From: an uncultured Ruminococcus sp.
GTDB taxonomy: Bacteria > Bacillota > Clostridia > Oscillospirales > Acutalibacteraceae
Length of the DNA stretch: 52,577 bases
Reading direction: 5' to 3'
Assembly: GCA_902773025.1 (NCBI GenBank)
Contig: CACYDC010000183.1
Location: 1-52,577, forward strand
The notes under the pieces are model-generated. The model saw only the letters and a program-made list of their open reading frames with translations. It was not told the origin of the DNA and made no database searches. The position numbers and the translations under genes are program-made. This document shows, in pieces, positions 1 through 52,577 of the stretch. Numbering within the stretch: position 1 is the stretch's first letter; every line of letters starts with the position of its first letter.

Positions 1-193
1 CGGGTGTCCGGTGGACACCGCTGCGCAGCAGCAGCGCCGACCGAGCCGGCAGGCGAGACCCAGCGCCCCAACAAAAGCACCGGAAAGCGGAAACACTCAG
101 CGCTGCATCGGGCCTTGCTTTTTTCAGATTAATGGGTTAAAATAGTACTTACGATTGAAATAGTAAATTAAAAGAAAATCAGGGTGAAATATT

Positions 194-1318
194 ATGGAAA
201 AAATCAATTTTTCAGTACCGTGCCTTTTTGGTATAGAGGGAATATGCGCTGATGAGTTGAAAAGAATGGAAATTGAAAATGTCCGTGCAGAAAACGGCAG
301 AGTGCTGTTTGAGGGAGATATGCATACTCTTGCAAGGGTAAATCTCTGTTCACGTTATGCCGAAAGAGTGCATATTCTGCTCGCACAGTTCAGAGCGTTA
401 AGCTTCGAGGAATTGTTTCAGGGAGTAAAAAAAATACCGTGGGAGCAGTGGATAGGCAAAGATGAGGAATTTCCGGTAAAAGGACACAGTGTAAGCTCAA
501 AGCTTGCAAGTGTTCCGGATTGTCAGAAAATAATAAAGAAAGCAGTTGTAGGCAGACTTTCGGCAAAATACGGTAAAAGCTGGTTTGATGAAACCGGCAG
601 CCGTCATCAGATACAATTTTTGATCATGAAGGATCAGGTAAGCATTATGCTTGATACATCAGGTGAAGGTCTGCATAAAAGAGGATACAGACGAGATGCG
701 ACAGAAGCGCCGATAAAGGAGACACTTGCAGCAGCAATGGCTGATCTTTCTCATGTGCGTCCGTTCAGTACGGTGATAGATCCGTTTTGCGGATCGGGAA
801 CGATACTGATAGAGTCAGCGCTTAAGGCAATGAATATAGCGCCTGGAATAAGGAGGAGCTTTGCAGCGGAAAAATGGGAGGTCATACCATCTGAGGTATG
901 GTCTGTGGAGCGCGAGCGTTGTCTGGATCTCATTAAGCGCGATGCTGAATTTCAGGCTTATGGTTACGACATCGATCCGGCGGCAGTTGAGCTGACACTT
1001 GCAAATGCCAAGAAGGCAGGAGTGGAAAAACGTATTCATGCTGAAAGACGCGGGATTGCTGATTTTGATGCTGATTTTGAGAGAGCAGCTATAATATCTA
1101 ATCCTCCTTATGGAGAAAGACTGCTTGATATAGAACAGGCAAGAGAACTGTACAGAATAATGGGAAAGAAATTTTTTAAGCGGCCTGGTTACAGCTACAC
1201 TGTCATAAGTCCCGATGACAGTTTTGAAAACAGCTTCGGCCGGTCTGCAGATAAACGCAGAAAGCTATACAACGGTATGATTAAATGTCAGGTCTATATG
1301 TATTTCAAGAATAAATAA
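194..1318 (+). CDS. THUMP-domain class I SAM-dependent RNA methyltransferase (RlmL/YpsC-like)
   Basis: 374-aa ORF with SAM motif I DPFCGSGT and catalytic NPPYG motif behind an N-terminal THUMP-like region. Confidence 0.85.
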   Translation: MEKINFSVPCLFGIEGICADELKRMEIENVRAENGRVLFEGDMHTLARVNLCSRYAERVHILLAQFRALSFEELFQGVKKIPWEQWIGKDEEFPVKGHSVSSKLASVPDCQKIIKKAVVGRLSAKYGKSWFDETGSRHQIQFLIMKDQVSIMLDTSGEGLHKRGYRRDATEAPIKETLAAAMADLSHVRPFSTVIDPFCGSGTILIESALKAMNIAPGIRRSFAAEKWEVIPSEVWSVERERCLDLIKRDAEFQAYGYDIDPAAVELTLANAKKAGVEKRIHAERRGIADFDADFERAAIISNPPYGERLLDIEQARELYRIMGKKFFKRPGYSYTVISPDDSFENSFGRSADKRRKLYNGMIKCQVYMYFKNK

Positions 1319-1427
1319 TAGACTAAGTCGTATTATTATTTTCAAGTGATGTTTGTAATACTTTGAACTTTAGAGAATGGAAAAAGTGATTCTTGTTATT
1401 TCATGGAATCATGTACAGATATGAGGT

Positions 1428-1979
1428 ATGAAGTGTATGATTATCAAATGCGAAAGAATATCGCTTGAACCGCTTGCAGTAAAACATTACAGTACGGCAT
1501 ACGAGTATTCCACAGATATAGAAAATACACGGATGATGTGTTTCATGCCTTGTGATGACGGCAGTGAGGTGATGGATTATCTGAGTAAATGCGAAAAGCA
1601 GTGGAACAGTGATAAACCTGAATATCTCGATGCGGCAGTTATGCTTGACGATAAGCATATCGGAGCGGTAAGCGTAGAATTTCTTGAAAACGGAACAGTC
1701 GGAGAATTCGGCTGGATAATACATAAGAATTATTGGGGGAACGGATATGCCGTTGAAGCAGTCAGACATTTTATGAAATACTGTACCGAAAAATACGGTC
1801 TGAAAAAGTATATTGCTCATGCAGACAGTGAAAACACTGCGTCGAAAAGAGTTATGGAAAAGCTTGGAATGAGTCTTGTCAGTATAAGCACAGGAAGGAA
1901 AAACAGAAACAGTGATGAACTGCGCAATGAGTGTTTATATGAGATAAGTGCGCAGGATAAAAAACATGGTCGGGTATGA
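1428..1979 (+). CDS. GNAT family N-acetyltransferase (RimJ/RimL-like)
   Basis: 183-aa ORF with a GNAT core (WGNGYAVEA ... NTASKRVMEKLGM). The ATG at 1437 is the better-spaced alternative start after GAGG at 1423-1426. Confidence 0.75.
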   Translation: MKCMIIKCERISLEPLAVKHYSTAYEYSTDIENTRMMCFMPCDDGSEVMDYLSKCEKQWNSDKPEYLDAAVMLDDKHIGAVSVEFLENGTVGEFGWIIHKNYWGNGYAVEAVRHFMKYCTEKYGLKKYIAHADSENTASKRVMEKLGMSLVSISTGRKNRNSDELRNECLYEISAQDKKHGRV

Positions 1980-2007
1980 AACAACGCTAAAAAGGGGGAC
2001 GGTCCGG

Positions 2008-5000
2008 ATGGGTTTTGCACATCTTCATGTACATACTGTATACAGTCTTCTTGATGGGGCATGCAAGATCAAAGAATTGGTAAAAGCGGCTAAACAGCTT
2101 GGTCAGGAAAGTATAGCAATTACAGATCACGGTGTGATGTACGGTGTGATAGAATTCTATAAAGCGGCGAAGGAAGAAGGGATACATCCGGTCATAGGCT
2201 GTGAGGTATACGTTGCTCCGAGAGGACGTATGGACAGGTTCAGTGAAGCAGACAGAGAAAACAGACACCTTGTCCTTTTGTGCGAAAACAATACAGGATA
2301 CCGGAATCTAATGAAGCTTGTTTCACTTGCCTGGACTGAGGGATTTTACGGTAAACCTAGAGTCGATATGGAATTGCTCGAGAAATACCATGAAGGACTT
2401 ATAGCATTGTCTGCATGTCTTGCGGGGGAAATACCAAGGGCTTTGATGAATAATGATTATGAAGGAGCAAAGGCAAAGGCATTGCAGTATCAGAAGATAT
2501 TCGGCAGGGAAAACTATTATCTTGAATTGCAGGATCACGGTATACCGGAGCAGAAAAAAATAAATCCGATGATCGTACGTCTGTCCCGGGAGCTTGATAT
2601 ACCTCTTGCAGCGACCAACGACTGTCATTATATAAAAAAAGAGGACAGCAAAACACAAAAGGTACTGTTGTGCATACAAACGAACAAGACAGTAAATGAA
2701 CCTAATCCGATTGCATTTCCGACCGATGAATTCTATCTGAAGAGTGAGAGTGAAATGCGTGGGCTTTTTCCGGAAGTACCTCAGGCGATCGAAAACACAG
2801 CAATGATAGCCCGACGCTGCAATGTTGAAATAGAATTCGGGAAAACAAAGCTTCCGCGTTTTGATGTACCCGGAAATGAGGATCACTATAACTATTTCCG
2901 CAGGCTTTGTTATGATGGATTGTATAGATACTACGGTGAAAACCCGGATCAGAGTATAAAAGACCGTCTGGAGTACGAACTTGGTGTGGTATCACAGATG
3001 GGATATGTGGATTATTACCTGATAGTAGCCGATTATGTGAATTATGCGAAAAAACATGATATACCGGTGGGCGCAGGCAGAGGTTCCGGCGCAGGAAGTC
3101 TTGCGGCATACTGTATAGGTATTACAGAAATTGATCCGATCAGATATAACCTCTTGTTTGAAAGATTTCTTAATCCCGAAAGAGTGAGTATGCCGGATTT
3201 TGATATAGATTTCTGCACTGAGCGCAGGCAGGAGGTAATAGATTATGTTATAAGAAAATACGGTGCTGACCGTGTTGCACAGATAACAGCCTTCGGAACA
3301 ATGGCAGCAAAAGCGGCAGTGCGTGATGTAGGAAGGGCACTCGGGATACAATATGCATTATGTGACAGAGTTTCAAAAATGATACCGCGTGATATCGGGA
3401 TGACGCTGTCGCGGGCACTCGAAACTTCAAAAGAGCTGAAACAACTTTATGACGGTGACAGTACAGTGCGTGAACTTATAAATACTGCCATGAAGTTAGA
3501 GGGTATGCCGAGAAATACAACAACACACGCAGCAGGTGTAGTAATAACGGATAAGCCCGTATCAGAATATGTTCCGCTCGCAAAAAACGATGATATTACT
3601 GTTACACAGTTTACAATGACGGAACTGGATGAGCTGGGATTGCTTAAGATGGATTTTCTTGGGCTGCGCAACCTGACGGTCCTGAGCTATGCGGAAAAAA
3701 TGATACGCCGTCATGACAGCGGTTTTTCTATAAGGAATATACCCGATAATGATAAAGGTGTTCTTGAGATGTATGCAAGGGGAGATACCGAGGGAGTTTT
3801 TCAGTTTGAATCCAAAGGAATGAAAAATGTCCTGATACAGCTTCGGCCCGAAAGCATAGAGGATATTATTGCCGTTATTTCTCTGTATCGTCCTGGCCCT
3901 ATGGATTCCATACCAAGGTATATAAGTAATCGTCACCATCCCGAAAAGATCACATATAAGCATCCGCTTCTGAAACCGATCTTAGAGGTGACATACGGAT
4001 GTATAGTTTATCAGGAGCAGGTAATGCAGATATTCCGTTCACTTGCAGGCTATTCTCTCGGAAGGGCGGATATAGTGCGCCGCGCAATGGCGAAAAAGAA
4101 GAAAACCGTGATGGAGCAGGAAAAGCAAATATTTATTAACGGTCTGACTGACGAAAACGGGAATGTCATTGTTGAAGGCTGCATAAGAAGAGGAATAAGT
4201 GAGGAACTGGCAGTTGATATATTCTCCGAGATGGAAAGCTTTGCGTCATATGCATTTAATCGTGCCCACGCAGCGGCATATGCATATATTTCCTACCAGA
4301 CTGCTTATGTAAAATACTATTATCCCGGTGAATATCTCGCAGCCCTTCTGACAAGCGTGCTTGGTGACAGCGGAAAGGTCGCAGCATATACAGATGAATG
4401 TGCAAAGCATAATATAATAGTTCTGCCGCCGAATGTAAACGAAAGTGAACCGGGATTTACTGTCAGCGGAAATAAAATAAGGTTCGGACTTAAAGCTGTA
4501 AAAAGTATCGGCAGAGGGTTGATAGATAATATAACAGCAGAAAGACAGAACGGAAAGTTTGTATCATTTTACAATTTCTGCAGCAGAGTGTACGGCAGGG
4601 AGCTTAACAAGAGATCGCTTGAAAATCTGATAAAATGCGGAGCGCTTGACGGTCTTGGAGCTAACAGACGACAAATGCTTATGGCAATGACGTCTTTTCT
4701 GGAGCAGATAGCTGAGGAAAAGAAAATCAGTATGGAAGGACAGATGAGTCTGTTTGGCGATGGACTGACAACAGGAGGAGAACCGGTACTGCCGGAAGCG
4801 GGTGAGTTTTCTCAAAAAGAGCTTCTTAATATGGAACGTGAAACGGCAGGACTTTACCTGAGCGGACATCCTATGAGTGAATATGATGAAATAATCAAGG
4901 CTATGGAGTCCGATAAAATATGTGATATATTAAGCGATGAATCGAACGCATATCCCGATGGTCAGAAGATAGATATACTGTGCATGATATCAAATGTCAA

Positions 5001-5484
5001 AACAAAGATAACAAAGAATAATGCGCGGATGGCGTTTGCGGGTATAGAGGACAAATACGGAGCATTGGAAATGATAGTATTTCCGAAGGTATATGATGAA
5101 TACGGAGGAATGATACTGGAGGGGAATATTGTCAGAGTCGTTGGTGTAATAAGCAGACGAGATGATGAAGCGCCTCAGATAGTGTGCGATAAAGTATTGC
5201 CGGTTCCGGAAAATGCTGAGAATGCGAAGATGAGTCAGAAATCATCGGGAAATAATACTCCTCCGGGATTATACCTGAGAGTTCCGGACGAAAGCAGTAC
5301 AGAATACAAACGTGCTATGCAGGTGATTGATATTTTTGATGGGACAGTACCGCTGTTCATATATTTTGTCAGTAGTAAAAAACTATGGAGGACACCGCCG
5401 TCAATGTGGGTGGATGTAAATAAAGTTATGATTACAGAACTGAGAAAAAGAATAGGTGATGACAATGTTTCTCTTGTCAGATGA
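2008..5484 (+). CDS. dnaE: DNA polymerase III alpha subunit
   Basis: PHP domain start MGFAHLHVHTVYSLLDG, then conserved polymerase core and OB fold. Start moved to the ATG at 2008, behind RBS AAAGGGGGA at 1991-1999. Confidence 0.95.
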   Translation: MGFAHLHVHTVYSLLDGACKIKELVKAAKQLGQESIAITDHGVMYGVIEFYKAAKEEGIHPVIGCEVYVAPRGRMDRFSEADRENRHLVLLCENNTGYRNLMKLVSLAWTEGFYGKPRVDMELLEKYHEGLIALSACLAGEIPRALMNNDYEGAKAKALQYQKIFGRENYYLELQDHGIPEQKKINPMIVRLSRELDIPLAATNDCHYIKKEDSKTQKVLLCIQTNKTVNEPNPIAFPTDEFYLKSESEMRGLFPEVPQAIENTAMIARRCNVEIEFGKTKLPRFDVPGNEDHYNYFRRLCYDGLYRYYGENPDQSIKDRLEYELGVVSQMGYVDYYLIVADYVNYAKKHDIPVGAGRGSGAGSLAAYCIGITEIDPIRYNLLFERFLNPERVSMPDFDIDFCTERRQEVIDYVIRKYGADRVAQITAFGTMAAKAAVRDVGRALGIQYALCDRVSKMIPRDIGMTLSRALETSKELKQLYDGDSTVRELINTAMKLEGMPRNTTTHAAGVVITDKPVSEYVPLAKNDDITVTQFTMTELDELGLLKMDFLGLRNLTVLSYAEKMIRRHDSGFSIRNIPDNDKGVLEMYARGDTEGVFQFESKGMKNVLIQLRPESIEDIIAVISLYRPGPMDSIPRYISNRHHPEKITYKHPLLKPILEVTYGCIVYQEQVMQIFRSLAGYSLGRADIVRRAMAKKKKTVMEQEKQIFINGLTDENGNVIVEGCIRRGISEELAVDIFSEMESFASYAFNRAHAAAYAYISYQTAYVKYYYPGEYLAALLTSVLGDSGKVAAYTDECAKHNIIVLPPNVNESEPGFTVSGNKIRFGLKAVKSIGRGLIDNITAERQNGKFVSFYNFCSRVYGRELNKRSLENLIKCGALDGLGANRRQMLMAMTSFLEQIAEEKKISMEGQMSLFGDGLTTGGEPVLPEAGEFSQKELLNMERETAGLYLSGHPMSEYDEIIKAMESDKICDILSDESNAYPDGQKIDILCMISNVKTKITKNNARMAFAGIEDKYGALEMIVFPKVYDEYGGMILEGNIVRVVGVISRRDDEAPQIVCDKVLPVPENAENAKMSQKSSGNNTPPGLYLRVPDESSTEYKRAMQVIDIFDGTVPLFIYFVSSKKLWRTPPSMWVDVNKVMITELRKRIGDDNVSLVR

Positions 5485-5693
5485 CTTTTTGATAAAATAT
5501 AGAAATTAATCTTGATTATCATGCAAAATTTGTATATAATAGTAATGTATCATTGATATGGTAAGAATATATCTGATCATCGGAGGTGGTAATGCATGAG
5601 TTCTGACCCTTACAGTCAAAAGCTATATTGTTTAATTAAAAATGAGCACAATGCATTATTACCTGTGCTCTGTAAATGGAAAGGACGATCCCG

Positions 5694-6623
5694 ATGGTCA
5701 ATTACTATAAAACCGTTAATGGAAGGATCGAGGAAATACCAAATTATGAACCCGGCTGTTGGGTAAACTGTGTTTCCCCGGAGGATAATGAGGTTCAGTA
5801 TCTGCTTGATTTTTTCAATATTCCGCCGGAGCTTTTAAGATCCGCGCTTGATGAAGAGGAATCTGCGCATATAGACAGTGAGGATGATACAACCCTTATC
5901 ATAATTGACGTGCCGGTGGTGGAAAGAGTTTCAGGAAGTATTTCTTATTCGACAATGCCTATCGGTATAATGATAACGGAGAATAACGTAATTACTGTAG
6001 CACTGCGTGAAAGTACGATATTGACGGAGTTTTCTGAAGGTGTAGTGAGGAATGTAATGACTAATTTCAAAACGCATTTTGTTCTTCATATAATGCTGAG
6101 AATGGCATCAAAATATCTTCAGTATCTTAAACAGATAGATAAGATAAGCAACCGTATTGAAAGAAGTCTGCGCCGCAGTGCAAAAAATAAGGAGCTTGAA
6201 CAGCTGCTTGATGTTGAAAAATCGTTGGTATATTTTTCATCGTCGCTCAAATCCGATGAAATAACGCTTGAAAAAATAATGCGCGGGAGATACATAAAGC
6301 TTTATGAGGAAGATCAGGATCTCTTGGAGGATGTGCTGATAGAAGTAAAACAGGCTGTTGATATGGCAGCGATATATCTTAACATTCTTAACGGAACAAT
6401 GGATGTTTTTGCATCGATCATTTCAAATAACCTGAATATAGTAATGAAAATACAGGCATCACTTACATTGTTGGTATCTGTTCCTACGGTCATCTCCGGC
6501 ATATACGGAATGAATATAATAGGTGGTTTGCCGTTTGATCAGTTGTGGTGGTTCCCGATCGCAATATCGGCGGTATTGATGGTTATAATGTATATTATCC
6601 TCAAACGCAAGGATATGTTCTGA
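5694..6623 (+). CDS. corA: CorA family magnesium/cobalt transporter
   Basis: YGMN signature (GIYGMNIIG) between two C-terminal TM helices. An alternative start lies at 5676. Confidence 0.9.
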   Translation: MVNYYKTVNGRIEEIPNYEPGCWVNCVSPEDNEVQYLLDFFNIPPELLRSALDEEESAHIDSEDDTTLIIIDVPVVERVSGSISYSTMPIGIMITENNVITVALRESTILTEFSEGVVRNVMTNFKTHFVLHIMLRMASKYLQYLKQIDKISNRIERSLRRSAKNKELEQLLDVEKSLVYFSSSLKSDEITLEKIMRGRYIKLYEEDQDLLEDVLIEVKQAVDMAAIYLNILNGTMDVFASIISNNLNIVMKIQASLTLLVSVPTVISGIYGMNIIGGLPFDQLWWFPIAISAVLMVIMYIILKRKDMF

Positions 6624-6632
6624 ATAAAAAAC

Positions 6633-6667
6633 AGCCTTTCCTACGGGGAAGGCTTTAAAAGCTTTTT
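6633..6667 (+). terminator. Rho-independent terminator after corA
   Basis: AGCCTTTCC-TACG-GGGAAGGCT stem (9 bp including one G-T), followed by TTAAAAGCTTTTT. Confidence 0.6.
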
Positions 6668-6691
6668 AGGTTTGTGAAGGAAGTGATATCA

Positions 6692-7462
6692 ATGAATGAA
6701 GAAATACTTTTTCACCTTAATATTCCCAAAAAATATAGTTTTAAATATGCTGTTTTGCCGGGAGATCCGGGCAGGGTAGACAAGATAGCAGATTTTCTGG
6801 ATTATCCGGAATTAATAGCATTTAACCGTGAATTCCGTTCGGTTGCCGGAATGATATCAGGAGAAAGGGTTATAGTAACATCAACGGGGATAGGCGGACC
6901 TTCCGCAGCTATAGCGCTTGAAGAGCTTTCGCAGATAGGTTTGAAAACAGCTGTGCGTGTAGGAACGTGCGGAGGAATGCAGCAGGATATCATACCGGGT
7001 GATATAATTATCCCAACAGCAGCCGTCAGAATGGAGGGAACAACAAAGGAGTATGCACCGATAGAATACCCCGCTGCGGCTGATTATCAGGTACTTAAGG
7101 CACTTGTGGATACGGCCGGAGAAATGTCATTACGTGTACATACAGGTGTTGTACAGAGTAAGGATTCATTCTACGGACAGCATTCACCGCAGTCGATGCC
7201 AGTCGGCTATGAACTGGAGAATAAATGGGATGCCTGGAAAAGACTTGGTGTTTTAGCTTCGGAAATGGAGACAGCAGCCCTGTTTACGGTTGGTGCGGTA
7301 CGTGGAATACGTGTTGGTTGTGTTCTTCATGCATTATGGAATCAGGAACGTAAAAACAAGGGTATTAAAGACAGTGATGATTTTGATATGGATTCTGCGC
7401 TGAAAACTGCGATAGGGGCAATGAAAAAACTGATAAGACAGGAAGATGAAAATGTCAGATGA
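6692..7462 (+). CDS. udp: Uridine phosphorylase-like nucleoside phosphorylase (PNP/UDP family 1)
   Basis: Collinear with E. coli Udp as I recall it: LPGDPGRV, STGIGGPS, RVGTCG, SEMETAALF. Confidence 0.8.
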   Translation: MNEEILFHLNIPKKYSFKYAVLPGDPGRVDKIADFLDYPELIAFNREFRSVAGMISGERVIVTSTGIGGPSAAIALEELSQIGLKTAVRVGTCGGMQQDIIPGDIIIPTAAVRMEGTTKEYAPIEYPAAADYQVLKALVDTAGEMSLRVHTGVVQSKDSFYGQHSPQSMPVGYELENKWDAWKRLGVLASEMETAALFTVGAVRGIRVGCVLHALWNQERKNKGIKDSDDFDMDSALKTAIGAMKKLIRQEDENVR

Positions 7463-8399
7463 CAAAATCAGAATAGTAGCGGTAGCAGGACCAACAGCGT
7501 CAGGAAAAACAGCGTTGTCTGTACGTCTTGCAAAGTATTACAGCGGAGAAATAATTTCAGCGGATTCAATGCAGATATATAAAGGGATGTCTATTGCAAC
7601 TGCAAAGCCGACAAAGGATGAAATGCAGGGAATACCGCACCATCTTATGGATTTGCTTGAGCCGCGCGAAAGCTTTTCAGTATCACAGTATGTTAAACTT
7701 GCGCATGAAAAAGCAGCAGAAATAACAGCGCGGGGCAATCTGCCGATAATCTGCGGTGGAACCGGCTTGTATATGAGATCGTTTCTTGAAAATATAAGCT
7801 TTTCGGAGGAAGAAACTGATGAATCATTGAGAGCTGCGCTTATGGAACAATACCGTACCAGGGGAGGACAGGCAATGATCGAATATATACGTACATTCGA
7901 TCCGGAAACGGCTCAGAAGCTTTTGCCGTCAAATTCAAAGCGAATTATAAGAGCAATAGAGATATATAAGCTGACAGGAAAAACAATGTCCCGTCAGATA
8001 CTTGAGTCAAGGTCAGAGCCCTCACCTTATGATATTGCAGCAATAGGTATCACATATGCCGACAGACAAAAGCTGTATGACAGGATAAACAAACGTGTTG
8101 ATATAATGATGAAAAATGGTTTGTTGGAGGAAGCAGAAAGCTTTTACAAAAGTGAAATAGGAAATACTGCATCGGCTGCAATAGGTTATAAGGAGCTAAA
8201 ACCGTACCTTGACGGAGAAGTCAGTCTTGAACAGGCTGTTGACAAGCTTAAACAGGAAACAAGACATTATGCAAAACGTCAGCTGACATGGTTTAAAAGG
8301 GATAAATATATAAAATGGATAGAGGCAGATAAATGCAGTGATGTATATAACGAGGCAGTGAAAATAATAGACGAGTGCTTTTGCAAAGTGTCAGACTGA
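7446..8399 (+). CDS. miaA: tRNA dimethylallyltransferase
   Basis: P-loop GPTASGKT, SADSMQIYKGMSIATAKP, and the conserved YAKRQLTWF C-terminal motif. Confidence 0.92.
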   Translation: MKMSDDKIRIVAVAGPTASGKTALSVRLAKYYSGEIISADSMQIYKGMSIATAKPTKDEMQGIPHHLMDLLEPRESFSVSQYVKLAHEKAAEITARGNLPIICGGTGLYMRSFLENISFSEEETDESLRAALMEQYRTRGGQAMIEYIRTFDPETAQKLLPSNSKRIIRAIEIYKLTGKTMSRQILESRSEPSPYDIAAIGITYADRQKLYDRINKRVDIMMKNGLLEEAESFYKSEIGNTASAAIGYKELKPYLDGEVSLEQAVDKLKQETRHYAKRQLTWFKRDKYIKWIEADKCSDVYNEAVKIIDECFCKVSD

Positions 8400-8473
8400 G
8401 TTCTATATCAGGAAATAAATGATATGACTATTAAGACTGAATGGAATAACGCTAACAATTAGGAGTGGAGAAG

Positions 8474-9784
8474 ATGGAAAAAAGTGATAGAACGGTAATA
8501 ATAAAGAAAATCGCTATCGCTGTGATCACGCTTTTATTGATCGCTTATATCGTATCTGTAATCTTAAAAGCTAATTTTACTCAGATCAAAACCGAAACAG
8601 CAAATATAATGAATGTATCGGATGCTATTCCGGTGTCAGGATATTTTATACGTGATGAAAATCTGATAATAAACGATAATGACGGTTTTATTTCATATAA
8701 TGTGAATGATGGAGATAAAATAGCAAAGAACGAAGAGGTTGCAAGTGTATATAAGGATGAAAAAACAGCAGCTGATAAACAGATGATAGATAAGCTTGAA
8801 GCTCAGATAAGCAAACTGGAGCAGCTTGATAAAACAGGAGCAGCGATAACTGTCGCTCCGGATGATATAGACCGGAATATATCTTCAATGCTATCCGAAA
8901 TCAATAAATCAGTATCAAATGAAGATTTTGTAACAGCAGGGAAAGATACCGAAACAATGATTTATCATATAAATCAAAGACAGCTTGTAACAGAAAAAGT
9001 CAAGAATTTTTCATCGAAAATAACAGAGCTTCAAAGCAAGGTAAGCGAGCTGAAGAAGAATACATCTGCTATGTCGTGTAAAACAGTAAAATCAAACTAT
9101 ACAGGGTATTTTGTCAGCAGAGCAGACGGATATGAGGACTGCTATTCAACTTCTGATGTAAAAAATATATATCCGGGAGATCTGTCATCAGAAAAGATAA
9201 AGAAAAAAGCAGTGGCTGATAATGTAATAGGCAAAACTCTCGGGGGAGTGTATTGGTATATAGCCTGTGAAGTAAGTGCAGAAGAGGCACTCAAGATAAA
9301 GAATGCGGAATCATTGTGGGTGGATATACCTACGGTAAGCAGTTCGATAATATCAGTGGAGCTTGAATCTGTAAATCAGAAAACCCAGACGTCTGAAGCA
9401 GTGATAATACTCAAAGGAAATTATATGAATCCTGAGATGGCAAATGTACGCATGGAGGATATTTCGATAGTAGTAAATACGTTTAAGGGGATATACGTAC
9501 CCAAGTCGGCAGTTCATGAAAGACAGGTAAGGGAAACAACTTCGGACGAAAACGGAAATAAACAAACTGAATCCAAAACAGTCAAAGGTGTGTTTGTTCA
9601 GATAGGTAATGAGCTGCAATTCAAGCAGATCATAGTCATTTATACCGGAGAGGATTTTGTGGTATGCAAGAATTCACCGGATAAGGAGGAATGGATAACA
9701 CAAGAGTACGGAATTCTGAAAGCATATGATGATGTTGTGGTGGAAGGAGCAAATCTTTATGACGGAAAAATTATTAACAGATAA
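8474..9784 (+). CDS. HlyD-family-like membrane-anchored protein (N-terminal TM, coiled coil, beta-rich C-terminus)
   Basis: N-terminal TM helix IAIAVITLLLIAYIVSVIL, a long coiled-coil segment and a beta-barrel-like tail. RBS AGGAG at 8461-8465. Confidence 0.55.
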   Translation: MEKSDRTVIIKKIAIAVITLLLIAYIVSVILKANFTQIKTETANIMNVSDAIPVSGYFIRDENLIINDNDGFISYNVNDGDKIAKNEEVASVYKDEKTAADKQMIDKLEAQISKLEQLDKTGAAITVAPDDIDRNISSMLSEINKSVSNEDFVTAGKDTETMIYHINQRQLVTEKVKNFSSKITELQSKVSELKKNTSAMSCKTVKSNYTGYFVSRADGYEDCYSTSDVKNIYPGDLSSEKIKKKAVADNVIGKTLGGVYWYIACEVSAEEALKIKNAESLWVDIPTVSSSIISVELESVNQKTQTSEAVIILKGNYMNPEMANVRMEDISIVVNTFKGIYVPKSAVHERQVRETTSDENGNKQTESKTVKGVFVQIGNELQFKQIIVIYTGEDFVVCKNSPDKEEWITQEYGILKAYDDVVVEGANLYDGKIINR

Positions 9785-10493
9785 ACAGAAAAGATATGAT
9801 GATATAAAGGCAAATTATTTCGAAATTACCGAAAACATAGCAAAAGCGGCAGAGGAAAGCGGAAGGAAATCGGAGGAAATAACATTTTTAGCAGCAACAA
9901 AAACGGTTGAGCCCGAGTTTATTAATTATGCGATATCGCTCGGTTTGAAAAAAATCGGAGAAAACAGGGTACAGGAGCTGCTTTCCAAATATGAATCATA
10001 CGATCTGAAAAATGCAGATTTGCAGTTTATTGGTCATCTTCAGACAAACAAGGTACGCCAGATAATAGGGAAGGTTTCAATGATACAATCTGTTGACAGC
10101 CTTAAGCTTGCAAAAGAAATATCAAGACAGTCTGAGATGAATAAACTGACGACAGATGTACTTATTGAGGTCAATATCGGCAGAGAAGAAAACAAATCCG
10201 GAGTGATGGAAGAACAACTGGAGGAGCTGATAGGAGAAATAAGTCTTTTGAAGAATATTAAGGTACGCGGATTGATGTCTGTACCCCCGATATGTGATTC
10301 AAAACAAGAAATTTGCAAATTTTTTGATAAAATGTATAAAATCTTTATTGACATTTCGACAAAAAAATCGGATAATGTATATATGGACTATTTGTCAATG
10401 GGAATGTCCGAAGATTATAAAGAAGCAATTCTGTGCGGCGCAAATATGATAAGAGTCGGATCAGGACTTTTTGGTGCCAGAATATACAGATAA
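9759..10493 (+). CDS. yggS: YggS/YlmE family pyridoxal-phosphate homeostasis protein
   Basis: Conserved LLAATKT (PLP lysine), GHLQTNKV and SMGMSEDY motifs, in the expected position upstream of sepF. Confidence 0.9.
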   Translation: MTEKLLTDKQKRYDDIKANYFEITENIAKAAEESGRKSEEITFLAATKTVEPEFINYAISLGLKKIGENRVQELLSKYESYDLKNADLQFIGHLQTNKVRQIIGKVSMIQSVDSLKLAKEISRQSEMNKLTTDVLIEVNIGREENKSGVMEEQLEELIGEISLLKNIKVRGLMSVPPICDSKQEICKFFDKMYKIFIDISTKKSDNVYMDYLSMGMSEDYKEAILCGANMIRVGSGLFGARIYR

Positions 10494-10511
10494 TATCAGG
10501 AGGAAAATAAA

Positions 10512-10988
10512 ATGGCTAATATTATGGGAAAGTTTAAAAGTATACTCAGACAGCCTGAGGATGAGGTTGAGTATGATGATTTTTATGATGATACAGAAAC
10601 AGCAGAGGATACCTCATCAGCAGAAGATAACTATGACGATGCGGGTGCAGGTGACAGCGGAAATGATGATTCTTCAAGCAGCAATGTAATGAATATGAAC
10701 AGCGGTGCAAGTGTACAGTTTGTTCTGTTCAAGCCGGAAGCGTTTGATCCGTCTGTAAAGGAAATGGCTAATGAGCTTATGCAAATGCATACAGTTATCC
10801 TGAATGTAGAGGATACAAATAAGGATGTATCAAGAAGAATAATAGACTTTCTTGGCGGCGTGGCATATGCGAATAACGGCAATGTAAAAAAAGTGGCAGA
10901 GGATACGTTTATCATTATGCCGAGTAATGTTACACTCTCCGGACAGGATGCAATGGATGAGGTCGGCAGCGATAATGTATATTTCTGA
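10512..10988 (+). CDS. sepF: Cell division protein SepF
   Basis: Acidic N-terminal linker plus a conserved SepF C-terminal domain (VLFKPEAFDP...IDFLGGVAYA). Synteny yggS-sepF-divIVA. Confidence 0.85.
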   Translation: MANIMGKFKSILRQPEDEVEYDDFYDDTETAEDTSSAEDNYDDAGAGDSGNDDSSSSNVMNMNSGASVQFVLFKPEAFDPSVKEMANELMQMHTVILNVEDTNKDVSRRIIDFLGGVAYANNGNVKKVAEDTFIIMPSNVTLSGQDAMDEVGSDNVYF

Positions 10989-11035
10989 TTGCCGGTCGAT
11001 TACGATCTGAAAAATGAAACGGAAAGGGAACAGTA

Positions 11036-11947
11036 ATGATAACTTTACAGGAAATCGAAAATATTTCACTGCGAAAATCCGGTCTTGGCGGATATAAGAT
11101 CGAGGATGTAGACAGCTTTATAGATAATGTGATAGAAAAGGTAAGAAGTCTTGAGTTGGAAAATAAGGAACTGGAAAGCCGTATAGCGGCTCAGGATAAG
11201 GAGATACAGGATTACAAGGAGCAGGAGGATGTACTGCAAAGTGTACTTGTAAGCGCCCAGATGACTGCAAAGCAGGTTATTACAGAAGCAAACAAAAAGG
11301 CTGATAGTAAGATAACACAGTCACAGGAAAAGGCAGATAAGCTGCTTGCCGAAGCAAAAGAAGAATCCGAAAAGATCGTCAATGATGCTAAGGAGAGAGC
11401 CGATAAGATCAATGCAGAAACTGATGCAAAAACAAATGCATTGTTGAATGAGGCATTAGCTGAATCATCTGCAAAGATAGAAGAGAATAATAAAATACTG
11501 GATACACAGAAGAGAAATATCCTAAAACTCATGGGCGAGGCAAATAAATTCAAGAATACTCTTCTTATAGCGTATAAAGAGCATCTGAGCCTGATAAATT
11601 CAATTGCCAAAGGGAATGATCTGAAAAGCAAAAAACAAGAGCTTGATAAGAATTACCCTGCAATGAAGGGCAATGAACCTGCTGAACAGGATGAGAAAAA
11701 AGAGACTGATGATACAAAAGCTCAGGATGAAAAGGAATCTGCTGTAAATGATGCTGCTGAAAATAAACAGTCAGAAAATCCAGAGAAGACTGCGTCTGCG
11801 GACAAGGAAGAGGTGACTTTTTCATCCTCAGAAGAAAATATCCGTAAGCCTGTTGTGATGAAAACAGAAGCATCTGAGGTTAAATTCGGAAGCGTAAGAG
11901 AGAACAGTTACGATAACAAGAAGAAAGACAACAAAAGGAAAAGATAA
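11036..11947 (+). CDS. divIVA: DivIVA domain-containing cell division/polarity protein
   Basis: N-terminal DivIVA lipid-binding motif (ITLQEIENISLRKSGLGGYKIEDVDSFID), a long coiled coil and a low-complexity tail. Confidence 0.85.
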   Translation: MITLQEIENISLRKSGLGGYKIEDVDSFIDNVIEKVRSLELENKELESRIAAQDKEIQDYKEQEDVLQSVLVSAQMTAKQVITEANKKADSKITQSQEKADKLLAEAKEESEKIVNDAKERADKINAETDAKTNALLNEALAESSAKIEENNKILDTQKRNILKLMGEANKFKNTLLIAYKEHLSLINSIAKGNDLKSKKQELDKNYPAMKGNEPAEQDEKKETDDTKAQDEKESAVNDAAENKQSENPEKTASADKEEVTFSSSEENIRKPVVMKTEASEVKFGSVRENSYDNKKKDNKRKR

Positions 11948-11956
11948 ATCTGATGT

Positions 11957-12152
11957 TTTAACCGCAAAGTGTGTTTTGCCGGGTTTCTTCTGCCGGTATG
12001 GTCGGTGTTTCTGCTTACTCAGAGGTGTCCGCAGTATATCTGCGCCCTGTAAGACGGCGTGCGGCTGTATTTGGTCAAGTGGAAGTTGGGTTTTTCAATT
12101 AAACACAGCGTGTGTGCGGCTTGACTTTGCTTGTTGAAAGCAAAGCTTTTAA
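11957..12152 (+). repeat. Copy of the AACCGCAAAGT / TTGCTTGTTGAAAGCAAAGCTTTT intergenic cassette, with a ~150-nt GC-rich insert between the two conserved ends
   Basis: Exact 11-mer at 11960-11970 and exact 24-mer at 12127-12150. Both are shared with 29485-29552. Confidence 0.7.
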
Positions 12153-12225
12153 TCAATTATCTTATTCAGGCATTAAGCGGTGTATCTCTGCGGATGCACC
12201 GCTTTGACATTTAAGGGGGTCAGCT

Positions 12226-12720
12226 ATGACTACGGCAATAGTTCTTTCAGCAGCTGCTTTGATAGCAGGTGTTGATCAGATCATAAAGTACTATATATAT
12301 GCTAATCTTCGTCCAATAGGCAGAATGACCGTAATAGATAATTTGCTGACATTGGTGTATTCTGAAAACAAAGGGGCAGCATTCGGGATATTTCAGGACG
12401 GTACATTGTTTTTTATAATAATAACGTCATTGCTAATAGGAGTTTTTTTATATCTGCTTATAACTAAAAAATTCAAAGGAAAAATGTTTAATGTTTCAGT
12501 AGCTTTGATTCTTGGCGGTGGGATAGGCAATCTTATAGACAGAATATTCAGACATTTTGTAATAGATTATCTTTCGTTATCATTTTTCCCGCCTATCTGC
12601 AATTTTGCTGATTATTGTATAACTGTGGGCGCGGCAATATTTGTATTGAGTATGATGATTACTCCTGAAATAATAAAGGGTAGTAATGATAAAAAAGAAG
12701 AGGCATCTGAGAATGAATGA
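12226..12720 (+). CDS. lspA: Lipoprotein signal peptidase II
   Basis: NKGAAFG, GGGIGNLIDR and FNFADYCI motifs with four TM segments. Confidence 0.9.
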   Translation: MTTAIVLSAAALIAGVDQIIKYYIYANLRPIGRMTVIDNLLTLVYSENKGAAFGIFQDGTLFFIIITSLLIGVFLYLLITKKFKGKMFNVSVALILGGGIGNLIDRIFRHFVIDYLSLSFFPPICNFADYCITVGAAIFVLSMMITPEIIKGSNDKKEEASENE

Positions 12721-13621
12721 ATTAACATTTATCACGGATGAATCTGTATCAGGTGAAAGAATAGACACATATATTTCATTGAATACGGAACTTACACGGT
12801 CGGCTGTTCAGCGGCTGATAGAGAATGGAAATGTAACCGTGAATGAAAAGATACCAATGAAGAATTATAAGCTGAGAAAAGGGGACAGACTAAGTGTAAC
12901 GATCCCTAAGCCTGAGGAACCAGAGGCTGTTCCTGAGAAAATTCCTCTCAGGATAGAATATGAGGACGATGATCTGCTTGTTGTAAATAAACCAAAAGGT
13001 ATGGTTGTACATCCTGCGGCAGGTAATTACAGCGGCACACTTGTCAATGCACTATTGTATTACTGCAAGGATAGTCTATCAGGGATAAACGGTGTACTAA
13101 GACCCGGCATAGTTCATAGGATTGACAAAGATACCAGCGGATTGCTAATAGTTGCAAAAAATGATTTTTCTCATAATCTGCTTGCCGAACAAATCAGGGA
13201 GCATAGTTTTACAAGAAAGTATCAGGCAGTAGTTTACGGGAATTTCCGTGACGATGAGGGGACTGTTGATGCACCAATCGGCAGACATCCTACAGACAGG
13301 AAAAAAATGACCGTGACTGAAAAGAATTCCCGGAATGCTGTTACACATTACAAAGTTATTGGAAGATATAATGGATTTACTCATCTGGAGCTTACTCTGG
13401 AAACAGGTAGGACACATCAGATAAGGGTACATATGTCGCATATCGGACATCCGGTTGCAGGAGATTCGGTTTATGGCCCTAAAAAGGTAATAACATCTTT
13501 GAGAGGACAATGTCTTCATGCATATTATATATCATTTGTTCATCCCCGCACCGGCCGTACAATAACAATATCATCGGAATTGCCCGACTATTTCATAGAA
13601 TTTCTTGATAGTCTGTCTTAA
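12713..13621 (+). CDS. rluD: RluA/RluD family 23S rRNA pseudouridine synthase
   Basis: S4 domain, catalytic HRIDKDTSGLL and GRTHQIRVH. Start ATG 12713 overlaps the lspA stop. Confidence 0.9.
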   Translation: MNELTFITDESVSGERIDTYISLNTELTRSAVQRLIENGNVTVNEKIPMKNYKLRKGDRLSVTIPKPEEPEAVPEKIPLRIEYEDDDLLVVNKPKGMVVHPAAGNYSGTLVNALLYYCKDSLSGINGVLRPGIVHRIDKDTSGLLIVAKNDFSHNLLAEQIREHSFTRKYQAVVYGNFRDDEGTVDAPIGRHPTDRKKMTVTEKNSRNAVTHYKVIGRYNGFTHLELTLETGRTHQIRVHMSHIGHPVAGDSVYGPKKVITSLRGQCLHAYYISFVHPRTGRTITISSELPDYFIEFLDSLS

Positions 13622-13625
13622 AAAG

Positions 13626-13669
13626 AAACACACTGTAAAGTTCCATGACTAATACAGTGTGTTTTTTTT
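13626..13669. terminator. Bidirectional intrinsic terminator between convergent rluD and the lipoprotein gene
   Basis: AAACACACTGTA ... TACAGTGTGTTT stem, A-run on the 5' side and T-run on the 3' side. Confidence 0.8.
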
Positions 13670-13670
13670 A

Positions 13671-14300
13671 TTAAGAAAGAGATATTTTATTAAAAATATT
13701 TTCGTATTTGCTTTTGTTATCCTCTTTAAAGTACAGTACTGCTTCGTTGTAACCGTTATCGGTAATAATTGCTTTCATATACCGCAAAACCTTGTTATCT
13801 CCCGCATCAGTTGTATATCCCTTGCAAATAATATTCTTGCTGTCGTTAATATATACTTTATAATCGGGATAAGTGTTTTTGAGATAATCGACAAGGTCAT
13901 TGCGATTAATACCCTTATTATCTACAGCTTCAATCTGTAGGGAAGCGCTTCCGTCGGCATTGGTAAGAAAGATACCTGAGGGGTTTGTGTATTCTTTGTT
14001 CTGATAAGTAAATTCAGAAGAAAAAACAGCAGATATCTTTTTAGAAGTATCAGAATATTTAAGAAAACCGTTTTTATATTCCTCAATACTGTCAGGAATA
14101 GTATATTCTGATTCGCTTGATTCAATTAACTCAGATACGATTGAAACGCTGACTTCATCTTTTTTATGTACAATGGCAGATACTTTCTCTTCAGCCGAAG
14201 CAGTTTCATCTTCCTTTTCTGCTTTACTGCATCCGGCCGCCGAGGTTATGAGAATTGCAGCCGACAGAATAACTATTATTATTTTCATTGAATAAGTCAT
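13671..14300 (-). CDS. Putative lipoprotein of unknown function
   Basis: Signal peptide with lipobox (ILITSAAGC). No recognisable catalytic motif. Confidence 0.6.
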   Translation of the reverse strand: MTYSMKIIIVILSAAILITSAAGCSKAEKEDETASAEEKVSAIVHKKDEVSVSIVSELIESSESEYTIPDSIEEYKNGFLKYSDTSKKISAVFSSEFTYQNKEYTNPSGIFLTNADGSASLQIEAVDNKGINRNDLVDYLKNTYPDYKVYINDSKNIICKGYTTDAGDNKVLRYMKAIITDNGYNEAVLYFKEDNKSKYENIFNKISLS

Positions 14301-14328
14301 CCCCTGTAAAAATTTTTACTGTAATAAA

Positions 14329-16071
14329 CTATTTACCGTGTCTGGCGGAACTTCTGCGCATACCTTTTTTTCCGCCTTTGTTCTTACTATCAGCCTTACC
14401 GTGTGTTTTTTTATTATGTGATTTGTTATCCTGATGGATTTTTCTTAAACGGCCTGAGTCTTTCCTTTTTTCCTCATAAGGGATGACCTTAACAGGTTTT
14501 CCGCAAACCTTAGCGCCGTACATGCTATCAAGGACCTCGTCGATAGAATCTGTTGGAACTGAAACAATCGAACAGTCGTCATATATTTCAATTTTACCGA
14601 TATCTTTTCCGTGCAGGATACTTTTTTCTGTGATAGAAGCAACTATATGATTTGGAGCAACACGATTTGCTCTGCCGATATTAAGCATTATTTTGCTGTA
14701 ATCCTTGATTCCGTTTTCAGAGTACTGTTTCTTTTCGGCAGTAATATTCAGTATTTTTATTTCCTTATCACGGAAATGAAGCTGCAAAGCAGCAGCGGCG
14801 ATATCGAACAATGAATTTCCTTCGGAAAGAAGCATATTAACCATATCACGATACCTTTGGGCGATAGGTTCTTTCAGAGTCTGAGAAACCTTACGGATAT
14901 TGTCTTCGGCAATATGAAAATTAATATCATCACCTGTTGGCACAGGAATCTGATTAATATTGCTTTTTGTATTTTTAGCGATATCCAATAAAGAAATAAC
15001 CTGTCTTCTGCCGCTGCAAATTGTAACAGAATTACCCTCCTTGCCAATACGGCCGGTTCGGCCAATACGGTGAACATAATATTCGTTGTTCTGAGGGATA
15101 TCATAATTAAAAACATATTCAACATCAGTAACATCAATACCTCTTGCCGCAACATCTGTTGCAACAAGGACTGACAAACTGCCGTTTTTGAAACGCTCCA
15201 TAATGGCAGTACGCTGAGATTGTTTAAGATCTCCATGGAGAGCATCAGCATTAAATCCGCTTTGAATCAGAGAAGCAGCGATCTCCTCAGTAGTTTTTTT
15301 AGTATTACAGAATACCATAGAGAGTGATGGAGAGAAGTAATGCAGCAGAAGTTTAAGCGCATCTGTTTTTCTTCCCTGAGGAACATCCACATAGGATTGT
15401 TTTATATTATCCAGAGTAATATTTTTATTAACAGCGCTTATTATGAGCGGATCGACAAGAAATTCCTCAGTGATGGACATAATACTATCCGGCATTGTTG
15501 CAGAAAATAGTACAGTTTGTCTGTTGGCAGGAGTATCGCGGAGAATAGTTTCCATATCTTCTTTAAAACCCATGCTAAGCATTTCATCAGCTTCATCCAT
15601 AACTGCAAGTTTAACGCTGTCGAGTCTGAGAGTACGTCTGCGCATATGGTCCATTATACGTCCGGGAGTACCGATGACAATGTTAGCTCTTTTAAGCTTA
15701 GTAATCTGTCTGTCCATAGGAGCACCGCCATAGACTTCGACTGGTCTGATACCTTCACAGTATTTTGTAAGTTTTTTTATTTCGTTGCAGCATTGTATAG
15801 CAAGTTCTCTTGTGGGAAGCATAATGATTGCGAGAACTCTGGATTTATCTTTTTGAGCATTTATCATTTCTATTGCAGGAATAGCAAAGGCCATTGTTTT
15901 ACCTGTACCGGTCTGAGACCGGCCGATAATATCGACACCGCTGCGCATAGCCGGAATTGCCTGCAACTGAATATCGGTAGGGTATTCAAATCCCATATCT
16001 GCGATTGAGCGATTTAATTGCTCAGACAGATTGAACTGTTCAAAACCGTTAATTTGCTTTTCTGAAGTCAT
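14329..16071 (-). CDS. DEAD-box ATP-dependent RNA helicase with DbpA-type C-terminal RNA-binding domain and basic tail
   Basis: Q motif, SQTGTGKT, DEAD (MDEADEM), SAT and HRIGRTGR. Confidence 0.92.
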   Translation of the reverse strand: MTSEKQINGFEQFNLSEQLNRSIADMGFEYPTDIQLQAIPAMRSGVDIIGRSQTGTGKTMAFAIPAIEMINAQKDKSRVLAIIMLPTRELAIQCCNEIKKLTKYCEGIRPVEVYGGAPMDRQITKLKRANIVIGTPGRIMDHMRRRTLRLDSVKLAVMDEADEMLSMGFKEDMETILRDTPANRQTVLFSATMPDSIMSITEEFLVDPLIISAVNKNITLDNIKQSYVDVPQGRKTDALKLLLHYFSPSLSMVFCNTKKTTEEIAASLIQSGFNADALHGDLKQSQRTAIMERFKNGSLSVLVATDVAARGIDVTDVEYVFNYDIPQNNEYYVHRIGRTGRIGKEGNSVTICSGRRQVISLLDIAKNTKSNINQIPVPTGDDINFHIAEDNIRKVSQTLKEPIAQRYRDMVNMLLSEGNSLFDIAAAALQLHFRDKEIKILNITAEKKQYSENGIKDYSKIMLNIGRANRVAPNHIVASITEKSILHGKDIGKIEIYDDCSIVSVPTDSIDEVLDSMYGAKVCGKPVKVIPYEEKRKDSGRLRKIHQDNKSHNKKTHGKADSKNKGGKKGMRRSSARHGK

Positions 16072-16114
16072 TTTTGTTCCTCATTCCTATTCGTTTTCTC
16101 ATATTCAATTTTAC

Positions 16115-16143
16115 ATTTTAGCAGACTAATCATTATTTGTCAA
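16115..16143 (-). promoter_or_regulatory. Sigma-A type promoter for the DEAD-box helicase gene
   Basis: On the minus strand, TTGACA, 17 nt, TAAAAT, about 40 nt upstream of the start codon. Confidence 0.6.
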
Positions 16144-16144
16144 A

Positions 16145-16323
16145 CTAACCGCGGCCGGTGCCGCCCATGGAAATCAATTTTCTTCATCAGAATATTGGGA
16201 ATCTGTCCCAAACCCTGCCGGAGGAAACCTTTTTTTAGAAAAAAAGGTTATCCCCCGGACCCCTTTCAAAAAAACTTGTGTTTATTCTATTAAAAAGGTA
16301 CAATTTTTTGAAAATTGATTTCC
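16145..16323 (+). repeat. Palindromic MITE/REP-like element, copy A
   Basis: Perfect 14-bp terminal inverted repeats (16169-16182 GGAAATCAATTTTC; 16310-16323 GAAAATTGATTTCC). Central long hairpin at 16218-16258. A second copy lies at 22882-23048 in the opposite orientation. Confidence 0.8.
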
Positions 16324-16394
16324 GCCGGCGCACTCCGCGGAGTGCGAAATCTCCTTTTTTCCGAAAATCGTATGTGTTATTCTTTCTGGCAGAA

Positions 16395-17297
16395 TTACAA
16401 AACTAAGGAAAGTACAAGCATTTCTTTTATCTTATTATAAATTGATTCCAGTTCACTTACAGGCAAAGGATTAATTCCTTTGCCTATTTCTACAGTGAAG
16501 GAAGGTCTGCGGAATTTTTGTACAAACCAATCCTTGAAACCTCCGCCGACAGCAAGTCCTTGGGGTTCACTGATTTTATATCCGCTGACTGATGCCATGG
16601 CCTGAGCCATTTTATAAGCCTCATCGTCATGATAATCCCCGAAACTCCAGTATATTTCTTCTCCCTGACTGTGCATGGCGATCGCATGGGAAATATTTCC
16701 GGCGCGGCAATATGAAGCAATTGTACGGCTTTCGGGTTCACTTTCAGGAAAACTTCCTCCATATCTCGTTGCTGAAGGTCCTGTTATTCCATTGCGTATC
16801 TCGGCTTCGTGAAGTTTTTCCCATTCCGCCGAAAAGTTATGGTTGATATCTACTCCGGCGGCATTAGCCTGCCATGCTGATGTATCTCCAAGACACGCTT
16901 TTTCTACAAGCTCCTTGTATTCACCTGCGGCTTCTGCTCCGTGAAGCTGAATTTCAACTCCGTCCGGATTTACACATGGAATAAGGGCTAATCCACGCAT
17001 ATTCAGGAATGTACCTATACGGATTCCGCAAATAACTGAACCGCTTTTGACTGCTGTGCAAATATCATGTGTAAATCTTAAAAGAATACCGGTAGTCAGC
17101 CATTCCATTCCATGAAATGCTCCGGCAATCAAAACCTGTTTGTCCCTGCTTCCGATACAAAGCATATCAATAGGTCTTGAACATCTGCTTTCACCGATAG
17201 TTTCTCTTGATAAAAAACCGTTTTCAAGCATCAGACCTCCGATAATAGATTCTCTTGTTTTTCTGTCAAATGGTGATTCAAAAAGATAATTGTTCAT
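16395..17297 (-). CDS. M14 family zinc carboxypeptidase-like peptidase (gamma-D-glutamyl-meso-diaminopimelate peptidase type)
   Basis: FHGMEW (HxxE zinc site), VNPDG and a downstream His. Start set at MNNYLF behind RBS AAGGGAG; the track ORF extends to 17315. Confidence 0.75.
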   Translation of the reverse strand: MNNYLFESPFDRKTRESIIGGLMLENGFLSRETIGESRCSRPIDMLCIGSRDKQVLIAGAFHGMEWLTTGILLRFTHDICTAVKSGSVICGIRIGTFLNMRGLALIPCVNPDGVEIQLHGAEAAGEYKELVEKACLGDTSAWQANAAGVDINHNFSAEWEKLHEAEIRNGITGPSATRYGGSFPESEPESRTIASYCRAGNISHAIAMHSQGEEIYWSFGDYHDDEAYKMAQAMASVSGYKISEPQGLAVGGGFKDWFVQKFRRPSFTVEIGKGINPLPVSELESIYNKIKEMLVLSLVL

Positions 17298-17329
17298 AAG
17301 TATATCTCCCTTCATTTATTATGTTAAAT

Positions 17330-17374
17330 CTATGCTTTCAACAAGCAAAGGCAAGCCGTAGGCTTGCTGCGGTT
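17330..17374 (-). repeat. Short copy of the AACCGCA-hairpin-TTGCTTGTTGAAAGCA cassette in the 5' leader of the M14 peptidase gene
   Basis: The minus strand reads AACCGCA GCAAGCC-TAC-GGCTTGC CTTTGCTTGTTGAAAGCATAG. Confidence 0.65.
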
Positions 17375-17386
17375 ATAAAACAGTAT

Positions 17387-17415
17387 AGTATAAGTTTGTA
17401 CGATAAAGTTGTCAT
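17387..17415 (-). promoter_or_regulatory. Putative sigma-A promoter for the M14 peptidase gene
   Basis: Minus strand ATGACA, 17 nt, TATACT. The -10 region and the 12 nt downstream resemble the region downstream of the 29443-29471 promoter. Confidence 0.45.
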
Positions 17416-17469
17416 AATAAATACCTACAAATTTATCTTCATAGGGTGTAATATAAGTGAAATTGCTAA

Positions 17470-17498
17470 TTGACAATGTTCTGTATTTTTCGTATTAT
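17470..17498 (+). promoter_or_regulatory. Putative sigma-A promoter for the CNNM-family transporter gene
   Basis: TTGACA, 17 nt, TATTAT. Confidence 0.55.
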
Positions 17499-17533
17499 AA
17501 AAAAGATATTATGAGCAAGAGGGGTTTTTATCT

Positions 17534-18946
17534 ATGGCGGATTCTTCCGACAGTAATAATATGATATTTTTGTTATTCTGTTATAGCGGAAATAGTACTG
17601 TAATAAGCGTGTGTTTATTCCTGATTGCATTGTTTTTATCAGCAAGCTTTGTTGTTTCACTATACATGGGAGCAATTGAAAGCTGCTCTGCAAGTATATT
17701 AAAAAAACAGTCAGAAGCCGGAAAGAAGCAATCTCTTAAAGCAATGAAATATGTCGAAGAAGATACAAGGTTCAGACGCAGTGCTCGGATTATCTCTTTT
17801 ATTGGTATTGCAACTGCTGAATTTTTAACAGAATATATATCGCTCTATTCAGTATGCGGAATACTTGCTTCACTTGTTCACAATAAGATGATATCTGCAA
17901 TTCTTGCACCGGTTTTGATATTTATAATAACAGTGATAATGTTTGTATTGATTTTTTCGCTGTTACCTGAGAAGCTCGGTGAAAAAAATGCTGATTCGGC
18001 AATTATTAGGGCAGCAAATGTGTTTTCGATTACAAATGCGCTCTTTCGTCCTATAACTGCACCGATTATGTTTCTTTCTGATATTATTGTCGGAGTTTCG
18101 GAAAAAAATACGGAGAAAGGCTCAAATCAGCTCACTGAAGATGAAATAATGCTGATGGTTGACGAAGGAGAAGAAAACGGATTTATTGAAGGCAATACCA
18201 AGGATATGATTGAAAATGTTTTTGAATTTGATGATACATCAGTGGGAGAAATAATGACTCACCGTAAGGATGTAATAGCCGTCCGGGATGATGCAAGGAT
18301 AACGGATGTAGTCGAAACAGCAATCAGAAGCGGCAGATCGAGGATGCCGGTATATCATGAGGATATAGATGATATTGTCGGGATAATACACGTAAAGGAT
18401 CTGCTGAAATTTGTCAGCACAAATGCTCCCAAGGGAAAAATAGGAAAAGATATAATAAAGAAAGCAGTATTTGTACCTGAATCAAAGAGATGCAGTGAAA
18501 TGTTTGAATATATGACTTCACATAAGACACAGATAGCAGTAGTCGTGGATGAGTTCGGAGGAACAGGCGGCATAATAACAATGGAGGATCTGATAGAGTC
18601 TATAGTCGGAAGTATACAGGATGAATACGATAATGAGGATGATGATATAAAACAACTCAGTGCCCACAGTTTTACAGTGGATGGAGCAACACCGCTTGAT
18701 GAAATAACAGAGCTTACAGGGATATCGTTTGAAGATGAAGAAAATGATACGATTGCCGGAGTGATACTGGATAAGCTTGGCTATATACCGAAAAACAGCG
18801 AACATCCGTCAATAGATATAGGAAAAACAAGATTTACGGTCCAGGAAGTTGAAAATCGCAGAATAGCAAAGGTAATAATAGTAAAAAGAAAAGAAAATAA
18901 TGGATCAGAGAATAAAAAAGCGATAGCTAAAAAAGAAAATCATTAA
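17534..18946 (+). CDS. CNNM/HlyC/CorC family transporter (DUF21 - CBS pair - CorC_HlyC)
   Basis: N-terminal multi-TM DUF21 region, tandem CBS domains (MTHRKDV..., IAVVVDEFGGTGGIITMEDL) and a CorC C-terminal domain. Confidence 0.88.
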   Translation: MADSSDSNNMIFLLFCYSGNSTVISVCLFLIALFLSASFVVSLYMGAIESCSASILKKQSEAGKKQSLKAMKYVEEDTRFRRSARIISFIGIATAEFLTEYISLYSVCGILASLVHNKMISAILAPVLIFIITVIMFVLIFSLLPEKLGEKNADSAIIRAANVFSITNALFRPITAPIMFLSDIIVGVSEKNTEKGSNQLTEDEIMLMVDEGEENGFIEGNTKDMIENVFEFDDTSVGEIMTHRKDVIAVRDDARITDVVETAIRSGRSRMPVYHEDIDDIVGIIHVKDLLKFVSTNAPKGKIGKDIIKKAVFVPESKRCSEMFEYMTSHKTQIAVVVDEFGGTGGIITMEDLIESIVGSIQDEYDNEDDDIKQLSAHSFTVDGATPLDEITELTGISFEDEENDTIAGVILDKLGYIPKNSEHPSIDIGKTRFTVQEVENRRIAKVIIVKRKENNGSENKKAIAKKENH

Positions 18947-18951
18947 AAAAC

Positions 18952-18980
18952 TTGCATTTTTATCTTAGGTATAGTATAAT
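18952..18980 (+). promoter_or_regulatory. Putative sigma-A promoter for efp
   Basis: TTGCAT, 17 nt, TATAAT. Confidence 0.55.
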
Positions 18981-19056
18981 TAACAAAGCGTATTTGCTGA
19001 ATTGTTCCGACAAAGCTCGGGATTAAATTGATAAACTTTTTTGGGAGGATTTTTAA

Positions 19057-19614
19057 ATGATTACAGCAGGCGATTTCAGAAACGGTGTTACATTTGATAT
19101 GGATGGACAGGTAGTTACCATTATTGAATTCCAGCACGTAAAGCCCGGTAAGGGAGCAGCGTTCGTTCGTACAAAGATCAGAAATGTTATCACCGGTGCA
19201 GTGGTAGAAAAAACCTTTAACCCTAATGATAAATATCCGACGGCCTTTATTGAGAGAAAGGACATGGAATATATTTATAATGACGGCGAGCTTTATTATT
19301 TCATGGACAGCGAAACATATGAGCAGACACCTATCAATGCAAGCGTACTCGGAGATAACTTCAAGTTTGTAAAGGAAAATATGGTATGTAAGATCATGTC
19401 ATATAAGGGAAATGTTTTCGGAGTAGAGCCTCCGACATTCGTGCAGCTTGAGGTAACACAGACAGAGCCGGGTGTAAAGGGAGATACGGCAACAAACGTA
19501 ACAAAGCCTGCAGTACTTGAAACGGGCGCAGAGATAAAGGTTCCGATCTTTATAAATGAGGGCGATAAGATTCAGATAGATACAAGAACCGGGGAGTATA
19601 TGTCAAGAGCTTAA
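19057..19614 (+). CDS. efp: Elongation factor P
   Basis: 185 aa, [13 protein letters not shown]..., with the conserved [12 protein letters not shown] loop. Confidence 0.95.
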
Positions 19615-19641
19615 TTACCCGTTATAATGGAGGAAATAAAT

Positions 19642-20076
19642 ATGCAGCTTAGCGAAAGAGCGGCTTATATCAAAGGATTGATAGAGGGTCTGGAACTTGA
19701 TCCGAAGGATAAGCAGACAAAGGTGTTCAAGCTGATAGCAGAGCTTCTGGGCGATATGGCGCAGGAGATAAAAGAGCTTGAGCAGTGCTATGACGATGTA
19801 TGCGATCAGGTAGACGGAATAAGCGAGGATCTGGCAGGAGTAGAGGATATAATTTACGATGAAGATTATGATAGTGATGATGTAAATTACAGCCGGTCTG
19901 GCACAGATGATGATCTTGCATATGAGGTAACCTGTCCGACTTGTGAGAATGTAGTATATCTGAGCGAGAATTCTTTGAATATGGGCAGCATAAAGTGTCC
20001 TGAATGCGGAGAAGTTCTTGAATTCGATTATAGTGAGGATGAGCTTGACGCACAGGAAGACCCCGCAGAGGAATAA
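19642..20076 (+). CDS. Acidic zinc-ribbon protein of unknown function
   Basis: Two CxxC pairs (CPTCEN ... CPECGE) and a highly acidic composition. RBS GGAGG at 19629-19633. Confidence 0.6.
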   Translation: MQLSERAAYIKGLIEGLELDPKDKQTKVFKLIAELLGDMAQEIKELEQCYDDVCDQVDGISEDLAGVEDIIYDEDYDSDDVNYSRSGTDDDLAYEVTCPTCENVVYLSENSLNMGSIKCPECGEVLEFDYSEDELDAQEDPAEE

Positions 20077-20091
20077 ATAGTTAAACCGCAA

Positions 20092-20131
20092 CGCAGGATC
20101 CTGCCTGGAAAAAGCAGGGTTCTGCGCTTTT
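20092..20131 (+). terminator. Intrinsic terminator after the zinc-ribbon gene, preceded by an AACCGCA motif
   Basis: 13-bp stem CGCAGGATCCTGC / GCAGGGTTCTGCG (two G-T pairs), 9-nt loop, then CTTTTGG. Confidence 0.7.
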
Positions 20132-20148
20132 GGTTAGGAGGAACGAAG

Positions 20149-20859
20149 ATGCTTTTGAATTTGCTCAGATCTGGAAACAGTAATACGCTTACTGTGATAA
20201 TGTATATACTTTCGATACTTCTTACGGTGTTTTTGGTATTGCCGCTGCATGAATGTGCTCACGGATTTGTTGCCCATAAGCTGGGAGATGATACGGCAAA
20301 ACGCGAGGGAAGGATAACACTCAATCCGTTAGTCCATATTGATTACATGGGTGCAGCGCTGATGCTGCTGATAGGTTTCGGATGGGCAAAGCCTGTACCG
20401 GTAGATGCGAGGAAATTCAAAAATCCGAAGGTAGGTATGGCATTGTCTGCGCTTGCCGGGCCGGTATCAAACCTTATAGCTGCGATAGTGGCAGGCCTGA
20501 TACAGAATGCATTGATATTGATGGTTTACAAGCAAGTATTGCCAATAGGTCCGCAAATAGCAGGAAATTCGTTGATGGCATATGTAGTGATATTTTTTGA
20601 ATTTCTTATTACTGTGAATATAGGCCTTGCGGTATTTAATTTTTTGCCGATACCGCCGCTTGACGGATCAAAGATAATGATGGCATTTTTGCCGGATAAG
20701 GCAATAATCTGGATCTATCAGAGGGAGCAATATATTTCTATAGCATTGTTTGTGATAATAATGATGGGCGGATTCAACGGTATACTTGGCGCAGCAGACA
20801 ATATATTTTATAAGTTTATTTCATGGCTTACATGGCTTCCGTATGGATGGGCAGTCTGA
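20149..20859 (+). CDS. Site-2 protease (M50) family membrane metalloprotease
   Basis: HECAHG (HExxH) in TM1, multi-pass membrane protein, and a second conserved LPIPPLDGS motif. Confidence 0.85.
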   Translation: MLLNLLRSGNSNTLTVIMYILSILLTVFLVLPLHECAHGFVAHKLGDDTAKREGRITLNPLVHIDYMGAALMLLIGFGWAKPVPVDARKFKNPKVGMALSALAGPVSNLIAAIVAGLIQNALILMVYKQVLPIGPQIAGNSLMAYVVIFFEFLITVNIGLAVFNFLPIPPLDGSKIMMAFLPDKAIIWIYQREQYISIALFVIIMMGGFNGILGAADNIFYKFISWLTWLPYGWAV

Positions 20860-20871
20860 TAGGAGAAAAAA

Positions 20872-21600
20872 TTGGAAAAAATATCTTACAGATTAGATGC
20901 ATTTGAAGGGCCGCTTGATCTTCTTTTGCATCTTATAGAAAAGAATAAGCTGAATATTTATGATATACTTATATCAGAACTTCTTGATCAGTATATGGCG
21001 CATATGGATATGATGAAGCAGCAGGATCTGGAAATTGCGGGAGAATTTCTGGACATGGCATCTCGTCTGATACAGATAAAATCCGCAATGCTGCTTCCAA
21101 AGTATGAAGAAGCCGAGGAAATGAAGAGGGAACTCTCAGGACAGCTTATTGAATATAAGAAATGTAAGGCGGTAGCGAGGATTCTGTCAGAGAAAATAAG
21201 CTTTGACAGCTATTGCAGGCAGCCTGAAAAGATAAAGGCTGATATGCGGTATAAAAGACAACATGAGCCGCAGTTTCTTGTGGGCGCATATATGGCAGCG
21301 GTGGGAAGAGGAAAAGCAAAGATACCTCCTCCTGAGGAAGCTTTTTCCGGAATCGTAAAAAGACGAATTGTATCAGTCAGTTCAAAAATTATCGGAGTAA
21401 TGAAAAAGCTGTGGAGCGGAAAGAGTCTGAAATATGAAAGCGTTTTTCTTGAAGCATCGGATAAAAGTGAGCTTGTTGCGACATTTCTTGCCGTTCTTGA
21501 ACTGATAAAAGGTAAAAGGGTACGTATAGACGGAGATGAAGGTGAACAGACACTTATTCTTATAAGCGGCGGAAAACGAGGAAGGGAGGAGGCTGACTGA
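20872..21600 (+). CDS. scpA: Segregation and condensation protein A
   Basis: FEGPLDLLLHLIEKNKLNIYDI N-terminus. TTG start. Followed by scpB with a 1-nt overlap. Confidence 0.9.
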   Translation: MEKISYRLDAFEGPLDLLLHLIEKNKLNIYDILISELLDQYMAHMDMMKQQDLEIAGEFLDMASRLIQIKSAMLLPKYEEAEEMKRELSGQLIEYKKCKAVARILSEKISFDSYCRQPEKIKADMRYKRQHEPQFLVGAYMAAVGRGKAKIPPPEEAFSGIVKRRIVSVSSKIIGVMKKLWSGKSLKYESVFLEASDKSELVATFLAVLELIKGKRVRIDGDEGEQTLILISGGKRGREEAD

Positions 21601-22157
21601 TGCAGGAGGAAAAACAAAAACAAGCAGTAGAAGCAATAATATTTGCGTGCGGAACGCCTGTAGAAACAGACAGAATTGCTCAGGCGATTGAAATATCCAA
21701 AAGCAGGGCATATGAGCTGTGCTGTGAGATTATGAAAGAATATAGCGAAAGAAACGGCGGTGTAAGAATAGTACGTTTGGGTGAAAGCTGGCAGATGTGT
21801 ACAGTTGAGGAATTTGCTGATGCTGTAAGAACTGTATTGGATCTGCGAAGGAATACTCCGCTTTCACAGGCGGCAAGTGAAGTGCTTGCAGTAATTGCAT
21901 ACAATCAGCCTGTTACAAAGGCTTTTGTGGAGCAGGTAAGAGGCGTTGACTGTTCAGGGGTAGTGGCAAGTCTTATTTCACGAGAGCTGATAGAAGAAAA
22001 GGGAAGACTTGAGCTTCCGGGCAGACCTCTTGTATACGGCACCACAGAACATTTCCTAAGATGCTTCAATATTTCTTCATTGGATGAATTGCCGCCGCTG
22101 CCGGAAGACAGCGAACAAACAGAAACTTCCGAAAAAGACAGCGGTGAAGAGTTATGA
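21600..22157 (+). CDS. scpB: Segregation and condensation protein B
   Basis: AIIFACGTPV ..., tandem winged-helix pattern and LPGRPLVYGTTEHFL. Confidence 0.9.
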   Translation: MQEEKQKQAVEAIIFACGTPVETDRIAQAIEISKSRAYELCCEIMKEYSERNGGVRIVRLGESWQMCTVEEFADAVRTVLDLRRNTPLSQAASEVLAVIAYNQPVTKAFVEQVRGVDCSGVVASLISRELIEEKGRLELPGRPLVYGTTEHFLRCFNISSLDELPPLPEDSEQTETSEKDSGEEL

Positions 22158-22852
22158 CGGGGCTAAGCATATTTCTTGGAATTATTGCTTTTATTTTGCT
22201 GCTTCTTATGTGCCCTTTTAAGGTGAGTGTTGAATATGAAGAAGAAGTGAAGGTAACGCTGGGATATCTATTTCTGAAATTTGCAGTGGTCCCCAAAAAA
22301 CCAAAAAAGAAAAAGAAGAAAAAATCCCGAAAAGCAGGAAAAAGCAAAAAAGACAATACTCCTGCAAATAGAAATGCAGAAAAGAACCAGGATAGCACAC
22401 CTGAAAAAGATTCTGAACAAAAAAAGCAAAAAGTCAAACCGAAAAAGAAAAATCCTATTCTTGAATATAAGGATAAACATGGCTTGGATGGATTGATTGA
22501 CCTTATCAAAGTCATTGTCGGGATAGTTGTAAATGTTCTGAAAAAAACGGCAAAGCAGCTTGTAATAACCGATCTTGTAATTAATGCAATGATAGTCGGT
22601 GAAGACAGTGCGGATACTGCCTTGAAGTATGGTTATGCCTGTTCGGGAATTTATCCTGCTGTTTCTTTGCTTCAAAGTAATGCAAAGCTAAAAAAACACA
22701 GCGAGGATATAAGCGCGGGCTTCCTTGCAGAGAAAACAGCAGTTGAGTTGCGTTTAAAGGCTAGGATCAGGGTCATATTTTTACTTTGTATTGCTGTTGC
22801 CGCATTGTGGAAGCTGATAGTCACAGTCGTAAAAAAAGAAATGCATAAATAG
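22154..22852 (+). CDS. YtfI-like (DUF2953-type) sporulation membrane protein with lysine-rich insert
   Basis: N-terminal TM helix and a K-rich low-complexity segment. Sits in the conserved position between scpB and ytfJ/gerW. Confidence 0.55.
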   Translation: MTGLSIFLGIIAFILLLLMCPFKVSVEYEEEVKVTLGYLFLKFAVVPKKPKKKKKKKSRKAGKSKKDNTPANRNAEKNQDSTPEKDSEQKKQKVKPKKKNPILEYKDKHGLDGLIDLIKVIVGIVVNVLKKTAKQLVITDLVINAMIVGEDSADTALKYGYACSGIYPAVSLLQSNAKLKKHSEDISAGFLAEKTAVELRLKARIRVIFLLCIAVAALWKLIVTVVKKEMHK

Positions 22853-22881
22853 CGTACCGCAGTTAAAATTATTCCGGTTTA

Positions 22882-23048
22882 AATATTGTACCTTTCTTGT
22901 AACCATTTTAGTAGAATAAACACAAGTTTTTTTGGAAAGGTGTCCGGGGATAACCTTTTTTCAAAAAAAAGGTTTCCTCCGGCAGGGTTTGGGACTCTGT
23001 CCCAATATTCTGAAGAAGGAAGTTGATTTTCATGCACCGGGCGTTAGG
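22882..23048 (-). repeat. Palindromic MITE/REP-like element, copy B (inverted relative to copy A)
   Basis: Its reverse complement aligns by eye with 16145-16312 over about 140 nt, with one ~12-nt indel. It has the same central AACCTTTTTT/AAAAAAGGTT hairpin. Confidence 0.8.
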
Positions 23049-23300
23049 TCAGTGTAAAATAATTCTGGGAGTTTTGAAAGTCACTACCGCATGACTGATA
23101 CGTTGTTACGCAGTTAACTCAGCACCGCGGGATCAACGCTTAAACGCTTACCACGCAGTGAGCGAAGCGAACGAAATCGCGAACACGACAGCGGAGGCAC
23201 TCCGCCGGGTCGAAGCTATTGCAAAAGATGAAAAAATGTAATATACTATATGAGGTATTCAGATATAATTATTTAAAAATTAGATAAGGCGGTGTTTTTA

Positions 23301-23747
23301 ATGAGTGATCATCCGATTCATGGACTAATGGATACTACTCTGGAAAAAATCAAGCAAATGGTCGATGTCAATACGGTGATCGGTAATCCGATCGTTACAC
23401 CTGACGGAACAACGATCATTCCGGTTTCAAAGATAGTTTACGGTTTTGCTTCGGGCGGTTCAGAATTTGCAAGTAAGCACATGACAAACAATAAGCTTTT
23501 TGGCGGCGGCGGCGGCGCAGGAGTTACAATTAATCCTGTTGCTTTTATCGCAATCAGTCACGGAGATGTAAAACTTCTAAATATCACCTCCGATACCAAC
23601 GATAAGGCTATAGCGCTTGTGCCGGAAATGTTCGATAAGATCGTAGCGCTTATCAAAAAGGACAAGTCAAAGGAAAAAACCAAGGATAATACAAAGGAAG
23701 ATCAGCCTGATTCAGCTGCTGAGGGATTAGAAGATCCCGCAGTGTGA
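23301..23747 (+). CDS. ytfJ: GerW/YtfJ family sporulation protein
   Basis: Conserved ...TIIPVSKI.YGFASGG... GGGGGAG.. PVAFI pattern. RBS AAGGCGG. Confidence 0.85.
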   Translation: MSDHPIHGLMDTTLEKIKQMVDVNTVIGNPIVTPDGTTIIPVSKIVYGFASGGSEFASKHMTNNKLFGGGGGAGVTINPVAFIAISHGDVKLLNITSDTNDKAIALVPEMFDKIVALIKKDKSKEKTKDNTKEDQPDSAAEGLEDPAV

Positions 23748-23802
23748 AATCAAGAATTCTTTTCCTCTGCCCCTGCATATAATTTACAAATGCATAAAAG
23801 GG

Positions 23803-24948
23803 GTGGAGGATTTGTTTATCAGAGGGTTCGCGTCAATTCTTTGCGCAGCAGCGCTGCTATGCGGATGTAATACTGAAACAGGTGTGGTAAAAACACAAAT
23901 AGATTCAGATGCCATGCTAAGTGAAAGCATACCTGAATATAAAGAAAACAGAGCGGTTATGGACAGTGCAGCAGCAGCTGTGGTATACTGCTGTGATAAC
24001 GGCGAAATACTTTACGGGCATAATATAAACGACCGCAAAGCAATTGCCAGTATTACAAAGATAATGACTGCTGTAATAGCTCTTGAATATTGTGAAACAG
24101 ACGACAAGGCTGTTAAAATTACCGAGGATATGTATGCAGAAGGATCAAGTATGTATCTCAGGGCAGGAGAAATTCTTAAGCTTAGCGATCTTGTCAGGGG
24201 AATGATGGCAGTTTCAGGAAATGATGCGGCAAATGCGGCGGCAGTGGCGGTTGCAGGAAGCAAGGAAAAATTTGCAGAACTAATGAATAAGAAGGCTATT
24301 GAGCTTGGAATGAAAAATTCACATTTCGTTACGCCTTCGGGATTGGATGATAGTATGCACTACTCAAGTGCATATGATATGGCGCTTCTTAGTTCTTATG
24401 CGATGAAAAACAAAATGTTTCGTGAGATAGTTTCTGAAAGCAATATCACAGTTAACTATGTTAGTCCTGAAAACAAAATTCAGCATTTGCAGAATCATAA
24501 CAGACTGCTGAAGATATGTAAAGGTTGTATCGGGATAAAAACGGGCTATACAATGAAAGCCGGCAGGACACTTACATCATGCGCAGAACGCAATGGTATT
24601 AGATTGGCAATAGTTACCCTTAATGATAGAAATGATTGGAAGGATCATTGTGATCTGTATGATTATGCCTTTGGACTTGTAAGACGAGTTAAGCTTGCTG
24701 ATAAGAATACGACAATAGAAATACCATCTGCTGATAAGAATGACGGAATGATATGTGTATCGCCCGAGCATGATATAATAGTAACACTAAAAAATGAGGA
24801 TGAAGGTAAAACGGAAAAAGAAATATATGTACCTCCTTTTTTGTTTGAGCCATATGAGCATGGTGAAAAAATAGGAAGAATAGAATTTACACTTAACGGA
24901 AAAATTATTGCAAGTGAAAATCTTGTGATCACCCGGGAAAGGAAATAG
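23803..24948 (+). CDS. dacB: D-alanyl-D-alanine carboxypeptidase (S11, DacB-like), probable lipoprotein
   Basis: SITK (SxxK), SGN and KTG motifs in order. N-terminal signal with Cys. The exact start is uncertain. Confidence 0.88.
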   Translation: MEDLFIRGFASILCAAALLCGCNTETGVVKTQIDSDAMLSESIPEYKENRAVMDSAAAAVVYCCDNGEILYGHNINDRKAIASITKIMTAVIALEYCETDDKAVKITEDMYAEGSSMYLRAGEILKLSDLVRGMMAVSGNDAANAAAVAVAGSKEKFAELMNKKAIELGMKNSHFVTPSGLDDSMHYSSAYDMALLSSYAMKNKMFREIVSESNITVNYVSPENKIQHLQNHNRLLKICKGCIGIKTGYTMKAGRTLTSCAERNGIRLAIVTLNDRNDWKDHCDLYDYAFGLVRRVKLADKNTTIEIPSADKNDGMICVSPEHDIIVTLKNEDEGKTEKEIYVPPFLFEPYEHGEKIGRIEFTLNGKIIASENLVITRERK

Positions 24949-24950
24949 AT

Positions 24951-25757
24951 ATGGAAAAAGGAAACGAAAAAATAAGACTTCAGAAAATCATTGCCGATGC
25001 CGGTATAGCGTCGAGGAGAAAGGCAGAGGAATTGATCGATAGGGGTGCTGTTACTGTCAATGGCAGAAAGGCCATGCTTGGAGATAAGGCAGATCCATTT
25101 TCTGACAAGATAACAGTAGCAGGAAGAGAAATAACTCTGAGAAAAAATGCAAAAAAATATTATATAATGCTTCATAAGCCGAGAGGATTCATAACAACAA
25201 TGAATGATGAAGGCGGAAGAAAGTGCGTAGCAGAGCTTGTTGAAGATATTCCGGCAAGGATTTTTCCTGTGGGGAGATTAGACAGAGAATCAGAAGGAAT
25301 GCTTCTTATGACTAATGACGGAGATTTTGCAAATATGATAAGCCATCCGTCAACTCATTTCCCTAAAACATATCGTGTAACTGTTCACCCGGCAATAACT
25401 GATGACCAGCTTACCAGACTTACCACAGGAGTTGTAATAGAAGGCAGGATGTCAATGCCGGCATCTGTAAGGGTAGTAACGGCTGAAAAGGACAGGACGG
25501 TACTCGAGATCGTCCTTGAGGAAGGCCGTAATCGACAGATAAGGAAGATGTGTGAAGCAATCGGTCTGGAAACAGCAAGACTGAAGCGTATAGCAATAGG
25601 TCCGATAAAGCTTGGTATGCTTCAGCCGGGAAAATGGCGTGAGCTTAAGCCGGAGGAAATGAAAAGTATATCTGCATACCAGAAAAAACTAAAGGCAAAA
25701 AATGATACTCAGCGCCGTCAGGAAACAGTGCAGAACCGAAAGAAAAAGGAAAGATGA
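24951..25757 (+). CDS. rluB: RsuA/RluB family pseudouridine synthase
   Basis: S4 domain, GRLDRESEGMLL catalytic Asp motif, NRQIRKM and a basic tail. Confidence 0.9.
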   Translation: MEKGNEKIRLQKIIADAGIASRRKAEELIDRGAVTVNGRKAMLGDKADPFSDKITVAGREITLRKNAKKYYIMLHKPRGFITTMNDEGGRKCVAELVEDIPARIFPVGRLDRESEGMLLMTNDGDFANMISHPSTHFPKTYRVTVHPAITDDQLTRLTTGVVIEGRMSMPASVRVVTAEKDRTVLEIVLEEGRNRQIRKMCEAIGLETARLKRIAIGPIKLGMLQPGKWRELKPEEMKSISAYQKKLKAKNDTQRRQETVQNRKKKER

Positions 25758-26389
25758 GGGTTAGGGTTTACACAAGTTTGCTTGCAAGGTTGCTTTATGG
25801 AAGAAAACTAAGGGAAATGCGCTTTTATCCCAAAAAGGATGAAAGCGGGAGATTTTTTCAGCGTCATATAGACGATAAGGACAGGCAGACTCTCAGAGCG
25901 GTAAAAAGATACTGCCGTCACAGACTGCTGAGGTGCAGTATTAGTGACGACAGAATGATACGAAGCAGTAATTATCGGAATATATTTTTTAAGAATAATG
26001 CAGGGATTTTTGGTGGAGGAGAATACTATCTGTGCGCATATTGCGGAAAACTTCTTACTCGTAAAAAAGTCAGAGTAGATCATATCATACCGGTGTATCT
26101 TGCGGTGAATTCAATGAAATACAGAAGGATACTCAATCTAAAAGGAATTAAAACAGTAAATGATCCGAGAAATCTTACAGCAAGCTGTGCAAAATGCAAC
26201 GGAAGAAAAAGCTCAGACGGCGGAATATGGGTTATAAAGGGATATTTCGGACGTTTGTGGTACAGGGTTGTATTTCGTGAATTGATAGCGCTTGCTGTCG
26301 GAGGAATGATCTTTTATTTATTGTTCACTATCCTTGTGTCATCAGGTTTATATGACCGGTTTTCCGGGATTATACATCATTTTATATAA
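25754..26389 (+). CDS. HNH endonuclease domain protein with C-terminal transmembrane anchor
   Basis: CAYCG ... VDHIIP ... NLTASCAKCNGRKS (HNH/zinc-finger arrangement), then the hydrophobic helix LIALAVGGMIFYLLFTILVSSGL. The ATG overlaps the rluB stop (ATGA). Confidence 0.7.
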   Translation: MRVRVYTSLLARLLYGRKLREMRFYPKKDESGRFFQRHIDDKDRQTLRAVKRYCRHRLLRCSISDDRMIRSSNYRNIFFKNNAGIFGGGEYYLCAYCGKLLTRKKVRVDHIIPVYLAVNSMKYRRILNLKGIKTVNDPRNLTASCAKCNGRKSSDGGIWVIKGYFGRLWYRVVFRELIALAVGGMIFYLLFTILVSSGLYDRFSGIIHHFI

Positions 26390-26473
26390 TAAAAAACGGC
26401 TCCGTTATTGTCTGAACAAAAATGACATAGCGGAGCCGTTCTCAGATTTTTAAGAGCTTTTTTTGCTGTTATA

Positions 26474-27643
26474 TCAGCCGTTTACGATTTTTTCGTTTTT
26501 GAATAATACGCTCAGAATATAGATCGTAATAGCCGTAAATACTACATTTGACAGGCATGTTACGATAACTGAAACAACAGAATAATCCATCTGAAGTATT
26601 TTTTGCATTAAGATCATTGAATTCCAGGCAGGAATAATATAATTCACCGTACCCAGACTGTCAATAAGCTCACTAAAGCTTTCATTCATAGTAAGCATTG
26701 TTCCGACAACAAGTATCATAAGAATGATAGGAGCAATAGTAGTTGCCTGCTTAACATCTTTTGCAAGAGCGGAAATGATCAGCAGAATACCTGTCAATAC
26801 AAAAATCGCGGTAATCGTTACGGCAAATAATTGCAAATACTGACTGGCTGAATAGCTCATATTTTTTTCTATTTTTACTGATTCGGCTAATTTCGGCAAA
26901 GACAGAGCCATTCCAAGGAATGCAGACACACTTCCGATAATCGCCGCAACGAATAAGCTGACGGATTTACCAGTTGCTATCGAGCTTCTTTTGACAGGAG
27001 TGATCAGCATGGTATTAAGAAATCCTTTTTCCTTGTCACCGGCGATCGAGTTCGCAGCAAGATTCATGCATACCATAAATACAGCCATAAATACCATCAT
27101 CGGGAAAATAGTGCTCATCATTCTTCGGAATTCGTATAATTCGTCGCCAAAATTATACTTGATTTTTCCCTCATTGCGGTTGACAGTGAATATTTTAGGC
27201 TGAAGCTCAGCAAGAACGATTTTGGTTTTCTCATATACACCAGTAGACGCTGTGTTGTTTGAATTATACCATATTTCAACGTCAGGCATTTTATCAGGAT
27301 TACCCAATGATTCCGCCATTGAAGAACTAAAATTATCCGGGAAGACTACCAAAAGGTTACATTCTTTATTTTTTATATCTTCCTTTAGTTTATCAATATT
27401 GCTTATATCAGCAGATTTAATGCCCAATTCATCGAAAACTTTACTGAATTCCTCCGGAGCATTAACATAAAAAGCTTTTTCAACTTTTGAAGCTTCTTCA
27501 ACAATTGATGAACTCATTGAACTCATCAAAAGAGAATAGCCGAAAACGATAGCAAAAGGCAGAAGTATTATCTGCATCAGTATGATTTTATCAGTAAAAA
27601 AAGACCGCAATTCTTTTTTAGCAATTGTAATTATGTCCTGCAT
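26474..27643 (-). CDS. ABC-2 type transporter permease (NatB-like, large extracytoplasmic loop after TM1)
   Basis: 389 aa with one TM, a ~150-aa loop, then five TM segments. Lies immediately downstream of an ABC ATPase gene. Confidence 0.8.
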   Translation of the reverse strand: MQDIITIAKKELRSFFTDKIILMQIILLPFAIVFGYSLLMSSMSSSIVEEASKVEKAFYVNAPEEFSKVFDELGIKSADISNIDKLKEDIKNKECNLLVVFPDNFSSSMAESLGNPDKMPDVEIWYNSNNTASTGVYEKTKIVLAELQPKIFTVNRNEGKIKYNFGDELYEFRRMMSTIFPMMVFMAVFMVCMNLAANSIAGDKEKGFLNTMLITPVKRSSIATGKSVSLFVAAIIGSVSAFLGMALSLPKLAESVKIEKNMSYSASQYLQLFAVTITAIFVLTGILLIISALAKDVKQATTIAPIILMILVVGTMLTMNESFSELIDSLGTVNYIIPAWNSMILMQKILQMDYSVVSVIVTCLSNVVFTAITIYILSVLFKNEKIVNG

Positions 27644-27655
27644 AATAAACCTCCT

Positions 27656-28426
27656 TTAATTCTTCTGAGTATATTTCAGATAATAATCATAGAAAGCATC
27701 CTCAAGAGGTCTGCCCTGCATAAGATTTTCGAGAGTATCGTCGATGACAATTTTTCCGTCAATAATCATAGCAGCCCTGTCGCACACCTTTTCGACCAGA
27801 TCAAACAGATGAGTTGAGATTATAACGCATTTTCCTTCTTTTTTCATTCTGAGAATAAATTCCCTTACATCTCTGGCAGCGATAATATCAAGTCCATTGG
27901 TAGGTTCATCAAAGATAATAAACTGTGGATCGTGAATTACAGAAATAACAAGGGATACCTTTTGCTTCTGCCCCTGAGAAAGCTTGCTTATTTTAGTATC
28001 CGCGAATTCATTGATACCAAAGCCGTCAAAAAGTTCTTTTTTTCTTTCCATAGCTTTATCTTTGGGAATGTGATAAAGTTCAGCGAAAAAGTCATACATA
28101 CTGCTTGCAGTAGATTTGATATCAAGTTTAAGATCAGCAGTGAGGAAAGCGAGTGAAGCTCTTACCTTTTCGGGAGATTTCACCGCACTGATATTATTGA
28201 ACATAGCATCTCCGCTGTCGGGTTTGATAAGAGTAGCAAGCATACGCATAGTTGTTGTTTTTCCTGCGCCGTTAGGTCCGAGCAGACCGAATACCTCACC
28301 GGATCTTGCTATAAATGAGATGCCGTTTACGGCGATCTTTTTCTTTTCATCAAGATCGAGAGCTTTTCTTTGCTGTTCGCTGATCGTAAAGGTTTTTACG
28401 AGATTTTTAGCTTCAAGAATTTCCAT
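27656..28426 (-). CDS. ABC transporter ATP-binding protein
   Basis: Walker A GPNGAGKTT, Q-loop, signature LSQGQKQK and Walker B IIFDEPTNGLD. Start at MEILEAK behind GGAGG. Confidence 0.92.
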   Translation of the reverse strand: MEILEAKNLVKTFTISEQQRKALDLDEKKKIAVNGISFIARSGEVFGLLGPNGAGKTTTMRMLATLIKPDSGDAMFNNISAVKSPEKVRASLAFLTADLKLDIKSTASSMYDFFAELYHIPKDKAMERKKELFDGFGINEFADTKISKLSQGQKQKVSLVISVIHDPQFIIFDEPTNGLDIIAARDVREFILRMKKEGKCVIISTHLFDLVEKVCDRAAMIIDGKIVIDDTLENLMQGRPLEDAFYDYYLKYTQKN

Positions 28427-28853
28427 AATGATCCTCCTCATTTTTTGATTTAACGGGAATTACATGTGAATAAGCATATGAAATTATGGCATTAAAAAGC
28501 AGAAGTACAGGAATTGCGATATAAGAAACGATACTGACGAGAAGTAATGCAGACAGAATAATAAGTGAACCGCAGATCATCATGCACTTGCCGACAAAGA
28601 TATTAATTTTACGAACAATACGAGGTGAAATAACGCTTTGATCTCGATTAAAAGAATTTTTTTCACTGTTGTACAGTTTAGGCTGAAAATTACCGATAAT
28701 TAAAAATAAGATTCCAAGAAAGATAATTGTTATTATTCCTGAATCAATGTATACACCGCGATACGCAGAATAAAGATCAAGAAAAACATTGATATCAACT
28801 ATAGGAGCAGTTGCTGTTACCCCTATAAAATAGTAATTATCATAGTTTTTCAT
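28413..28853 (-). CDS. Small multi-pass membrane protein of unknown function
   Basis: 146 aa with about four hydrophobic helices. Sits in the operon between the regulator and the ABC genes. Confidence 0.55.
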   Translation of the reverse strand: MKNYDNYYFIGVTATAPIVDINVFLDLYSAYRGVYIDSGIITIIFLGILFLIIGNFQPKLYNSEKNSFNRDQSVISPRIVRKINIFVGKCMMICGSLIILSALLLVSIVSYIAIPVLLLFNAIISYAYSHVIPVKSKNEEDHYGNS

Positions 28854-28902
28854 TACAGCTGAGTTTCGGTCATTATTTGTTATTATTTTTCGTTTAATAT
28901 AG

Positions 28903-29007
28903 CTATATAAAAAACTGCTTCAATGAAAAAAGATACAATGGAAGAACGAAAAAAGCACTGAAAGGAATAAAAGCAAGTATAAATAAAACAATATCCTTGG
29001 TTTTCAT
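28903..29007 (-). CDS. Candidate 34-aa single-TM peptide (below the ORF-track cutoff)
   Basis: Hand translation gives MKTKDIVLFILAFIPFSAFFVLPLYLFSLKQFFI. Its ATG overlaps the regulator's TGA stop (ATGA), which suggests translational coupling. Confidence 0.3.
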   Translation of the reverse strand: MKTKDIVLFILAFIPFSAFFVLPLYLFSLKQFFI

Positions 29008-29270
29008 TTTTGCCCTCCGAATTGACCGAACCATAGTAATATTTCGTCAAAAACACCAGTGTTAAGCTCGTAGTAAATGAAATTCTTATCCTTATATTCC
29101 ATAATTAAAGAGCATTTTTTTAACAGTCTGAGATGATAAGATAAAGCAGCAGGCGTAATTCCAAGTTTTTCGGATATTTCACCTGCATTGAGCTTACCGT
29201 CACGCAGAAGAATCAGAATATCTCTGCGCTGTGGGTCAGACAAGGCTTTGAAGGTTTCTGCAAGCCCCAT
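29004..29270 (-). CDS. ArsR-type winged-helix regulator of the SdpR autorepressor subfamily
   Basis: FKALSDPQRRDILILL ... AGEISEKLGITPAALSYHLRLLK ... IYYELN. About 88 aa, as in SdpR-like proteins. Confidence 0.88.
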   Translation of the reverse strand: MGLAETFKALSDPQRRDILILLRDGKLNAGEISEKLGITPAALSYHLRLLKKCSLIMEYKDKNFIYYELNTGVFDEILLWFGQFGGQK

Positions 29271-29280
29271 AGTACCGCCT

Positions 29281-29303
29281 CTGTTTAAAAAAACTTTAAA
29301 CAG
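29281..29303. promoter_or_regulatory. 9-5-9 inverted repeat abutting the regulator promoter and RBS (candidate operator)
   Basis: CTGTTTAAA-AAAAC-TTTAAACAG, directly downstream (minus-strand sense) of a TATAAT box. Confidence 0.5.
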
Positions 29304-29334
29304 ATTATATAATATAATAATAAGATTGTCAATA

Positions 29335-29360
29335 AGTATTTAAAAATATTTTTAAATACT
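29335..29360. promoter_or_regulatory. Perfect 12-2-12 palindrome (candidate ArsR/SmtB-type operator)
   Basis: AGTATTTAAAAA-TA-TTTTTAAATACT, verified base by base. Confidence 0.5.
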
Positions 29361-29442
29361 ATAAAGCTATCCATACTTTTGCCAATAATTTATAAAAAAA
29401 GGGAATTAAGGTTGTTATCCTTCCGAAAATATCGTTAATTTG

Positions 29443-29471
29443 TTGACAAAACGTAAATAAGAAATTATAAT
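29443..29471 (+). promoter_or_regulatory. Consensus sigma-A promoter of the glycopolymer operon
   Basis: TTGACA (29443-29448), 17 nt, TATAAT (29466-29471). Predicted TSS is near 29478, about 290 nt upstream of the first CDS. Confidence 0.65.
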
Positions 29472-29480
29472 ATTACTGAA

Positions 29481-29595
29481 TTATAACCGCAAAGTATGTC
29501 CCCCATCTTTAAGGCGGCGGAGGACATATTGCTTGTTGAAAGCAAAGCTTTTAACCGCAAAGTTTTGTCACTCTCAGTTAAGGCAGGGAGTGCTA
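29481..29595 (+). repeat. Tandem leader modules: AACCGCAAAGT + hairpin, twice, separated by TTGCTTGTTGAAAGCAAAGCTTTT
   Basis: 11-mer at 29485-29495 and 29553-29563. 24-mer at 29529-29552. Hairpins at 29496-29527 and 29569-29592 have different stems, and both loops contain TTAAGGC. Confidence 0.7.
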
Positions 29596-29766
29596 TACAA
29601 TAGTAGTACAGTGGAGTCAGGCCAAGCACTGAACTGAATTAAACAAAGGGATTGATTTTACTTGCATTGAGCGAAGTATATAATCAGTAATTAAATGGGG
29701 AACTATATTTGCGGTGTTGTGAATCAGTTTATCCCTTATTTCAAAAATATATAGGGCTGTGTTGTT

Positions 29767-30870
29767 ATGACGGTTTCTTTGTGTATTATTGCATATAACG
29801 AACAGAATTCATTACCATCGCTGATGAGTGATGTCCTTGCTCAGACATATCCTCATGAACTAACAGAAATTGTATTTGTTGACAGCTGTTCATCGGATGG
29901 TACTCGTGATTTATTTGAATCATTTTCAGAAAAATATAAAAATGAATATTTGAGAATTGCGGTTCTGGATAATCCCCGAAAAATCCAGGCTGCCGGTTGG
30001 AATACAGCAATAAGCTATGCAGGCGGAGATGTTATAATCCGGGTTGATGCGCATGCATCAATTCCGCCGCAGTTTATCGAAAATAATATAAAAACGATAG
30101 AGTCGGGGGAATATGTGTGCGGCGGGGCAAGGCCGAGCAATATTTCAGAGCCTACACCATACCGTGAAATGCTTCTTCTTGCAGAAAGCTCAATGTTCGG
30201 CAGTTCGATAGCATCCTACAGAAGACAAGGAAATGGTAAAGAATATGTTTCGTCACTGTTTCATGGAGCATACCGCAGAGAGGTATTTGGAAAGGTCGGA
30301 GGATTTAACGAATCTTTGGGGAGAACCGAGGATAATGAGCTGCATTGGCGAATAAGGCAGAATGGATATAAAATATGCAAGAGTGATGACATTATATCAT
30401 ATCAGAACATAAGGCCGACACTGTTTTCAATGCTCAGACAGAAATTTGCAAACGGAAAATGGATTGGGCTGACATTGGGTGTATGTCCGGGATGTCTGTC
30501 TGTTTTTCATTTTGTACCATTATGCTTTGTAATGGCAATAATAGTATGTATTGCGCTGATGGTGGTAGGTCTGTCAACAGGTATGAGCGTGTTTTCACTG
30601 CCAATAATTGGTTTAGGTATAATGTACGCAGCGGCTGATTTGCTGATGTCAGTGTCTGCAATAATATCTGTAAAGCAGTTCAATGGGTATATGCTGCTGC
30701 TGTGGTTAATATTTCCGATGCTCCATATTATATACGGGGTCGGCACAATAACAGGATTGATATATATGCCGATATGGAAAAGCCGGCTGGACGGTTCGGC
30801 AGAAAGAGAAATCGAAGAAGTTAAGAAACGAATAGCAGAAAAAACTGCAAAAACGGAGGAAATAACATGA
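29767..30870 (+). CDS. Family 2 glycosyltransferase (ExoA-like) with C-terminal membrane domain
   Basis: SLCIIAYNE ... VDSCSSDGT ... RVDAHA GT-A core, followed by about four TM helices. Confidence 0.85.
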   Translation: MTVSLCIIAYNEQNSLPSLMSDVLAQTYPHELTEIVFVDSCSSDGTRDLFESFSEKYKNEYLRIAVLDNPRKIQAAGWNTAISYAGGDVIIRVDAHASIPPQFIENNIKTIESGEYVCGGARPSNISEPTPYREMLLLAESSMFGSSIASYRRQGNGKEYVSSLFHGAYRREVFGKVGGFNESLGRTEDNELHWRIRQNGYKICKSDDIISYQNIRPTLFSMLRQKFANGKWIGLTLGVCPGCLSVFHFVPLCFVMAIIVCIALMVVGLSTGMSVFSLPIIGLGIMYAAADLLMSVSAIISVKQFNGYMLLLWLIFPMLHIIYGVGTITGLIYMPIWKSRLDGSAEREIEEVKKRIAEKTAKTEEIT

Positions 30871-31799
30871 CAAGTACTGATCTTGTGTTTGACAAAAGGG
30901 GAAGGGCAGCAAGATTTTTTGATGGAATAAAAGATGCATTGCTGCAAATACCAAGAGAGCACAGAGGTTTTGGAAAGCAGACAATAATGCTTGCAAAACA
31001 GGATCTTCTAAAAACATATAAAGGCGCAGTTATAGGACCGTTATGGGCGCTTGTAAAGCCGGTGTTTCAGTTATTTGTATATTGGTTTGCGTTCTCTATA
31101 CTAAGAGGAACATCGAGCAAGGAAATGGGCGTTGAGTATTTTCTGTTTATAATGTCAGGATTTGTGCCCTGGTTTTTCATGAGTGATTGTATTTCTCGCG
31201 GATCAAAATCTATAGCCGATAACCGGCAATTTGTAAATAAGGTATCATTTCCGGTATCTGTAATAATGACATATACTACGATATCAAAGTTTTACATTCA
31301 TGTATTTCTTTTATCACTGAGTTATCTTTATATAACACTTGTCGGAGGGATACACCCGAGTATTTATAACATACAGCTGATTTTTCTTGCACCGCTGATG
31401 TTTTTGTTTTTCCTTGCGCTGACGTGGTCTCTTGCGCCGATGAGTGCATTCAGTAAGGATTTTTCAAATTTTATAAATACAATAATGTCTGGATTGTTCT
31501 GGTTATCTGCGATCGGATACGATTCGTATACACTTAAAAATGAAACGATCCGAAATATTCTTTTGTTTAATCCGCTTGCTTATTTTGTAAATGCATACAG
31601 AAAAGCATTGATATGTAACTGCTGGTTCTGGGAAGCGCCGAATTATCCTGCAAAGCAGGCAGAAAAAATGCTTGCAGACGGTATACATCTCCATCCTTTA
31701 TGGGAGAATGCGATATTGATAGCAGAGTTTGCTTTTGTAATAATACTTGGCATTTACAATTATAACCGCTTGAGAAAAGATCTTCCGGATGTACTTTGA
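30867..31799 (+). CDS. ABC-2 type polysaccharide/teichoic acid export permease (TagG/Wzm-like)
   Basis: The N-terminus ...KQDLLKTYKGAVIGPLWALVKP... is typical of TagG/Wzm, with six TM segments. ATGA overlap with the upstream gene. Confidence 0.85.
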   Translation: MTSTDLVFDKRGRAARFFDGIKDALLQIPREHRGFGKQTIMLAKQDLLKTYKGAVIGPLWALVKPVFQLFVYWFAFSILRGTSSKEMGVEYFLFIMSGFVPWFFMSDCISRGSKSIADNRQFVNKVSFPVSVIMTYTTISKFYIHVFLLSLSYLYITLVGGIHPSIYNIQLIFLAPLMFLFFLALTWSLAPMSAFSKDFSNFINTIMSGLFWLSAIGYDSYTLKNETIRNILLFNPLAYFVNAYRKALICNCWFWEAPNYPAKQAEKMLADGIHLHPLWENAILIAEFAFVIILGIYNYNRLRKDLPDVL

Positions 31800-33076
31800 T
31801 AGAGGACATAAAGCGCGTTTGTTCGGCTGAAAACGAAGGCGGCATTGCCGCCATGGATAATAAAAGGGTGTGTGGAATGGAGGAAACGCTGTTTCAGAAG
31901 CTGCAAAGAGTCAGATTCGGAGATATCGGACATATGTTTCTGTTTTTGTTTGCATTGCCGATTGCTCTGATATATAAGCTTTTTCGCAGGGATATGTGGC
32001 TGATATGTGATAATAAAAACGAAGCAAGAGATAATGGATATCATCTGTATAAGTATATACGAAAGAATTATCCGGAGCAGGATGCAGTATATGCAATTAG
32101 TAAGAGATCTCCCGATTATGCAAGAGTTAAGGATCTTGGCAAGGTAGTGAATTACGGGACATTTCTTCATTGGATATTCTATCTTGCTGCAAAAAAGAAT
32201 ATCAGTTCACAAAAAGGCGGAAAGCCGAATGCAGCGGTGTGTTATTTTCTTGAGGTAAACGGAATACTAAAAAACACGAGGGTATTTTTGCAGCATGGTA
32301 TAGTAAAGGATGATATGCCGTGGCTTTATTATGTAAATACAAAGATGAGACTGTTTGTATGTACCTCGGCAAGAGAGGTAAAATATGTAAACGAAAACTT
32401 CGGATATCCGGAGGGATATGTAAAACAGCTTGGAATATGCCGTTTTGATGCATTGTTTGATATGCAGGTCAAGGAAAAACAGATACTTCTGATGCCCACA
32501 TGGAGAAGCTGGATAGCTACGCCGACAACGGCATCATATGAGATAGAAGATATATCCGAATTCAGGAATACGGAATTTTTCAAAGGCTGGAATGAATTTC
32601 TGGGAAGCGAAAGGCTTCACAATATTCTGAAGAAAAATGATTTAAAGCTTATATTTTATCCTCACAGAGATATGCAGGCGTTTCTCAAATATTTTGATAT
32701 AAGAAATGAAAATATAATAATTGCAAAATGGCCTGAATATGACGTTCAGGAGCTTTTGAAGGAAAGCAGATACCTTATTACAGATTATTCGAGTATAGCA
32801 ATGGATTTTGCATATATGAAAAAAAGACTTATGTACTATCAGTTTGATTATCAGGATTTTCGTAAGGGGCAGTATCCGGAAGGGTATTACAGCTACGAAA
32901 AAGACGGCTTCGGACCGGTATGCTATGAGCTTGATAAGGCATTAGATGAGCTTGAAGCAGCAATAAGTGAGAATTATGAGAATAAAGAAATATATCTCAG
33001 ACGTCACAGTGATTTTTTTGATTTATATGATAATCAGAACTGCGAAAGAAACTATCAGGCAATCAAGGAGTTATAA
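31796..33076 (+). CDS. CDP-glycerol glycerophosphotransferase family protein (TagB/TagF-like), stand-alone
   Basis: ARDNGYHLYKY, LLMPTWRSW and ITDYSSIAMDFAYM motifs. The start is uncertain (TTG 31796, or ATG 31853/31877). Confidence 0.85.
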   Translation: MIEDIKRVCSAENEGGIAAMDNKRVCGMEETLFQKLQRVRFGDIGHMFLFLFALPIALIYKLFRRDMWLICDNKNEARDNGYHLYKYIRKNYPEQDAVYAISKRSPDYARVKDLGKVVNYGTFLHWIFYLAAKKNISSQKGGKPNAAVCYFLEVNGILKNTRVFLQHGIVKDDMPWLYYVNTKMRLFVCTSAREVKYVNENFGYPEGYVKQLGICRFDALFDMQVKEKQILLMPTWRSWIATPTTASYEIEDISEFRNTEFFKGWNEFLGSERLHNILKKNDLKLIFYPHRDMQAFLKYFDIRNENIIIAKWPEYDVQELLKESRYLITDYSSIAMDFAYMKKRLMYYQFDYQDFRKGQYPEGYYSYEKDGFGPVCYELDKALDELEAAISENYENKEIYLRRHSDFFDLYDNQNCERNYQAIKEL

Positions 33077-33078
33077 AT

Positions 33079-34089
33079 ATGAATACAGCAGAGGCACAAA
33101 ACAAAATAGATTTCGTGCTGATCTGGGTAGACGGAAACGACCCTGAGTGGCTGGAAGAAAAGAGCCGGTATGACGGAAGTGCTGTTACCGGAAATACCGC
33201 AGTACGTTTTCGTGATTGGGACAATCTTCAGTATTGGTTCCGAGGAGTGGAGAGATTTGCGCCATGGGTCAATAAAGTGCATTTTGTAACATGGGGACAT
33301 TTGCCGAAATGGCTTGATACAACCCATCCAAAACTTCATATTGTGAATCACAGGGATTATATACCGCACGAATATTTGCCGACATTCAATGCAAATCCGA
33401 TTGAAGTAAATCTGCACAGGATCCCAGGACTTAGCGAACAGTTTGTTTTCTTTAATGACGATATGTTTATAACTGCTCCGGTAAAGCCTGAGGATTTCTT
33501 TAAAAATGGACGGCCATGTGATGCATATGGACTGAATTGTATATATTTTGTAGAGGACAGTGTCGGACATATCAATGGCTGTGATCTTGAACAGATCAAT
33601 AATCATTTCAAAAGCAGCAAGGCAGTGATACGGGCAAACAGAAGAAAATGGTTCAATGTAAAAAACGGACTGAGAAATAATATAAAGACCATGATGCTAA
33701 GCACATGGGATTGGTTTCCCGGATTTTATTATGATCATTTGCCCAGCAGTTTTCTGAGATCCTCATTTGAAGAAGTATGGGAAAATTGCGGCGAAGCGCT
33801 AGATAATACATGTCGCTGCCGTTTCAGAAGTGGTTTGAATGTCAATCAATGGCTGATAAAGTACTGGCAGCTGTGCAAGGGAATAAGTGTTCCAAGAAAG
33901 GAACCCGGAAAAGCATATCAGCTTAAAAATGAAGAGATTCCCAAAGCGTTGGCTGCGCTGAGAAACGGAACACATAAACTTATTTGTCTTAATGATACGG
34001 CTATGACAGCGGATTTTGAAAGGATTTGCAGAGAAGTTAAGGATAACTTTCAGAAGCTATTGCCCGAGAAATCTGCGTTTGAAAAATAA
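33079..34089 (+). CDS. Stealth family hexose-1-phosphate transferase, paralogue 1
   Basis: CR1 IDFVLIWVDGNDPEW. CR2/CR3 RFRDWDNLQYWFRGVERFAPWVNKVHFVTWGHLPKWL ... LPTFNANPIEVNLHRIPGLSEQFVFFNDDMF. Confidence 0.8.
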   Translation: MNTAEAQNKIDFVLIWVDGNDPEWLEEKSRYDGSAVTGNTAVRFRDWDNLQYWFRGVERFAPWVNKVHFVTWGHLPKWLDTTHPKLHIVNHRDYIPHEYLPTFNANPIEVNLHRIPGLSEQFVFFNDDMFITAPVKPEDFFKNGRPCDAYGLNCIYFVEDSVGHINGCDLEQINNHFKSSKAVIRANRRKWFNVKNGLRNNIKTMMLSTWDWFPGFYYDHLPSSFLRSSFEEVWENCGEALDNTCRCRFRSGLNVNQWLIKYWQLCKGISVPRKEPGKAYQLKNEEIPKALAALRNGTHKLICLNDTAMTADFERICREVKDNFQKLLPEKSAFEK

Positions 34090-34110
34090 TGGTATTAAGG
34101 AGATATGGAT

Positions 34111-35265
34111 ATGAAGCTTAGCTTGTCGAAAAATGATACTCTTGTAATAAAGGGAGTAGCTATTATTTTTCTAGTTTTTTACCATAGTATGGCAACAAAA
34201 CAAAGACTGCTGGGACATGATATAAGTTTTTTTCCGTTTACCAATTATTATGCATTTTATATATTTGAGAGTATGAATGTATGTGTCGGTACATTTGCAT
34301 TTATGTCATCATTTGGACTGACAAGAACAATTACTCATAAATATCTGAAAAACGGCAAATCTTCGTTAGGTGCTGCTGAAAGTACAGATTTTCTGACGAG
34401 GAGAACTATTTCGCTGATGATGGCTTTTTTTATTCCTTTTGTTGCGTGTACATCAGTATCGCTGATATTTGCGCACCATAATCCATACGGACACGGCGAA
34501 ACATTTGTATTGAATCTGATAATGGATATGTTAGGATTTGCAGGCGCACTGGGCACACCGATGATGGTAGGCACATGGTGGTATATGAGTTTTGCGCTGA
34601 TTATCATATTCCTTATGCCAATGACAGTAAATCTGTACAGAAAACATGGTATAGGAGTACTGATTCCGTTTATAGTACTTCCACTGCTTATAGACGCTAA
34701 ATTCTACAATGGAACAACACTGAACAATATGACACGCTGGCTGTTGTGTATTCCCTTCGGAGTAATGTTTGCGGACGGAAATATATTTGAACAAATGAAG
34801 GAAATGACAATAGGAAAGAATAAAGTACTGTCTAAAATTGTCAAATTTATTCTCTGGACAGCGATACTTTTGCTGGCTTTTCGCCTGAGAAAGCAGGTAT
34901 GGACATGGAAATTTGCATATTACATTATCAGTACCGTACTTCCTGTTATATTTGTATACTGGTTGTATGAGTTTGTATGCGGAGTTCCGATTATAAATAA
35001 GCTGTTTGCATTTTTCGGAAAATATTCCTCTGATATATTTTTTATGCATACCTTTATCAGAGCAGTATGGTTCCCTGATTTTACGTATTCACTGAAATAC
35101 TGGTATGCTGTATTTGCATTTGTAATGGGCGCATCGCTTGTAATGGCAATAGTTGCTGATCTTTTCAGAAAGCTGATAAGCTGGGGAAAGCTTACATCGT
35201 TTGTTTCTGAAAAAGCAAGCTGTCTGACTGCAAAGGCGCTGCCGTTACAGACCAAAGACGCATGA
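34111..35265 (+). CDS. Acyltransferase family 3 (AT3) integral membrane O-acyltransferase
   Basis: About 10 TM segments and the N-terminal IKGVAIIFLVFYH motif typical of AT3. Confidence 0.8.
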   Translation: MKLSLSKNDTLVIKGVAIIFLVFYHSMATKQRLLGHDISFFPFTNYYAFYIFESMNVCVGTFAFMSSFGLTRTITHKYLKNGKSSLGAAESTDFLTRRTISLMMAFFIPFVACTSVSLIFAHHNPYGHGETFVLNLIMDMLGFAGALGTPMMVGTWWYMSFALIIIFLMPMTVNLYRKHGIGVLIPFIVLPLLIDAKFYNGTTLNNMTRWLLCIPFGVMFADGNIFEQMKEMTIGKNKVLSKIVKFILWTAILLLAFRLRKQVWTWKFAYYIISTVLPVIFVYWLYEFVCGVPIINKLFAFFGKYSSDIFFMHTFIRAVWFPDFTYSLKYWYAVFAFVMGASLVMAIVADLFRKLISWGKLTSFVSEKASCLTAKALPLQTKDA

Positions 35266-35369
35266 TATATTAGTGATGAATTTATGCTGACGATTAGTTT
35301 AATGATATACCTAGTATGCCGGGATTCTGAACCTGAAGCGCAGTGTAAAATTGAAACGAGGATAAAGTG

Positions 35370-36374
35370 ATGAAAAATATTGATAAAATTGATTTTGTCA
35401 TGATATGGGTCGACGGAAATGATCCGGAATGGCAAAAGGAAAAAAATAAATATGATTCATCTGACGAAAAGGGTGACAGTACTGTTGTCCGTTACAGAAG
35501 CTGGGATAATCTTCAATATTGGTTCAGAGGTGTGGAAAAATTTGCGCCATGGGTAAACAAGATACATTTTGTTACATGGGGACATCTTCCGCCGTGGCTG
35601 AATAAGAATCATCCTAAGCTTAACATCGTTAATCATAAGGATTATATTCCCGAAAAGTATCTTCCGACATTCAATGCAAATACAATCGAGCTTAATTTTC
35701 ACCGTATTGAAGGGCTTGCAGAGCAGTTTGTGTATTTCAACGACGATATGTTTATAACTGATTATGTCAGACCGGAGGATTTTTTCCGGGGCGGCAGACC
35801 GATGGATACTTATTCGCTCGACTGTATATTTTTTGGTAAAAAGAGCGCAGGATTTTTTAACGGAAATGATATTGAGCTTATCAATATCAATTTTGATAAA
35901 CGAAAATGTATGAAGCGTGATTTTATGAAATGGTATAGCCTTAAAAATGGTTTGAAAAGGGTTATAAAGACAAATGCGCTGAATATGTGGCCGTGGTTCC
36001 CGGGAATATATTATAATCATTTGCCAAGTAATTTTCTTAAGGATACATTTGTCAGGGTGTGGGAAAAAGAAGAAGAAACTCTTGACAATACCTGTAAAGA
36101 TAAATTTCGTACAAAATCAAATTGTAATCAATGGCTTATGAAATTCTGGCAGCTTGCCGAGGGTACGCCGGTTCCGAGAAGTACAAAAATCGGCAGATGT
36201 TTTCATATCAAGGATAATATATGGGATAAAGCGCTTTCATCGATTGAAAACGGAAGATACAGACTTATTTGTATTAATGATACAATATATACGAAGGATT
36301 TTGAATTACAGAAACAGCAGGTAATAAATGCATTTGATAAGCTTTTGCCTGAAAAATCAGAATTTGAAATATGA
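35370..36374 (+). CDS. Stealth family hexose-1-phosphate transferase, paralogue 2
   Basis: Same CR1-CR4 pattern as 33079-34089, and more than half of the residues are identical by eye. Confidence 0.8.
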   Translation: MKNIDKIDFVMIWVDGNDPEWQKEKNKYDSSDEKGDSTVVRYRSWDNLQYWFRGVEKFAPWVNKIHFVTWGHLPPWLNKNHPKLNIVNHKDYIPEKYLPTFNANTIELNFHRIEGLAEQFVYFNDDMFITDYVRPEDFFRGGRPMDTYSLDCIFFGKKSAGFFNGNDIELININFDKRKCMKRDFMKWYSLKNGLKRVIKTNALNMWPWFPGIYYNHLPSNFLKDTFVRVWEKEEETLDNTCKDKFRTKSNCNQWLMKFWQLAEGTPVPRSTKIGRCFHIKDNIWDKALSSIENGRYRLICINDTIYTKDFELQKQQVINAFDKLLPEKSEFEI

Positions 36375-36391
36375 TAGCTGAGGAGAGTAAT

Positions 36392-39082
36392 ATGGAACAG
36401 AACTGGAAATATCTGATCTCTGTCGTAATGCCAGTGTATAACACCGAAAAATTTCTGAGGCAGTCGGTAGACAGCGTTATTTCGCAAACACTCGGTTTTG
36501 AAAAAAACATCCAGCTGATACTCGTAAACGACGGCAGTACAGATACAAGCGAAGAGATTTGTCTTGAATATAAGGATAAATATCCGGAGAATGTTGTATA
36601 TGTAAAACAGGAAAACGTCGGAGTCAGTGCGGCAAGAAATAATGGTATTGCTTATATTGAAGGTAAATATGTAAATTTTCTGGATAGTGACGACTGTTGG
36701 AATGAAGATGCATTAGAAAAGCTGTATCAGTTTTTCGAGGAAAATTATGAAAGCATAGATATAGTTGCCGCCAGAAAAAAGCTGTTTGATGGAGCAACGG
36801 GCTATCATGGACTTGATTATAAGTTTGCTAAAACCGGAGTAATAGATTTGTGTGAAAGCTATGATATAGTTCATATGGATGTTACAAGCTCACTCATCAA
36901 AAATGAGGCAATAGGAGAGATAAGATTCAGTACTAATCTCAGGTACGGTGAAGATGCATGTTTTGTACAGACGATTCTCCTGAATAAATGTGCTATCGGA
37001 GTAGTCAGAGAAGCAGAGCATCAGTACAGAATGAGAACGGATGGAACTTCAGCACTTCAGAAAGAAGGCGGTTCGGAAAGCTATTATTTTGATTCGCCGG
37101 TATATTTTCATAAATATCTGATAGAGCTGTCGAAGCAGATGTATGGAGAGGTAAAAAAATTCATACAGTATGTCATAATGTACGATATAACATGGCGTGT
37201 AAAAAAACCTGTATATAAGCTGTTGCCTGAGGATAAAGCAAGTCAATACAAGGACTTGATAGTTGGGATACTTCAGGAAATAGAAGATGTAGTGATATAC
37301 AAGCAGCGCAGTATATATATGAATATGAAGATGTATTGTTTGTCATTGAAGTACGGTCATGATGTACGTAAGGATTTAAAATACGATTCAGGAAGAATAA
37401 TGTATAAAGATTTCGTAACAATAGATCTGGCTTCAGCGAAAACACTTCTTATATGGGACTATTTTGAACTTCATGGCAATATACTTCGTCTTGAGGGAAA
37501 AGACAACTGTTGGATGAGAGGAAATGATTACAATTATTATGCTAAGGTGGGAGGAGAGATATATTATCCTTCCTATGTAGATTGTCCTAAATTTGACCTC
37601 ATAACAATGGAAGGCAGAGTAAATAAGGGAAGAGCAGTAATATATGAAATACATCTTAACCCTGATAAAGAAACAAAAATATCGTTCTTTTATCGTAAGG
37701 GTAATGATACAAAAGAAATCAGCACATCGCTTGGAAGGTTTTCGCATCTTCCAAAGGTAGAGGGCGGCTATTATGCAAGAGGGAAGTTTATTATACAGCC
37801 GGATAAAAACGGCGTGATAGTAAAGCCGTACAGTGATGAACTGAGAGATGAACTCGAAGAAAATTATCGCTCAATTCTTTTGAGTCAGGGAATGGATGAA
37901 GCAGTTGAGTGGAGAAAGCGGTATTTTTCGGAAATAGAACATAAGCATAGGGAGATATGGCTGATTTCAGACAGAGCCTATGTTGCAAATGATAACGGCG
38001 AACATTTTTTCCGCTATATGAACAAATGGCAGCATAGAAAAATGATAGATACCTATTTTAATATAAACGAGGAGAGCGCCGATTATGAGCGAATGAAAAA
38101 AATAGGTAAAGTTATCCCGTATGATACTGATGAGTATAAAATGAAGTTTTTGCTTGCGGATAAGATAATATCGTCGAGCGCGTCGGATTATCTGTTTAAT
38201 CCATTCGGAGATATGAGGAAATATCTTATAGATTTGATTAGTTTTGAATTTGTATATCTAAAGCATGGAATAATAAAGGACGATATGTCGGGATGGCTGA
38301 ATCGTTATAATAAAAATATAAGTATGATGGTGACCGCTGCAATACCTGAGTATTTGTCAATAGTAAACGGTAATTATTGTATGACAAAGGATATACCTGT
38401 AATAACAGGTTTGACGCGATACGATGAACTCTACAGAAAAAGCAAGAAAAAGCATCCGAAGAAAAAAATACTGATAGTGCCGACATGGCGTCAGAGTATA
38501 AAGGGAAGCTTCGATGCAAAGCAGAATAAGAGCGTATATTTTGATAAATTCAAAGAAACAGAGTATTTCAGATTTTATAATGACCTTATTAACAATGAGC
38601 ATTTGCTTGATGTAATGAGAGAGAACGGATATACAGGACTATTGTGTATGCATCCTATGCACAGTGAACAATGGAAGGATTTCCAGAGTAATGATGTATT
38701 CAGTGTGAATGAGGGATATGTAGATTATCAGAATGAATTTGTAAGCAGTTCAGTATTGGTAACAGATTATTCAAGCGTTGCATTTGATTTTGCATATCTT
38801 CATAAGCCGGTGGTATATACACAGTTCGATAAGGAAGAATTCTACAAGAAACACACATATAATGAGGGTTATTTTGATTATGAGCGTGACGGTTTCGGTC
38901 CCGTATGCTATGATGCAGAAACTGCAGTGGAAGAGCTTATTCAGCTGATAGAAAACGGCTGTGCTGAAAATGATAAATATCTTAAACGAATAGATGATTT
39001 TTATCCATATCATGATTCTCATTGCTGCAGACGAGTATATGATAATATAAAGGACCTGAAATATAAATACGGAGTAGTATGA
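36392..39082 (+). CDS. Bifunctional GT2 glycosyltransferase / TagF-like CDP-glycerol glycerophosphotransferase (putative teichoic-acid-like polymerase)
   Basis: N-terminal GT-A (VVMPVYN ... NDGSTD ... FLDSDD). C-terminal TagF motifs (ANDNGEHFFRY, IVPTWRQS, VTDYSSVAFDFAYL). Confidence 0.88.
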   Translation: MEQNWKYLISVVMPVYNTEKFLRQSVDSVISQTLGFEKNIQLILVNDGSTDTSEEICLEYKDKYPENVVYVKQENVGVSAARNNGIAYIEGKYVNFLDSDDCWNEDALEKLYQFFEENYESIDIVAARKKLFDGATGYHGLDYKFAKTGVIDLCESYDIVHMDVTSSLIKNEAIGEIRFSTNLRYGEDACFVQTILLNKCAIGVVREAEHQYRMRTDGTSALQKEGGSESYYFDSPVYFHKYLIELSKQMYGEVKKFIQYVIMYDITWRVKKPVYKLLPEDKASQYKDLIVGILQEIEDVVIYKQRSIYMNMKMYCLSLKYGHDVRKDLKYDSGRIMYKDFVTIDLASAKTLLIWDYFELHGNILRLEGKDNCWMRGNDYNYYAKVGGEIYYPSYVDCPKFDLITMEGRVNKGRAVIYEIHLNPDKETKISFFYRKGNDTKEISTSLGRFSHLPKVEGGYYARGKFIIQPDKNGVIVKPYSDELRDELEENYRSILLSQGMDEAVEWRKRYFSEIEHKHREIWLISDRAYVANDNGEHFFRYMNKWQHRKMIDTYFNINEESADYERMKKIGKVIPYDTDEYKMKFLLADKIISSSASDYLFNPFGDMRKYLIDLISFEFVYLKHGIIKDDMSGWLNRYNKNISMMVTAAIPEYLSIVNGNYCMTKDIPVITGLTRYDELYRKSKKKHPKKKILIVPTWRQSIKGSFDAKQNKSVYFDKFKETEYFRFYNDLINNEHLLDVMRENGYTGLLCMHPMHSEQWKDFQSNDVFSVNEGYVDYQNEFVSSSVLVTDYSSVAFDFAYLHKPVVYTQFDKEEFYKKHTYNEGYFDYERDGFGPVCYDAETAVEELIQLIENGCAENDKYLKRIDDFYPYHDSHCCRRVYDNIKDLKYKYGVV

Positions 39083-40104
39083 TGGAAAAAGAATATTTAG
39101 TTTCGGTCGTAATTCCTGTTTATAAAGTGGAAGCATGTCTTTCGCAGACAGTAGAATCTGTTTTAGCTCAGACTATCGGTTTTGAAGAGAATATCCAGAT
39201 AATATTCGTAAACGACGGCAGTCCGGATAACAGTGAAGAGATTTGTCTTGAATATCAGGACAGATATCCTGATAATATTGTGTACCTGAAAAAGCAAAAC
39301 GGTGGAGTCAGTTCTGCAAGAAATGAAGGAATACCGTATATACGCGGTAAATATACAAATTTTCTTGATAGTGATGATTTATGGGAAAAGGATGCATTCA
39401 GGCATATGATAAGATTGTTTGACGAAAACTATGAGAAGACGGATGTTGTCAGTGCGAGAAAACAATTCTTTGAAGCAAGACAGGGTTGGCATCATCTTGA
39501 TTACAGATTTGAAAAAACAAAAATAGCCGATCTCACACGGGAATTTGATTTTGTACAGCTTGATGTAACCGGAGCAATGATAAAAACAGAAGCGATCGGA
39601 GAACACAGATTTTCCGAAAAATTGCAATATGGTGAGGATGCAGCTTTTGTCAGTACAATACTGCTAGAGAAGAGAACACTCGGAGTCTGCCGTGAAGCAG
39701 TTCATATGTATCGGAAAAGAAGCGACGAAAGTTCAGCGCTGCAAAATGAAAATTCAAATCTGAGCTATTACTTTGATTCACCAAAGTATTTTCATGAATA
39801 TTTGTTTTCGCTGTCCGAGGAAAAATATGGATATGTAGAACGGTTTATACAATACACGGTAATGTATGATATATCATGGAGAGTCAGAAAGAATGTATCA
39901 TCATATCTGACAGATGAACTATATGAAAGATACAGCAAAATTATTCTTGATCTTCTGAAAAGGATAGATGATAAAGTAATATTAAAACAAAGAAATCTGT
40001 GGAAGAAGCAAAAGCTATACTGTCTTATGAAAAAGCGGGGTATGGAACGGACAGCAGGGCTTTATGCAAAGCTGAGCAAAACACGGATAATGTTCAATAA
40101 ATAG
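39079..40104 (+). CDS. GT2 glycosyltransferase, a truncated paralogue of the flanking fusion genes with no TagF domain
   Basis: Collinear with the first ~320 aa of 36392-39082 and 40213-42903, then stops. ATGA overlap upstream and a ~100-nt non-coding gap downstream. Confidence 0.7.
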   Translation: MMEKEYLVSVVIPVYKVEACLSQTVESVLAQTIGFEENIQIIFVNDGSPDNSEEICLEYQDRYPDNIVYLKKQNGGVSSARNEGIPYIRGKYTNFLDSDDLWEKDAFRHMIRLFDENYEKTDVVSARKQFFEARQGWHHLDYRFEKTKIADLTREFDFVQLDVTGAMIKTEAIGEHRFSEKLQYGEDAAFVSTILLEKRTLGVCREAVHMYRKRSDESSALQNENSNLSYYFDSPKYFHEYLFSLSEEKYGYVERFIQYTVMYDISWRVRKNVSSYLTDELYERYSKIILDLLKRIDDKVILKQRNLWKKQKLYCLMKKRGMERTAGLYAKLSKTRIMFNK

Positions 40105-40212
40105 AATGGTTTCAAAATAAGCATCGGATGATTATGAGCTGTATTGCAAAAAACAATACAGTTGTTCGGGGCAGAAAGCCTTGATAATATTTAAAAATTA
40201 CAGGTGATGTAT

Positions 40213-42903
40213 ATGAAGGATTATAAATTCAAGATCTCAGTCGTAATACCGGTATACAATGTGGAAAAATATCTTGCTGAAACACTGGATTCTGTGATAG
40301 GCCAAAGCATAGGCTTTGAAGAGAATATACAGATGATACTCGTGAATGACGGCAGTCCTGACAATAGTGAGGAGATCTGTCTGGAATATCAAAGCCGATA
40401 TCCTGACAATATTGTATATGTAAAAAAGGAAAACGGAGGAGTAAGCTCCGCAAGAAACGAAGGGCTGAAATATGTCGAAGGAAAGTACGTGAATTTTCTT
40501 GATAGTGACGATATCTGGAGAGAAAGGGCAATTGAGATTGCTCTTGACTATTTTGATAAACATTATGACGAGATAGATGTTGTAGCTGCGAGAAAAAGAT
40601 TTTTTGACGCAGATAAGAGCTTTCATAAACTTGACTATAAGTTTAAGAAAACTAAGATCGTTGATCTCAGAGATGAGTATGAATTTATCCAGATGGATGT
40701 CACGGGAGCGTTTATCAAAGCAGAGGCGATCGGAGATACACGTTTCAGTACTGACCTGAAATACGGAGAGGACGCTCAATTCATTAATACTATAATTCTT
40801 GAAAAATGCATGCTTGGAGTATGCAGAGAGGCAATGCATTGGTACCGAAAAAGATCCGATGACAGTTCAGCGCTACAGAATGAGCTAAAAAGCGAAAGCT
40901 ACTACTTCAATACTCCGAAATATCTTCACCAATATTTGATAGACTTGTCGGTAAAAAAATACGGAAAGGTCTTAAAATTCATACAGTTCATGATAATGTA
41001 TGATATATCCTGGAGATTAAAAAAGAACCCCGCAAACATTCTGGAATATCTTACGCAGGAACAGTATGAGGAGTATTGTGACATACTCAAAAACCTGATA
41101 AAACAGCTTGACGACAGAGTTATTTTCAAGCAGAAAGAGCTGTTTATGAATCAAAAAATGTTCTGCCTGTGCCTGAAGCATGGAACTGATATAAGAGAAG
41201 AACTGGAATATGATCATAGTAATCTCCTGTATAAAAACCTTATAACTATGAATCTCAATAAGGCAAAAACAAACATTATATGGTTTTTTATGGATGTCAA
41301 GGATGATGTGCTTTACCTGGAAGGAAAGGACAATTTCTGGCTTAACGAGGATCAATATGAGTTTTTTGCAAAAGTCGGAGATAAAGAATATCACCCGACA
41401 TACTATAATGCACCCGCGTTTGACAGCAGTACGGTATTCGGTTTGCTTCGCAAGGGACGAGCTGTCAGGCTTGAAATACCGCTTACAGCAGGAGAAAAAT
41501 CAATAATACAGTTTTATTTCAGATTCAAGGATAATGATCGTCTGATATATACAACTATGGGAAAATTCACGCATATACCGCCGACATGGGGCGGATATTA
41601 TGCAAAAGATGATTATCTGATAAAGCTTACGGGAAAATGCCTTGGTGTATATCCTTATTCAAAAGAGCTTCACAATAAGTTTGAAAACTTCTATTGTGAG
41701 CATCTGAAGAAAATTAATAAGGAATATCTGATAAAGTACAGAAAGCTTTATAAGGTTATGAAAAGCTTCTATAAAAATAAGAAGATATGGCTTATATCAG
41801 ACAGAACAAATAAGGCAAATGATAACGGTGAGCATATGTTCCGTTATATCAACGCTCACGGAGCTAAAAATATCGAAGCGTTTTATTGTATACGCAAGGA
41901 TTGTGCGGATTATCAGAAAATGAAACGAATAGGAAAGGTTTTGCCTTACGAAACGCCGAAATACAGACTGTATTTTCTGATTGCTGATAAGATCATATCA
42001 TCATCCGGCGGAGAATATGTGATCAATGCATTCGGCGGTGACAGAAAATATCTTTATGACCTGTATAAATTTGATTATGTATTTTTACAGCACGGAGTAA
42101 CAAAGGATGATATCTCAGGATGGATCAATCGTTTCAATAAAAATATGAGGCTGATAGTAACGGCAGGAAAGCCGGAACAGAAATCATTCTGTGAACCGAA
42201 TTATGCATATCCTCCGGAGGTACCGCTTCTTACAGGTTTCCCAAGACATGACAATCTGCTGAGATTGCAGGAATTAAAGCCTGTTGAAAAAAAGCTTCTT
42301 ATAATACCTACATGGCGAAAGAGCATAGAGGGGAGCTATAATCCTTCTACGACCGAAAGCATATATTTTGAAGGGTTTAAGGATACGGAATATTATAAAT
42401 TCTATAATTCACTTATAAACGATGAGCGTCTGTGTAAATGCATGAAGAAGCACGGATATAAGGGTGTGCTTTGTATGCATCCGATCCACAGCACTCAATG
42501 GGTTGACTTCAAACCAAACGAAGTATTCAGTATTAATCATGGAAATGTGGATTATCAGAGTGAATTTACATCTTCCGCATTACTCGTAACCGACTATTCA
42601 AGCGTATTCTTTGATTTCGGCTTTTTAAAGAAACCGGTCGTATATTGTCAGTTTGACAAGGAAGATTTTTTTGCCGGACATACTTACGATGAAGGTTATT
42701 TCAGCTATGAGGAAAATGGGTTTGGTCCGGTGTGCTATGATTTGGATGAAACCGTAAAGGCAATAATTTCAAATATAGAAAACGGATGCCGTAATTCTGA
42801 GAAATATATAAAAAGAATTGAAGATTTCTATGAATACTTTGATTCAAACAGTTGCAAACGTGTTTACGAAGGAATTCTCAAACTTAAGGATCTTAAGCCT
42901 TGA
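40213..42903 (+). CDS. Bifunctional GT2 glycosyltransferase / TagF-like CDP-glycerol glycerophosphotransferase, second full-length paralogue
   Basis: Same architecture: VVIPVYN ... NDGSPD ... FLDSDD; ANDNGEHMFRY, IIPTWRKS, VTDYSSVFFDFGFL. Confidence 0.88.
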   Translation: MKDYKFKISVVIPVYNVEKYLAETLDSVIGQSIGFEENIQMILVNDGSPDNSEEICLEYQSRYPDNIVYVKKENGGVSSARNEGLKYVEGKYVNFLDSDDIWRERAIEIALDYFDKHYDEIDVVAARKRFFDADKSFHKLDYKFKKTKIVDLRDEYEFIQMDVTGAFIKAEAIGDTRFSTDLKYGEDAQFINTIILEKCMLGVCREAMHWYRKRSDDSSALQNELKSESYYFNTPKYLHQYLIDLSVKKYGKVLKFIQFMIMYDISWRLKKNPANILEYLTQEQYEEYCDILKNLIKQLDDRVIFKQKELFMNQKMFCLCLKHGTDIREELEYDHSNLLYKNLITMNLNKAKTNIIWFFMDVKDDVLYLEGKDNFWLNEDQYEFFAKVGDKEYHPTYYNAPAFDSSTVFGLLRKGRAVRLEIPLTAGEKSIIQFYFRFKDNDRLIYTTMGKFTHIPPTWGGYYAKDDYLIKLTGKCLGVYPYSKELHNKFENFYCEHLKKINKEYLIKYRKLYKVMKSFYKNKKIWLISDRTNKANDNGEHMFRYINAHGAKNIEAFYCIRKDCADYQKMKRIGKVLPYETPKYRLYFLIADKIISSSGGEYVINAFGGDRKYLYDLYKFDYVFLQHGVTKDDISGWINRFNKNMRLIVTAGKPEQKSFCEPNYAYPPEVPLLTGFPRHDNLLRLQELKPVEKKLLIIPTWRKSIEGSYNPSTTESIYFEGFKDTEYYKFYNSLINDERLCKCMKKHGYKGVLCMHPIHSTQWVDFKPNEVFSINHGNVDYQSEFTSSALLVTDYSSVFFDFGFLKKPVVYCQFDKEDFFAGHTYDEGYFSYEENGFGPVCYDLDETVKAIISNIENGCRNSEKYIKRIEDFYEYFDSNSCKRVYEGILKLKDLKP

Positions 42904-42925
42904 GAATAATTTAGGAGATGAAGAA

Positions 42926-44719
42926 ATGAAAGAGCTTGAGTATCCTTTTGACAGTGAATATATAATAAAGAAGAGAAAATCGCTCAGACGTACGCTGCTT
43001 TCTGATGGAAGCAGCCGTCTAAAAAAAAAGATAGCGGTATTTGGCGGTTCTACAACTAATGATATAGTAGTTTATCTTGACTTGTTTTTACTCAACCATG
43101 GAATTGAAGCTGAATTTTACCAGTCTGAATACGGACAGTACTGGCAGGATGCAATGTTTCCGAGCGAGGAGCTTATAAACTTTGCGCCGGATATAGTGTA
43201 TATTCATACTACGGGAAGAAATATTCTGAATTCACCGTCAAGTTCGGATACGAGGGAACAGGTAAAAGAGCTTCTGAATAGTGAATATAGTAAATTTGAG
43301 CAGATGTGGGATAAAATCAGAGAAACCTATCATTGTCCGATAATACAGAATAATTTTGAAATGCCGTTTTATCGTCTGATGGGAAATAGGGACTGCTCAG
43401 ATTACAGAGGACGTTCAAATTTTCTTACCAGACTTAACAGTATGTTTTATGAGTATTCAGAAAAACATGAAGGCTTCTACATTAATGATATCAATTTTAT
43501 ATCCGCATCATATGGAATAAAACAATGGAGTGATCCTTCGTACTGGAATATGTACAAATATGCGATGTGTATAGAAGCAATACCGGAGTTTTCCTTTAAC
43601 CTGTCGAATATTATAAAGTCTGTATTCGGAAAGAATAAAAAGGCGCTTGCGCTTGATCTTGATAATACACTATGGGGCGGAGTTGTAGGAGATGATGGAG
43701 TTGATGGGATACAGATCGGCCAGGAAACAGGAGTTGCCCAGAGCTATTATGAATTCCAGAGTTATGTAAAGTCGTTGAAATCGATCGGAGTAATATTGAC
43801 AGTTTGTTCAAAAAACGATCATGAAAATGCAATAGCGGGTTTGAATCATCCGGAAGGTGCGCTTAAGCCTGAGGATTTTATTATCATTAAAGCAAACTGG
43901 GAAAACAAAGACAGGAATATAATAGAAACTGCGAGTGAATTGAATATCATGACAGATGCAATAGTATTTGCAGACGATAATCCTGCCGAGCGTGAAATAG
44001 TCAGGGCGCAGGTGAACGGTGTTTCAGTTCCAGTTATGGATGGAGTAGAGAATTATATAGTAAACATTGACCGGAACGGATATTTTGAAGTCACAAATTT
44101 CAGCGCAGATGATATCAAGCGCAATGAAATGTATAAGGCAAATGCACAGCGGGCAGCACAACAGGCATCATTTGCAGATTACGGAGAATATCTGAGAAGT
44201 CTTGAGATGACGGCAGTTATAGATGATTTTATTCCAGTATATCTTCAAAGGATAACACAGCTTACGAATAAGAGCAATCAGTTTAATGTAACTACAAAGA
44301 GATACACACCGACAGAAATGGAGGCAGTATATCAGAGTGACGAATATATTCGTCTATACGGAAAGCTGATCGACAAATTCGGAGATAACGGAGTAGTGTC
44401 TGTAGTTATAGGGCATAAGAACGTTGAGATATTAGACATAGACCTATGGATAATGAGCTGTAGGGTATTGAAAAGAGATATGGAGCTTGCGATGCTTGAC
44501 AAAGTAGTTGAGCGGTGTAAAGCGTGTGGAATAGGGAAAATCAGGGGATATTATTATCCTACTGCCAAAAACAAAATGGTGCGTGAATTGTACGGTACCT
44601 TCGGATTTGAAAAAATCAGTGAGGACGAAAAAGGAAATACCGTATGGGAACTTGATATCAGCGGATATGAGCCAAAGAATCATGTTATTGATGTCAGAGA
44701 GAATTCAGAAGAAAAATAA
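42926..44719 (+). CDS. FkbH-like HAD-IIIC family protein (three-part: N-terminal domain, HAD-IIIC core, C-terminal GNAT-like domain)
   Basis: HAD motif I LDLDNTLWGGVVGDDG, CSKND and FADDNPAERE, with the C-terminal MSCRVLKRDME segment typical of FkbH-like proteins. RBS AGGAGA. Confidence 0.8.
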   Translation: MKELEYPFDSEYIIKKRKSLRRTLLSDGSSRLKKKIAVFGGSTTNDIVVYLDLFLLNHGIEAEFYQSEYGQYWQDAMFPSEELINFAPDIVYIHTTGRNILNSPSSSDTREQVKELLNSEYSKFEQMWDKIRETYHCPIIQNNFEMPFYRLMGNRDCSDYRGRSNFLTRLNSMFYEYSEKHEGFYINDINFISASYGIKQWSDPSYWNMYKYAMCIEAIPEFSFNLSNIIKSVFGKNKKALALDLDNTLWGGVVGDDGVDGIQIGQETGVAQSYYEFQSYVKSLKSIGVILTVCSKNDHENAIAGLNHPEGALKPEDFIIIKANWENKDRNIIETASELNIMTDAIVFADDNPAEREIVRAQVNGVSVPVMDGVENYIVNIDRNGYFEVTNFSADDIKRNEMYKANAQRAAQQASFADYGEYLRSLEMTAVIDDFIPVYLQRITQLTNKSNQFNVTTKRYTPTEMEAVYQSDEYIRLYGKLIDKFGDNGVVSVVIGHKNVEILDIDLWIMSCRVLKRDMELAMLDKVVERCKACGIGKIRGYYYPTAKNKMVRELYGTFGFEKISEDEKGNTVWELDISGYEPKNHVIDVRENSEEK

Positions 44720-44739
44720 AAAACGAAGGAGAAAAGACA

Positions 44740-44982
44740 ATGGACACAAAAACGATTTATGCAAGATTAAACAAGGTATTCAGAGATGTATTTGACGATG
44801 AGGATATTACAGTTGGTCCAAAGACTACAGCAAATGACATTGAGGACTGGGATAGCCTTGAGCATATCACATTAATGAGTGCTGTGCAGAGAGAATTCAG
44901 GGTAAAGTTCACAATGGGAGAAATATCATCCATGAAGAATGTCGGAGAAATGGCCGATATAATTGCTAAGAGGGCAAAGTGA
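44740..44982 (+). CDS. Acyl/peptidyl carrier protein
   Basis: 80 aa with the phosphopantetheine-attachment motif DWDSLEHITL. Confidence 0.8.
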   Translation: MDTKTIYARLNKVFRDVFDDEDITVGPKTTANDIEDWDSLEHITLMSAVQREFRVKFTMGEISSMKNVGEMADIIAKRAK

Positions 44983-45128
44983 TAAGATCTTTTGCTGAGT
45001 GAGTAATATCTTTGTTATGCAAAAAATCTTCGGAAATAAGTCTGTTATGCTGTTTTATAGTGAGCTAAGCGTTTTTTATATGCGAACGCTTATGCTCGGG
45101 CAACGGGCCGGTTTTTTGTTTTTCTGCT

Positions 45129-45172
45129 GTATCTCTATCCCGGTAGGGATAGAGATACTTCTTTGTATTTTT
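45129..45172 (+). terminator. Strong intrinsic terminator closing the glycopolymer operon
   Basis: Perfect 13-bp stem GTATCTCTATCCC / GGGATAGAGATAC, loop GGTA, then TTCTTTGTATTTTT. Confidence 0.85.
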
Positions 45173-45288
45173 CAGCTTAGACAATGTTATGAAAATATTG
45201 CTGCGCTCTGAGCACAAGCCCGGTTCCATAGCATTTACTTTTTGTGCGTGTTATGGTATTATATAATGGAAGAAAATGAAAAGGAAGT

Positions 45289-46566
45289 ATGTCTATGCAT
45301 AAAATCAGGATATCTCCCTCTGTACTCAGGGGAACCGTATCCGTTCCACCATCAAAAAGTGCTGCACACAGAGCAATAATCTGTGCGGCTCTTGCTCGGG
45401 GAAAAAGTATAATTTCACCTATCGAACTGTCAAACGATATCTTGGCAACGATAAGTTGTATGCGTAACCTGGGAGCAGAAATAGAACTTGACGGTACAAC
45501 TCTTACAGTTGACGGAACAAATGTTTTCTCTGTCAAAAATGTAACTCTTGACTGTGGTGAAAGCGGTTCAACTCTGAGATTCCTTGTCCCTGTAGCAGCG
45601 GCAGGCGGTGTAGCAGCTTGTTTTGTCGGTCACGGAAAACTTCCTGAACGGCCCATAGGTGTTTATACTGATTGTTTGCCGGAAAAGGGTGTAAAATGTG
45701 TTACAAAAGGCGGATTACCTCTTGAAATAAGCGGTAGGCTTAAAAGCGGTATTTATGAAATACCGGGAAATATCAGTTCTCAATTTATTACAGGACTGCT
45801 TCTTGCATTGCCGGTGCTCGACGGTGACAGCGAAATAAGACTGACATCTCCTGCACAGTCTGTGGGATATATCAGCATGACAATAAACGCAATGAAGGAT
45901 TTCGGTGTAAACGTTCAGCCATTGCAGGATGGATGGAAAATACCGGGTAATCAACAGTATATTTGCCGTAATTATAACGTGGAAGGTGACTGGTCACAGG
46001 CAGCTTTCTTTATGACAGCAGCAGCTCTCGGCGGAGAAATTTCCATAGATAACCTTTCCACATTGTCAGCACAAGGTGATAAGGAATGTATGGAAATATA
46101 CCGTAGATTAGGCGTTAGTATAAATGAAAATAATGGAATAATTATAATGAAACCTGGAAGTCTCAGAGGTATAGAAGTGGATGCTTCTGATATTCCGGAT
46201 ATGGTCCCTGCACTTGCAGCAGCTGCTGCAGTTGCTGAGGGAAGAACTGTTATCCGCGGAGCAGAACGTCTGAGGATCAAGGAATGTGATAGGCTTGCAG
46301 CAATGGCTGATGGTCTGACTAAGCTGGGAGCAAAAATAAAAGAAACATCTGATGGATTAATAATTGATGGAGTAAAAACACTGAGCGGAGGATTTGCCGA
46401 AGGCTATAACGATCACCGGGTCGTTATGTCGCTCTCGATGACTGCTGCGGCGTGCAGCGGAGATATTGTTCTTACTGATATGGAAAGCGTTAATAAATCG
46501 TATCCGTCATTTTTTGATGAATACAGAAGATTAGGAGGAATAGCTGATGTCATCATGGGGCAGTGA
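45289..46566 (+). CDS. aroA: 3-phosphoshikimate 1-carboxyvinyltransferase (EPSP synthase)
   Basis: PPSKSAAHRA, LDCGESGSTLRFL and RIKECDRL motifs. Confidence 0.93.
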   Translation: MSMHKIRISPSVLRGTVSVPPSKSAAHRAIICAALARGKSIISPIELSNDILATISCMRNLGAEIELDGTTLTVDGTNVFSVKNVTLDCGESGSTLRFLVPVAAAGGVAACFVGHGKLPERPIGVYTDCLPEKGVKCVTKGGLPLEISGRLKSGIYEIPGNISSQFITGLLLALPVLDGDSEIRLTSPAQSVGYISMTINAMKDFGVNVQPLQDGWKIPGNQQYICRNYNVEGDWSQAAFFMTAAALGGEISIDNLSTLSAQGDKECMEIYRRLGVSINENNGIIIMKPGSLRGIEVDASDIPDMVPALAAAAAVAEGRTVIRGAERLRIKECDRLAAMADGLTKLGAKIKETSDGLIIDGVKTLSGGFAEGYNDHRVVMSLSMTAAACSGDIVLTDMESVNKSYPSFFDEYRRLGGIADVIMGQ

Positions 46567-47623
46567 TATAAAAATATCAATATTTGGTGAAAGTCATGGC
46601 AACGGAATAGGTGTAGTTATAGACGGTCTTCCAGCAGGTGAAAAACTGAGCTTTGAAGAAATATATATACAGATGGCAAGGCGTGCGCCGGGAAAGGATA
46701 AAACCGCAACACCGCGTCTTGAGAAGGATTTACCGAGAATTCTTTCGGGGATATTAAATGATACTACGACAGGTGCACCGCTTTGCGCGGTAATAGATAA
46801 TACGAATACACGTTCGCAGGATTATGGAAATGTTATGTCGTGTCCACGTCCCGGTCATGCCGATTACACGGGTAATATACGTTACAAAGGATTTAACGAT
46901 ATCAGAGGAGGGGGACATTTTTCAGGCAGACTTACAGCACCATTGGTATTTGCAGGCGCGGTCTGCGAACAGATACTCAGACATAGAGGAATAAGAATTG
47001 CAGGACATATTTGTTCTGTCGGAAACATAAAAGATACACGTTTTGATCCGGTAGATATCCCGGATGAGCTTATTGATAGGCTGAATACTGCTTCTTTCGG
47101 GCTTATTGATCAGTCAAAGGAAGAGCCGATGCGTAATCTGATAGAAAAATGCCGTAAGGAGCTTGACAGCATAGGAGGTACGGTTGAGTGTGCCATAACA
47201 GGTATGCCGGCAGGAGCTGGTTCGCCAATGTTTGACGGTATAGAGAATATTATTTCTTCAATTGTATTCGGAATACCGGCAGTCAAGGGAATCGAATTCG
47301 GAGCAGGATTTTCCGTATCGGAAATGAGAGGCAGCGAAAATAACGATGAATTCTACTATGACGGTGATATGGTCAGAACACGGACAAATAATCATGGCGG
47401 TATTCTCGGGGGAATAAGCTCAGGTATGCCGATAATTTTTCGTACGGCTATCAAGCCCACGCCATCTGTCGCAAGACGGCAGAATACGGTAGATTTTGTG
47501 GAACATAAGGATACAGTACTTGAGATACATGGTCGTCATGATCCGTGTATAGTACCGAGAGCAGTACCGGTCGTAGAGGCAGCAGCTGCTGTAGCGGTAA
47601 TTAATCTTCTTGCACAGTCGTAG
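46547..47623 (+). CDS. aroC: Chorismate synthase
   Basis: FGESHG, RPGHADY and GGGHFSGR signatures. Confidence 0.93.
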   Translation: MSSWGSDIKISIFGESHGNGIGVVIDGLPAGEKLSFEEIYIQMARRAPGKDKTATPRLEKDLPRILSGILNDTTTGAPLCAVIDNTNTRSQDYGNVMSCPRPGHADYTGNIRYKGFNDIRGGGHFSGRLTAPLVFAGAVCEQILRHRGIRIAGHICSVGNIKDTRFDPVDIPDELIDRLNTASFGLIDQSKEEPMRNLIEKCRKELDSIGGTVECAITGMPAGAGSPMFDGIENIISSIVFGIPAVKGIEFGAGFSVSEMRGSENNDEFYYDGDMVRTRTNNHGGILGGISSGMPIIFRTAIKPTPSVARRQNTVDFVEHKDTVLEIHGRHDPCIVPRAVPVVEAAAAVAVINLLAQS

Positions 47624-47653
47624 AAGATGTGAAAAAATAAGGAAGTGAAACTG

Positions 47654-48787
47654 ATGGGTCTTAAGCCGATAAGAGATGAAATAGATCAGATAGATAAACA
47701 AATAATAGAGCTTTTTTCAAAGAGAATGGACTGCTCAAAAAAAGTAGCACAGTATAAGATGGAAAACAGCATGCCGATATTCAATTCAGATAGAGAGATG
47801 CAGGTTCTAGACCAGGTTGAGGTCAATGCAGGGGAGTATGGAGGAAGTGCAAGACTGCTGTATTCAACAATTATGGAGCTTAGCAGAGGTATACAGCATG
47901 ATATGCTCGGCAGTGGAGCAAAGATAAGAAATGAGATTTATTCAGCGAAGAAATATATTCCATTTGAGGATAAAACTATCAGAGTTGCATGTTTCGGAAC
48001 AAACGGAGCATATGCTCATAAAGCTGCAAAAAAAATATTTCCTGATTCGGAGCCGTTATTTTATTCACCGTTTAAGGAATTGTTTTCAGCAATACAGAAT
48101 GGTGAAGCAGATTTCGGAGTCATACCTATAGAAAACAGTTCAGCAGGTTCTGTGACAGAAGTATATGATCTGATGCTGAAATACCGTTTTCATATAGCAG
48201 CAGCAGCAGATATACCCGTAAACCACTGTCTTGCAGCGATAAAAGGAACTAAACCTGAAGAAATAAAGAAAGTGTACTCACATAGCCAGGCTTTGTCACA
48301 GTGTTCGGATTTCCTTAATTCACGTCCGGAAATTACAGCTAAGGAATATGCTAGTACTGCTCAGGCTGCAGAGCACGTAGCAGAGGTTGCAGATCATTCA
48401 ATTGCAGCAATATGTTCTCAAGAAGCAGCAGAGGAGAATAATTTAGAAATAATAGCCAGAGGTTTTCAGAATAACCCGAATAATACGACGAGGTTCATAG
48501 TAATATCAAAGGATATGTATATAGTTCCGGATGCTGAAAAAATCAGTCTGTGCTTTGCTTTGCCTCATGTTACAGGTTCACTGTATAGTGTACTATGCCG
48601 TTTTGCAGCGCATGGTCTTAATCTGACTAAAATAGAGTCAAGGCCAAAATACGGCAGTTCATTTGAGTATATGTTTTATCTTGACTTTACGGGGAACATT
48701 TTCAATAAGAAAACAATAAGTCTTATTTGTGCGTTGTCTGATGAGTTAACTGATTTTTCCTTTCTTGGGAATTATACAGAGAAATAA
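47654..48787 (+). CDS. pheA: Bifunctional chorismate mutase / prephenate dehydratase
   Basis: N-terminal CM_2 helix (IRDEIDQIDKQIIELFSKRM), PDT domain (GAYAH..., IPIENSSAGSV, TRF) and a C-terminal ACT domain. Confidence 0.88.
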   Translation: MGLKPIRDEIDQIDKQIIELFSKRMDCSKKVAQYKMENSMPIFNSDREMQVLDQVEVNAGEYGGSARLLYSTIMELSRGIQHDMLGSGAKIRNEIYSAKKYIPFEDKTIRVACFGTNGAYAHKAAKKIFPDSEPLFYSPFKELFSAIQNGEADFGVIPIENSSAGSVTEVYDLMLKYRFHIAAAADIPVNHCLAAIKGTKPEEIKKVYSHSQALSQCSDFLNSRPEITAKEYASTAQAAEHVAEVADHSIAAICSQEAAEENNLEIIARGFQNNPNNTTRFIVISKDMYIVPDAEKISLCFALPHVTGSLYSVLCRFAAHGLNLTKIESRPKYGSSFEYMFYLDFTGNIFNKKTISLICALSDELTDFSFLGNYTEK

Positions 48788-48821
48788 AAATGTCGGGTAA
48801 TACGAGAAAGAAGAACAAGGT

Positions 48822-50447
48822 ATGAAGTTCATTGGAAAAGCTTTAGCATTTGCATTATCAGCTGTGATTTCATGCGTAACAATTGCAAGTGTGAATACAC
48901 AGTCTACACAAGCTGCACTGTATAGGCGAAATGCTTTACAGCTAAAAATCAACAAAAACTCCATCACGCTCGGTAAAGGCGAAAACTTCACGCTTTTAGC
49001 TGATCAGGATGTCAGTTGGAGCAGTTCTGCGCCTAAAACTATTGCTGTAGATAAAAACGGTAGAACCAAAGCTGTGGGAACAGGTACTGCGCAGATCACC
49101 GCAAAGAGTAAAAATGGTATAGAGAGGTCATGCAGAATCACTGTAAAGGAATCACCTAAGACAGTGCGGTTATCTAAGACAGCGATAACAGTTGGAGTTG
49201 GTGAAAGATATGAGCTCACTTCGATAGTTCCGGACGGTACAGCAGCGGCAGTGCGTACATTTCGTACAAGTGACAGTAGTATTGTAAAGATGACAAAAAC
49301 GAATTGGACAGGTAAGTTCAAAGCTGTTAAAGAAGGGACAGCATGGGTAACCGTAAAGCTTTACAACGGAAAAGAAGCGAGCTGTAAGGTAACGGTAAAG
49401 AAAGCACCGAAAGCTGTACGGATAAAAACTGCAGCTATTACACTTGGAGTCGGAGAAAATTACGAACTGAATTCAATAATACCTGATGGAACGGCAGCTG
49501 CATCGCGCACATTCCGTACAAGTAACAGTGGCATAGTAAAGATGACAAAGACAAGTTGGACAGGTAAATTTAAAGCTGTTAAAGAAGGGACAGCATGGGT
49601 AACCGTAAAGCTTTACAACGGCAAAGAGGCAAGCTGTAGAATTACCGTAAAGAAAGCGCCGGCGAGAGTAGTGACTGACAGATGTTATATTGAGCTTAAC
49701 GTAGGAGATAAATCTGTTATAAAAGCAGTTTTTCCCGAAGGCAGCGGTTGTCTTGATAAACATTTTTACACTGATAAAAAGAATATATTGAAGATGAAGG
49801 TCAACGATAATGAGTGTGAGATCACAGCATTATCTGAAGGCACGGAAAATGTCAGGGTAAAAACATATAACGGCATGACTTCGTATTGTAGGGTGGTTGT
49901 TAAAAAGGAGCCTGATATTAAGGTAATAAACGGTGTAACCTATGTCAAGGGAGTTTTGGTTGCCAATAAAACGTATTCTCTTCCGTCATGGTACGGAAAC
50001 GGCTTACAGCCGGAAGCGCTTGAAGCGTTTAACAGAATGTCTGCGGATGCGGCAAATGAAGGCATACAGCTATATATTGTGTCAGGATTCAGAAGCTATG
50101 AGCTTCAGTCGTCAATATACAGCAATTCCTGTTACAAGAATGGTCAGAAGGTCGCAGACAGATCATCTGCGCGTCCGGGTCATTCTGAGCATCAGACAGG
50201 ACTTGCAATGGATATTAACAGTGTTTCGTATTATTTTGCGTTTTCACCGGAAGCAAAGTGGCTTGCAAAAAACTGTCATAAATATGGATTTATTATCAGA
50301 TATCCGGAAGGAAAGGAGGATATTACAGGTTATATGTATGAAAGCTGGCATATCCGCTATCTTGGCAAAGAACTTGCCGGTAAGCTGTACAGCAGTGGAC
50401 AGACACTTGAGGAGTATTTAGGAATAACCTCCAGATACTCTGACTGA
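48822..50447 (+). CDS. Secreted protein with multiple Big_2-like Ig repeats and a C-terminal VanY/M15B D-alanyl-D-alanine carboxypeptidase domain
   Basis: Signal peptide, about five Ig-like repeats, and an M15B pattern (SGFRSYELQ, SEHQTGLAMD, ESWHIRYLG). Confidence 0.8.
   Translation: MKFIGKALAFALSAVISCVTIASVNTQSTQAALYRRNALQLKINKNSITLGKGENFTLLADQDVSWSSSAPKTIAVDKNGRTKAVGTGTAQITAKSKNGIERSCRITVKESPKTVRLSKTAITVGVGERYELTSIVPDGTAAAVRTFRTSDSSIVKMTKTNWTGKFKAVKEGTAWVTVKLYNGKEASCKVTVKKAPKAVRIKTAAITLGVGENYELNSIIPDGTAAASRTFRTSNSGIVKMTKTSWTGKFKAVKEGTAWVTVKLYNGKEASCRITVKKAPARVVTDRCYIELNVGDKSVIKAVFPEGSGCLDKHFYTDKKNILKMKVNDNECEITALSEGTENVRVKTYNGMTSYCRVVVKKEPDIKVINGVTYVKGVLVANKTYSLPSWYGNGLQPEALEAFNRMSADAANEGIQLYIVSGFRSYELQSSIYSNSCYKNGQKVADRSSARPGHSEHQTGLAMDINSVSYYFAFSPEAKWLAKNCHKYGFIIRYPEGKEDITGYMYESWHIRYLGKELAGKLYSSGQTLEEYLGITSRYSD
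49320..49621 (+). repeat. Intragenic tandem repeat (252-nt period) encoding two near-identical Big_2 modules
   Basis: The 50-nt stretch AAAGCTGTTAAAGAAGGGACAGCATGGGTAACCGTAAAGCTTTACAACGG occurs identically at 49320-49369 and 49572-49621. Confidence 0.85.
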
Positions 50448-50558
50448 AATTTATATAAATAATTGCTTTTCTACACCGTTTCGCTTTGTTTTAACGTCAA
50501 ATTGATGGATCAGCATTAAAGTGTACCGGGGTGACAGGCATAGAAATGAGGTATAAAT

Positions 50559-51953
50559 ATGGATCATAAAATAACAGCATTTTTTAATAATGTAAAAGGT
50601 AAAACAGTTGCCTTCTGCGGTATCGGTGGAAGTAACCTTCCGCTGATCAGACTTTTTAAGAAATATGGGGCAAATGTGTTGGCCTGCGATAAAAGAGATC
50701 GCGAGGCTTTGGGAGAAAATGCAGAGATTGCCGGTCAGTATGGTGCTCAGCTGCGTTTGGGAGAAAACTATCTGAAAGATCTGGATGCCGATATTATTTT
50801 CCGCACTCCGGGTATGAAATTCGATATGCCGGAACTTGCGCAGGCAAGAAAAAAGGGTGCGGTTGTAACCAGTGAAATGGAGGTATTTTTTGATCTATGC
50901 CCGTGCAGAATTATTGCTGTAACAGGCAGTGACGGAAAAACGACAACAACAACTATTATTTCAGAAATACTTAAAGCGCAAGGATATAATGTGCATCTCG
51001 GCGGTAATATCGGAAAGCCGCTGCTTCCTGAAATTGAAAGCGTAACTCCGGAAGATATAGCAGTTGTCGAACTGTCAAGCTTTCAGCTTATATCAATGAG
51101 GAAAAGTCCGGATATTGCTGTGGTAACAAATCTTGCGCCCAATCATCTTGATATCCATAAGGATATGCAGGAATACATTGATTCAAAGAAGAATATTGTT
51201 CTTCATCAGAATGCTTTCGGCAGAGCTGTGCTTAATCTCGATAATGAGATTTCGTATTCATTTAAGGAAGAAGTAAGAGGAAGAACATATCTTTTCTCTA
51301 GAAAAAACAACGTAGAAAACGGTGCGTATCTCAGAGCTGACGGAACGATTGTAATGAATGAATACGGTAAGGAAACCGTTATAATGGATTCAGCTGATAT
51401 CAGGATTCCAGGACTTCATAATATAGAAAACTATCTTGCTGCGATCAGCGCAGTATGGGGTCTTGCAGATGTACAGACGATTAAAAGTGTTGCTGAAAAT
51501 TTTGGTGGAGTCGAACACCGTGCAGAGCTTGTAAGAATACTTGATGGCGTAAAATATTACAATGATGCTATCGGTACAAGTCCGACAAGAACTGTTAAGG
51601 GTATGCTTTCGCTGTTTGATCAAAAGATTATTCTGATCGCAGGCGGCTATGATAAACATATTCCATATGATGATATGGGCAAGGTTGTTCCCGAAACTGT
51701 AAAGGTGCTTATATTGTTTGGCGCAACGGCGGATAAGATCGAGGCTGCAACGAAAGCTGCTGAATCATATAAAGACGGAAATCCTGTAATAATCAGGGTA
51801 AATAATATGGAAGAAGCTGTAGCAGCAGCAAGAAGCAATGCAGTCAGCGGAGATATCGTAGCAATGTCACCTGCAAGTGCAAGCTTTGATATGTATAAGA
51901 ATTTTGCTGAAAAAGGTCTGCATTTCAAACGTATTGTAAATGAACTGAAATGA
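50559..51953 (+). CDS. murD: UDP-N-acetylmuramoylalanine--D-glutamate ligase
   Basis: GIGGSN Rossmann start, VTGSDGKTTT P-loop and the Mur ligase middle/C-terminal pattern. Confidence 0.93.
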   Translation: MDHKITAFFNNVKGKTVAFCGIGGSNLPLIRLFKKYGANVLACDKRDREALGENAEIAGQYGAQLRLGENYLKDLDADIIFRTPGMKFDMPELAQARKKGAVVTSEMEVFFDLCPCRIIAVTGSDGKTTTTTIISEILKAQGYNVHLGGNIGKPLLPEIESVTPEDIAVVELSSFQLISMRKSPDIAVVTNLAPNHLDIHKDMQEYIDSKKNIVLHQNAFGRAVLNLDNEISYSFKEEVRGRTYLFSRKNNVENGAYLRADGTIVMNEYGKETVIMDSADIRIPGLHNIENYLAAISAVWGLADVQTIKSVAENFGGVEHRAELVRILDGVKYYNDAIGTSPTRTVKGMLSLFDQKIILIAGGYDKHIPYDDMGKVVPETVKVLILFGATADKIEAATKAAESYKDGNPVIIRVNNMEEAVAAARSNAVSGDIVAMSPASASFDMYKNFAEKGLHFKRIVNELK

Positions 51954-51978
51954 TCAAAATAGTTAAAGGAGATCAAAA

Positions 51979-52577
51979 TTGGAAACAAAGGATATACTTA
52001 AAAGACTATGCTGCGATTTTGGGGTATCAGGCAGAGAAAACGAAATGTTTGAAACAGTCAGGGAGCTTTTGGGAGATAATGTCAGCGATATAAAACAGCT
52101 ACCGACAGGTACAGTAGTAGCGACAGCGGGGGATCCCGATTCAGAGTATCATATCATGCTTGATGCACATATCGACAGGATAGGTCTTGTTGTAACATAT
52201 ATAGATGATGAAGGCTTTATAAAAGCCGAACCGGTAGGTGGAATAGATCTGCGGGAGCTTCCGACAAGCGCCGTAACCGTAAAGGGTAAGCAGGAGCTTA
52301 CGGGAATCGTATGTGCATTGCCTCCTCATCTGACAAAAGAAGAGAAGGATATGACACGTGATAAGATATGGATCGATACGGGACTGTCTGCCGAGGAGGT
52401 AAAAAAATATGTATCACAGGGTGATACTGTCATACTGAAAAGCAGATACAGAGAAATGCTTGGAAATACTGCGGCGGCAGCTGCGCTTGATAATCGCAGC
52501 GGATGTGCTGCGCTGATAAAAACAGCTGAACTTCTGAAGGATAAAGAAATACGGAGCAAGGTGTCACTTGTATTTTC
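51979..52577 (+). CDS. M42 family metallopeptidase (FrvX/YsdC-like), 3'-truncated by the window edge
   Basis: Open frame from TTG 51979 behind AAGGAG. Carries FGVSGRE, LDAHIDRIGLVV and LDNRSGCAAL motifs. Absent from the ORF track because no stop lies within the window. Confidence 0.8.
   Translation, partial: METKDILKRLCCDFGVSGRENEMFETVRELLGDNVSDIKQLPTGTVVATAGDPDSEYHIMLDAHIDRIGLVVTYIDDEGFIKAEPVGGIDLRELPTSAVTVKGKQELTGIVCALPPHLTKEEKDMTRDKIWIDTGLSAEEVKKYVSQGDTVILKSRYREMLGNTAAAAALDNRSGCAALIKTAELLKDKEIRSKVSLVF

Follow-up and report, generated by a model that had tools for sequence, protein, structure and literature searches.

A probable, uncharacterised variant of the wall-teichoic-acid-type pathway combining Stealth and TagF-like enzymes in a rumen Ruminococcus

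Which surface polymer would be built by a locus that carries both Stealth and TagF-like phosphotransferases? A first-pass annotation of a 52,577-nucleotide stretch of DNA from an uncultured rumen Ruminococcus (hereafter “the window”) had described such a locus and predicted a wall or capsule polymer made of glycosyl phosphates and glycerol phosphate. Here, we conclude that the locus is real and most probably encodes a version of the wall-teichoic-acid-type pathway that is still uncharacterised. The enzyme families are all known; their combination is conserved across a keystone gut/rumen clade with uncharacterised surface polymers.

Layout, control and integrity of the operon

The locus comprises 11 ORFs, not 12 as previously counted, all on the + strand and forming one block of ~15 kb (g1-g11, 29767-44982) that is a single real operon. 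The three ATGA stop/start overlaps reported earlier are all present, at positions 30867 (g1/g2), 36371 (g6/g7) and 39079 (g7/g8), and a search of the leader and the 3’ gap yielded no extra credible ORF. Pfam and PDB searches identified two Stealth proteins, three TagF-like domains and four GT2 modules, together with one AT3 acyltransferase, one TarG-type permease and, at the 3’ end, an FkbH and carrier-protein pair. The permease, its absent ATPase and the FkbH-ACP pair had been overlooked previously. Of the 37 long ORFs scanned in the window, none belongs to the TagO/WecA/WbaP, TagD, LCP, Wzx or Wzy families, in agreement with the first-pass annotation, and the window contains no nucleotide-sugar genes. 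The locus had also been called visibly more AT-rich than its flanks. Its GC content is indeed slightly lower than that of the remaining window (37.5% versus 39.9%), but the difference is marginal and GC3 is equal inside and outside (0.362 and 0.356); a foreign-DNA signal is therefore absent.

As had been proposed, the operon lies between a consensus promoter and a strong terminator. The promoter is of the sigma-70 type (TTGACA-17 nt-TATAAT, 29443..29471, +) and matches the consensus at 12 of 12 positions; the intrinsic terminator (45129..45158, +) has a 13-bp stem with 6 G-C pairs and a T-rich tail, and a weaker terminator is located upstream of it (45094-45108). A second perfect promoter (29332-29304, -) drives a divergent ArsR/ABC operon. 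The first promoter and the bases following it (TATAATATTACTGAATTAT) are kept in the syntenic loci L001-L003, where the leader is only ~25-60 nt long. Here, the 5’ leader (29472..29766, +) extends over ~295 nt, the larger part of which is additional sequence missing from the closest relatives. These additional ~250 nt contain two copies of a box TT(A/T)TAACCGCAAAGT, an imperfect inverted repeat of 21 nt and a hairpin, GCTTGTTGAAAGCAAAGC, followed by TTTTAA; an Rfam search of the leader returned no match.

Among species-representative genomes, g4, the first Stealth gene, has 266 relatives, the nearest of which come from MAGs of the rumen labelled “uncultured Ruminococcus sp.”. We compared 80 related loci in MAGs of Ruminococcus, Acutalibacteraceae and Ca. 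Fimenecus; in 77 of them, Stealth and TagF-like genes occur at most 10 kb apart. The “hybrid” character is thus the rule in this clade. Our literature search found no paper that connects Stealth with the teichoic acids of Gram-positive bacteria or with this clade. Thirty loci are of the window type, i.e. they share a 5’ end made of G1, the TarG-like permease, a 400-residue TagF-like gene (TagF400) and Stealth, and have a variable middle. That the ends are conserved and the middle varies suggests that the repeat unit has diversified in a serotype-like manner. The same clade also contains type B loci, which have TagG and TagH and one of which (L022) has a TagF-like/GT-B architecture, and two MAGs, RUG777 and RUG241, contribute two Stealth loci each.

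Might the locus be a decaying or non-functional remnant, having lost its ATPase and its MBOAT-DHHW genes and with a leader disrupted by the insertion of a repeat element that carries a terminator-like hairpin? The extra leader DNA with its hairpin and run of TTTT is consistent with decay, and so are the absence of a TagH partner and the deletion of MBOAT-DHHW relative to L086, whose middle genes match those seen here. However, all 11 ORFs are intact with their catalytic motifs kept, and comparison with L002 yields only 0.065-0.20 non-synonymous differences per site against saturated synonymous sites, which indicates purifying selection. Moreover, the ATPase-less layout is common to all 30 window-type loci, in different species, and therefore represents a stable design, not a recent loss. 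We thus consider a remnant very improbable.

The 5’ block and the phosphotransferases

The operon opens with g1 (29767..30870, +; 367 aa), a membrane-anchored GT2 glycosyltransferase (Glycos_transf_2, 91.6 bits) with hydrophobic segments within residues 232-328 that suggest 3-4 C-terminal TM helices. Its closest match in the PDB is 6yv7, a membrane GT2 (2e-13), followed by ArnC and DPMS, and it precedes the permease in 30/30 window-type loci; its acceptor is predicted to be lipid-linked, e.g. in the linkage unit. The permease, g2 (30867..31799, +; 310 aa), is an ABC-2 export permease of the TarG/TagG type (ABC2_membrane, 46.5 bits), matching in the PDB TarG 6jbh (1.6e-24), 9cfl (1e-25) and Wzm-type permeases. 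No TagH/TarH-type ATPase is present in the window or close to any of the 30 window-type loci, where none adjoins the g2 homologue, and the export step is therefore incomplete as encoded. Downstream, g3 (31877..33076, +; ~400 aa) is a stand-alone TagF-like phosphotransferase (Glyphos_transf, 109.7 bits). Its ORF opens at TTG 31796, the true start being likely ATG 31877 because homologues measure 399-400 aa. It carries PTWR, His and TDYSS motifs and matches TarL (1.6e-7) and TagF (5e-4) in the PDB; it is of TagB/TarF size and a candidate primase. A TagF-like gene of 400 aa is located directly upstream of Stealth in 47 of the 80 loci.

The two Stealth-family sugar-1-phosphate transferases, g4 (33079..34089, +; 336 aa) and g6 (35367..36374, +; 335 aa), are 60% identical. 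In both, Stealth_CR2 and CR1 score above Pfam gathering scores (155 and 39 bits in g4, 152 and 36.6 bits in g6) and CR3/CR4 below, only slightly so in g4 (CR4, 24.5 bits; CR3, 20.5 bits); PDB matches of g4 to GNPT (7dxi, 9e-30), M. tuberculosis CpsY (8j2n, 5e-29) and human GNPTAB agree, upholding the original Stealth assignment. g4 carries WVDGNDP and FNDDMF, and the Stealth motifs are conserved in g6, which starts at a GTG with an ATG one codon downstream. Both enzymes thus share the WVDGxDP and NDD motifs of a family of hexose-1-phosphate transferases that includes the N. meningitidis serogroup A/X capsule polymerases, CpsY and the animal GlcNAc-1-phosphotransferase, with structure matches to CpsY and GNPTAB reaching 1e-29. 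They differ from known Stealth proteins in occurring as two ~335-aa paralogues per locus, embedded among TagF-like enzymes. Between them lies g5 (34105..35265, +; 386 aa), an integral-membrane O-acyltransferase of the AT3 family (Acyl_transf_3, 48.3 bits; ~8 hydrophobic segments), which is found in some related loci and missing from others.

Two bifunctional enzymes, g7 (36371..39082, +; 903 aa) and g9 (40204..42903, +; 899 aa), 52% identical over their full length, combine a GT-A N-terminal with a TagF-like C-terminal module according to Pfam. Glycos_transf_2 and Glyphos_transf score 119 bits (residues 17-147) and 138 bits (residues 524-893) in g7, and 120 and 145 bits in g9. g7 contains DSDD at residue 105 as well as PTWR, HP and TDYSS, its family profile aligns with TagF 3l7i N-domain residues 3-331 and with TarL, and H632 (in LQHG), R707, H761 and D799 are invariant among 27 homologues; it is a candidate polymerase. 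The intervening g8 (39079..40104, +; 341 aa; Glycos_transf_2, 113.5 bits) is a stand-alone GT-A glycosyltransferase, 61% identical to residues 4-329 of g9 and 55% to residues 13-345 of g7 and, judged by these identities, a paralogue of their N-terminal modules. With Glyphos_transf at 110 bits in g3, 138 in g7 and 145 in g9, all above gathering scores, the earlier assignment to the TagF family is sound.

The predicted polymer and its alternatives

With moderate confidence, we view the locus as an operon for an ABC-transporter-type, WTA-like pathway, in which a phosphodiester-rich heteroglycan is built on a lipid carrier at the cytoplasmic membrane face. Genes outside the locus would provide the enzymes that make a primer or linkage unit, which the conserved 5’ block would then extend, g1 putting a sugar on the lipid-linked acceptor and g3 serving as a TagB/GgaA-like primase. 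g7 and g9 would be GgaB/CslB-type polymerases alternating glycosyl (GT-A) and sugar- or polyol-phosphate (TagF-like) transfer, while the Stealth enzymes g4 and g6 would insert additional sugar-1-phosphate links and g8 would contribute a side-chain or main-chain sugar. The polymer would be exported via g2 and an ATPase encoded elsewhere, O-acylated outside the cell by g5, and optionally decorated with a glycerate-derived acyl group provided by FkbH-ACP; functions outside the window would then fix it to peptidoglycan or hold it as a capsule. Since the window contains no primer or LCP genes, the use of a lipid carrier and the attachment to the wall are assumed steps.

The minor WTA of B. subtilis 168, poly(glucosyl-N-acetylgalactosamine 1-phosphate), consists of sugar-1-phosphate units and contains no glycerol, and B. 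subtilis GgaB is a large enzyme combining GT2 and TagF-like parts. In general description, this GgaA/GgaB pathway, with TagGH and a TagO/TagA linkage unit, resembles the locus: it includes a small TagF-family enzyme (compare g3), a large one (compare g7 and g9), a TagG/TarG-type permease and a lipid-linked, ABC-exported polymer as proposed here. The NCBIfam teichoic-acid scores of the locus, by contrast, are far under cut-off. GgaA is the committing enzyme and GgaB acts downstream, both building on the WTA linkage unit (PMC11081497). Compared with that pathway, the locus adds a pair of Stealth enzymes, the membrane GT2, one more bifunctional paralogue, a free GT-A, an AT3 and FkbH-ACP, and its permease, unlike TagGH, has no adjoining TagH ATPase.

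The bipartite layout of g7 and g9, with an N-terminal DXD GT-A module and ~870-900 aa, is also that of the GT-A/TagF-like polymerases of Gram-negative group 2 capsules (PMC5974469). Chondroitin synthase K4CP, which served as template in that study (PMC5974469), is matched by the g7/g9-type GT-A module, and TagF active-site residues are conserved as they are in CslB, Cps12B, Cps1B and Ccs2. The product of these four enzymes, the characterised capsule polymerases of this layout, is in every case a poly(oligosaccharide phosphate), their TagF-like domain transferring hexose-phosphate, not glycerol-phosphate (PMC5974469). By analogy, the phosphodonor of g7 and g9 is more likely hexose-1-phosphate from a UDP-sugar than glycerol-phosphate, the layout-to-product rule being one that derives from Gram-negative capsule enzymes; for all five phosphotransferase domains, we infer the donors from family or architecture. 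Group 2 capsules are exported in an ABC-transporter-dependent manner, as proposed for the locus, but the host is Gram-positive here, the context is TarG-type and not KpsM-type, several phosphotransferases replace one polymerase, and Stealth co-occurs with TagF-like enzymes, the two being described as separate solutions in characterised capsules (PMC5974469).

In a reading along the lines of the first-pass annotation, the TagF-like domains would be CDP-glycerol-dependent glycerol-phosphate transferases whose joint product with Stealth is a teichoic acid of mixed poly(glycerol-phosphate / glycosyl-1-phosphate) composition, i.e. of the classical “poly(polyol phosphate-glycosyl phosphate)” type, and the conserved TagF400-Stealth dyad would be an alternating polymerase pair. 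Glyphos_transf matches far over cut-off and the frequent dyad itself are compatible with such a polymer, and the best matches in NCBIfam, to TarF, TarB and TarL for g3, g7 and g9, point the same way. These matches are weak, however, and all NCBIfam teichoic-acid equivalog scores fall far under cut-off (e.g. 47-53 bits versus 550). TagF-like/GT-B enzymes making glycosylglycerol-phosphate polymers are known (PMC5974469), and L022 has one such architecture, whereas the layout of g7 and g9 fits the hexose-phosphate subgroup. Neither the scanned window ORFs nor the scanned genes of related loci include a CDP-glycerol synthase (TagD-type cytidylyltransferase); a tagD gene in another part of the genome could supply CDP-glycerol. 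We therefore consider the mixed polymer possible, if doubtful. The broader prediction, a wall or capsule glycopolymer joined by phosphodiesters in an uncharacterised lineage of Clostridia, is reasonable, whereas the “glycerol-phosphate polymerase” label is unproven.

Alternatively, the locus may make no free-standing polymer, but phosphate-linked oligosaccharide or teichoic-acid-like decorations on a backbone polysaccharide encoded elsewhere, or else two separate polymers, g7’s and g9’s. The absence of primer or linkage-unit genes, the presence of two full polymerase-type paralogues and the modular, variable middle would all suit this, and an ATPase-less permease fits reliance on another locus, type B TagG/TagH loci occurring in the clade and RUG777 and RUG241 each having two Stealth loci. 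Against it, a TarG-like permease is encoded within the locus itself, and the conserved 5’ block resembles a self-contained initiation/export module; we judge it unlikely. The WTA-like heteroglycan is the reading that we retain.

An FkbH and carrier-protein pair at the 3’ end

g10 (42926..44719, +; 598 aa) is an FkbH-family HAD-IIIC phosphatase/acyl-loading enzyme (TIGR01686 FkbH, 259.7 bits for a cut-off of 146.65; FkbH_N, 42 bits; PDB 3slr, 6e-53) in which the DLDNT, CSKN, DDNP and MSCRV motifs are intact; its true start is likely ATG 42926, with AGGAG upstream. Homologues are named in sources only as “HAD-IIIC family phosphatase”. g11 (44740..44982, +; 80 aa) is an acyl/peptidyl carrier protein with a PP-binding score slightly under cut-off (19.8 versus 20.8 bits), weak matches over its full length to ACP models of NCBIfam, a PDB match to the putative ACP 2lml (5e-19) and a DSL phosphopantetheine-serine motif. 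The predicted role of g10 is to form a glyceryl thioester with g11 as carrier; no enzyme that would use glyceryl-ACP was identified in the window. HAD motifs, a C-terminal Cys motif and a dedicated carrier directly 3’ are shared with FkbH/OzmB-type glyceryl-ACP synthases. Unlike in those polyketide systems, no ketosynthase, dehydrogenase or other polyketide gene is seen near g10, the context being a surface-glycan operon.

In relatives, the carrier-protein gene is always 3’ of FkbH, and the pair is optional, being missing from L005, L007, L009 and L040. Where the pair is present in relatives, the two genes normally come after MBOAT and DHHW (PatB1-family SGNH) in a four-gene cassette, which stands alone in Ca. 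Pseudoruminococcus. This cassette follows a logic parallel to that of Dlt (DltA, DltB MBOAT, DltC, DltD SGNH, DltX), with FkbH in place of the adenylating DltA and an acyl group that would be glycerate-derived, not D-alanine; it also pairs an MBOAT with a PatB1-family SGNH, as in PatA/PatB-type O-acetylation (B. cereus PatA1/PatB1). The relatives’ MBOAT matches only DltB in the PDB (1e-22) and ends in FLYFRF. A fused FXYXXF acyl-shuttle is typical of acyl-CoA-using PatA-type MBOATs (PMC12148441), and this MBOAT may therefore simply acetylate. Neither the MBOAT nor the DHHW gene is in the window: FkbH-ACP stands here without its usual MBOAT-DHHW pair, yet FkbH is the most conserved gene, g10 having the lowest pN versus L002 among the compared genes (0.065).

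A Stealth and TagF-like operon

Eleven long open reading frames (ORFs), here called g1 to g11, lie on the + strand at 29767-44982. The first-pass annotation had counted twelve, but a twelfth gene was ruled out because neither the leader, the internal gaps nor the 3' gap contains a credible additional ORF. The stop/start overlaps of ATGA type at 30867, 36371 and 39079 were confirmed, and the locus is bracketed, as had been proposed, by a perfect TTGACA-17-TATAAT promoter (29443-29471, + strand), base-for-base the same in the three closest syntenic loci, and by a strong terminator with a 13-bp stem (45129-45158, + strand). The AT-richness that had been described is there, since GC is 37.5% in the locus versus 39.9% in the rest of the window, but the difference is only slight and third-position GC is the same (0.362 in the locus versus 0.356 in the rest of the window), indicating that the locus carries no mark of foreign DNA. 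A foreign island was ruled out by this agreement and by the position of the locus, which is the same in the related loci L001 and L002, where rluB is followed by an ABC pair and this pair by the locus. Synteny between L002 and the window holds for each gene and extends into the flanks, which places the window in a related rumen Ruminococcus. Compared with L002, non-synonymous divergence of the locus genes is low (0.065-0.20 per site) and synonymous sites are saturated; therefore, all locus genes are maintained by selection.

Profile searches placed g4 and g6, which are 60% identical, in the Stealth family, as had been suggested from the sequence alone. Both exceed the curated Pfam cut-offs for Stealth_CR2 (155.2 bits for g4 and 152.1 for g6; cut-off 39.4) and CR1 (39.4 and 36.6 bits; cut-off 27.2). 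In g4, CR4 (24.5 bits, cut-off 27.4) and CR3 (20.5 bits, cut-off 24.2) are found in the expected order but are sub-threshold; in g6, CR4 is likewise sub-threshold (22.6 bits) and CR3 was unreported at E<=0.01. The structural matches are PDB 7dxi (9e-30), CpsY 8j2n (5e-29) and GNPTAB 7s6n (9e-29), i.e. CpsY and GlcNAc-1-phosphotransferase. WVDGNDP and FNDDMF motifs are present in both proteins, the latter aligning to LNDDIF and SNDDMF, the NDD metal/catalytic motif. Thus, g4 and g6 are Stealth proteins homologous to solved hexose-1-phosphate transferases, and transfer of sugar-1-phosphate from a UDP-sugar is predicted for both.

The TagF-family assignment of g3, g7 and g9 was also borne out, all three being far above the Glyphos_transf (PF04464) cut-off of 22.1 bits (109.7, 138.3 and 144.6 bits, respectively) and covering positions ~10-366 of the 367-position model. 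Each of them has PTWR, HP-His and TDYSS motifs, and an alignment to TarL and TagF covers the active-site motifs with both catalytic histidines. While g3 is a 400-aa TagF-family enzyme (+ strand, start probably at 31877), g7 (903 aa) and g9 (899 aa) are paralogues, 52% identical, in which an N-terminal Glycos_transf_2 domain with a DSDD motif and a C-terminal Glyphos_transf domain share one polypeptide of more than ~830 aa, a GT-A/TagF-like layout. The catalytic histidine H632 (in LQHG), W706/R707, H761, D799 and S801/S802 are invariant among 27 homologues of g7 and g9. In the 27-member profile, the first 345 positions align to S. epidermidis TagF residues 3-331 and the C-terminus to TarL; PDB matches of g7 and g9 are K4CP, TarS, TarP and TagF/TarL. 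The same GT-A module is encoded on its own by g8, with 55-61% identity to the g7 and g9 N-termini.

We then considered the donor used by g7 and g9, for which glycerol-phosphate had been assumed. In the study that defined TagF-like capsule polymerases, the group transferred by a TagF-like domain is shown to be either glycerol-phosphate or hexose-phosphate (PMC5974469). Poly(glycosylglycerol phosphate) is the product of the TagF-like/GT-B enzymes Cps3D and Cps7D, whose clusters are predicted to include a CDP-glycerol synthase, while CslB, Cps12B, Cps1B and Ccs2, of GT-A/TagF-like layout, make poly(oligosaccharide phosphate) (PMC5974469). The layout of g7 and g9 is that of the latter subgroup. 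No co-located TagD or other cytidylyltransferase, as present in classical tag and capsule loci, was found in the 37 window ORFs scanned, and no cytidylyltransferase family was detected among the genes scanned in related loci. From architecture and from this absence, transfer of sugar-1-phosphate by g7 and g9 appears more likely than transfer of glycerol-phosphate, and the initial assumption of glycerol-phosphate was not warranted. No locus protein exceeds any NCBIfam teichoic-acid or EPS equivalog cut-off. The nearest Gram-positive analogue of the locus is the minor teichoic acid of B. subtilis, where GgaB, a GT2 plus TagF-like protein of ~900 aa, makes poly(Glc-GalNAc-1-P). In that system, which builds on the wall teichoic acid (WTA) linkage unit, GgaA is the committing enzyme and UndP-linked precursors are extended by GgaB (PMC11081497).

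Two architectures among related loci, and export

One scan of species-representative genomes yielded 266 relatives of g4, the closest being 78-79% identical. Apart from the window, g4 is carried exactly by a single 2.1-kb ENA contig only. The best 80 of these 266 are almost all from rumen or gut MAGs (uncultured Ruminococcus, Clostridia, Acutalibacteraceae, Candidatus Fimenecus), and include one Ruminococcus bromii assembly and R. intestinalis strain NSJ-71. The MAGs RUG777 and RUG241 are each the source of two Stealth loci. In 77 of these best 80 loci, the Stealth gene has a TagF-like gene at a distance of no more than 10 kb, and in 47 of the 80 this gene is immediately upstream; therefore, the pairing of Stealth and TagF-like enzymes is a clade-wide design. 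The first-pass annotation was essentially right in what it observed and in the families it named, but rarity and glycerol-phosphate should not have been assumed.

All ORFs in the best 80 of the 266 loci were mapped, which revealed two architectures. Type A (30 loci, among them the ones in synteny with the window) opens with a membrane GT2, a TarG-like permease of 290-327 aa, a ~400-aa TagF-like protein (TagF400) and a Stealth gene, followed in some loci only by an AT3 gene and by a second Stealth gene; then come a GT-A/TagF-like gene of ~900 aa, in some loci a GT-A and another GT-A/TagF-like gene, in some an MBOAT and a DHHW gene, and finally FkbH and a carrier protein. Type B (40 loci, with R. 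bromii and R. intestinalis among their sources) has no FkbH and consists of a 260-aa permease, a TagH-like ATPase, TagF400, Stealth and variable genes including TagF-like/GT-B fusions; examples are L022:7247-10993, L050:7171-10999, L026 and about 37 others. The L022 fusion, a TagF-like/GT-B (GT1) protein encoded after the type B block, has the layout of glycosylglycerol-phosphate capsule polymerases. Upstream of two type A loci, we observed genes for a CotH-kinase-domain protein (L034:4521-6533) and for a protein with a weak TIR_2 match (L016:4654-6558). Across the related loci, the 5' block and the FkbH-carrier pair are conserved and the middle is variable, a pattern that would be expected of serotype-like diversification.

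The first gene of the operon, g1 (29767-30870, + strand), encodes a GT2 whose C-terminal part has 3-4 membrane segments; among solved structures, the membrane GT2 6yv7 is its nearest relative. The second, g2 (30867-31799, + strand), encodes a TarG/TagG-type ABC-2 permease (TarG 6jbh, 1.6e-24; 9cfl, 1e-25; Pfam ABC2_membrane, 46.5 bits). No TarH/TagH ATPase partner for g2 is present in the window, and none was found adjacent to g2 homologues in the 30 type A loci, surroundings included, whereas in every one of the 40 type B loci an ATPase lies beside the permease, that of L022 scoring 205-224 bits on TagH models. The only ABC ATPase in the window (27656-28441, - strand) was rejected as the obvious TarH partner: it is paired with its own ABC2_membrane_3 permease and is only ~24% identical to the type B TagH-like ATPases. 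The ATPase partner of g2 may be encoded elsewhere.

Other pathway genes were also missing, as had been noted: no priming transferase, CDP-glycerol synthase, LCP ligase or flippase/polymerase was matched in the 37 window ORFs scanned. Glycos_transf_4, Bac_transf, Glyco_tran_WecG and LytR_cpsA_psr had no match in any of these ORFs; a classical WTA primer transferase, linkage-unit glycosyltransferase or LCP ligase was not found among them, nor were the families of a Wzx/Wzy pair and its initiating phosphoglycosyl transferase. TagD, TagH, TagO and LCP were searched likewise in the flanks of the related loci and were found neither there nor in the scanned window ORFs.

The FkbH-carrier pair and the proposed polymer

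At the 3' end of the operon, g10 (start at 42926) scores 259.7 bits on TIGR01686 FkbH (cut-off 146.65) and 58.8 on HAD-SF-IIIC (cut-off 35.75), and keeps the HAD motifs DLDNT, CSKN and DDNP as well as MSCRV with its conserved C-terminal Cys. It is the most conserved of all genes compared with L002 (pN 0.065). The 80-aa carrier protein g11 contains a DSL phosphopantetheine serine and matches the putative acyl carrier protein (ACP) 2lml (5e-19); its Pfam PP-binding score of 19.8 bits is just under the 20.8 cut-off. Together, g10 and g11 are predicted to form an FkbH-type glyceryl-carrier-protein synthase with a dedicated carrier.

In relatives, this pair is associated with two further genes. It follows an MBOAT and a DHHW (PatB1-family SGNH) gene in all 9 complete type A loci that have FkbH, and also in L084-L090; MBOAT, DHHW, FkbH and carrier occur together in relatives L010-L034 and L082-L090. 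The cassette, in the order MBOAT (ending in FLYFRF), DHHW, FkbH and 80-aa carrier, was seen in L010, L013-L016, L019, L029, L034 and L084-L090; many type A loci have it at their 3' end, and in Ca. Pseudoruminococcus (L082:6556-12063 and L083) it stands alone. In the window, tblastn found no trace of MBOAT or DHHW, the gap between g9 and g10 being only 22 nt, and L002 lacks both genes as well. In L086, whose middle genes are those of the window, MBOAT-DHHW is retained behind a terminator-like hairpin. This G+C-rich hairpin with a T-run (CTCCCCGTGAATAAGCGGGGAG...TTTTTTT) is located 3' of the g9-like gene, at L086:6841-7060. Because it precedes them, MBOAT, DHHW, FkbH and carrier of L086 look like their own transcription unit, while FkbH of the window is joined to the main operon.

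The four-gene cassette resembles Dlt in its logic (loading enzyme, carrier, MBOAT, SGNH), and DltB proteins are the sole PDB relatives of its MBOAT. However, the C-terminal end of this MBOAT, FLYFRF, corresponds to the fused FXYXXF acyl-shuttle of PatA-type MBOATs, which are acyl-CoA users (PMC12148441). FkbH and its carrier might therefore either feed the MBOAT or act independently of it. MBOAT/SGNH pathways other than Dlt are stated to have no carrier protein (PMC12148441), so that feeding of the MBOAT would be new. The cassette may represent a carrier-protein-dependent envelope acylation system distinct from Dlt. Were FkbH and its carrier truly to acylate a wall polymer, this would contradict the current view that Dlt is alone in relying on a carrier protein among envelope acylation systems of the MBOAT-SGNH kind (PMC12148441).

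Every protein of the operon belongs to a known family, and its overall logic is, as judged from these assignments, that of an ABC-exported, teichoic-acid-like polymer. We propose a mechanism in which the family assignments are the observed part and each step is inferred. A lipid-linked primer made elsewhere would be extended by g1 and g3, and sugar/sugar-phosphate repeats would be polymerised by g7 and g9; g4 and g6 would contribute further sugar-1-phosphate links and g8 a sugar. The chain would then be exported by g2 with a putative ATPase partner. Extracellular O-acylation could be carried out by g5, an AT3 membrane acyltransferase by Pfam family match (+ strand), with g10-g11 supplying a glycerate-derived acyl group, and the chain would finally be ligated to peptidoglycan or kept as a capsule through genes outside the window.

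Stealth and TagF-like enzymes in one operon, an ATPase-less TarG coupled to a membrane GT2 and an FkbH-carrier module in a glycan locus are all without characterised counterpart. Literature searches (Stealth with teichoic acid; FkbH with MBOAT or polysaccharide; glycosyl-1-phosphate polymers) returned no prior description. A speculative reading, which we regard as rather unlikely, is that the R. bromii-related clade (Ruminococcus, Acutalibacteraceae, Ca. Fimenecus) makes an undescribed class of serotype-variable wall polymers in which Stealth and TagF-like enzymes jointly lay alternating or mixed phosphodiester links, with, in the window-type loci, export by a TarG-like permease translationally coupled to a membrane GT2 without a dedicated ATPase, and a glycerate-derived ester delivered via the FkbH-loaded 80-aa carrier. 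If true, glycerate ester delivery would be, after Dlt, the second cell-envelope acylation system to depend on a carrier protein. The operon unites both known solutions to making sugar-phosphate polymers, Stealth and TagF-like, and the 266 g4 relatives offer natural variants for working out donor/acceptor rules and for enzymatic phosphoglycan synthesis. R. bromii-type ruminococci are keystone starch degraders of gut and rumen, and no description of their surface polymers was found in the searchable literature. Phage sensitivity, immune recognition and adhesion to other cells or to substrate usually depend on surface glycopolymers; given these roles, a locus that is conserved but varies in its middle part is likely to determine ecology at the strain level.

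Leader and flanking genes

The leader (29472-29766) contains ~250 nt not found in the closest relatives. Within it are two copies of the box TT(A/T)TAACCGCAAAGT, a hairpin after each, and also the hairpin GCTTGTTGAAAGCAAAGC followed by TTTTAA. A third box copy with the same hairpin is located in the divIVA-lspA intergenic region (window 11957-12155), while boxes and hairpin are absent from all 85 related loci searched, indicating that the insert is genome-specific. The element looks like a small genome-specific repeat of MITE or REP type. A riboswitch or known leader RNA was rejected, Rfam giving no match at gathering scores and only chance-level ones at E<=10; the fold z-score of the whole leader is only -1.46. 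Most of the leader is bracketed by a 21-nt imperfect inverted repeat (29486-29506/29695-29715, 16/21 matches), a score reached in 1 of 200 shuffles. No recombinase was found near this repeat, which may form a long-range RNA stem, mark the two ends of a mobile element or act as an invertible switch.

Directly upstream lies a divergent operon (26474-29270, - strand) with a second perfect sigma-70 promoter (29332-29304). Its products are an ABC ATPase with an ABC2_membrane_3 permease, a regulator of the ArsR family, and a 146-aa protein that has two hydrophobic segments and matches no Pfam family; in L001 and L002 the ATPase and permease are kept and the regulator and 146-aa genes are missing. 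The upstream flank is otherwise housekeeping (dnaE, corA, miaA, sepF, divIVA, lspA, efp, scpAB, a D-Ala-D-Ala carboxypeptidase and rluB). A 211-aa HNH-endonuclease-domain ORF (25754-26389, + strand) overlaps the rluB stop and looks like an insertion in the window's lineage, since in L002 rluB runs directly into the ABC permease. The downstream flank, likewise housekeeping, carries aroA, aroC, pheA, a VanY-domain protein and a Mur ligase. The VanY-domain protein (48822-50447, + strand; 541 aa), encoded downstream of the aro genes and adjoining the Mur ligase gene, has Big_2/Big_3 Ig-like repeats and, at its C-terminus, the VanY D-Ala-D-Ala carboxypeptidase domain.

Follow-up and report, generated by a model that had tools for sequence, protein, structure and literature searches.

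The last two genes of a 15-kb teichoic-acid-like operon encode an FkbH-like enzyme and a small acyl carrier protein (ACP), and we propose, with a probability of roughly 55%, that this pair makes glyceryl-ACP for the O-acylation of a wall polymer and that its membrane partners are encoded elsewhere in the genome. In related loci the pair is joined to genes for a DltB-like MBOAT protein and a DHHW/AlgX-type transferase of the SGNH superfamily; in the lineage of the window (the whole stretch of DNA analysed here, 52,577 nucleotides) these two genes have been deleted, and the FkbH-ACP pair has been kept.

The operon and its two final genes

The preliminary description of this DNA had recognised an FkbH-like HAD-IIIC protein of ~600 aa with a GNAT-like C-terminal domain and an 80-aa carrier protein with a DSLEH motif, placed both at the end of a teichoic-acid-like operon and remarked that the locus has no adenylating enzyme and no MBOAT or DltD-like gene. 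All of this withstood profile, alignment and structure searches, and the operon assignment is borne out by Pfam (GT2, ABC-2, Glyphos_transf, Stealth and AT3 genes). The pair forms the final two genes of a unit of TagF-like, Stealth and GT2 genes that is flanked by a consensus promoter and two terminators:

29443-29471, + strand: promoter-like site 5' of the first operon gene, a perfect TTGACA-17-TATAAT (consensus match only)
29767-30870, + strand: GT2 glycosyltransferase, the operon's first gene (Pfam Glycos_transf_2, E = 6.8e-26)
30867-31799, + strand: ABC-2 type (TagG-like) polymer export permease (Pfam ABC2_membrane, E = 4.2e-12)
31796-33076, + strand: TagF-like CDP-glycerol glycerophosphotransferase, 426 aa (Pfam Glyphos_transf, E = 2e-31)
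33079-34089, + strand: Stealth-family hexose-1-phosphate transferase (Stealth_CR1 and CR2 above cutoff, CR3 and CR4 below)
34105-35265, + strand: AT3 membrane acyltransferase without an SGNH domain (Pfam Acyl_transf_3, E = 9.8e-13)
35367-36374, + strand: second Stealth-family transferase (Pfam Stealth_CR1 and CR2 above cutoff, CR4 below)
36371-39082, + strand: GT2 + TagF-like bifunctional polymerase, 903 aa (Pfam Glycos_transf_2 and Glyphos_transf)
39079-40104, + strand: GT2 glycosyltransferase, 341 aa (Pfam Glycos_transf_2, E = 1.3e-32)
40204-42903, + strand: GT2 + TagF-like bifunctional polymerase, 899 aa (Pfam; comparison with the related loci L033 and L180)
42926-44719, + strand: FkbH-like acyl loader, 597 aa (profile matches, alignment, AlphaFold2 model)
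44740-44982, + strand: dedicated carrier protein, 80 aa (2LML match, WDSLEH motif, family alignment)
45094-45158, + strand: two terminator-like hairpins closing the operon (45094-45108 followed by a T run; a 13-bp stem at 45129-45158)

The polymer genes comprise three Glyphos_transf domains, two Stealth proteins and one ABC2_membrane permease, and the operon contains neither a TagH-like ATPase nor TagD. The AT3 gene is probably a separate acetylation module; considered as a necessary acceptor for the acyl-ACP, it was rejected because five related loci (L011, L014, L035, L038 and L083) are without it. Rfam and tRNA scans of the window gave no matches.

The FkbH-like reading frame runs from an ATG at 42926 to a stop at 44719. 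It is preceded by an aggag ribosome-binding site and starts 22 nt past the stop of the upstream GT2-Glyphos_transf gene, a spacing that fits co-expression with this polymerase gene. Its product consists of three domains, an FkbH_N domain (Pfam, residues 35-231, nt 43028-43618; 42 bits versus a cutoff of 27), a HAD-IIIC domain (HAD-SF-IIIC, 58.8 bits, cutoff 35.75) and a GNAT-fold domain, and the NCBIfam model TIGR01686 ('FkbH domain') matches residues 238-562 (nt 43637-44611) with 259.8 bits versus a cutoff of 146.65. In an AlphaFold2 model (pLDDT 94) the first ~380 residues match 3SLR (BF1531), and the C-terminal domain resembles GNAT acetyltransferases such as RimI (Foldseek E ~1e-8, target TM-score ~0.7). 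The predicted HAD nucleophile D244 (nt 43655-43657) opens the DLDNTLWGG core (residues 244-252), and the predicted acyl-accepting C512 (nt 44459-44461) lies within S511-C512-R513.

The HAD aspartates and the acyl-accepting cysteine, on which the preliminary description had made its reading depend, are in place on alignment. Across 59 diverse homologues D244, D246, T248, S295, K296, N297, K328, D350, D351 and S511-C512-R513 are invariant or near-invariant, with HAD motifs I-IV (DxDxT, S/T, K, DD) invariant or at least 90% conserved and the Ser-Cys-Arg triplet at least 90% conserved. The same catalytic residues are identical in a zwittermicin-cluster homologue, in two tetronate-cluster homologues and in alphaproteobacterial homologues, the triplet being invariant in this characterised-cluster alignment, and 41 positions are invariant across these proteins and those of the window type, among them all of the HAD catalytic residues, Cys512 and a number of Arg, Asn and Tyr residues.

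The carrier protein gene begins 21 nt 3' of the FkbH-like gene. Residues D38-S39-L40-E41-H42 fall within a WDSLEH motif, in which S39 (nt 44854-44856) is the predicted phosphopantetheine site. With Pfam PP-binding the protein scores 19.8 bits, just under the cutoff of 20.8, and NCBIfam ACP models match it below their cutoffs; the solved putative acyl carrier protein 2LML, which is probably GmACP3, is matched over 69 residues with E = 5e-19, WDSLEH aligning to WDSLSH. Among 75 partner ACPs the motif shows a conservation of at least 90%, WDSLxH is common to the carrier protein and to ACPs paired with FkbH-like genes of other phyla, and the window ACP retains all family positions that are conserved at 90% or more. 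No phosphopantetheinyl transferase gene was detected within the 52.6-kb window.

FkbH, OzmB and ZmaN are the glyceryl-ACP synthases of methoxymalonyl-ACP, hydroxymalonyl-ACP and tetronate pathways. The window protein is like them in its TIGR01686 match above cutoff, its identical HAD motifs and Ser-Cys-Arg cysteine and the adjacent ACP gene, and differs from them in its wall-polymer context and in sequence (26-29% identity to the characterised-cluster homologues). By homology, the substrate of the enzyme would be the acyl phosphate of a phosphorylated three-carbon unit, with 1,3-bisphosphoglycerate as the likeliest candidate. The enzyme would form an acyl thioester on Cys512 of the GNAT-fold domain, strip off the phosphate with its HAD domain (Asp244/Asp246) and load the resulting glyceryl group onto the carrier protein, at the phosphopantetheine arm of Ser39. 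Because the catalytic residues common to the zwittermicin- and tetronate-cluster homologues are all conserved, a glyceryl unit is our best guess for the acyl group, albeit one drawn from such distantly related enzymes. The same machinery might handle a different acyl group, for example a retained phosphoglycerate, lactate or another small hydroxy acid on the ACP; the low identity would allow for this, as would the very large size of the family (13,941 clusters at 50% identity, E <= 1e-3), of which we know of only a handful of assayed members, and in some related loci there are additional VOC, methyltransferase or MaoC/SDR genes, whose products could alter the unit once it is tethered. We consider such a substitution improbable, since the 41 invariant positions argue for the same substrate and chemistry and since tailoring enzyme genes are found neither in the four-gene unit described below nor in the window operon.

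It is more doubtful still that the two genes serve the synthesis of a polyketide, tetronate or lipid and sit at the operon end only incidentally. Such an origin would be in keeping with the published FkbH work that we found, which concerns polyketide or nonribosomal products only, and with plasmid homologues that reside within tetronate-type (L092, L093) and zwittermicin clusters. However, the pair has the same orientation as the polymerase gene and lies with it within one promoter-to-terminator unit, the genes found next to its close relatives are MBOAT and SGNH genes and not PKS genes, and Pfam scans of the window revealed no ketosynthase, FabH-like, E2-like, PKS or NRPS gene and no FkbK/FkbI/FkbG-type dehydrogenase or methyltransferase gene, that is, none of the genes (O-methyltransferase included) that accompany the loader in the methoxymalonyl-, hydroxymalonyl-ACP and tetronate pathways.

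A four-gene MBOAT-DHHW-FkbH-ACP unit in related loci

The ACP gene lies directly 3' of the FkbH-like gene in 81 of 83 related loci. Directly 5' of the pair, a DHHW/AlgX-type SGNH gene is present in 74 of the 78 loci with enough upstream DNA, and an MBOAT gene followed by the DHHW gene in 64 of 68. Co-occurrence with Glyphos_transf or Stealth genes, which the preliminary description had raised, was surveyed in the 42 loci whose upstream DNA extends to 9 kb or more and is seen in 20. Two loci, L033 and L180, have the window gene order with MBOAT-DHHW in addition, ahead of FkbH-ACP: the orthologue of the 899-aa polymerase is present and the four-gene unit comes next, a terminator-like hairpin following the polymerase orthologue in L033. 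At least two cultured Oscillospiraceae carry the unit, and Pseudoruminococcus massiliensis and Hominenteromicrobium mulieris are among its culturable carriers.

Every MBOAT of this unit (cassette MBOAT) terminates in an FxYxxF acyl-shuttle motif, in the form NPFLY(F/W)RF. Its nearest solved structure is DltB (E = 1e-21), and DltB is also its sole NCBIfam match, at 150 bits versus a cutoff of 375. Closeness to DltB fails as a mark of ACP-coupled MBOATs, since coupled and uncoupled proteins both score 135-162 bits with the DltB model. The SGNH partner is a DHHW/AlgX-family protein and not one of the DltD family, and has as its nearest solved relatives 4NZK and the wall-polysaccharide O-acetyltransferase PatB1 (E = 3e-9 for PatB1). 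When the search was reversed and started from the MBOAT, metagenome loci with a protein at least 56% identical to the cassette MBOAT contained DHHW-FkbH-ACP in 31 of 31 cases, versus 0 of 16 for loci with a protein at most 49% identical.

On the basis of this linkage to MBOAT and SGNH genes in relatives, the FkbH-ACP pair would be part of a Dlt-like relay with the FkbH loader in DltA's place; no adenylating (AMP-binding, DltA-type) enzyme was found among the large ORFs of the 52.6-kb window by Pfam, nor in the four-gene units. In nearly all relatives the acyl-carrier protein is the presumed donor for the adjacent DltB-like MBOAT, the tyrosine in the C-terminal FLYFRF of the MBOAT would carry the acyl group across the membrane, and the membrane-anchored DHHW/AlgX-type SGNH transferase would then esterify the wall polymer outside the cell. 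MBOAT and SGNH proteins are the two kinds of component by which the known O-acylation relays for polymers are defined. The earlier suggestion that the pair decorates the polymer gains support from these MBOAT-SGNH units in its core idea of a carrier-dependent, adenylation-free route, whereas delivery to a nucleotide-sugar precursor, which had been offered alongside it, drew no specific support.

The core genes recur on alphaproteobacterial plasmids, in gene orders other than MBOAT-DHHW-FkbH-ACP. On pSymB of S. meliloti, genes for an MBOAT that terminates in FLYQGF, an ACP and an FkbH-like protein are clustered beside rkpRST, and the same three genes are clustered on a Rhodobacteraceae plasmid, in both cases together with an uncharacterised fourth gene. 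The two fourth genes show no detectable similarity to each other and no NCBIfam match, and the S. meliloti protein has no Pfam match either.

Loss of the MBOAT and SGNH genes

Both genes have disappeared from the window and from its nearest relatives, in at least two independent events; in a neighbour-joining tree of the loci (own code) all five MBOAT-less loci were monophyletic in 1 of 200 bootstraps. RUG12347, RUG14638 and RUG098 are examples of genomes of the MBOAT-less lineage. The loss may be recent, because relatives at 86-87% identity retain both genes. The absence of MBOAT and DltD-like genes is a derived deletion and not a sign of a route that bypasses such proteins, and the analogy with the Dlt system is therefore closer than the preliminary description had supposed. 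In the window and its closest relatives the MBOAT and SGNH genes have been removed, and the pair now adjoins the end of the teichoic-acid-like polymer operon.

The missing partners were not found close by. In the 52.6-kb window, neither Pfam scans of the large ORFs nor phmmer searches of every ORF of at least 55 aa, seeded with MBOAT and DHHW proteins, identified an MBOAT or a DHHW/SGNH protein, and the 10 kb flanking the MBOAT-less relatives contain neither; the 10 kb downstream in L009 hold only a sigma factor, an anti-sigma protein, ABC transporters, a pseudouridine synthase and a flippase-like protein. A DltX-like ORF is likewise absent from the window, the sole ORF ending in F.Y..F-stop (13888-14004) being rejected as a chance match inside an opposite-strand gene. 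No stand-alone cassette-type MBOAT-DHHW pair occurs among the 31 informative metagenome loci, which is weak negative evidence regarding a partner in trans because this sample is redundant, many of its loci, at 67% identity, representing one human-gut lineage. Since neither gene was seen in the window or the flanks, a partner encoded in trans is an assumption of our model: the window pair most likely still makes acyl-ACP for O-acylation of the operon's polymer, and the membrane and extracellular steps would be supplied from elsewhere in the genome.

The FkbH-ACP pair is under strong purifying selection after the MBOAT-SGNH loss. Within the MBOAT-less set its dN/dS is about 0.03-0.06, and for L009 versus L008, whose junction sequences are near-identical, the FkbH gene yields a dS of 0.78 with omega 0.03 and the ACP gene a dS of 0.36 with omega 0.015. 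One might suppose that the pair has no function and is merely what remained of a four-gene unit when its other half was lost, given that MBOAT and DHHW are present in about 95% of relatives, even in those at 86-87% identity, and missing here. These dN/dS values, including that of L009 versus L008 at considerable divergence, speak against a remnant, as do the intact frames of both genes with every catalytic residue and the repeated occurrence of the MBOAT-less genotype in several independent samples, and we hold this explanation to be very unlikely.

Alternatively, the acyl-ACP could be used inside the cell, a lipid- or nucleotide-linked precursor being acylated before export with no MBOAT/SGNH step, by a soluble or glycosyltransferase-associated acyltransferase or by the FkbH-like GNAT-fold domain itself. 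The repeated loss of MBOAT-DHHW with retention of FkbH-ACP would be expected from such cytoplasmic use, and the converse, a cassette-type MBOAT-DHHW without FkbH-ACP, was never observed in metagenome loci. Also in its favour, the pair is tightly joined to the polymerase gene (22 nt apart in the window; overlapping at ATGA in L011), and FkbH-ACP pairs without MBOAT exist elsewhere, beside genes of the VOC family or for a WcbI-family putative acetyltransferase. Nonetheless, compared with L033 and L180 the MBOAT-less operons contain no new gene able to replace the acyl transfer, the AT3 gene is missing from L011, and the window ACP retains all family-conserved surface positions, which suggests that its partners are unchanged. 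Moreover, we know of no FkbH family member that acylates anything besides a carrier protein. On balance we regard acylation in the cytoplasm as unlikely, at perhaps a minor share of the total probability, and retain O-acylation by membrane partners encoded elsewhere.

Relation to known acylation systems

The Dlt pathway (DltA, DltC, DltB, DltX, DltD) is summarised in PMC12148441, where it is described as the sole MBOAT-SGNH relay with a carrier protein. The window pair would share with it a small dedicated carrier with a three-carbon acyl group, and in relatives the likeness extends to a DltB-like MBOAT and a membrane-anchored SGNH-superfamily transferase that adjoin the carrier, to the FxYxxF acyl-shuttle motif and to an anionic wall polymer as the presumed target. 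Conversely, the loader is an FkbH-type HAD/GNAT enzyme and not an adenylating DltA, the relatives have the shuttle motif fused to the end of the MBOAT itself, the arrangement of PatA, in place of a separate DltX microprotein, their SGNH protein is of the DHHW/AlgX family and their MBOAT stays far below the DltB cutoff, and the window itself is without both genes. The MBOAT C-terminal FxYxxF followed by a DHHW/AlgX-type transferase is a feature that the relatives have in common with PatA/PatB, PatA1/PatB1 (B. cereus), AlgI/AlgJ/AlgX and CcsH/CcsI, as is the purpose, O-acylation of extracytoplasmic glycopolymers. These acetyl-CoA-dependent systems have no carrier protein and use acyl-CoA (PMC12148441), whereas FkbH-ACP invariably accompanies the cassette MBOAT subgroup (identity of 56% or more) and does not accompany the more distant MBOAT-DHHW pairs.

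Glycerate does occur on the surface glycans of bacteria, as the N-glyceroyl pseudaminic acid of Tannerella forsythia shows, and an FkbH-domain gene, cj1302, lies in the flagellar glycosylation locus of Campylobacter jejuni; the genes for the glyceroyl group on glycans were described as unknown in 2017. In contrast to the ester proposed here, these are N-acyl groups on nonulosonic acids, installed in the cytoplasm, and imply no MBOAT-SGNH relay. Searches of open-access papers and bioRxiv for FkbH or HAD-IIIC proteins tied to polysaccharide, MBOAT, teichoic acid or glyceroyl returned only polyketide/nonribosomal work and cj1302, and a glyceroyl ester on a teichoic-acid-like polymer was not found in this limited literature. 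Consistent with the earlier remark that this decoration route is not established for wall polymers, the results point to a carrier-protein route with an FkbH loader that is undescribed in the open literature searched.

Taken jointly, the data allow a broader reading, to which we give slightly less than an even chance: a second carrier-dependent MBOAT-SGNH pathway for envelope-polymer acylation, in which an FkbH-type enzyme loads the ACP with glyceryl taken from glycolysis and a dedicated MBOAT subgroup, with DHHW, places it as an ester on polymers of the teichoic-acid-like or capsular kind. In the window lineage the pair has become uncoupled from its membrane partners and integrated into the polymer operon, a hint that the acyl-ACP is usable by another route. 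The unit is common in rumen and gut Oscillospiraceae. If this reading is true, the conserved unit adds a second system to Dlt and brings in a type of loader that had until now been investigated only in the biosynthesis of polyketides and nonribosomal peptides. It would then predict a new, hydrophilic ester without charge on the wall polymers of Firmicutes that abound in gut and rumen, related clusters being present on plasmids of plant symbionts, and the decoration could affect recognition by phages, the immune system and lectins. The unit might also lead to the genes, long sought, that put glyceroyl groups on the glycans of bacteria. The proposal is directly testable, as S. meliloti is genetically tractable, cultured Oscillospiraceae carriers exist and the crystal structure of 4NZK, a close homologue of the SGNH partner, has been solved. 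With respect to domain architecture, the tetronate-cluster FkbH members are three-domain proteins like that of the window, and the zwittermicin-cluster homologue and the 367-aa bafilomycin FkbH-like protein are without its N-terminal domain.

The FkbH-like loader and its carrier in the polymer operon

The FkbH-like gene and the acyl carrier protein (ACP) gene end a string of co-directional genes that begins at 29767 and runs in the order GT2, ABC-2 permease, TagF-like Glyphos_transf, Stealth, AT3, Stealth, GT2-Glyphos_transf, GT2, GT2-Glyphos_transf, FkbH-like and ACP, with aroA, aroC, pheA, a VanY-type peptidase gene and murD downstream:

29443-29471, + strand: promoter-like site TTGACA-17-TATAAT, perfect consensus match
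42926 (ATG) to 44719 (stop), + strand: FkbH-like gene, 597 aa, aggag ribosome-binding site 5'
44740-44982, + strand: ACP gene, 80 aa, acyl-carrier-type protein
45094-45158: two terminator-like hairpins 3' of the ACP gene

ORF, profile and model checks bore out the coordinates, motifs and domain assignments of the preliminary description for both genes. The FkbH-like start codon lies 22 nt past the stop of the preceding GT2-Glyphos_transf gene. Residues 35-231 of the protein match Pfam FkbH_N and, in the NCBIfam profile search, residues 238-562 match TIGR01686 'FkbH domain' (259.8 bits versus a cutoff of 146.65), with the HAD-IIIC sub-model matched as well. An AlphaFold2 model (input: 59 homologues) reached a mean pLDDT of 94, and Foldseek matched its first ~380 residues to 3SLR (Bacteroides BF1531) and its C-terminal domain to GNAT acetyltransferases. 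Across 59 diverse homologues with 31-60% identity to the window protein, D244, D246, T248, S295, K296, N297, K328, D350 and D351, and likewise S511-C512-R513 of the GNAT-fold domain, are invariant or at least 90% conserved; the catalytic HAD aspartates and the acyl-accepting Cys512, on which the loading proposed in the preliminary description hinges, are present on alignment. All of these HAD and Ser-Cys-Arg residues are also among the 41 positions identical in 8/8 sequences when the window protein is aligned with homologues from the B. thuringiensis zwittermicin cluster (L091) and from tetronate-type clusters (L092, L093), two alphaproteobacterial homologues and two closer relatives. In the zwittermicin, oxazolomycin and tetronate pathways, such enzymes form glyceryl-ACP from 1,3-bisphosphoglycerate via a cysteine thioester and HAD-type dephosphorylation, and the conserved active-site positions argue, at the level of sequence, for the same chemistry in the window protein.

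The window ACP scores slightly below the Pfam PP-binding cutoff, resembles the solved putative ACP 2LML (E = 5e-19, WDSLEH aligned with WDSLSH) and keeps all positions that are at least 90% conserved in its family; the WDSLxH motif is common to the partner ACPs of FkbH-like genes. No MBOAT, SGNH/DltD-like, adenylating, ketosynthase, PKS or NRPS gene was found across the 52.6 kb of the window, so what had been said of the locus, that it has no adenylating enzyme, MBOAT or DltD-like gene, is true of the entire stretch. That the pair serves an unrelated polyketide or lipid pathway, as its homologues in tetronate-type and zwittermicin clusters might suggest, is unlikely.

The 1.3-kb intergenic region 5' of the operon (28441-29767) carries a second perfect TTGACA-17-TATAAT match on the opposite (-) strand (29332-29304), which suggests putative strong divergent promoters between the polymer operon and minus-strand ABC transporter genes. 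Next to the gene for the TagG-like ABC-2 permease (30867-31799) there is none for a TagH-like ATPase; the one ABC ATPase gene in the vicinity (27656-28441, minus strand) pairs with another ABC-2 permease gene (26474-27643). A tagD-like cytidylyltransferase gene was likewise not seen in the window. The AT3 membrane acyltransferase within the operon (34105-35265) has no fused SGNH domain; it looks like an independent, variable acetylation module, since the related loci L009, L013, L017, L020 and L002 carry AT3 and L011, L014, L035, L038 and L083 lack it. Just 5' of the polymer region, directly after a pseudouridine synthase gene, an HNH endonuclease ORF (25754-26389, 211 aa) is a possible relic of a mobile element. 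The gene at 48822-50447, flanked by the aromatic amino-acid genes and murD, encodes a 541-aa protein in which Ig-like (Big_2/Big_3) repeats accompany a VanY/LdcB-type carboxypeptidase domain.

A four-gene unit in related loci

The FkbH family is large (13,941 clusters at 50% identity, E <= 1e-3), and close homologues have genes for an MBOAT and a DHHW/AlgX-type SGNH transferase (DHHW) directly 5' of the FkbH-ACP pair. We fetched 80 loci from species-representative genomes (68-88% identity to the window FkbH-like protein), most of them metagenome-assembled fragments, and annotated their ORFs with seed proteins. The sources were mainly rumen and gut Ruminococcus, Acutalibacteraceae and Oscillospiraceae MAGs, with Pseudoruminococcus massiliensis and Hominenteromicrobium mulieris as cultured members. 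The ACP gene was directly downstream of the FkbH-like gene in 81/83 loci, DHHW directly upstream in 74/78 and MBOAT plus DHHW upstream in 64/68, counts that are not independent because the locus sets overlap in lineage. The survey of co-occurrence with Glyphos_transf or Stealth genes that the preliminary description had suggested found them in 20 of the 42 loci that have 9 kb or more of upstream sequence.

The C-terminus of every cassette MBOAT reads NPFLY(F/W)RF, matching the FxYxxF 'acyl-shuttle' hexapeptide that DltX and, C-terminally, PatA-type MBOATs carry (PMC12148441), and the solved structure closest to the cassette MBOAT is DltB (E = 1e-21). For the SGNH partner, the closest structures are 4NZK (Eubacterium siraeum, E = 5e-84) and PatB1, the wall-polysaccharide O-acetyltransferase of B. 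cereus. Conversely, when metagenome contigs were scanned with the cassette MBOAT, DHHW-FkbH-ACP followed MBOATs of at least 56% identity in 31/31 informative loci, a count made redundant by many 67%-identity loci from a single human-gut lineage. It followed in 3/5 loci at 50-55% identity and in 0/16 at 49% or less, where at most MBOAT-DHHW occurred (14/16). Linkage to the FkbH-ACP pair therefore marks a distinct subgroup of MBOATs. As a side observation, 4NZK is the uncharacterised EUBSIR_00411, a close homologue of the DHHW protein (8536-9975) of the related locus L033, so a crystal structure exists for a close homologue of one unit component.

In the mechanism that we propose, the FkbH-ACP pair would generate an acyl-ACP, most likely glyceryl-ACP, which in the ancestral and still common arrangement would feed the DltB-like MBOAT, and the DHHW-type transferase would next O-acylate an extracytoplasmic polymer. 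Such a relay would resemble the D-alanylation (Dlt) pathway, with the FkbH loader replacing DltA; other than Dlt, MBOAT/SGNH pathways have no carrier protein and use acyl-CoA (PMC12148441). Both the relay architecture and the loader chemistry are already known. Open-access papers and bioRxiv yielded no link of FkbH or HAD-IIIC to MBOATs, teichoic acids or polysaccharide acylation, and neither the combination of relay and FkbH loader nor the predicted glyceroyl ester on wall polymers seems to have been described. Just two related items came up: cj1302, an FkbH-domain gene at the flagellar glycosylation locus of C. jejuni, and a remark that the genes behind the N-glyceroyl groups of T. forsythia pseudaminic acid are unknown.

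Loss of MBOAT and DHHW in the window lineage

The window is a truncated form of this system. L033 and L180 share its gene order (GT2-Glyphos, GT2, GT2-Glyphos) and continue with MBOAT-DHHW-FkbH-ACP, and exactly MBOAT and DHHW are missing from the window, L008, L009, L182-L184 and L011; among loci with sufficient upstream DNA, DHHW is missing only in the window, L008, L009 and L011. In L033 a terminator-like hairpin (6680-6760; cccttgatcg...cgatcaaggg, then T's) separates the last GT2-Glyphos gene from MBOAT, and in the MBOAT-less loci the polymerase-FkbH gap is ~10-25 nt, the L011 genes overlapping as ATGA. This suggests separate transcription of the four-gene unit in L033; in the window the pair has become part of the polymer operon. 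Neighbour-joining places the window with L008, L009 and L182 (153/200 bootstraps) and L011 outside, and all five MBOAT-less loci are monophyletic in only 1/200 bootstraps; MBOAT and DHHW were therefore most likely lost at least twice. Relatives at 86-87% identity retain both genes.

A pair stripped of its partners might be a dead remnant, which is unlikely given a dN/dS of 0.03-0.06 among MBOAT-less loci, the family-conserved positions kept by the ACP and the recovery of the genotype from several samples. Even L009 and L008, with near-identical junction sequence, differ at FkbH dS 0.78 (omega 0.03) and ACP dS 0.36 (omega 0.015), and the remaining pair is, to judge from these values, not decaying. 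In the chief rival reading, the acyl-ACP would be consumed in the cytoplasm. This deserves serious consideration because MBOAT-DHHW was lost repeatedly and FkbH-ACP was kept, but the MBOAT-less operons show no replacement gene and AT3 is dispensable, being absent from L011, and we consider cytoplasmic use rather improbable. We favour, at a probability of about 0.55, an acyl-ACP relay for polymer O-acylation whose membrane partner would be encoded elsewhere in the window's genome. Some genomes carry extra copies of DHHW or DHHW-MBOAT near the four-gene unit:

L077, 15460-18164
L047, 141-1538
L056, 5131-6441
L023, 1623-4369
L140, 7432-10052

Paralogous relay components thus exist and could act in trans.

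Related clusters in other phyla

Plasmid sequences searched by tblastn contained related clusters with other gene orders. On S. meliloti pSymB, an MBOAT with the C-terminus FLYQGF, a 409-aa protein, an ACP and an FkbH-like gene lie beside the rkpRST capsule export genes. Similarly, genes for an ACP, an FkbH-like protein, an MBOAT and a 358-aa protein lie in a sulfotransferase-rich polysaccharide locus on a Rhodobacteraceae plasmid. MBOAT, ACP and FkbH-like genes are grouped in both as in Firmicutes. For the uncharacterised fourth proteins (409 and 358 aa), no similarity to DHHW proteins, or between the two, could be detected. Other FkbH-ACP pairs neighbour a WcbI-family putative acetyltransferase or VOC-family genes, or sit within tetronate and zwittermicin clusters, and these varied contexts suggest that the pair is a portable acyl-ACP supply module coupled to different acceptors.

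In the pSymB cluster (L090, 5354-10389; neighbours rkpR/rkpS/rkpT-type genes), the 409-aa protein is annotated 'TonB-dependent receptor', with no Pfam or NCBIfam match, and the FkbH-like gene 'HAD family hydrolase'; S. meliloti is a tractable organism, and its MBOAT-ACP-FkbH cluster is apparently unstudied. A VOC (glyoxalase-fold) gene lies beside the ACP/FkbH-like pairs of two Paracoccaceae plasmids and a C. perfringens plasmid:

L095, 11356-11784
L096, 9751-10218
L097, 2444-2839

The VOC protein is a candidate for altering the ACP-bound acyl group, perhaps by epimerisation.
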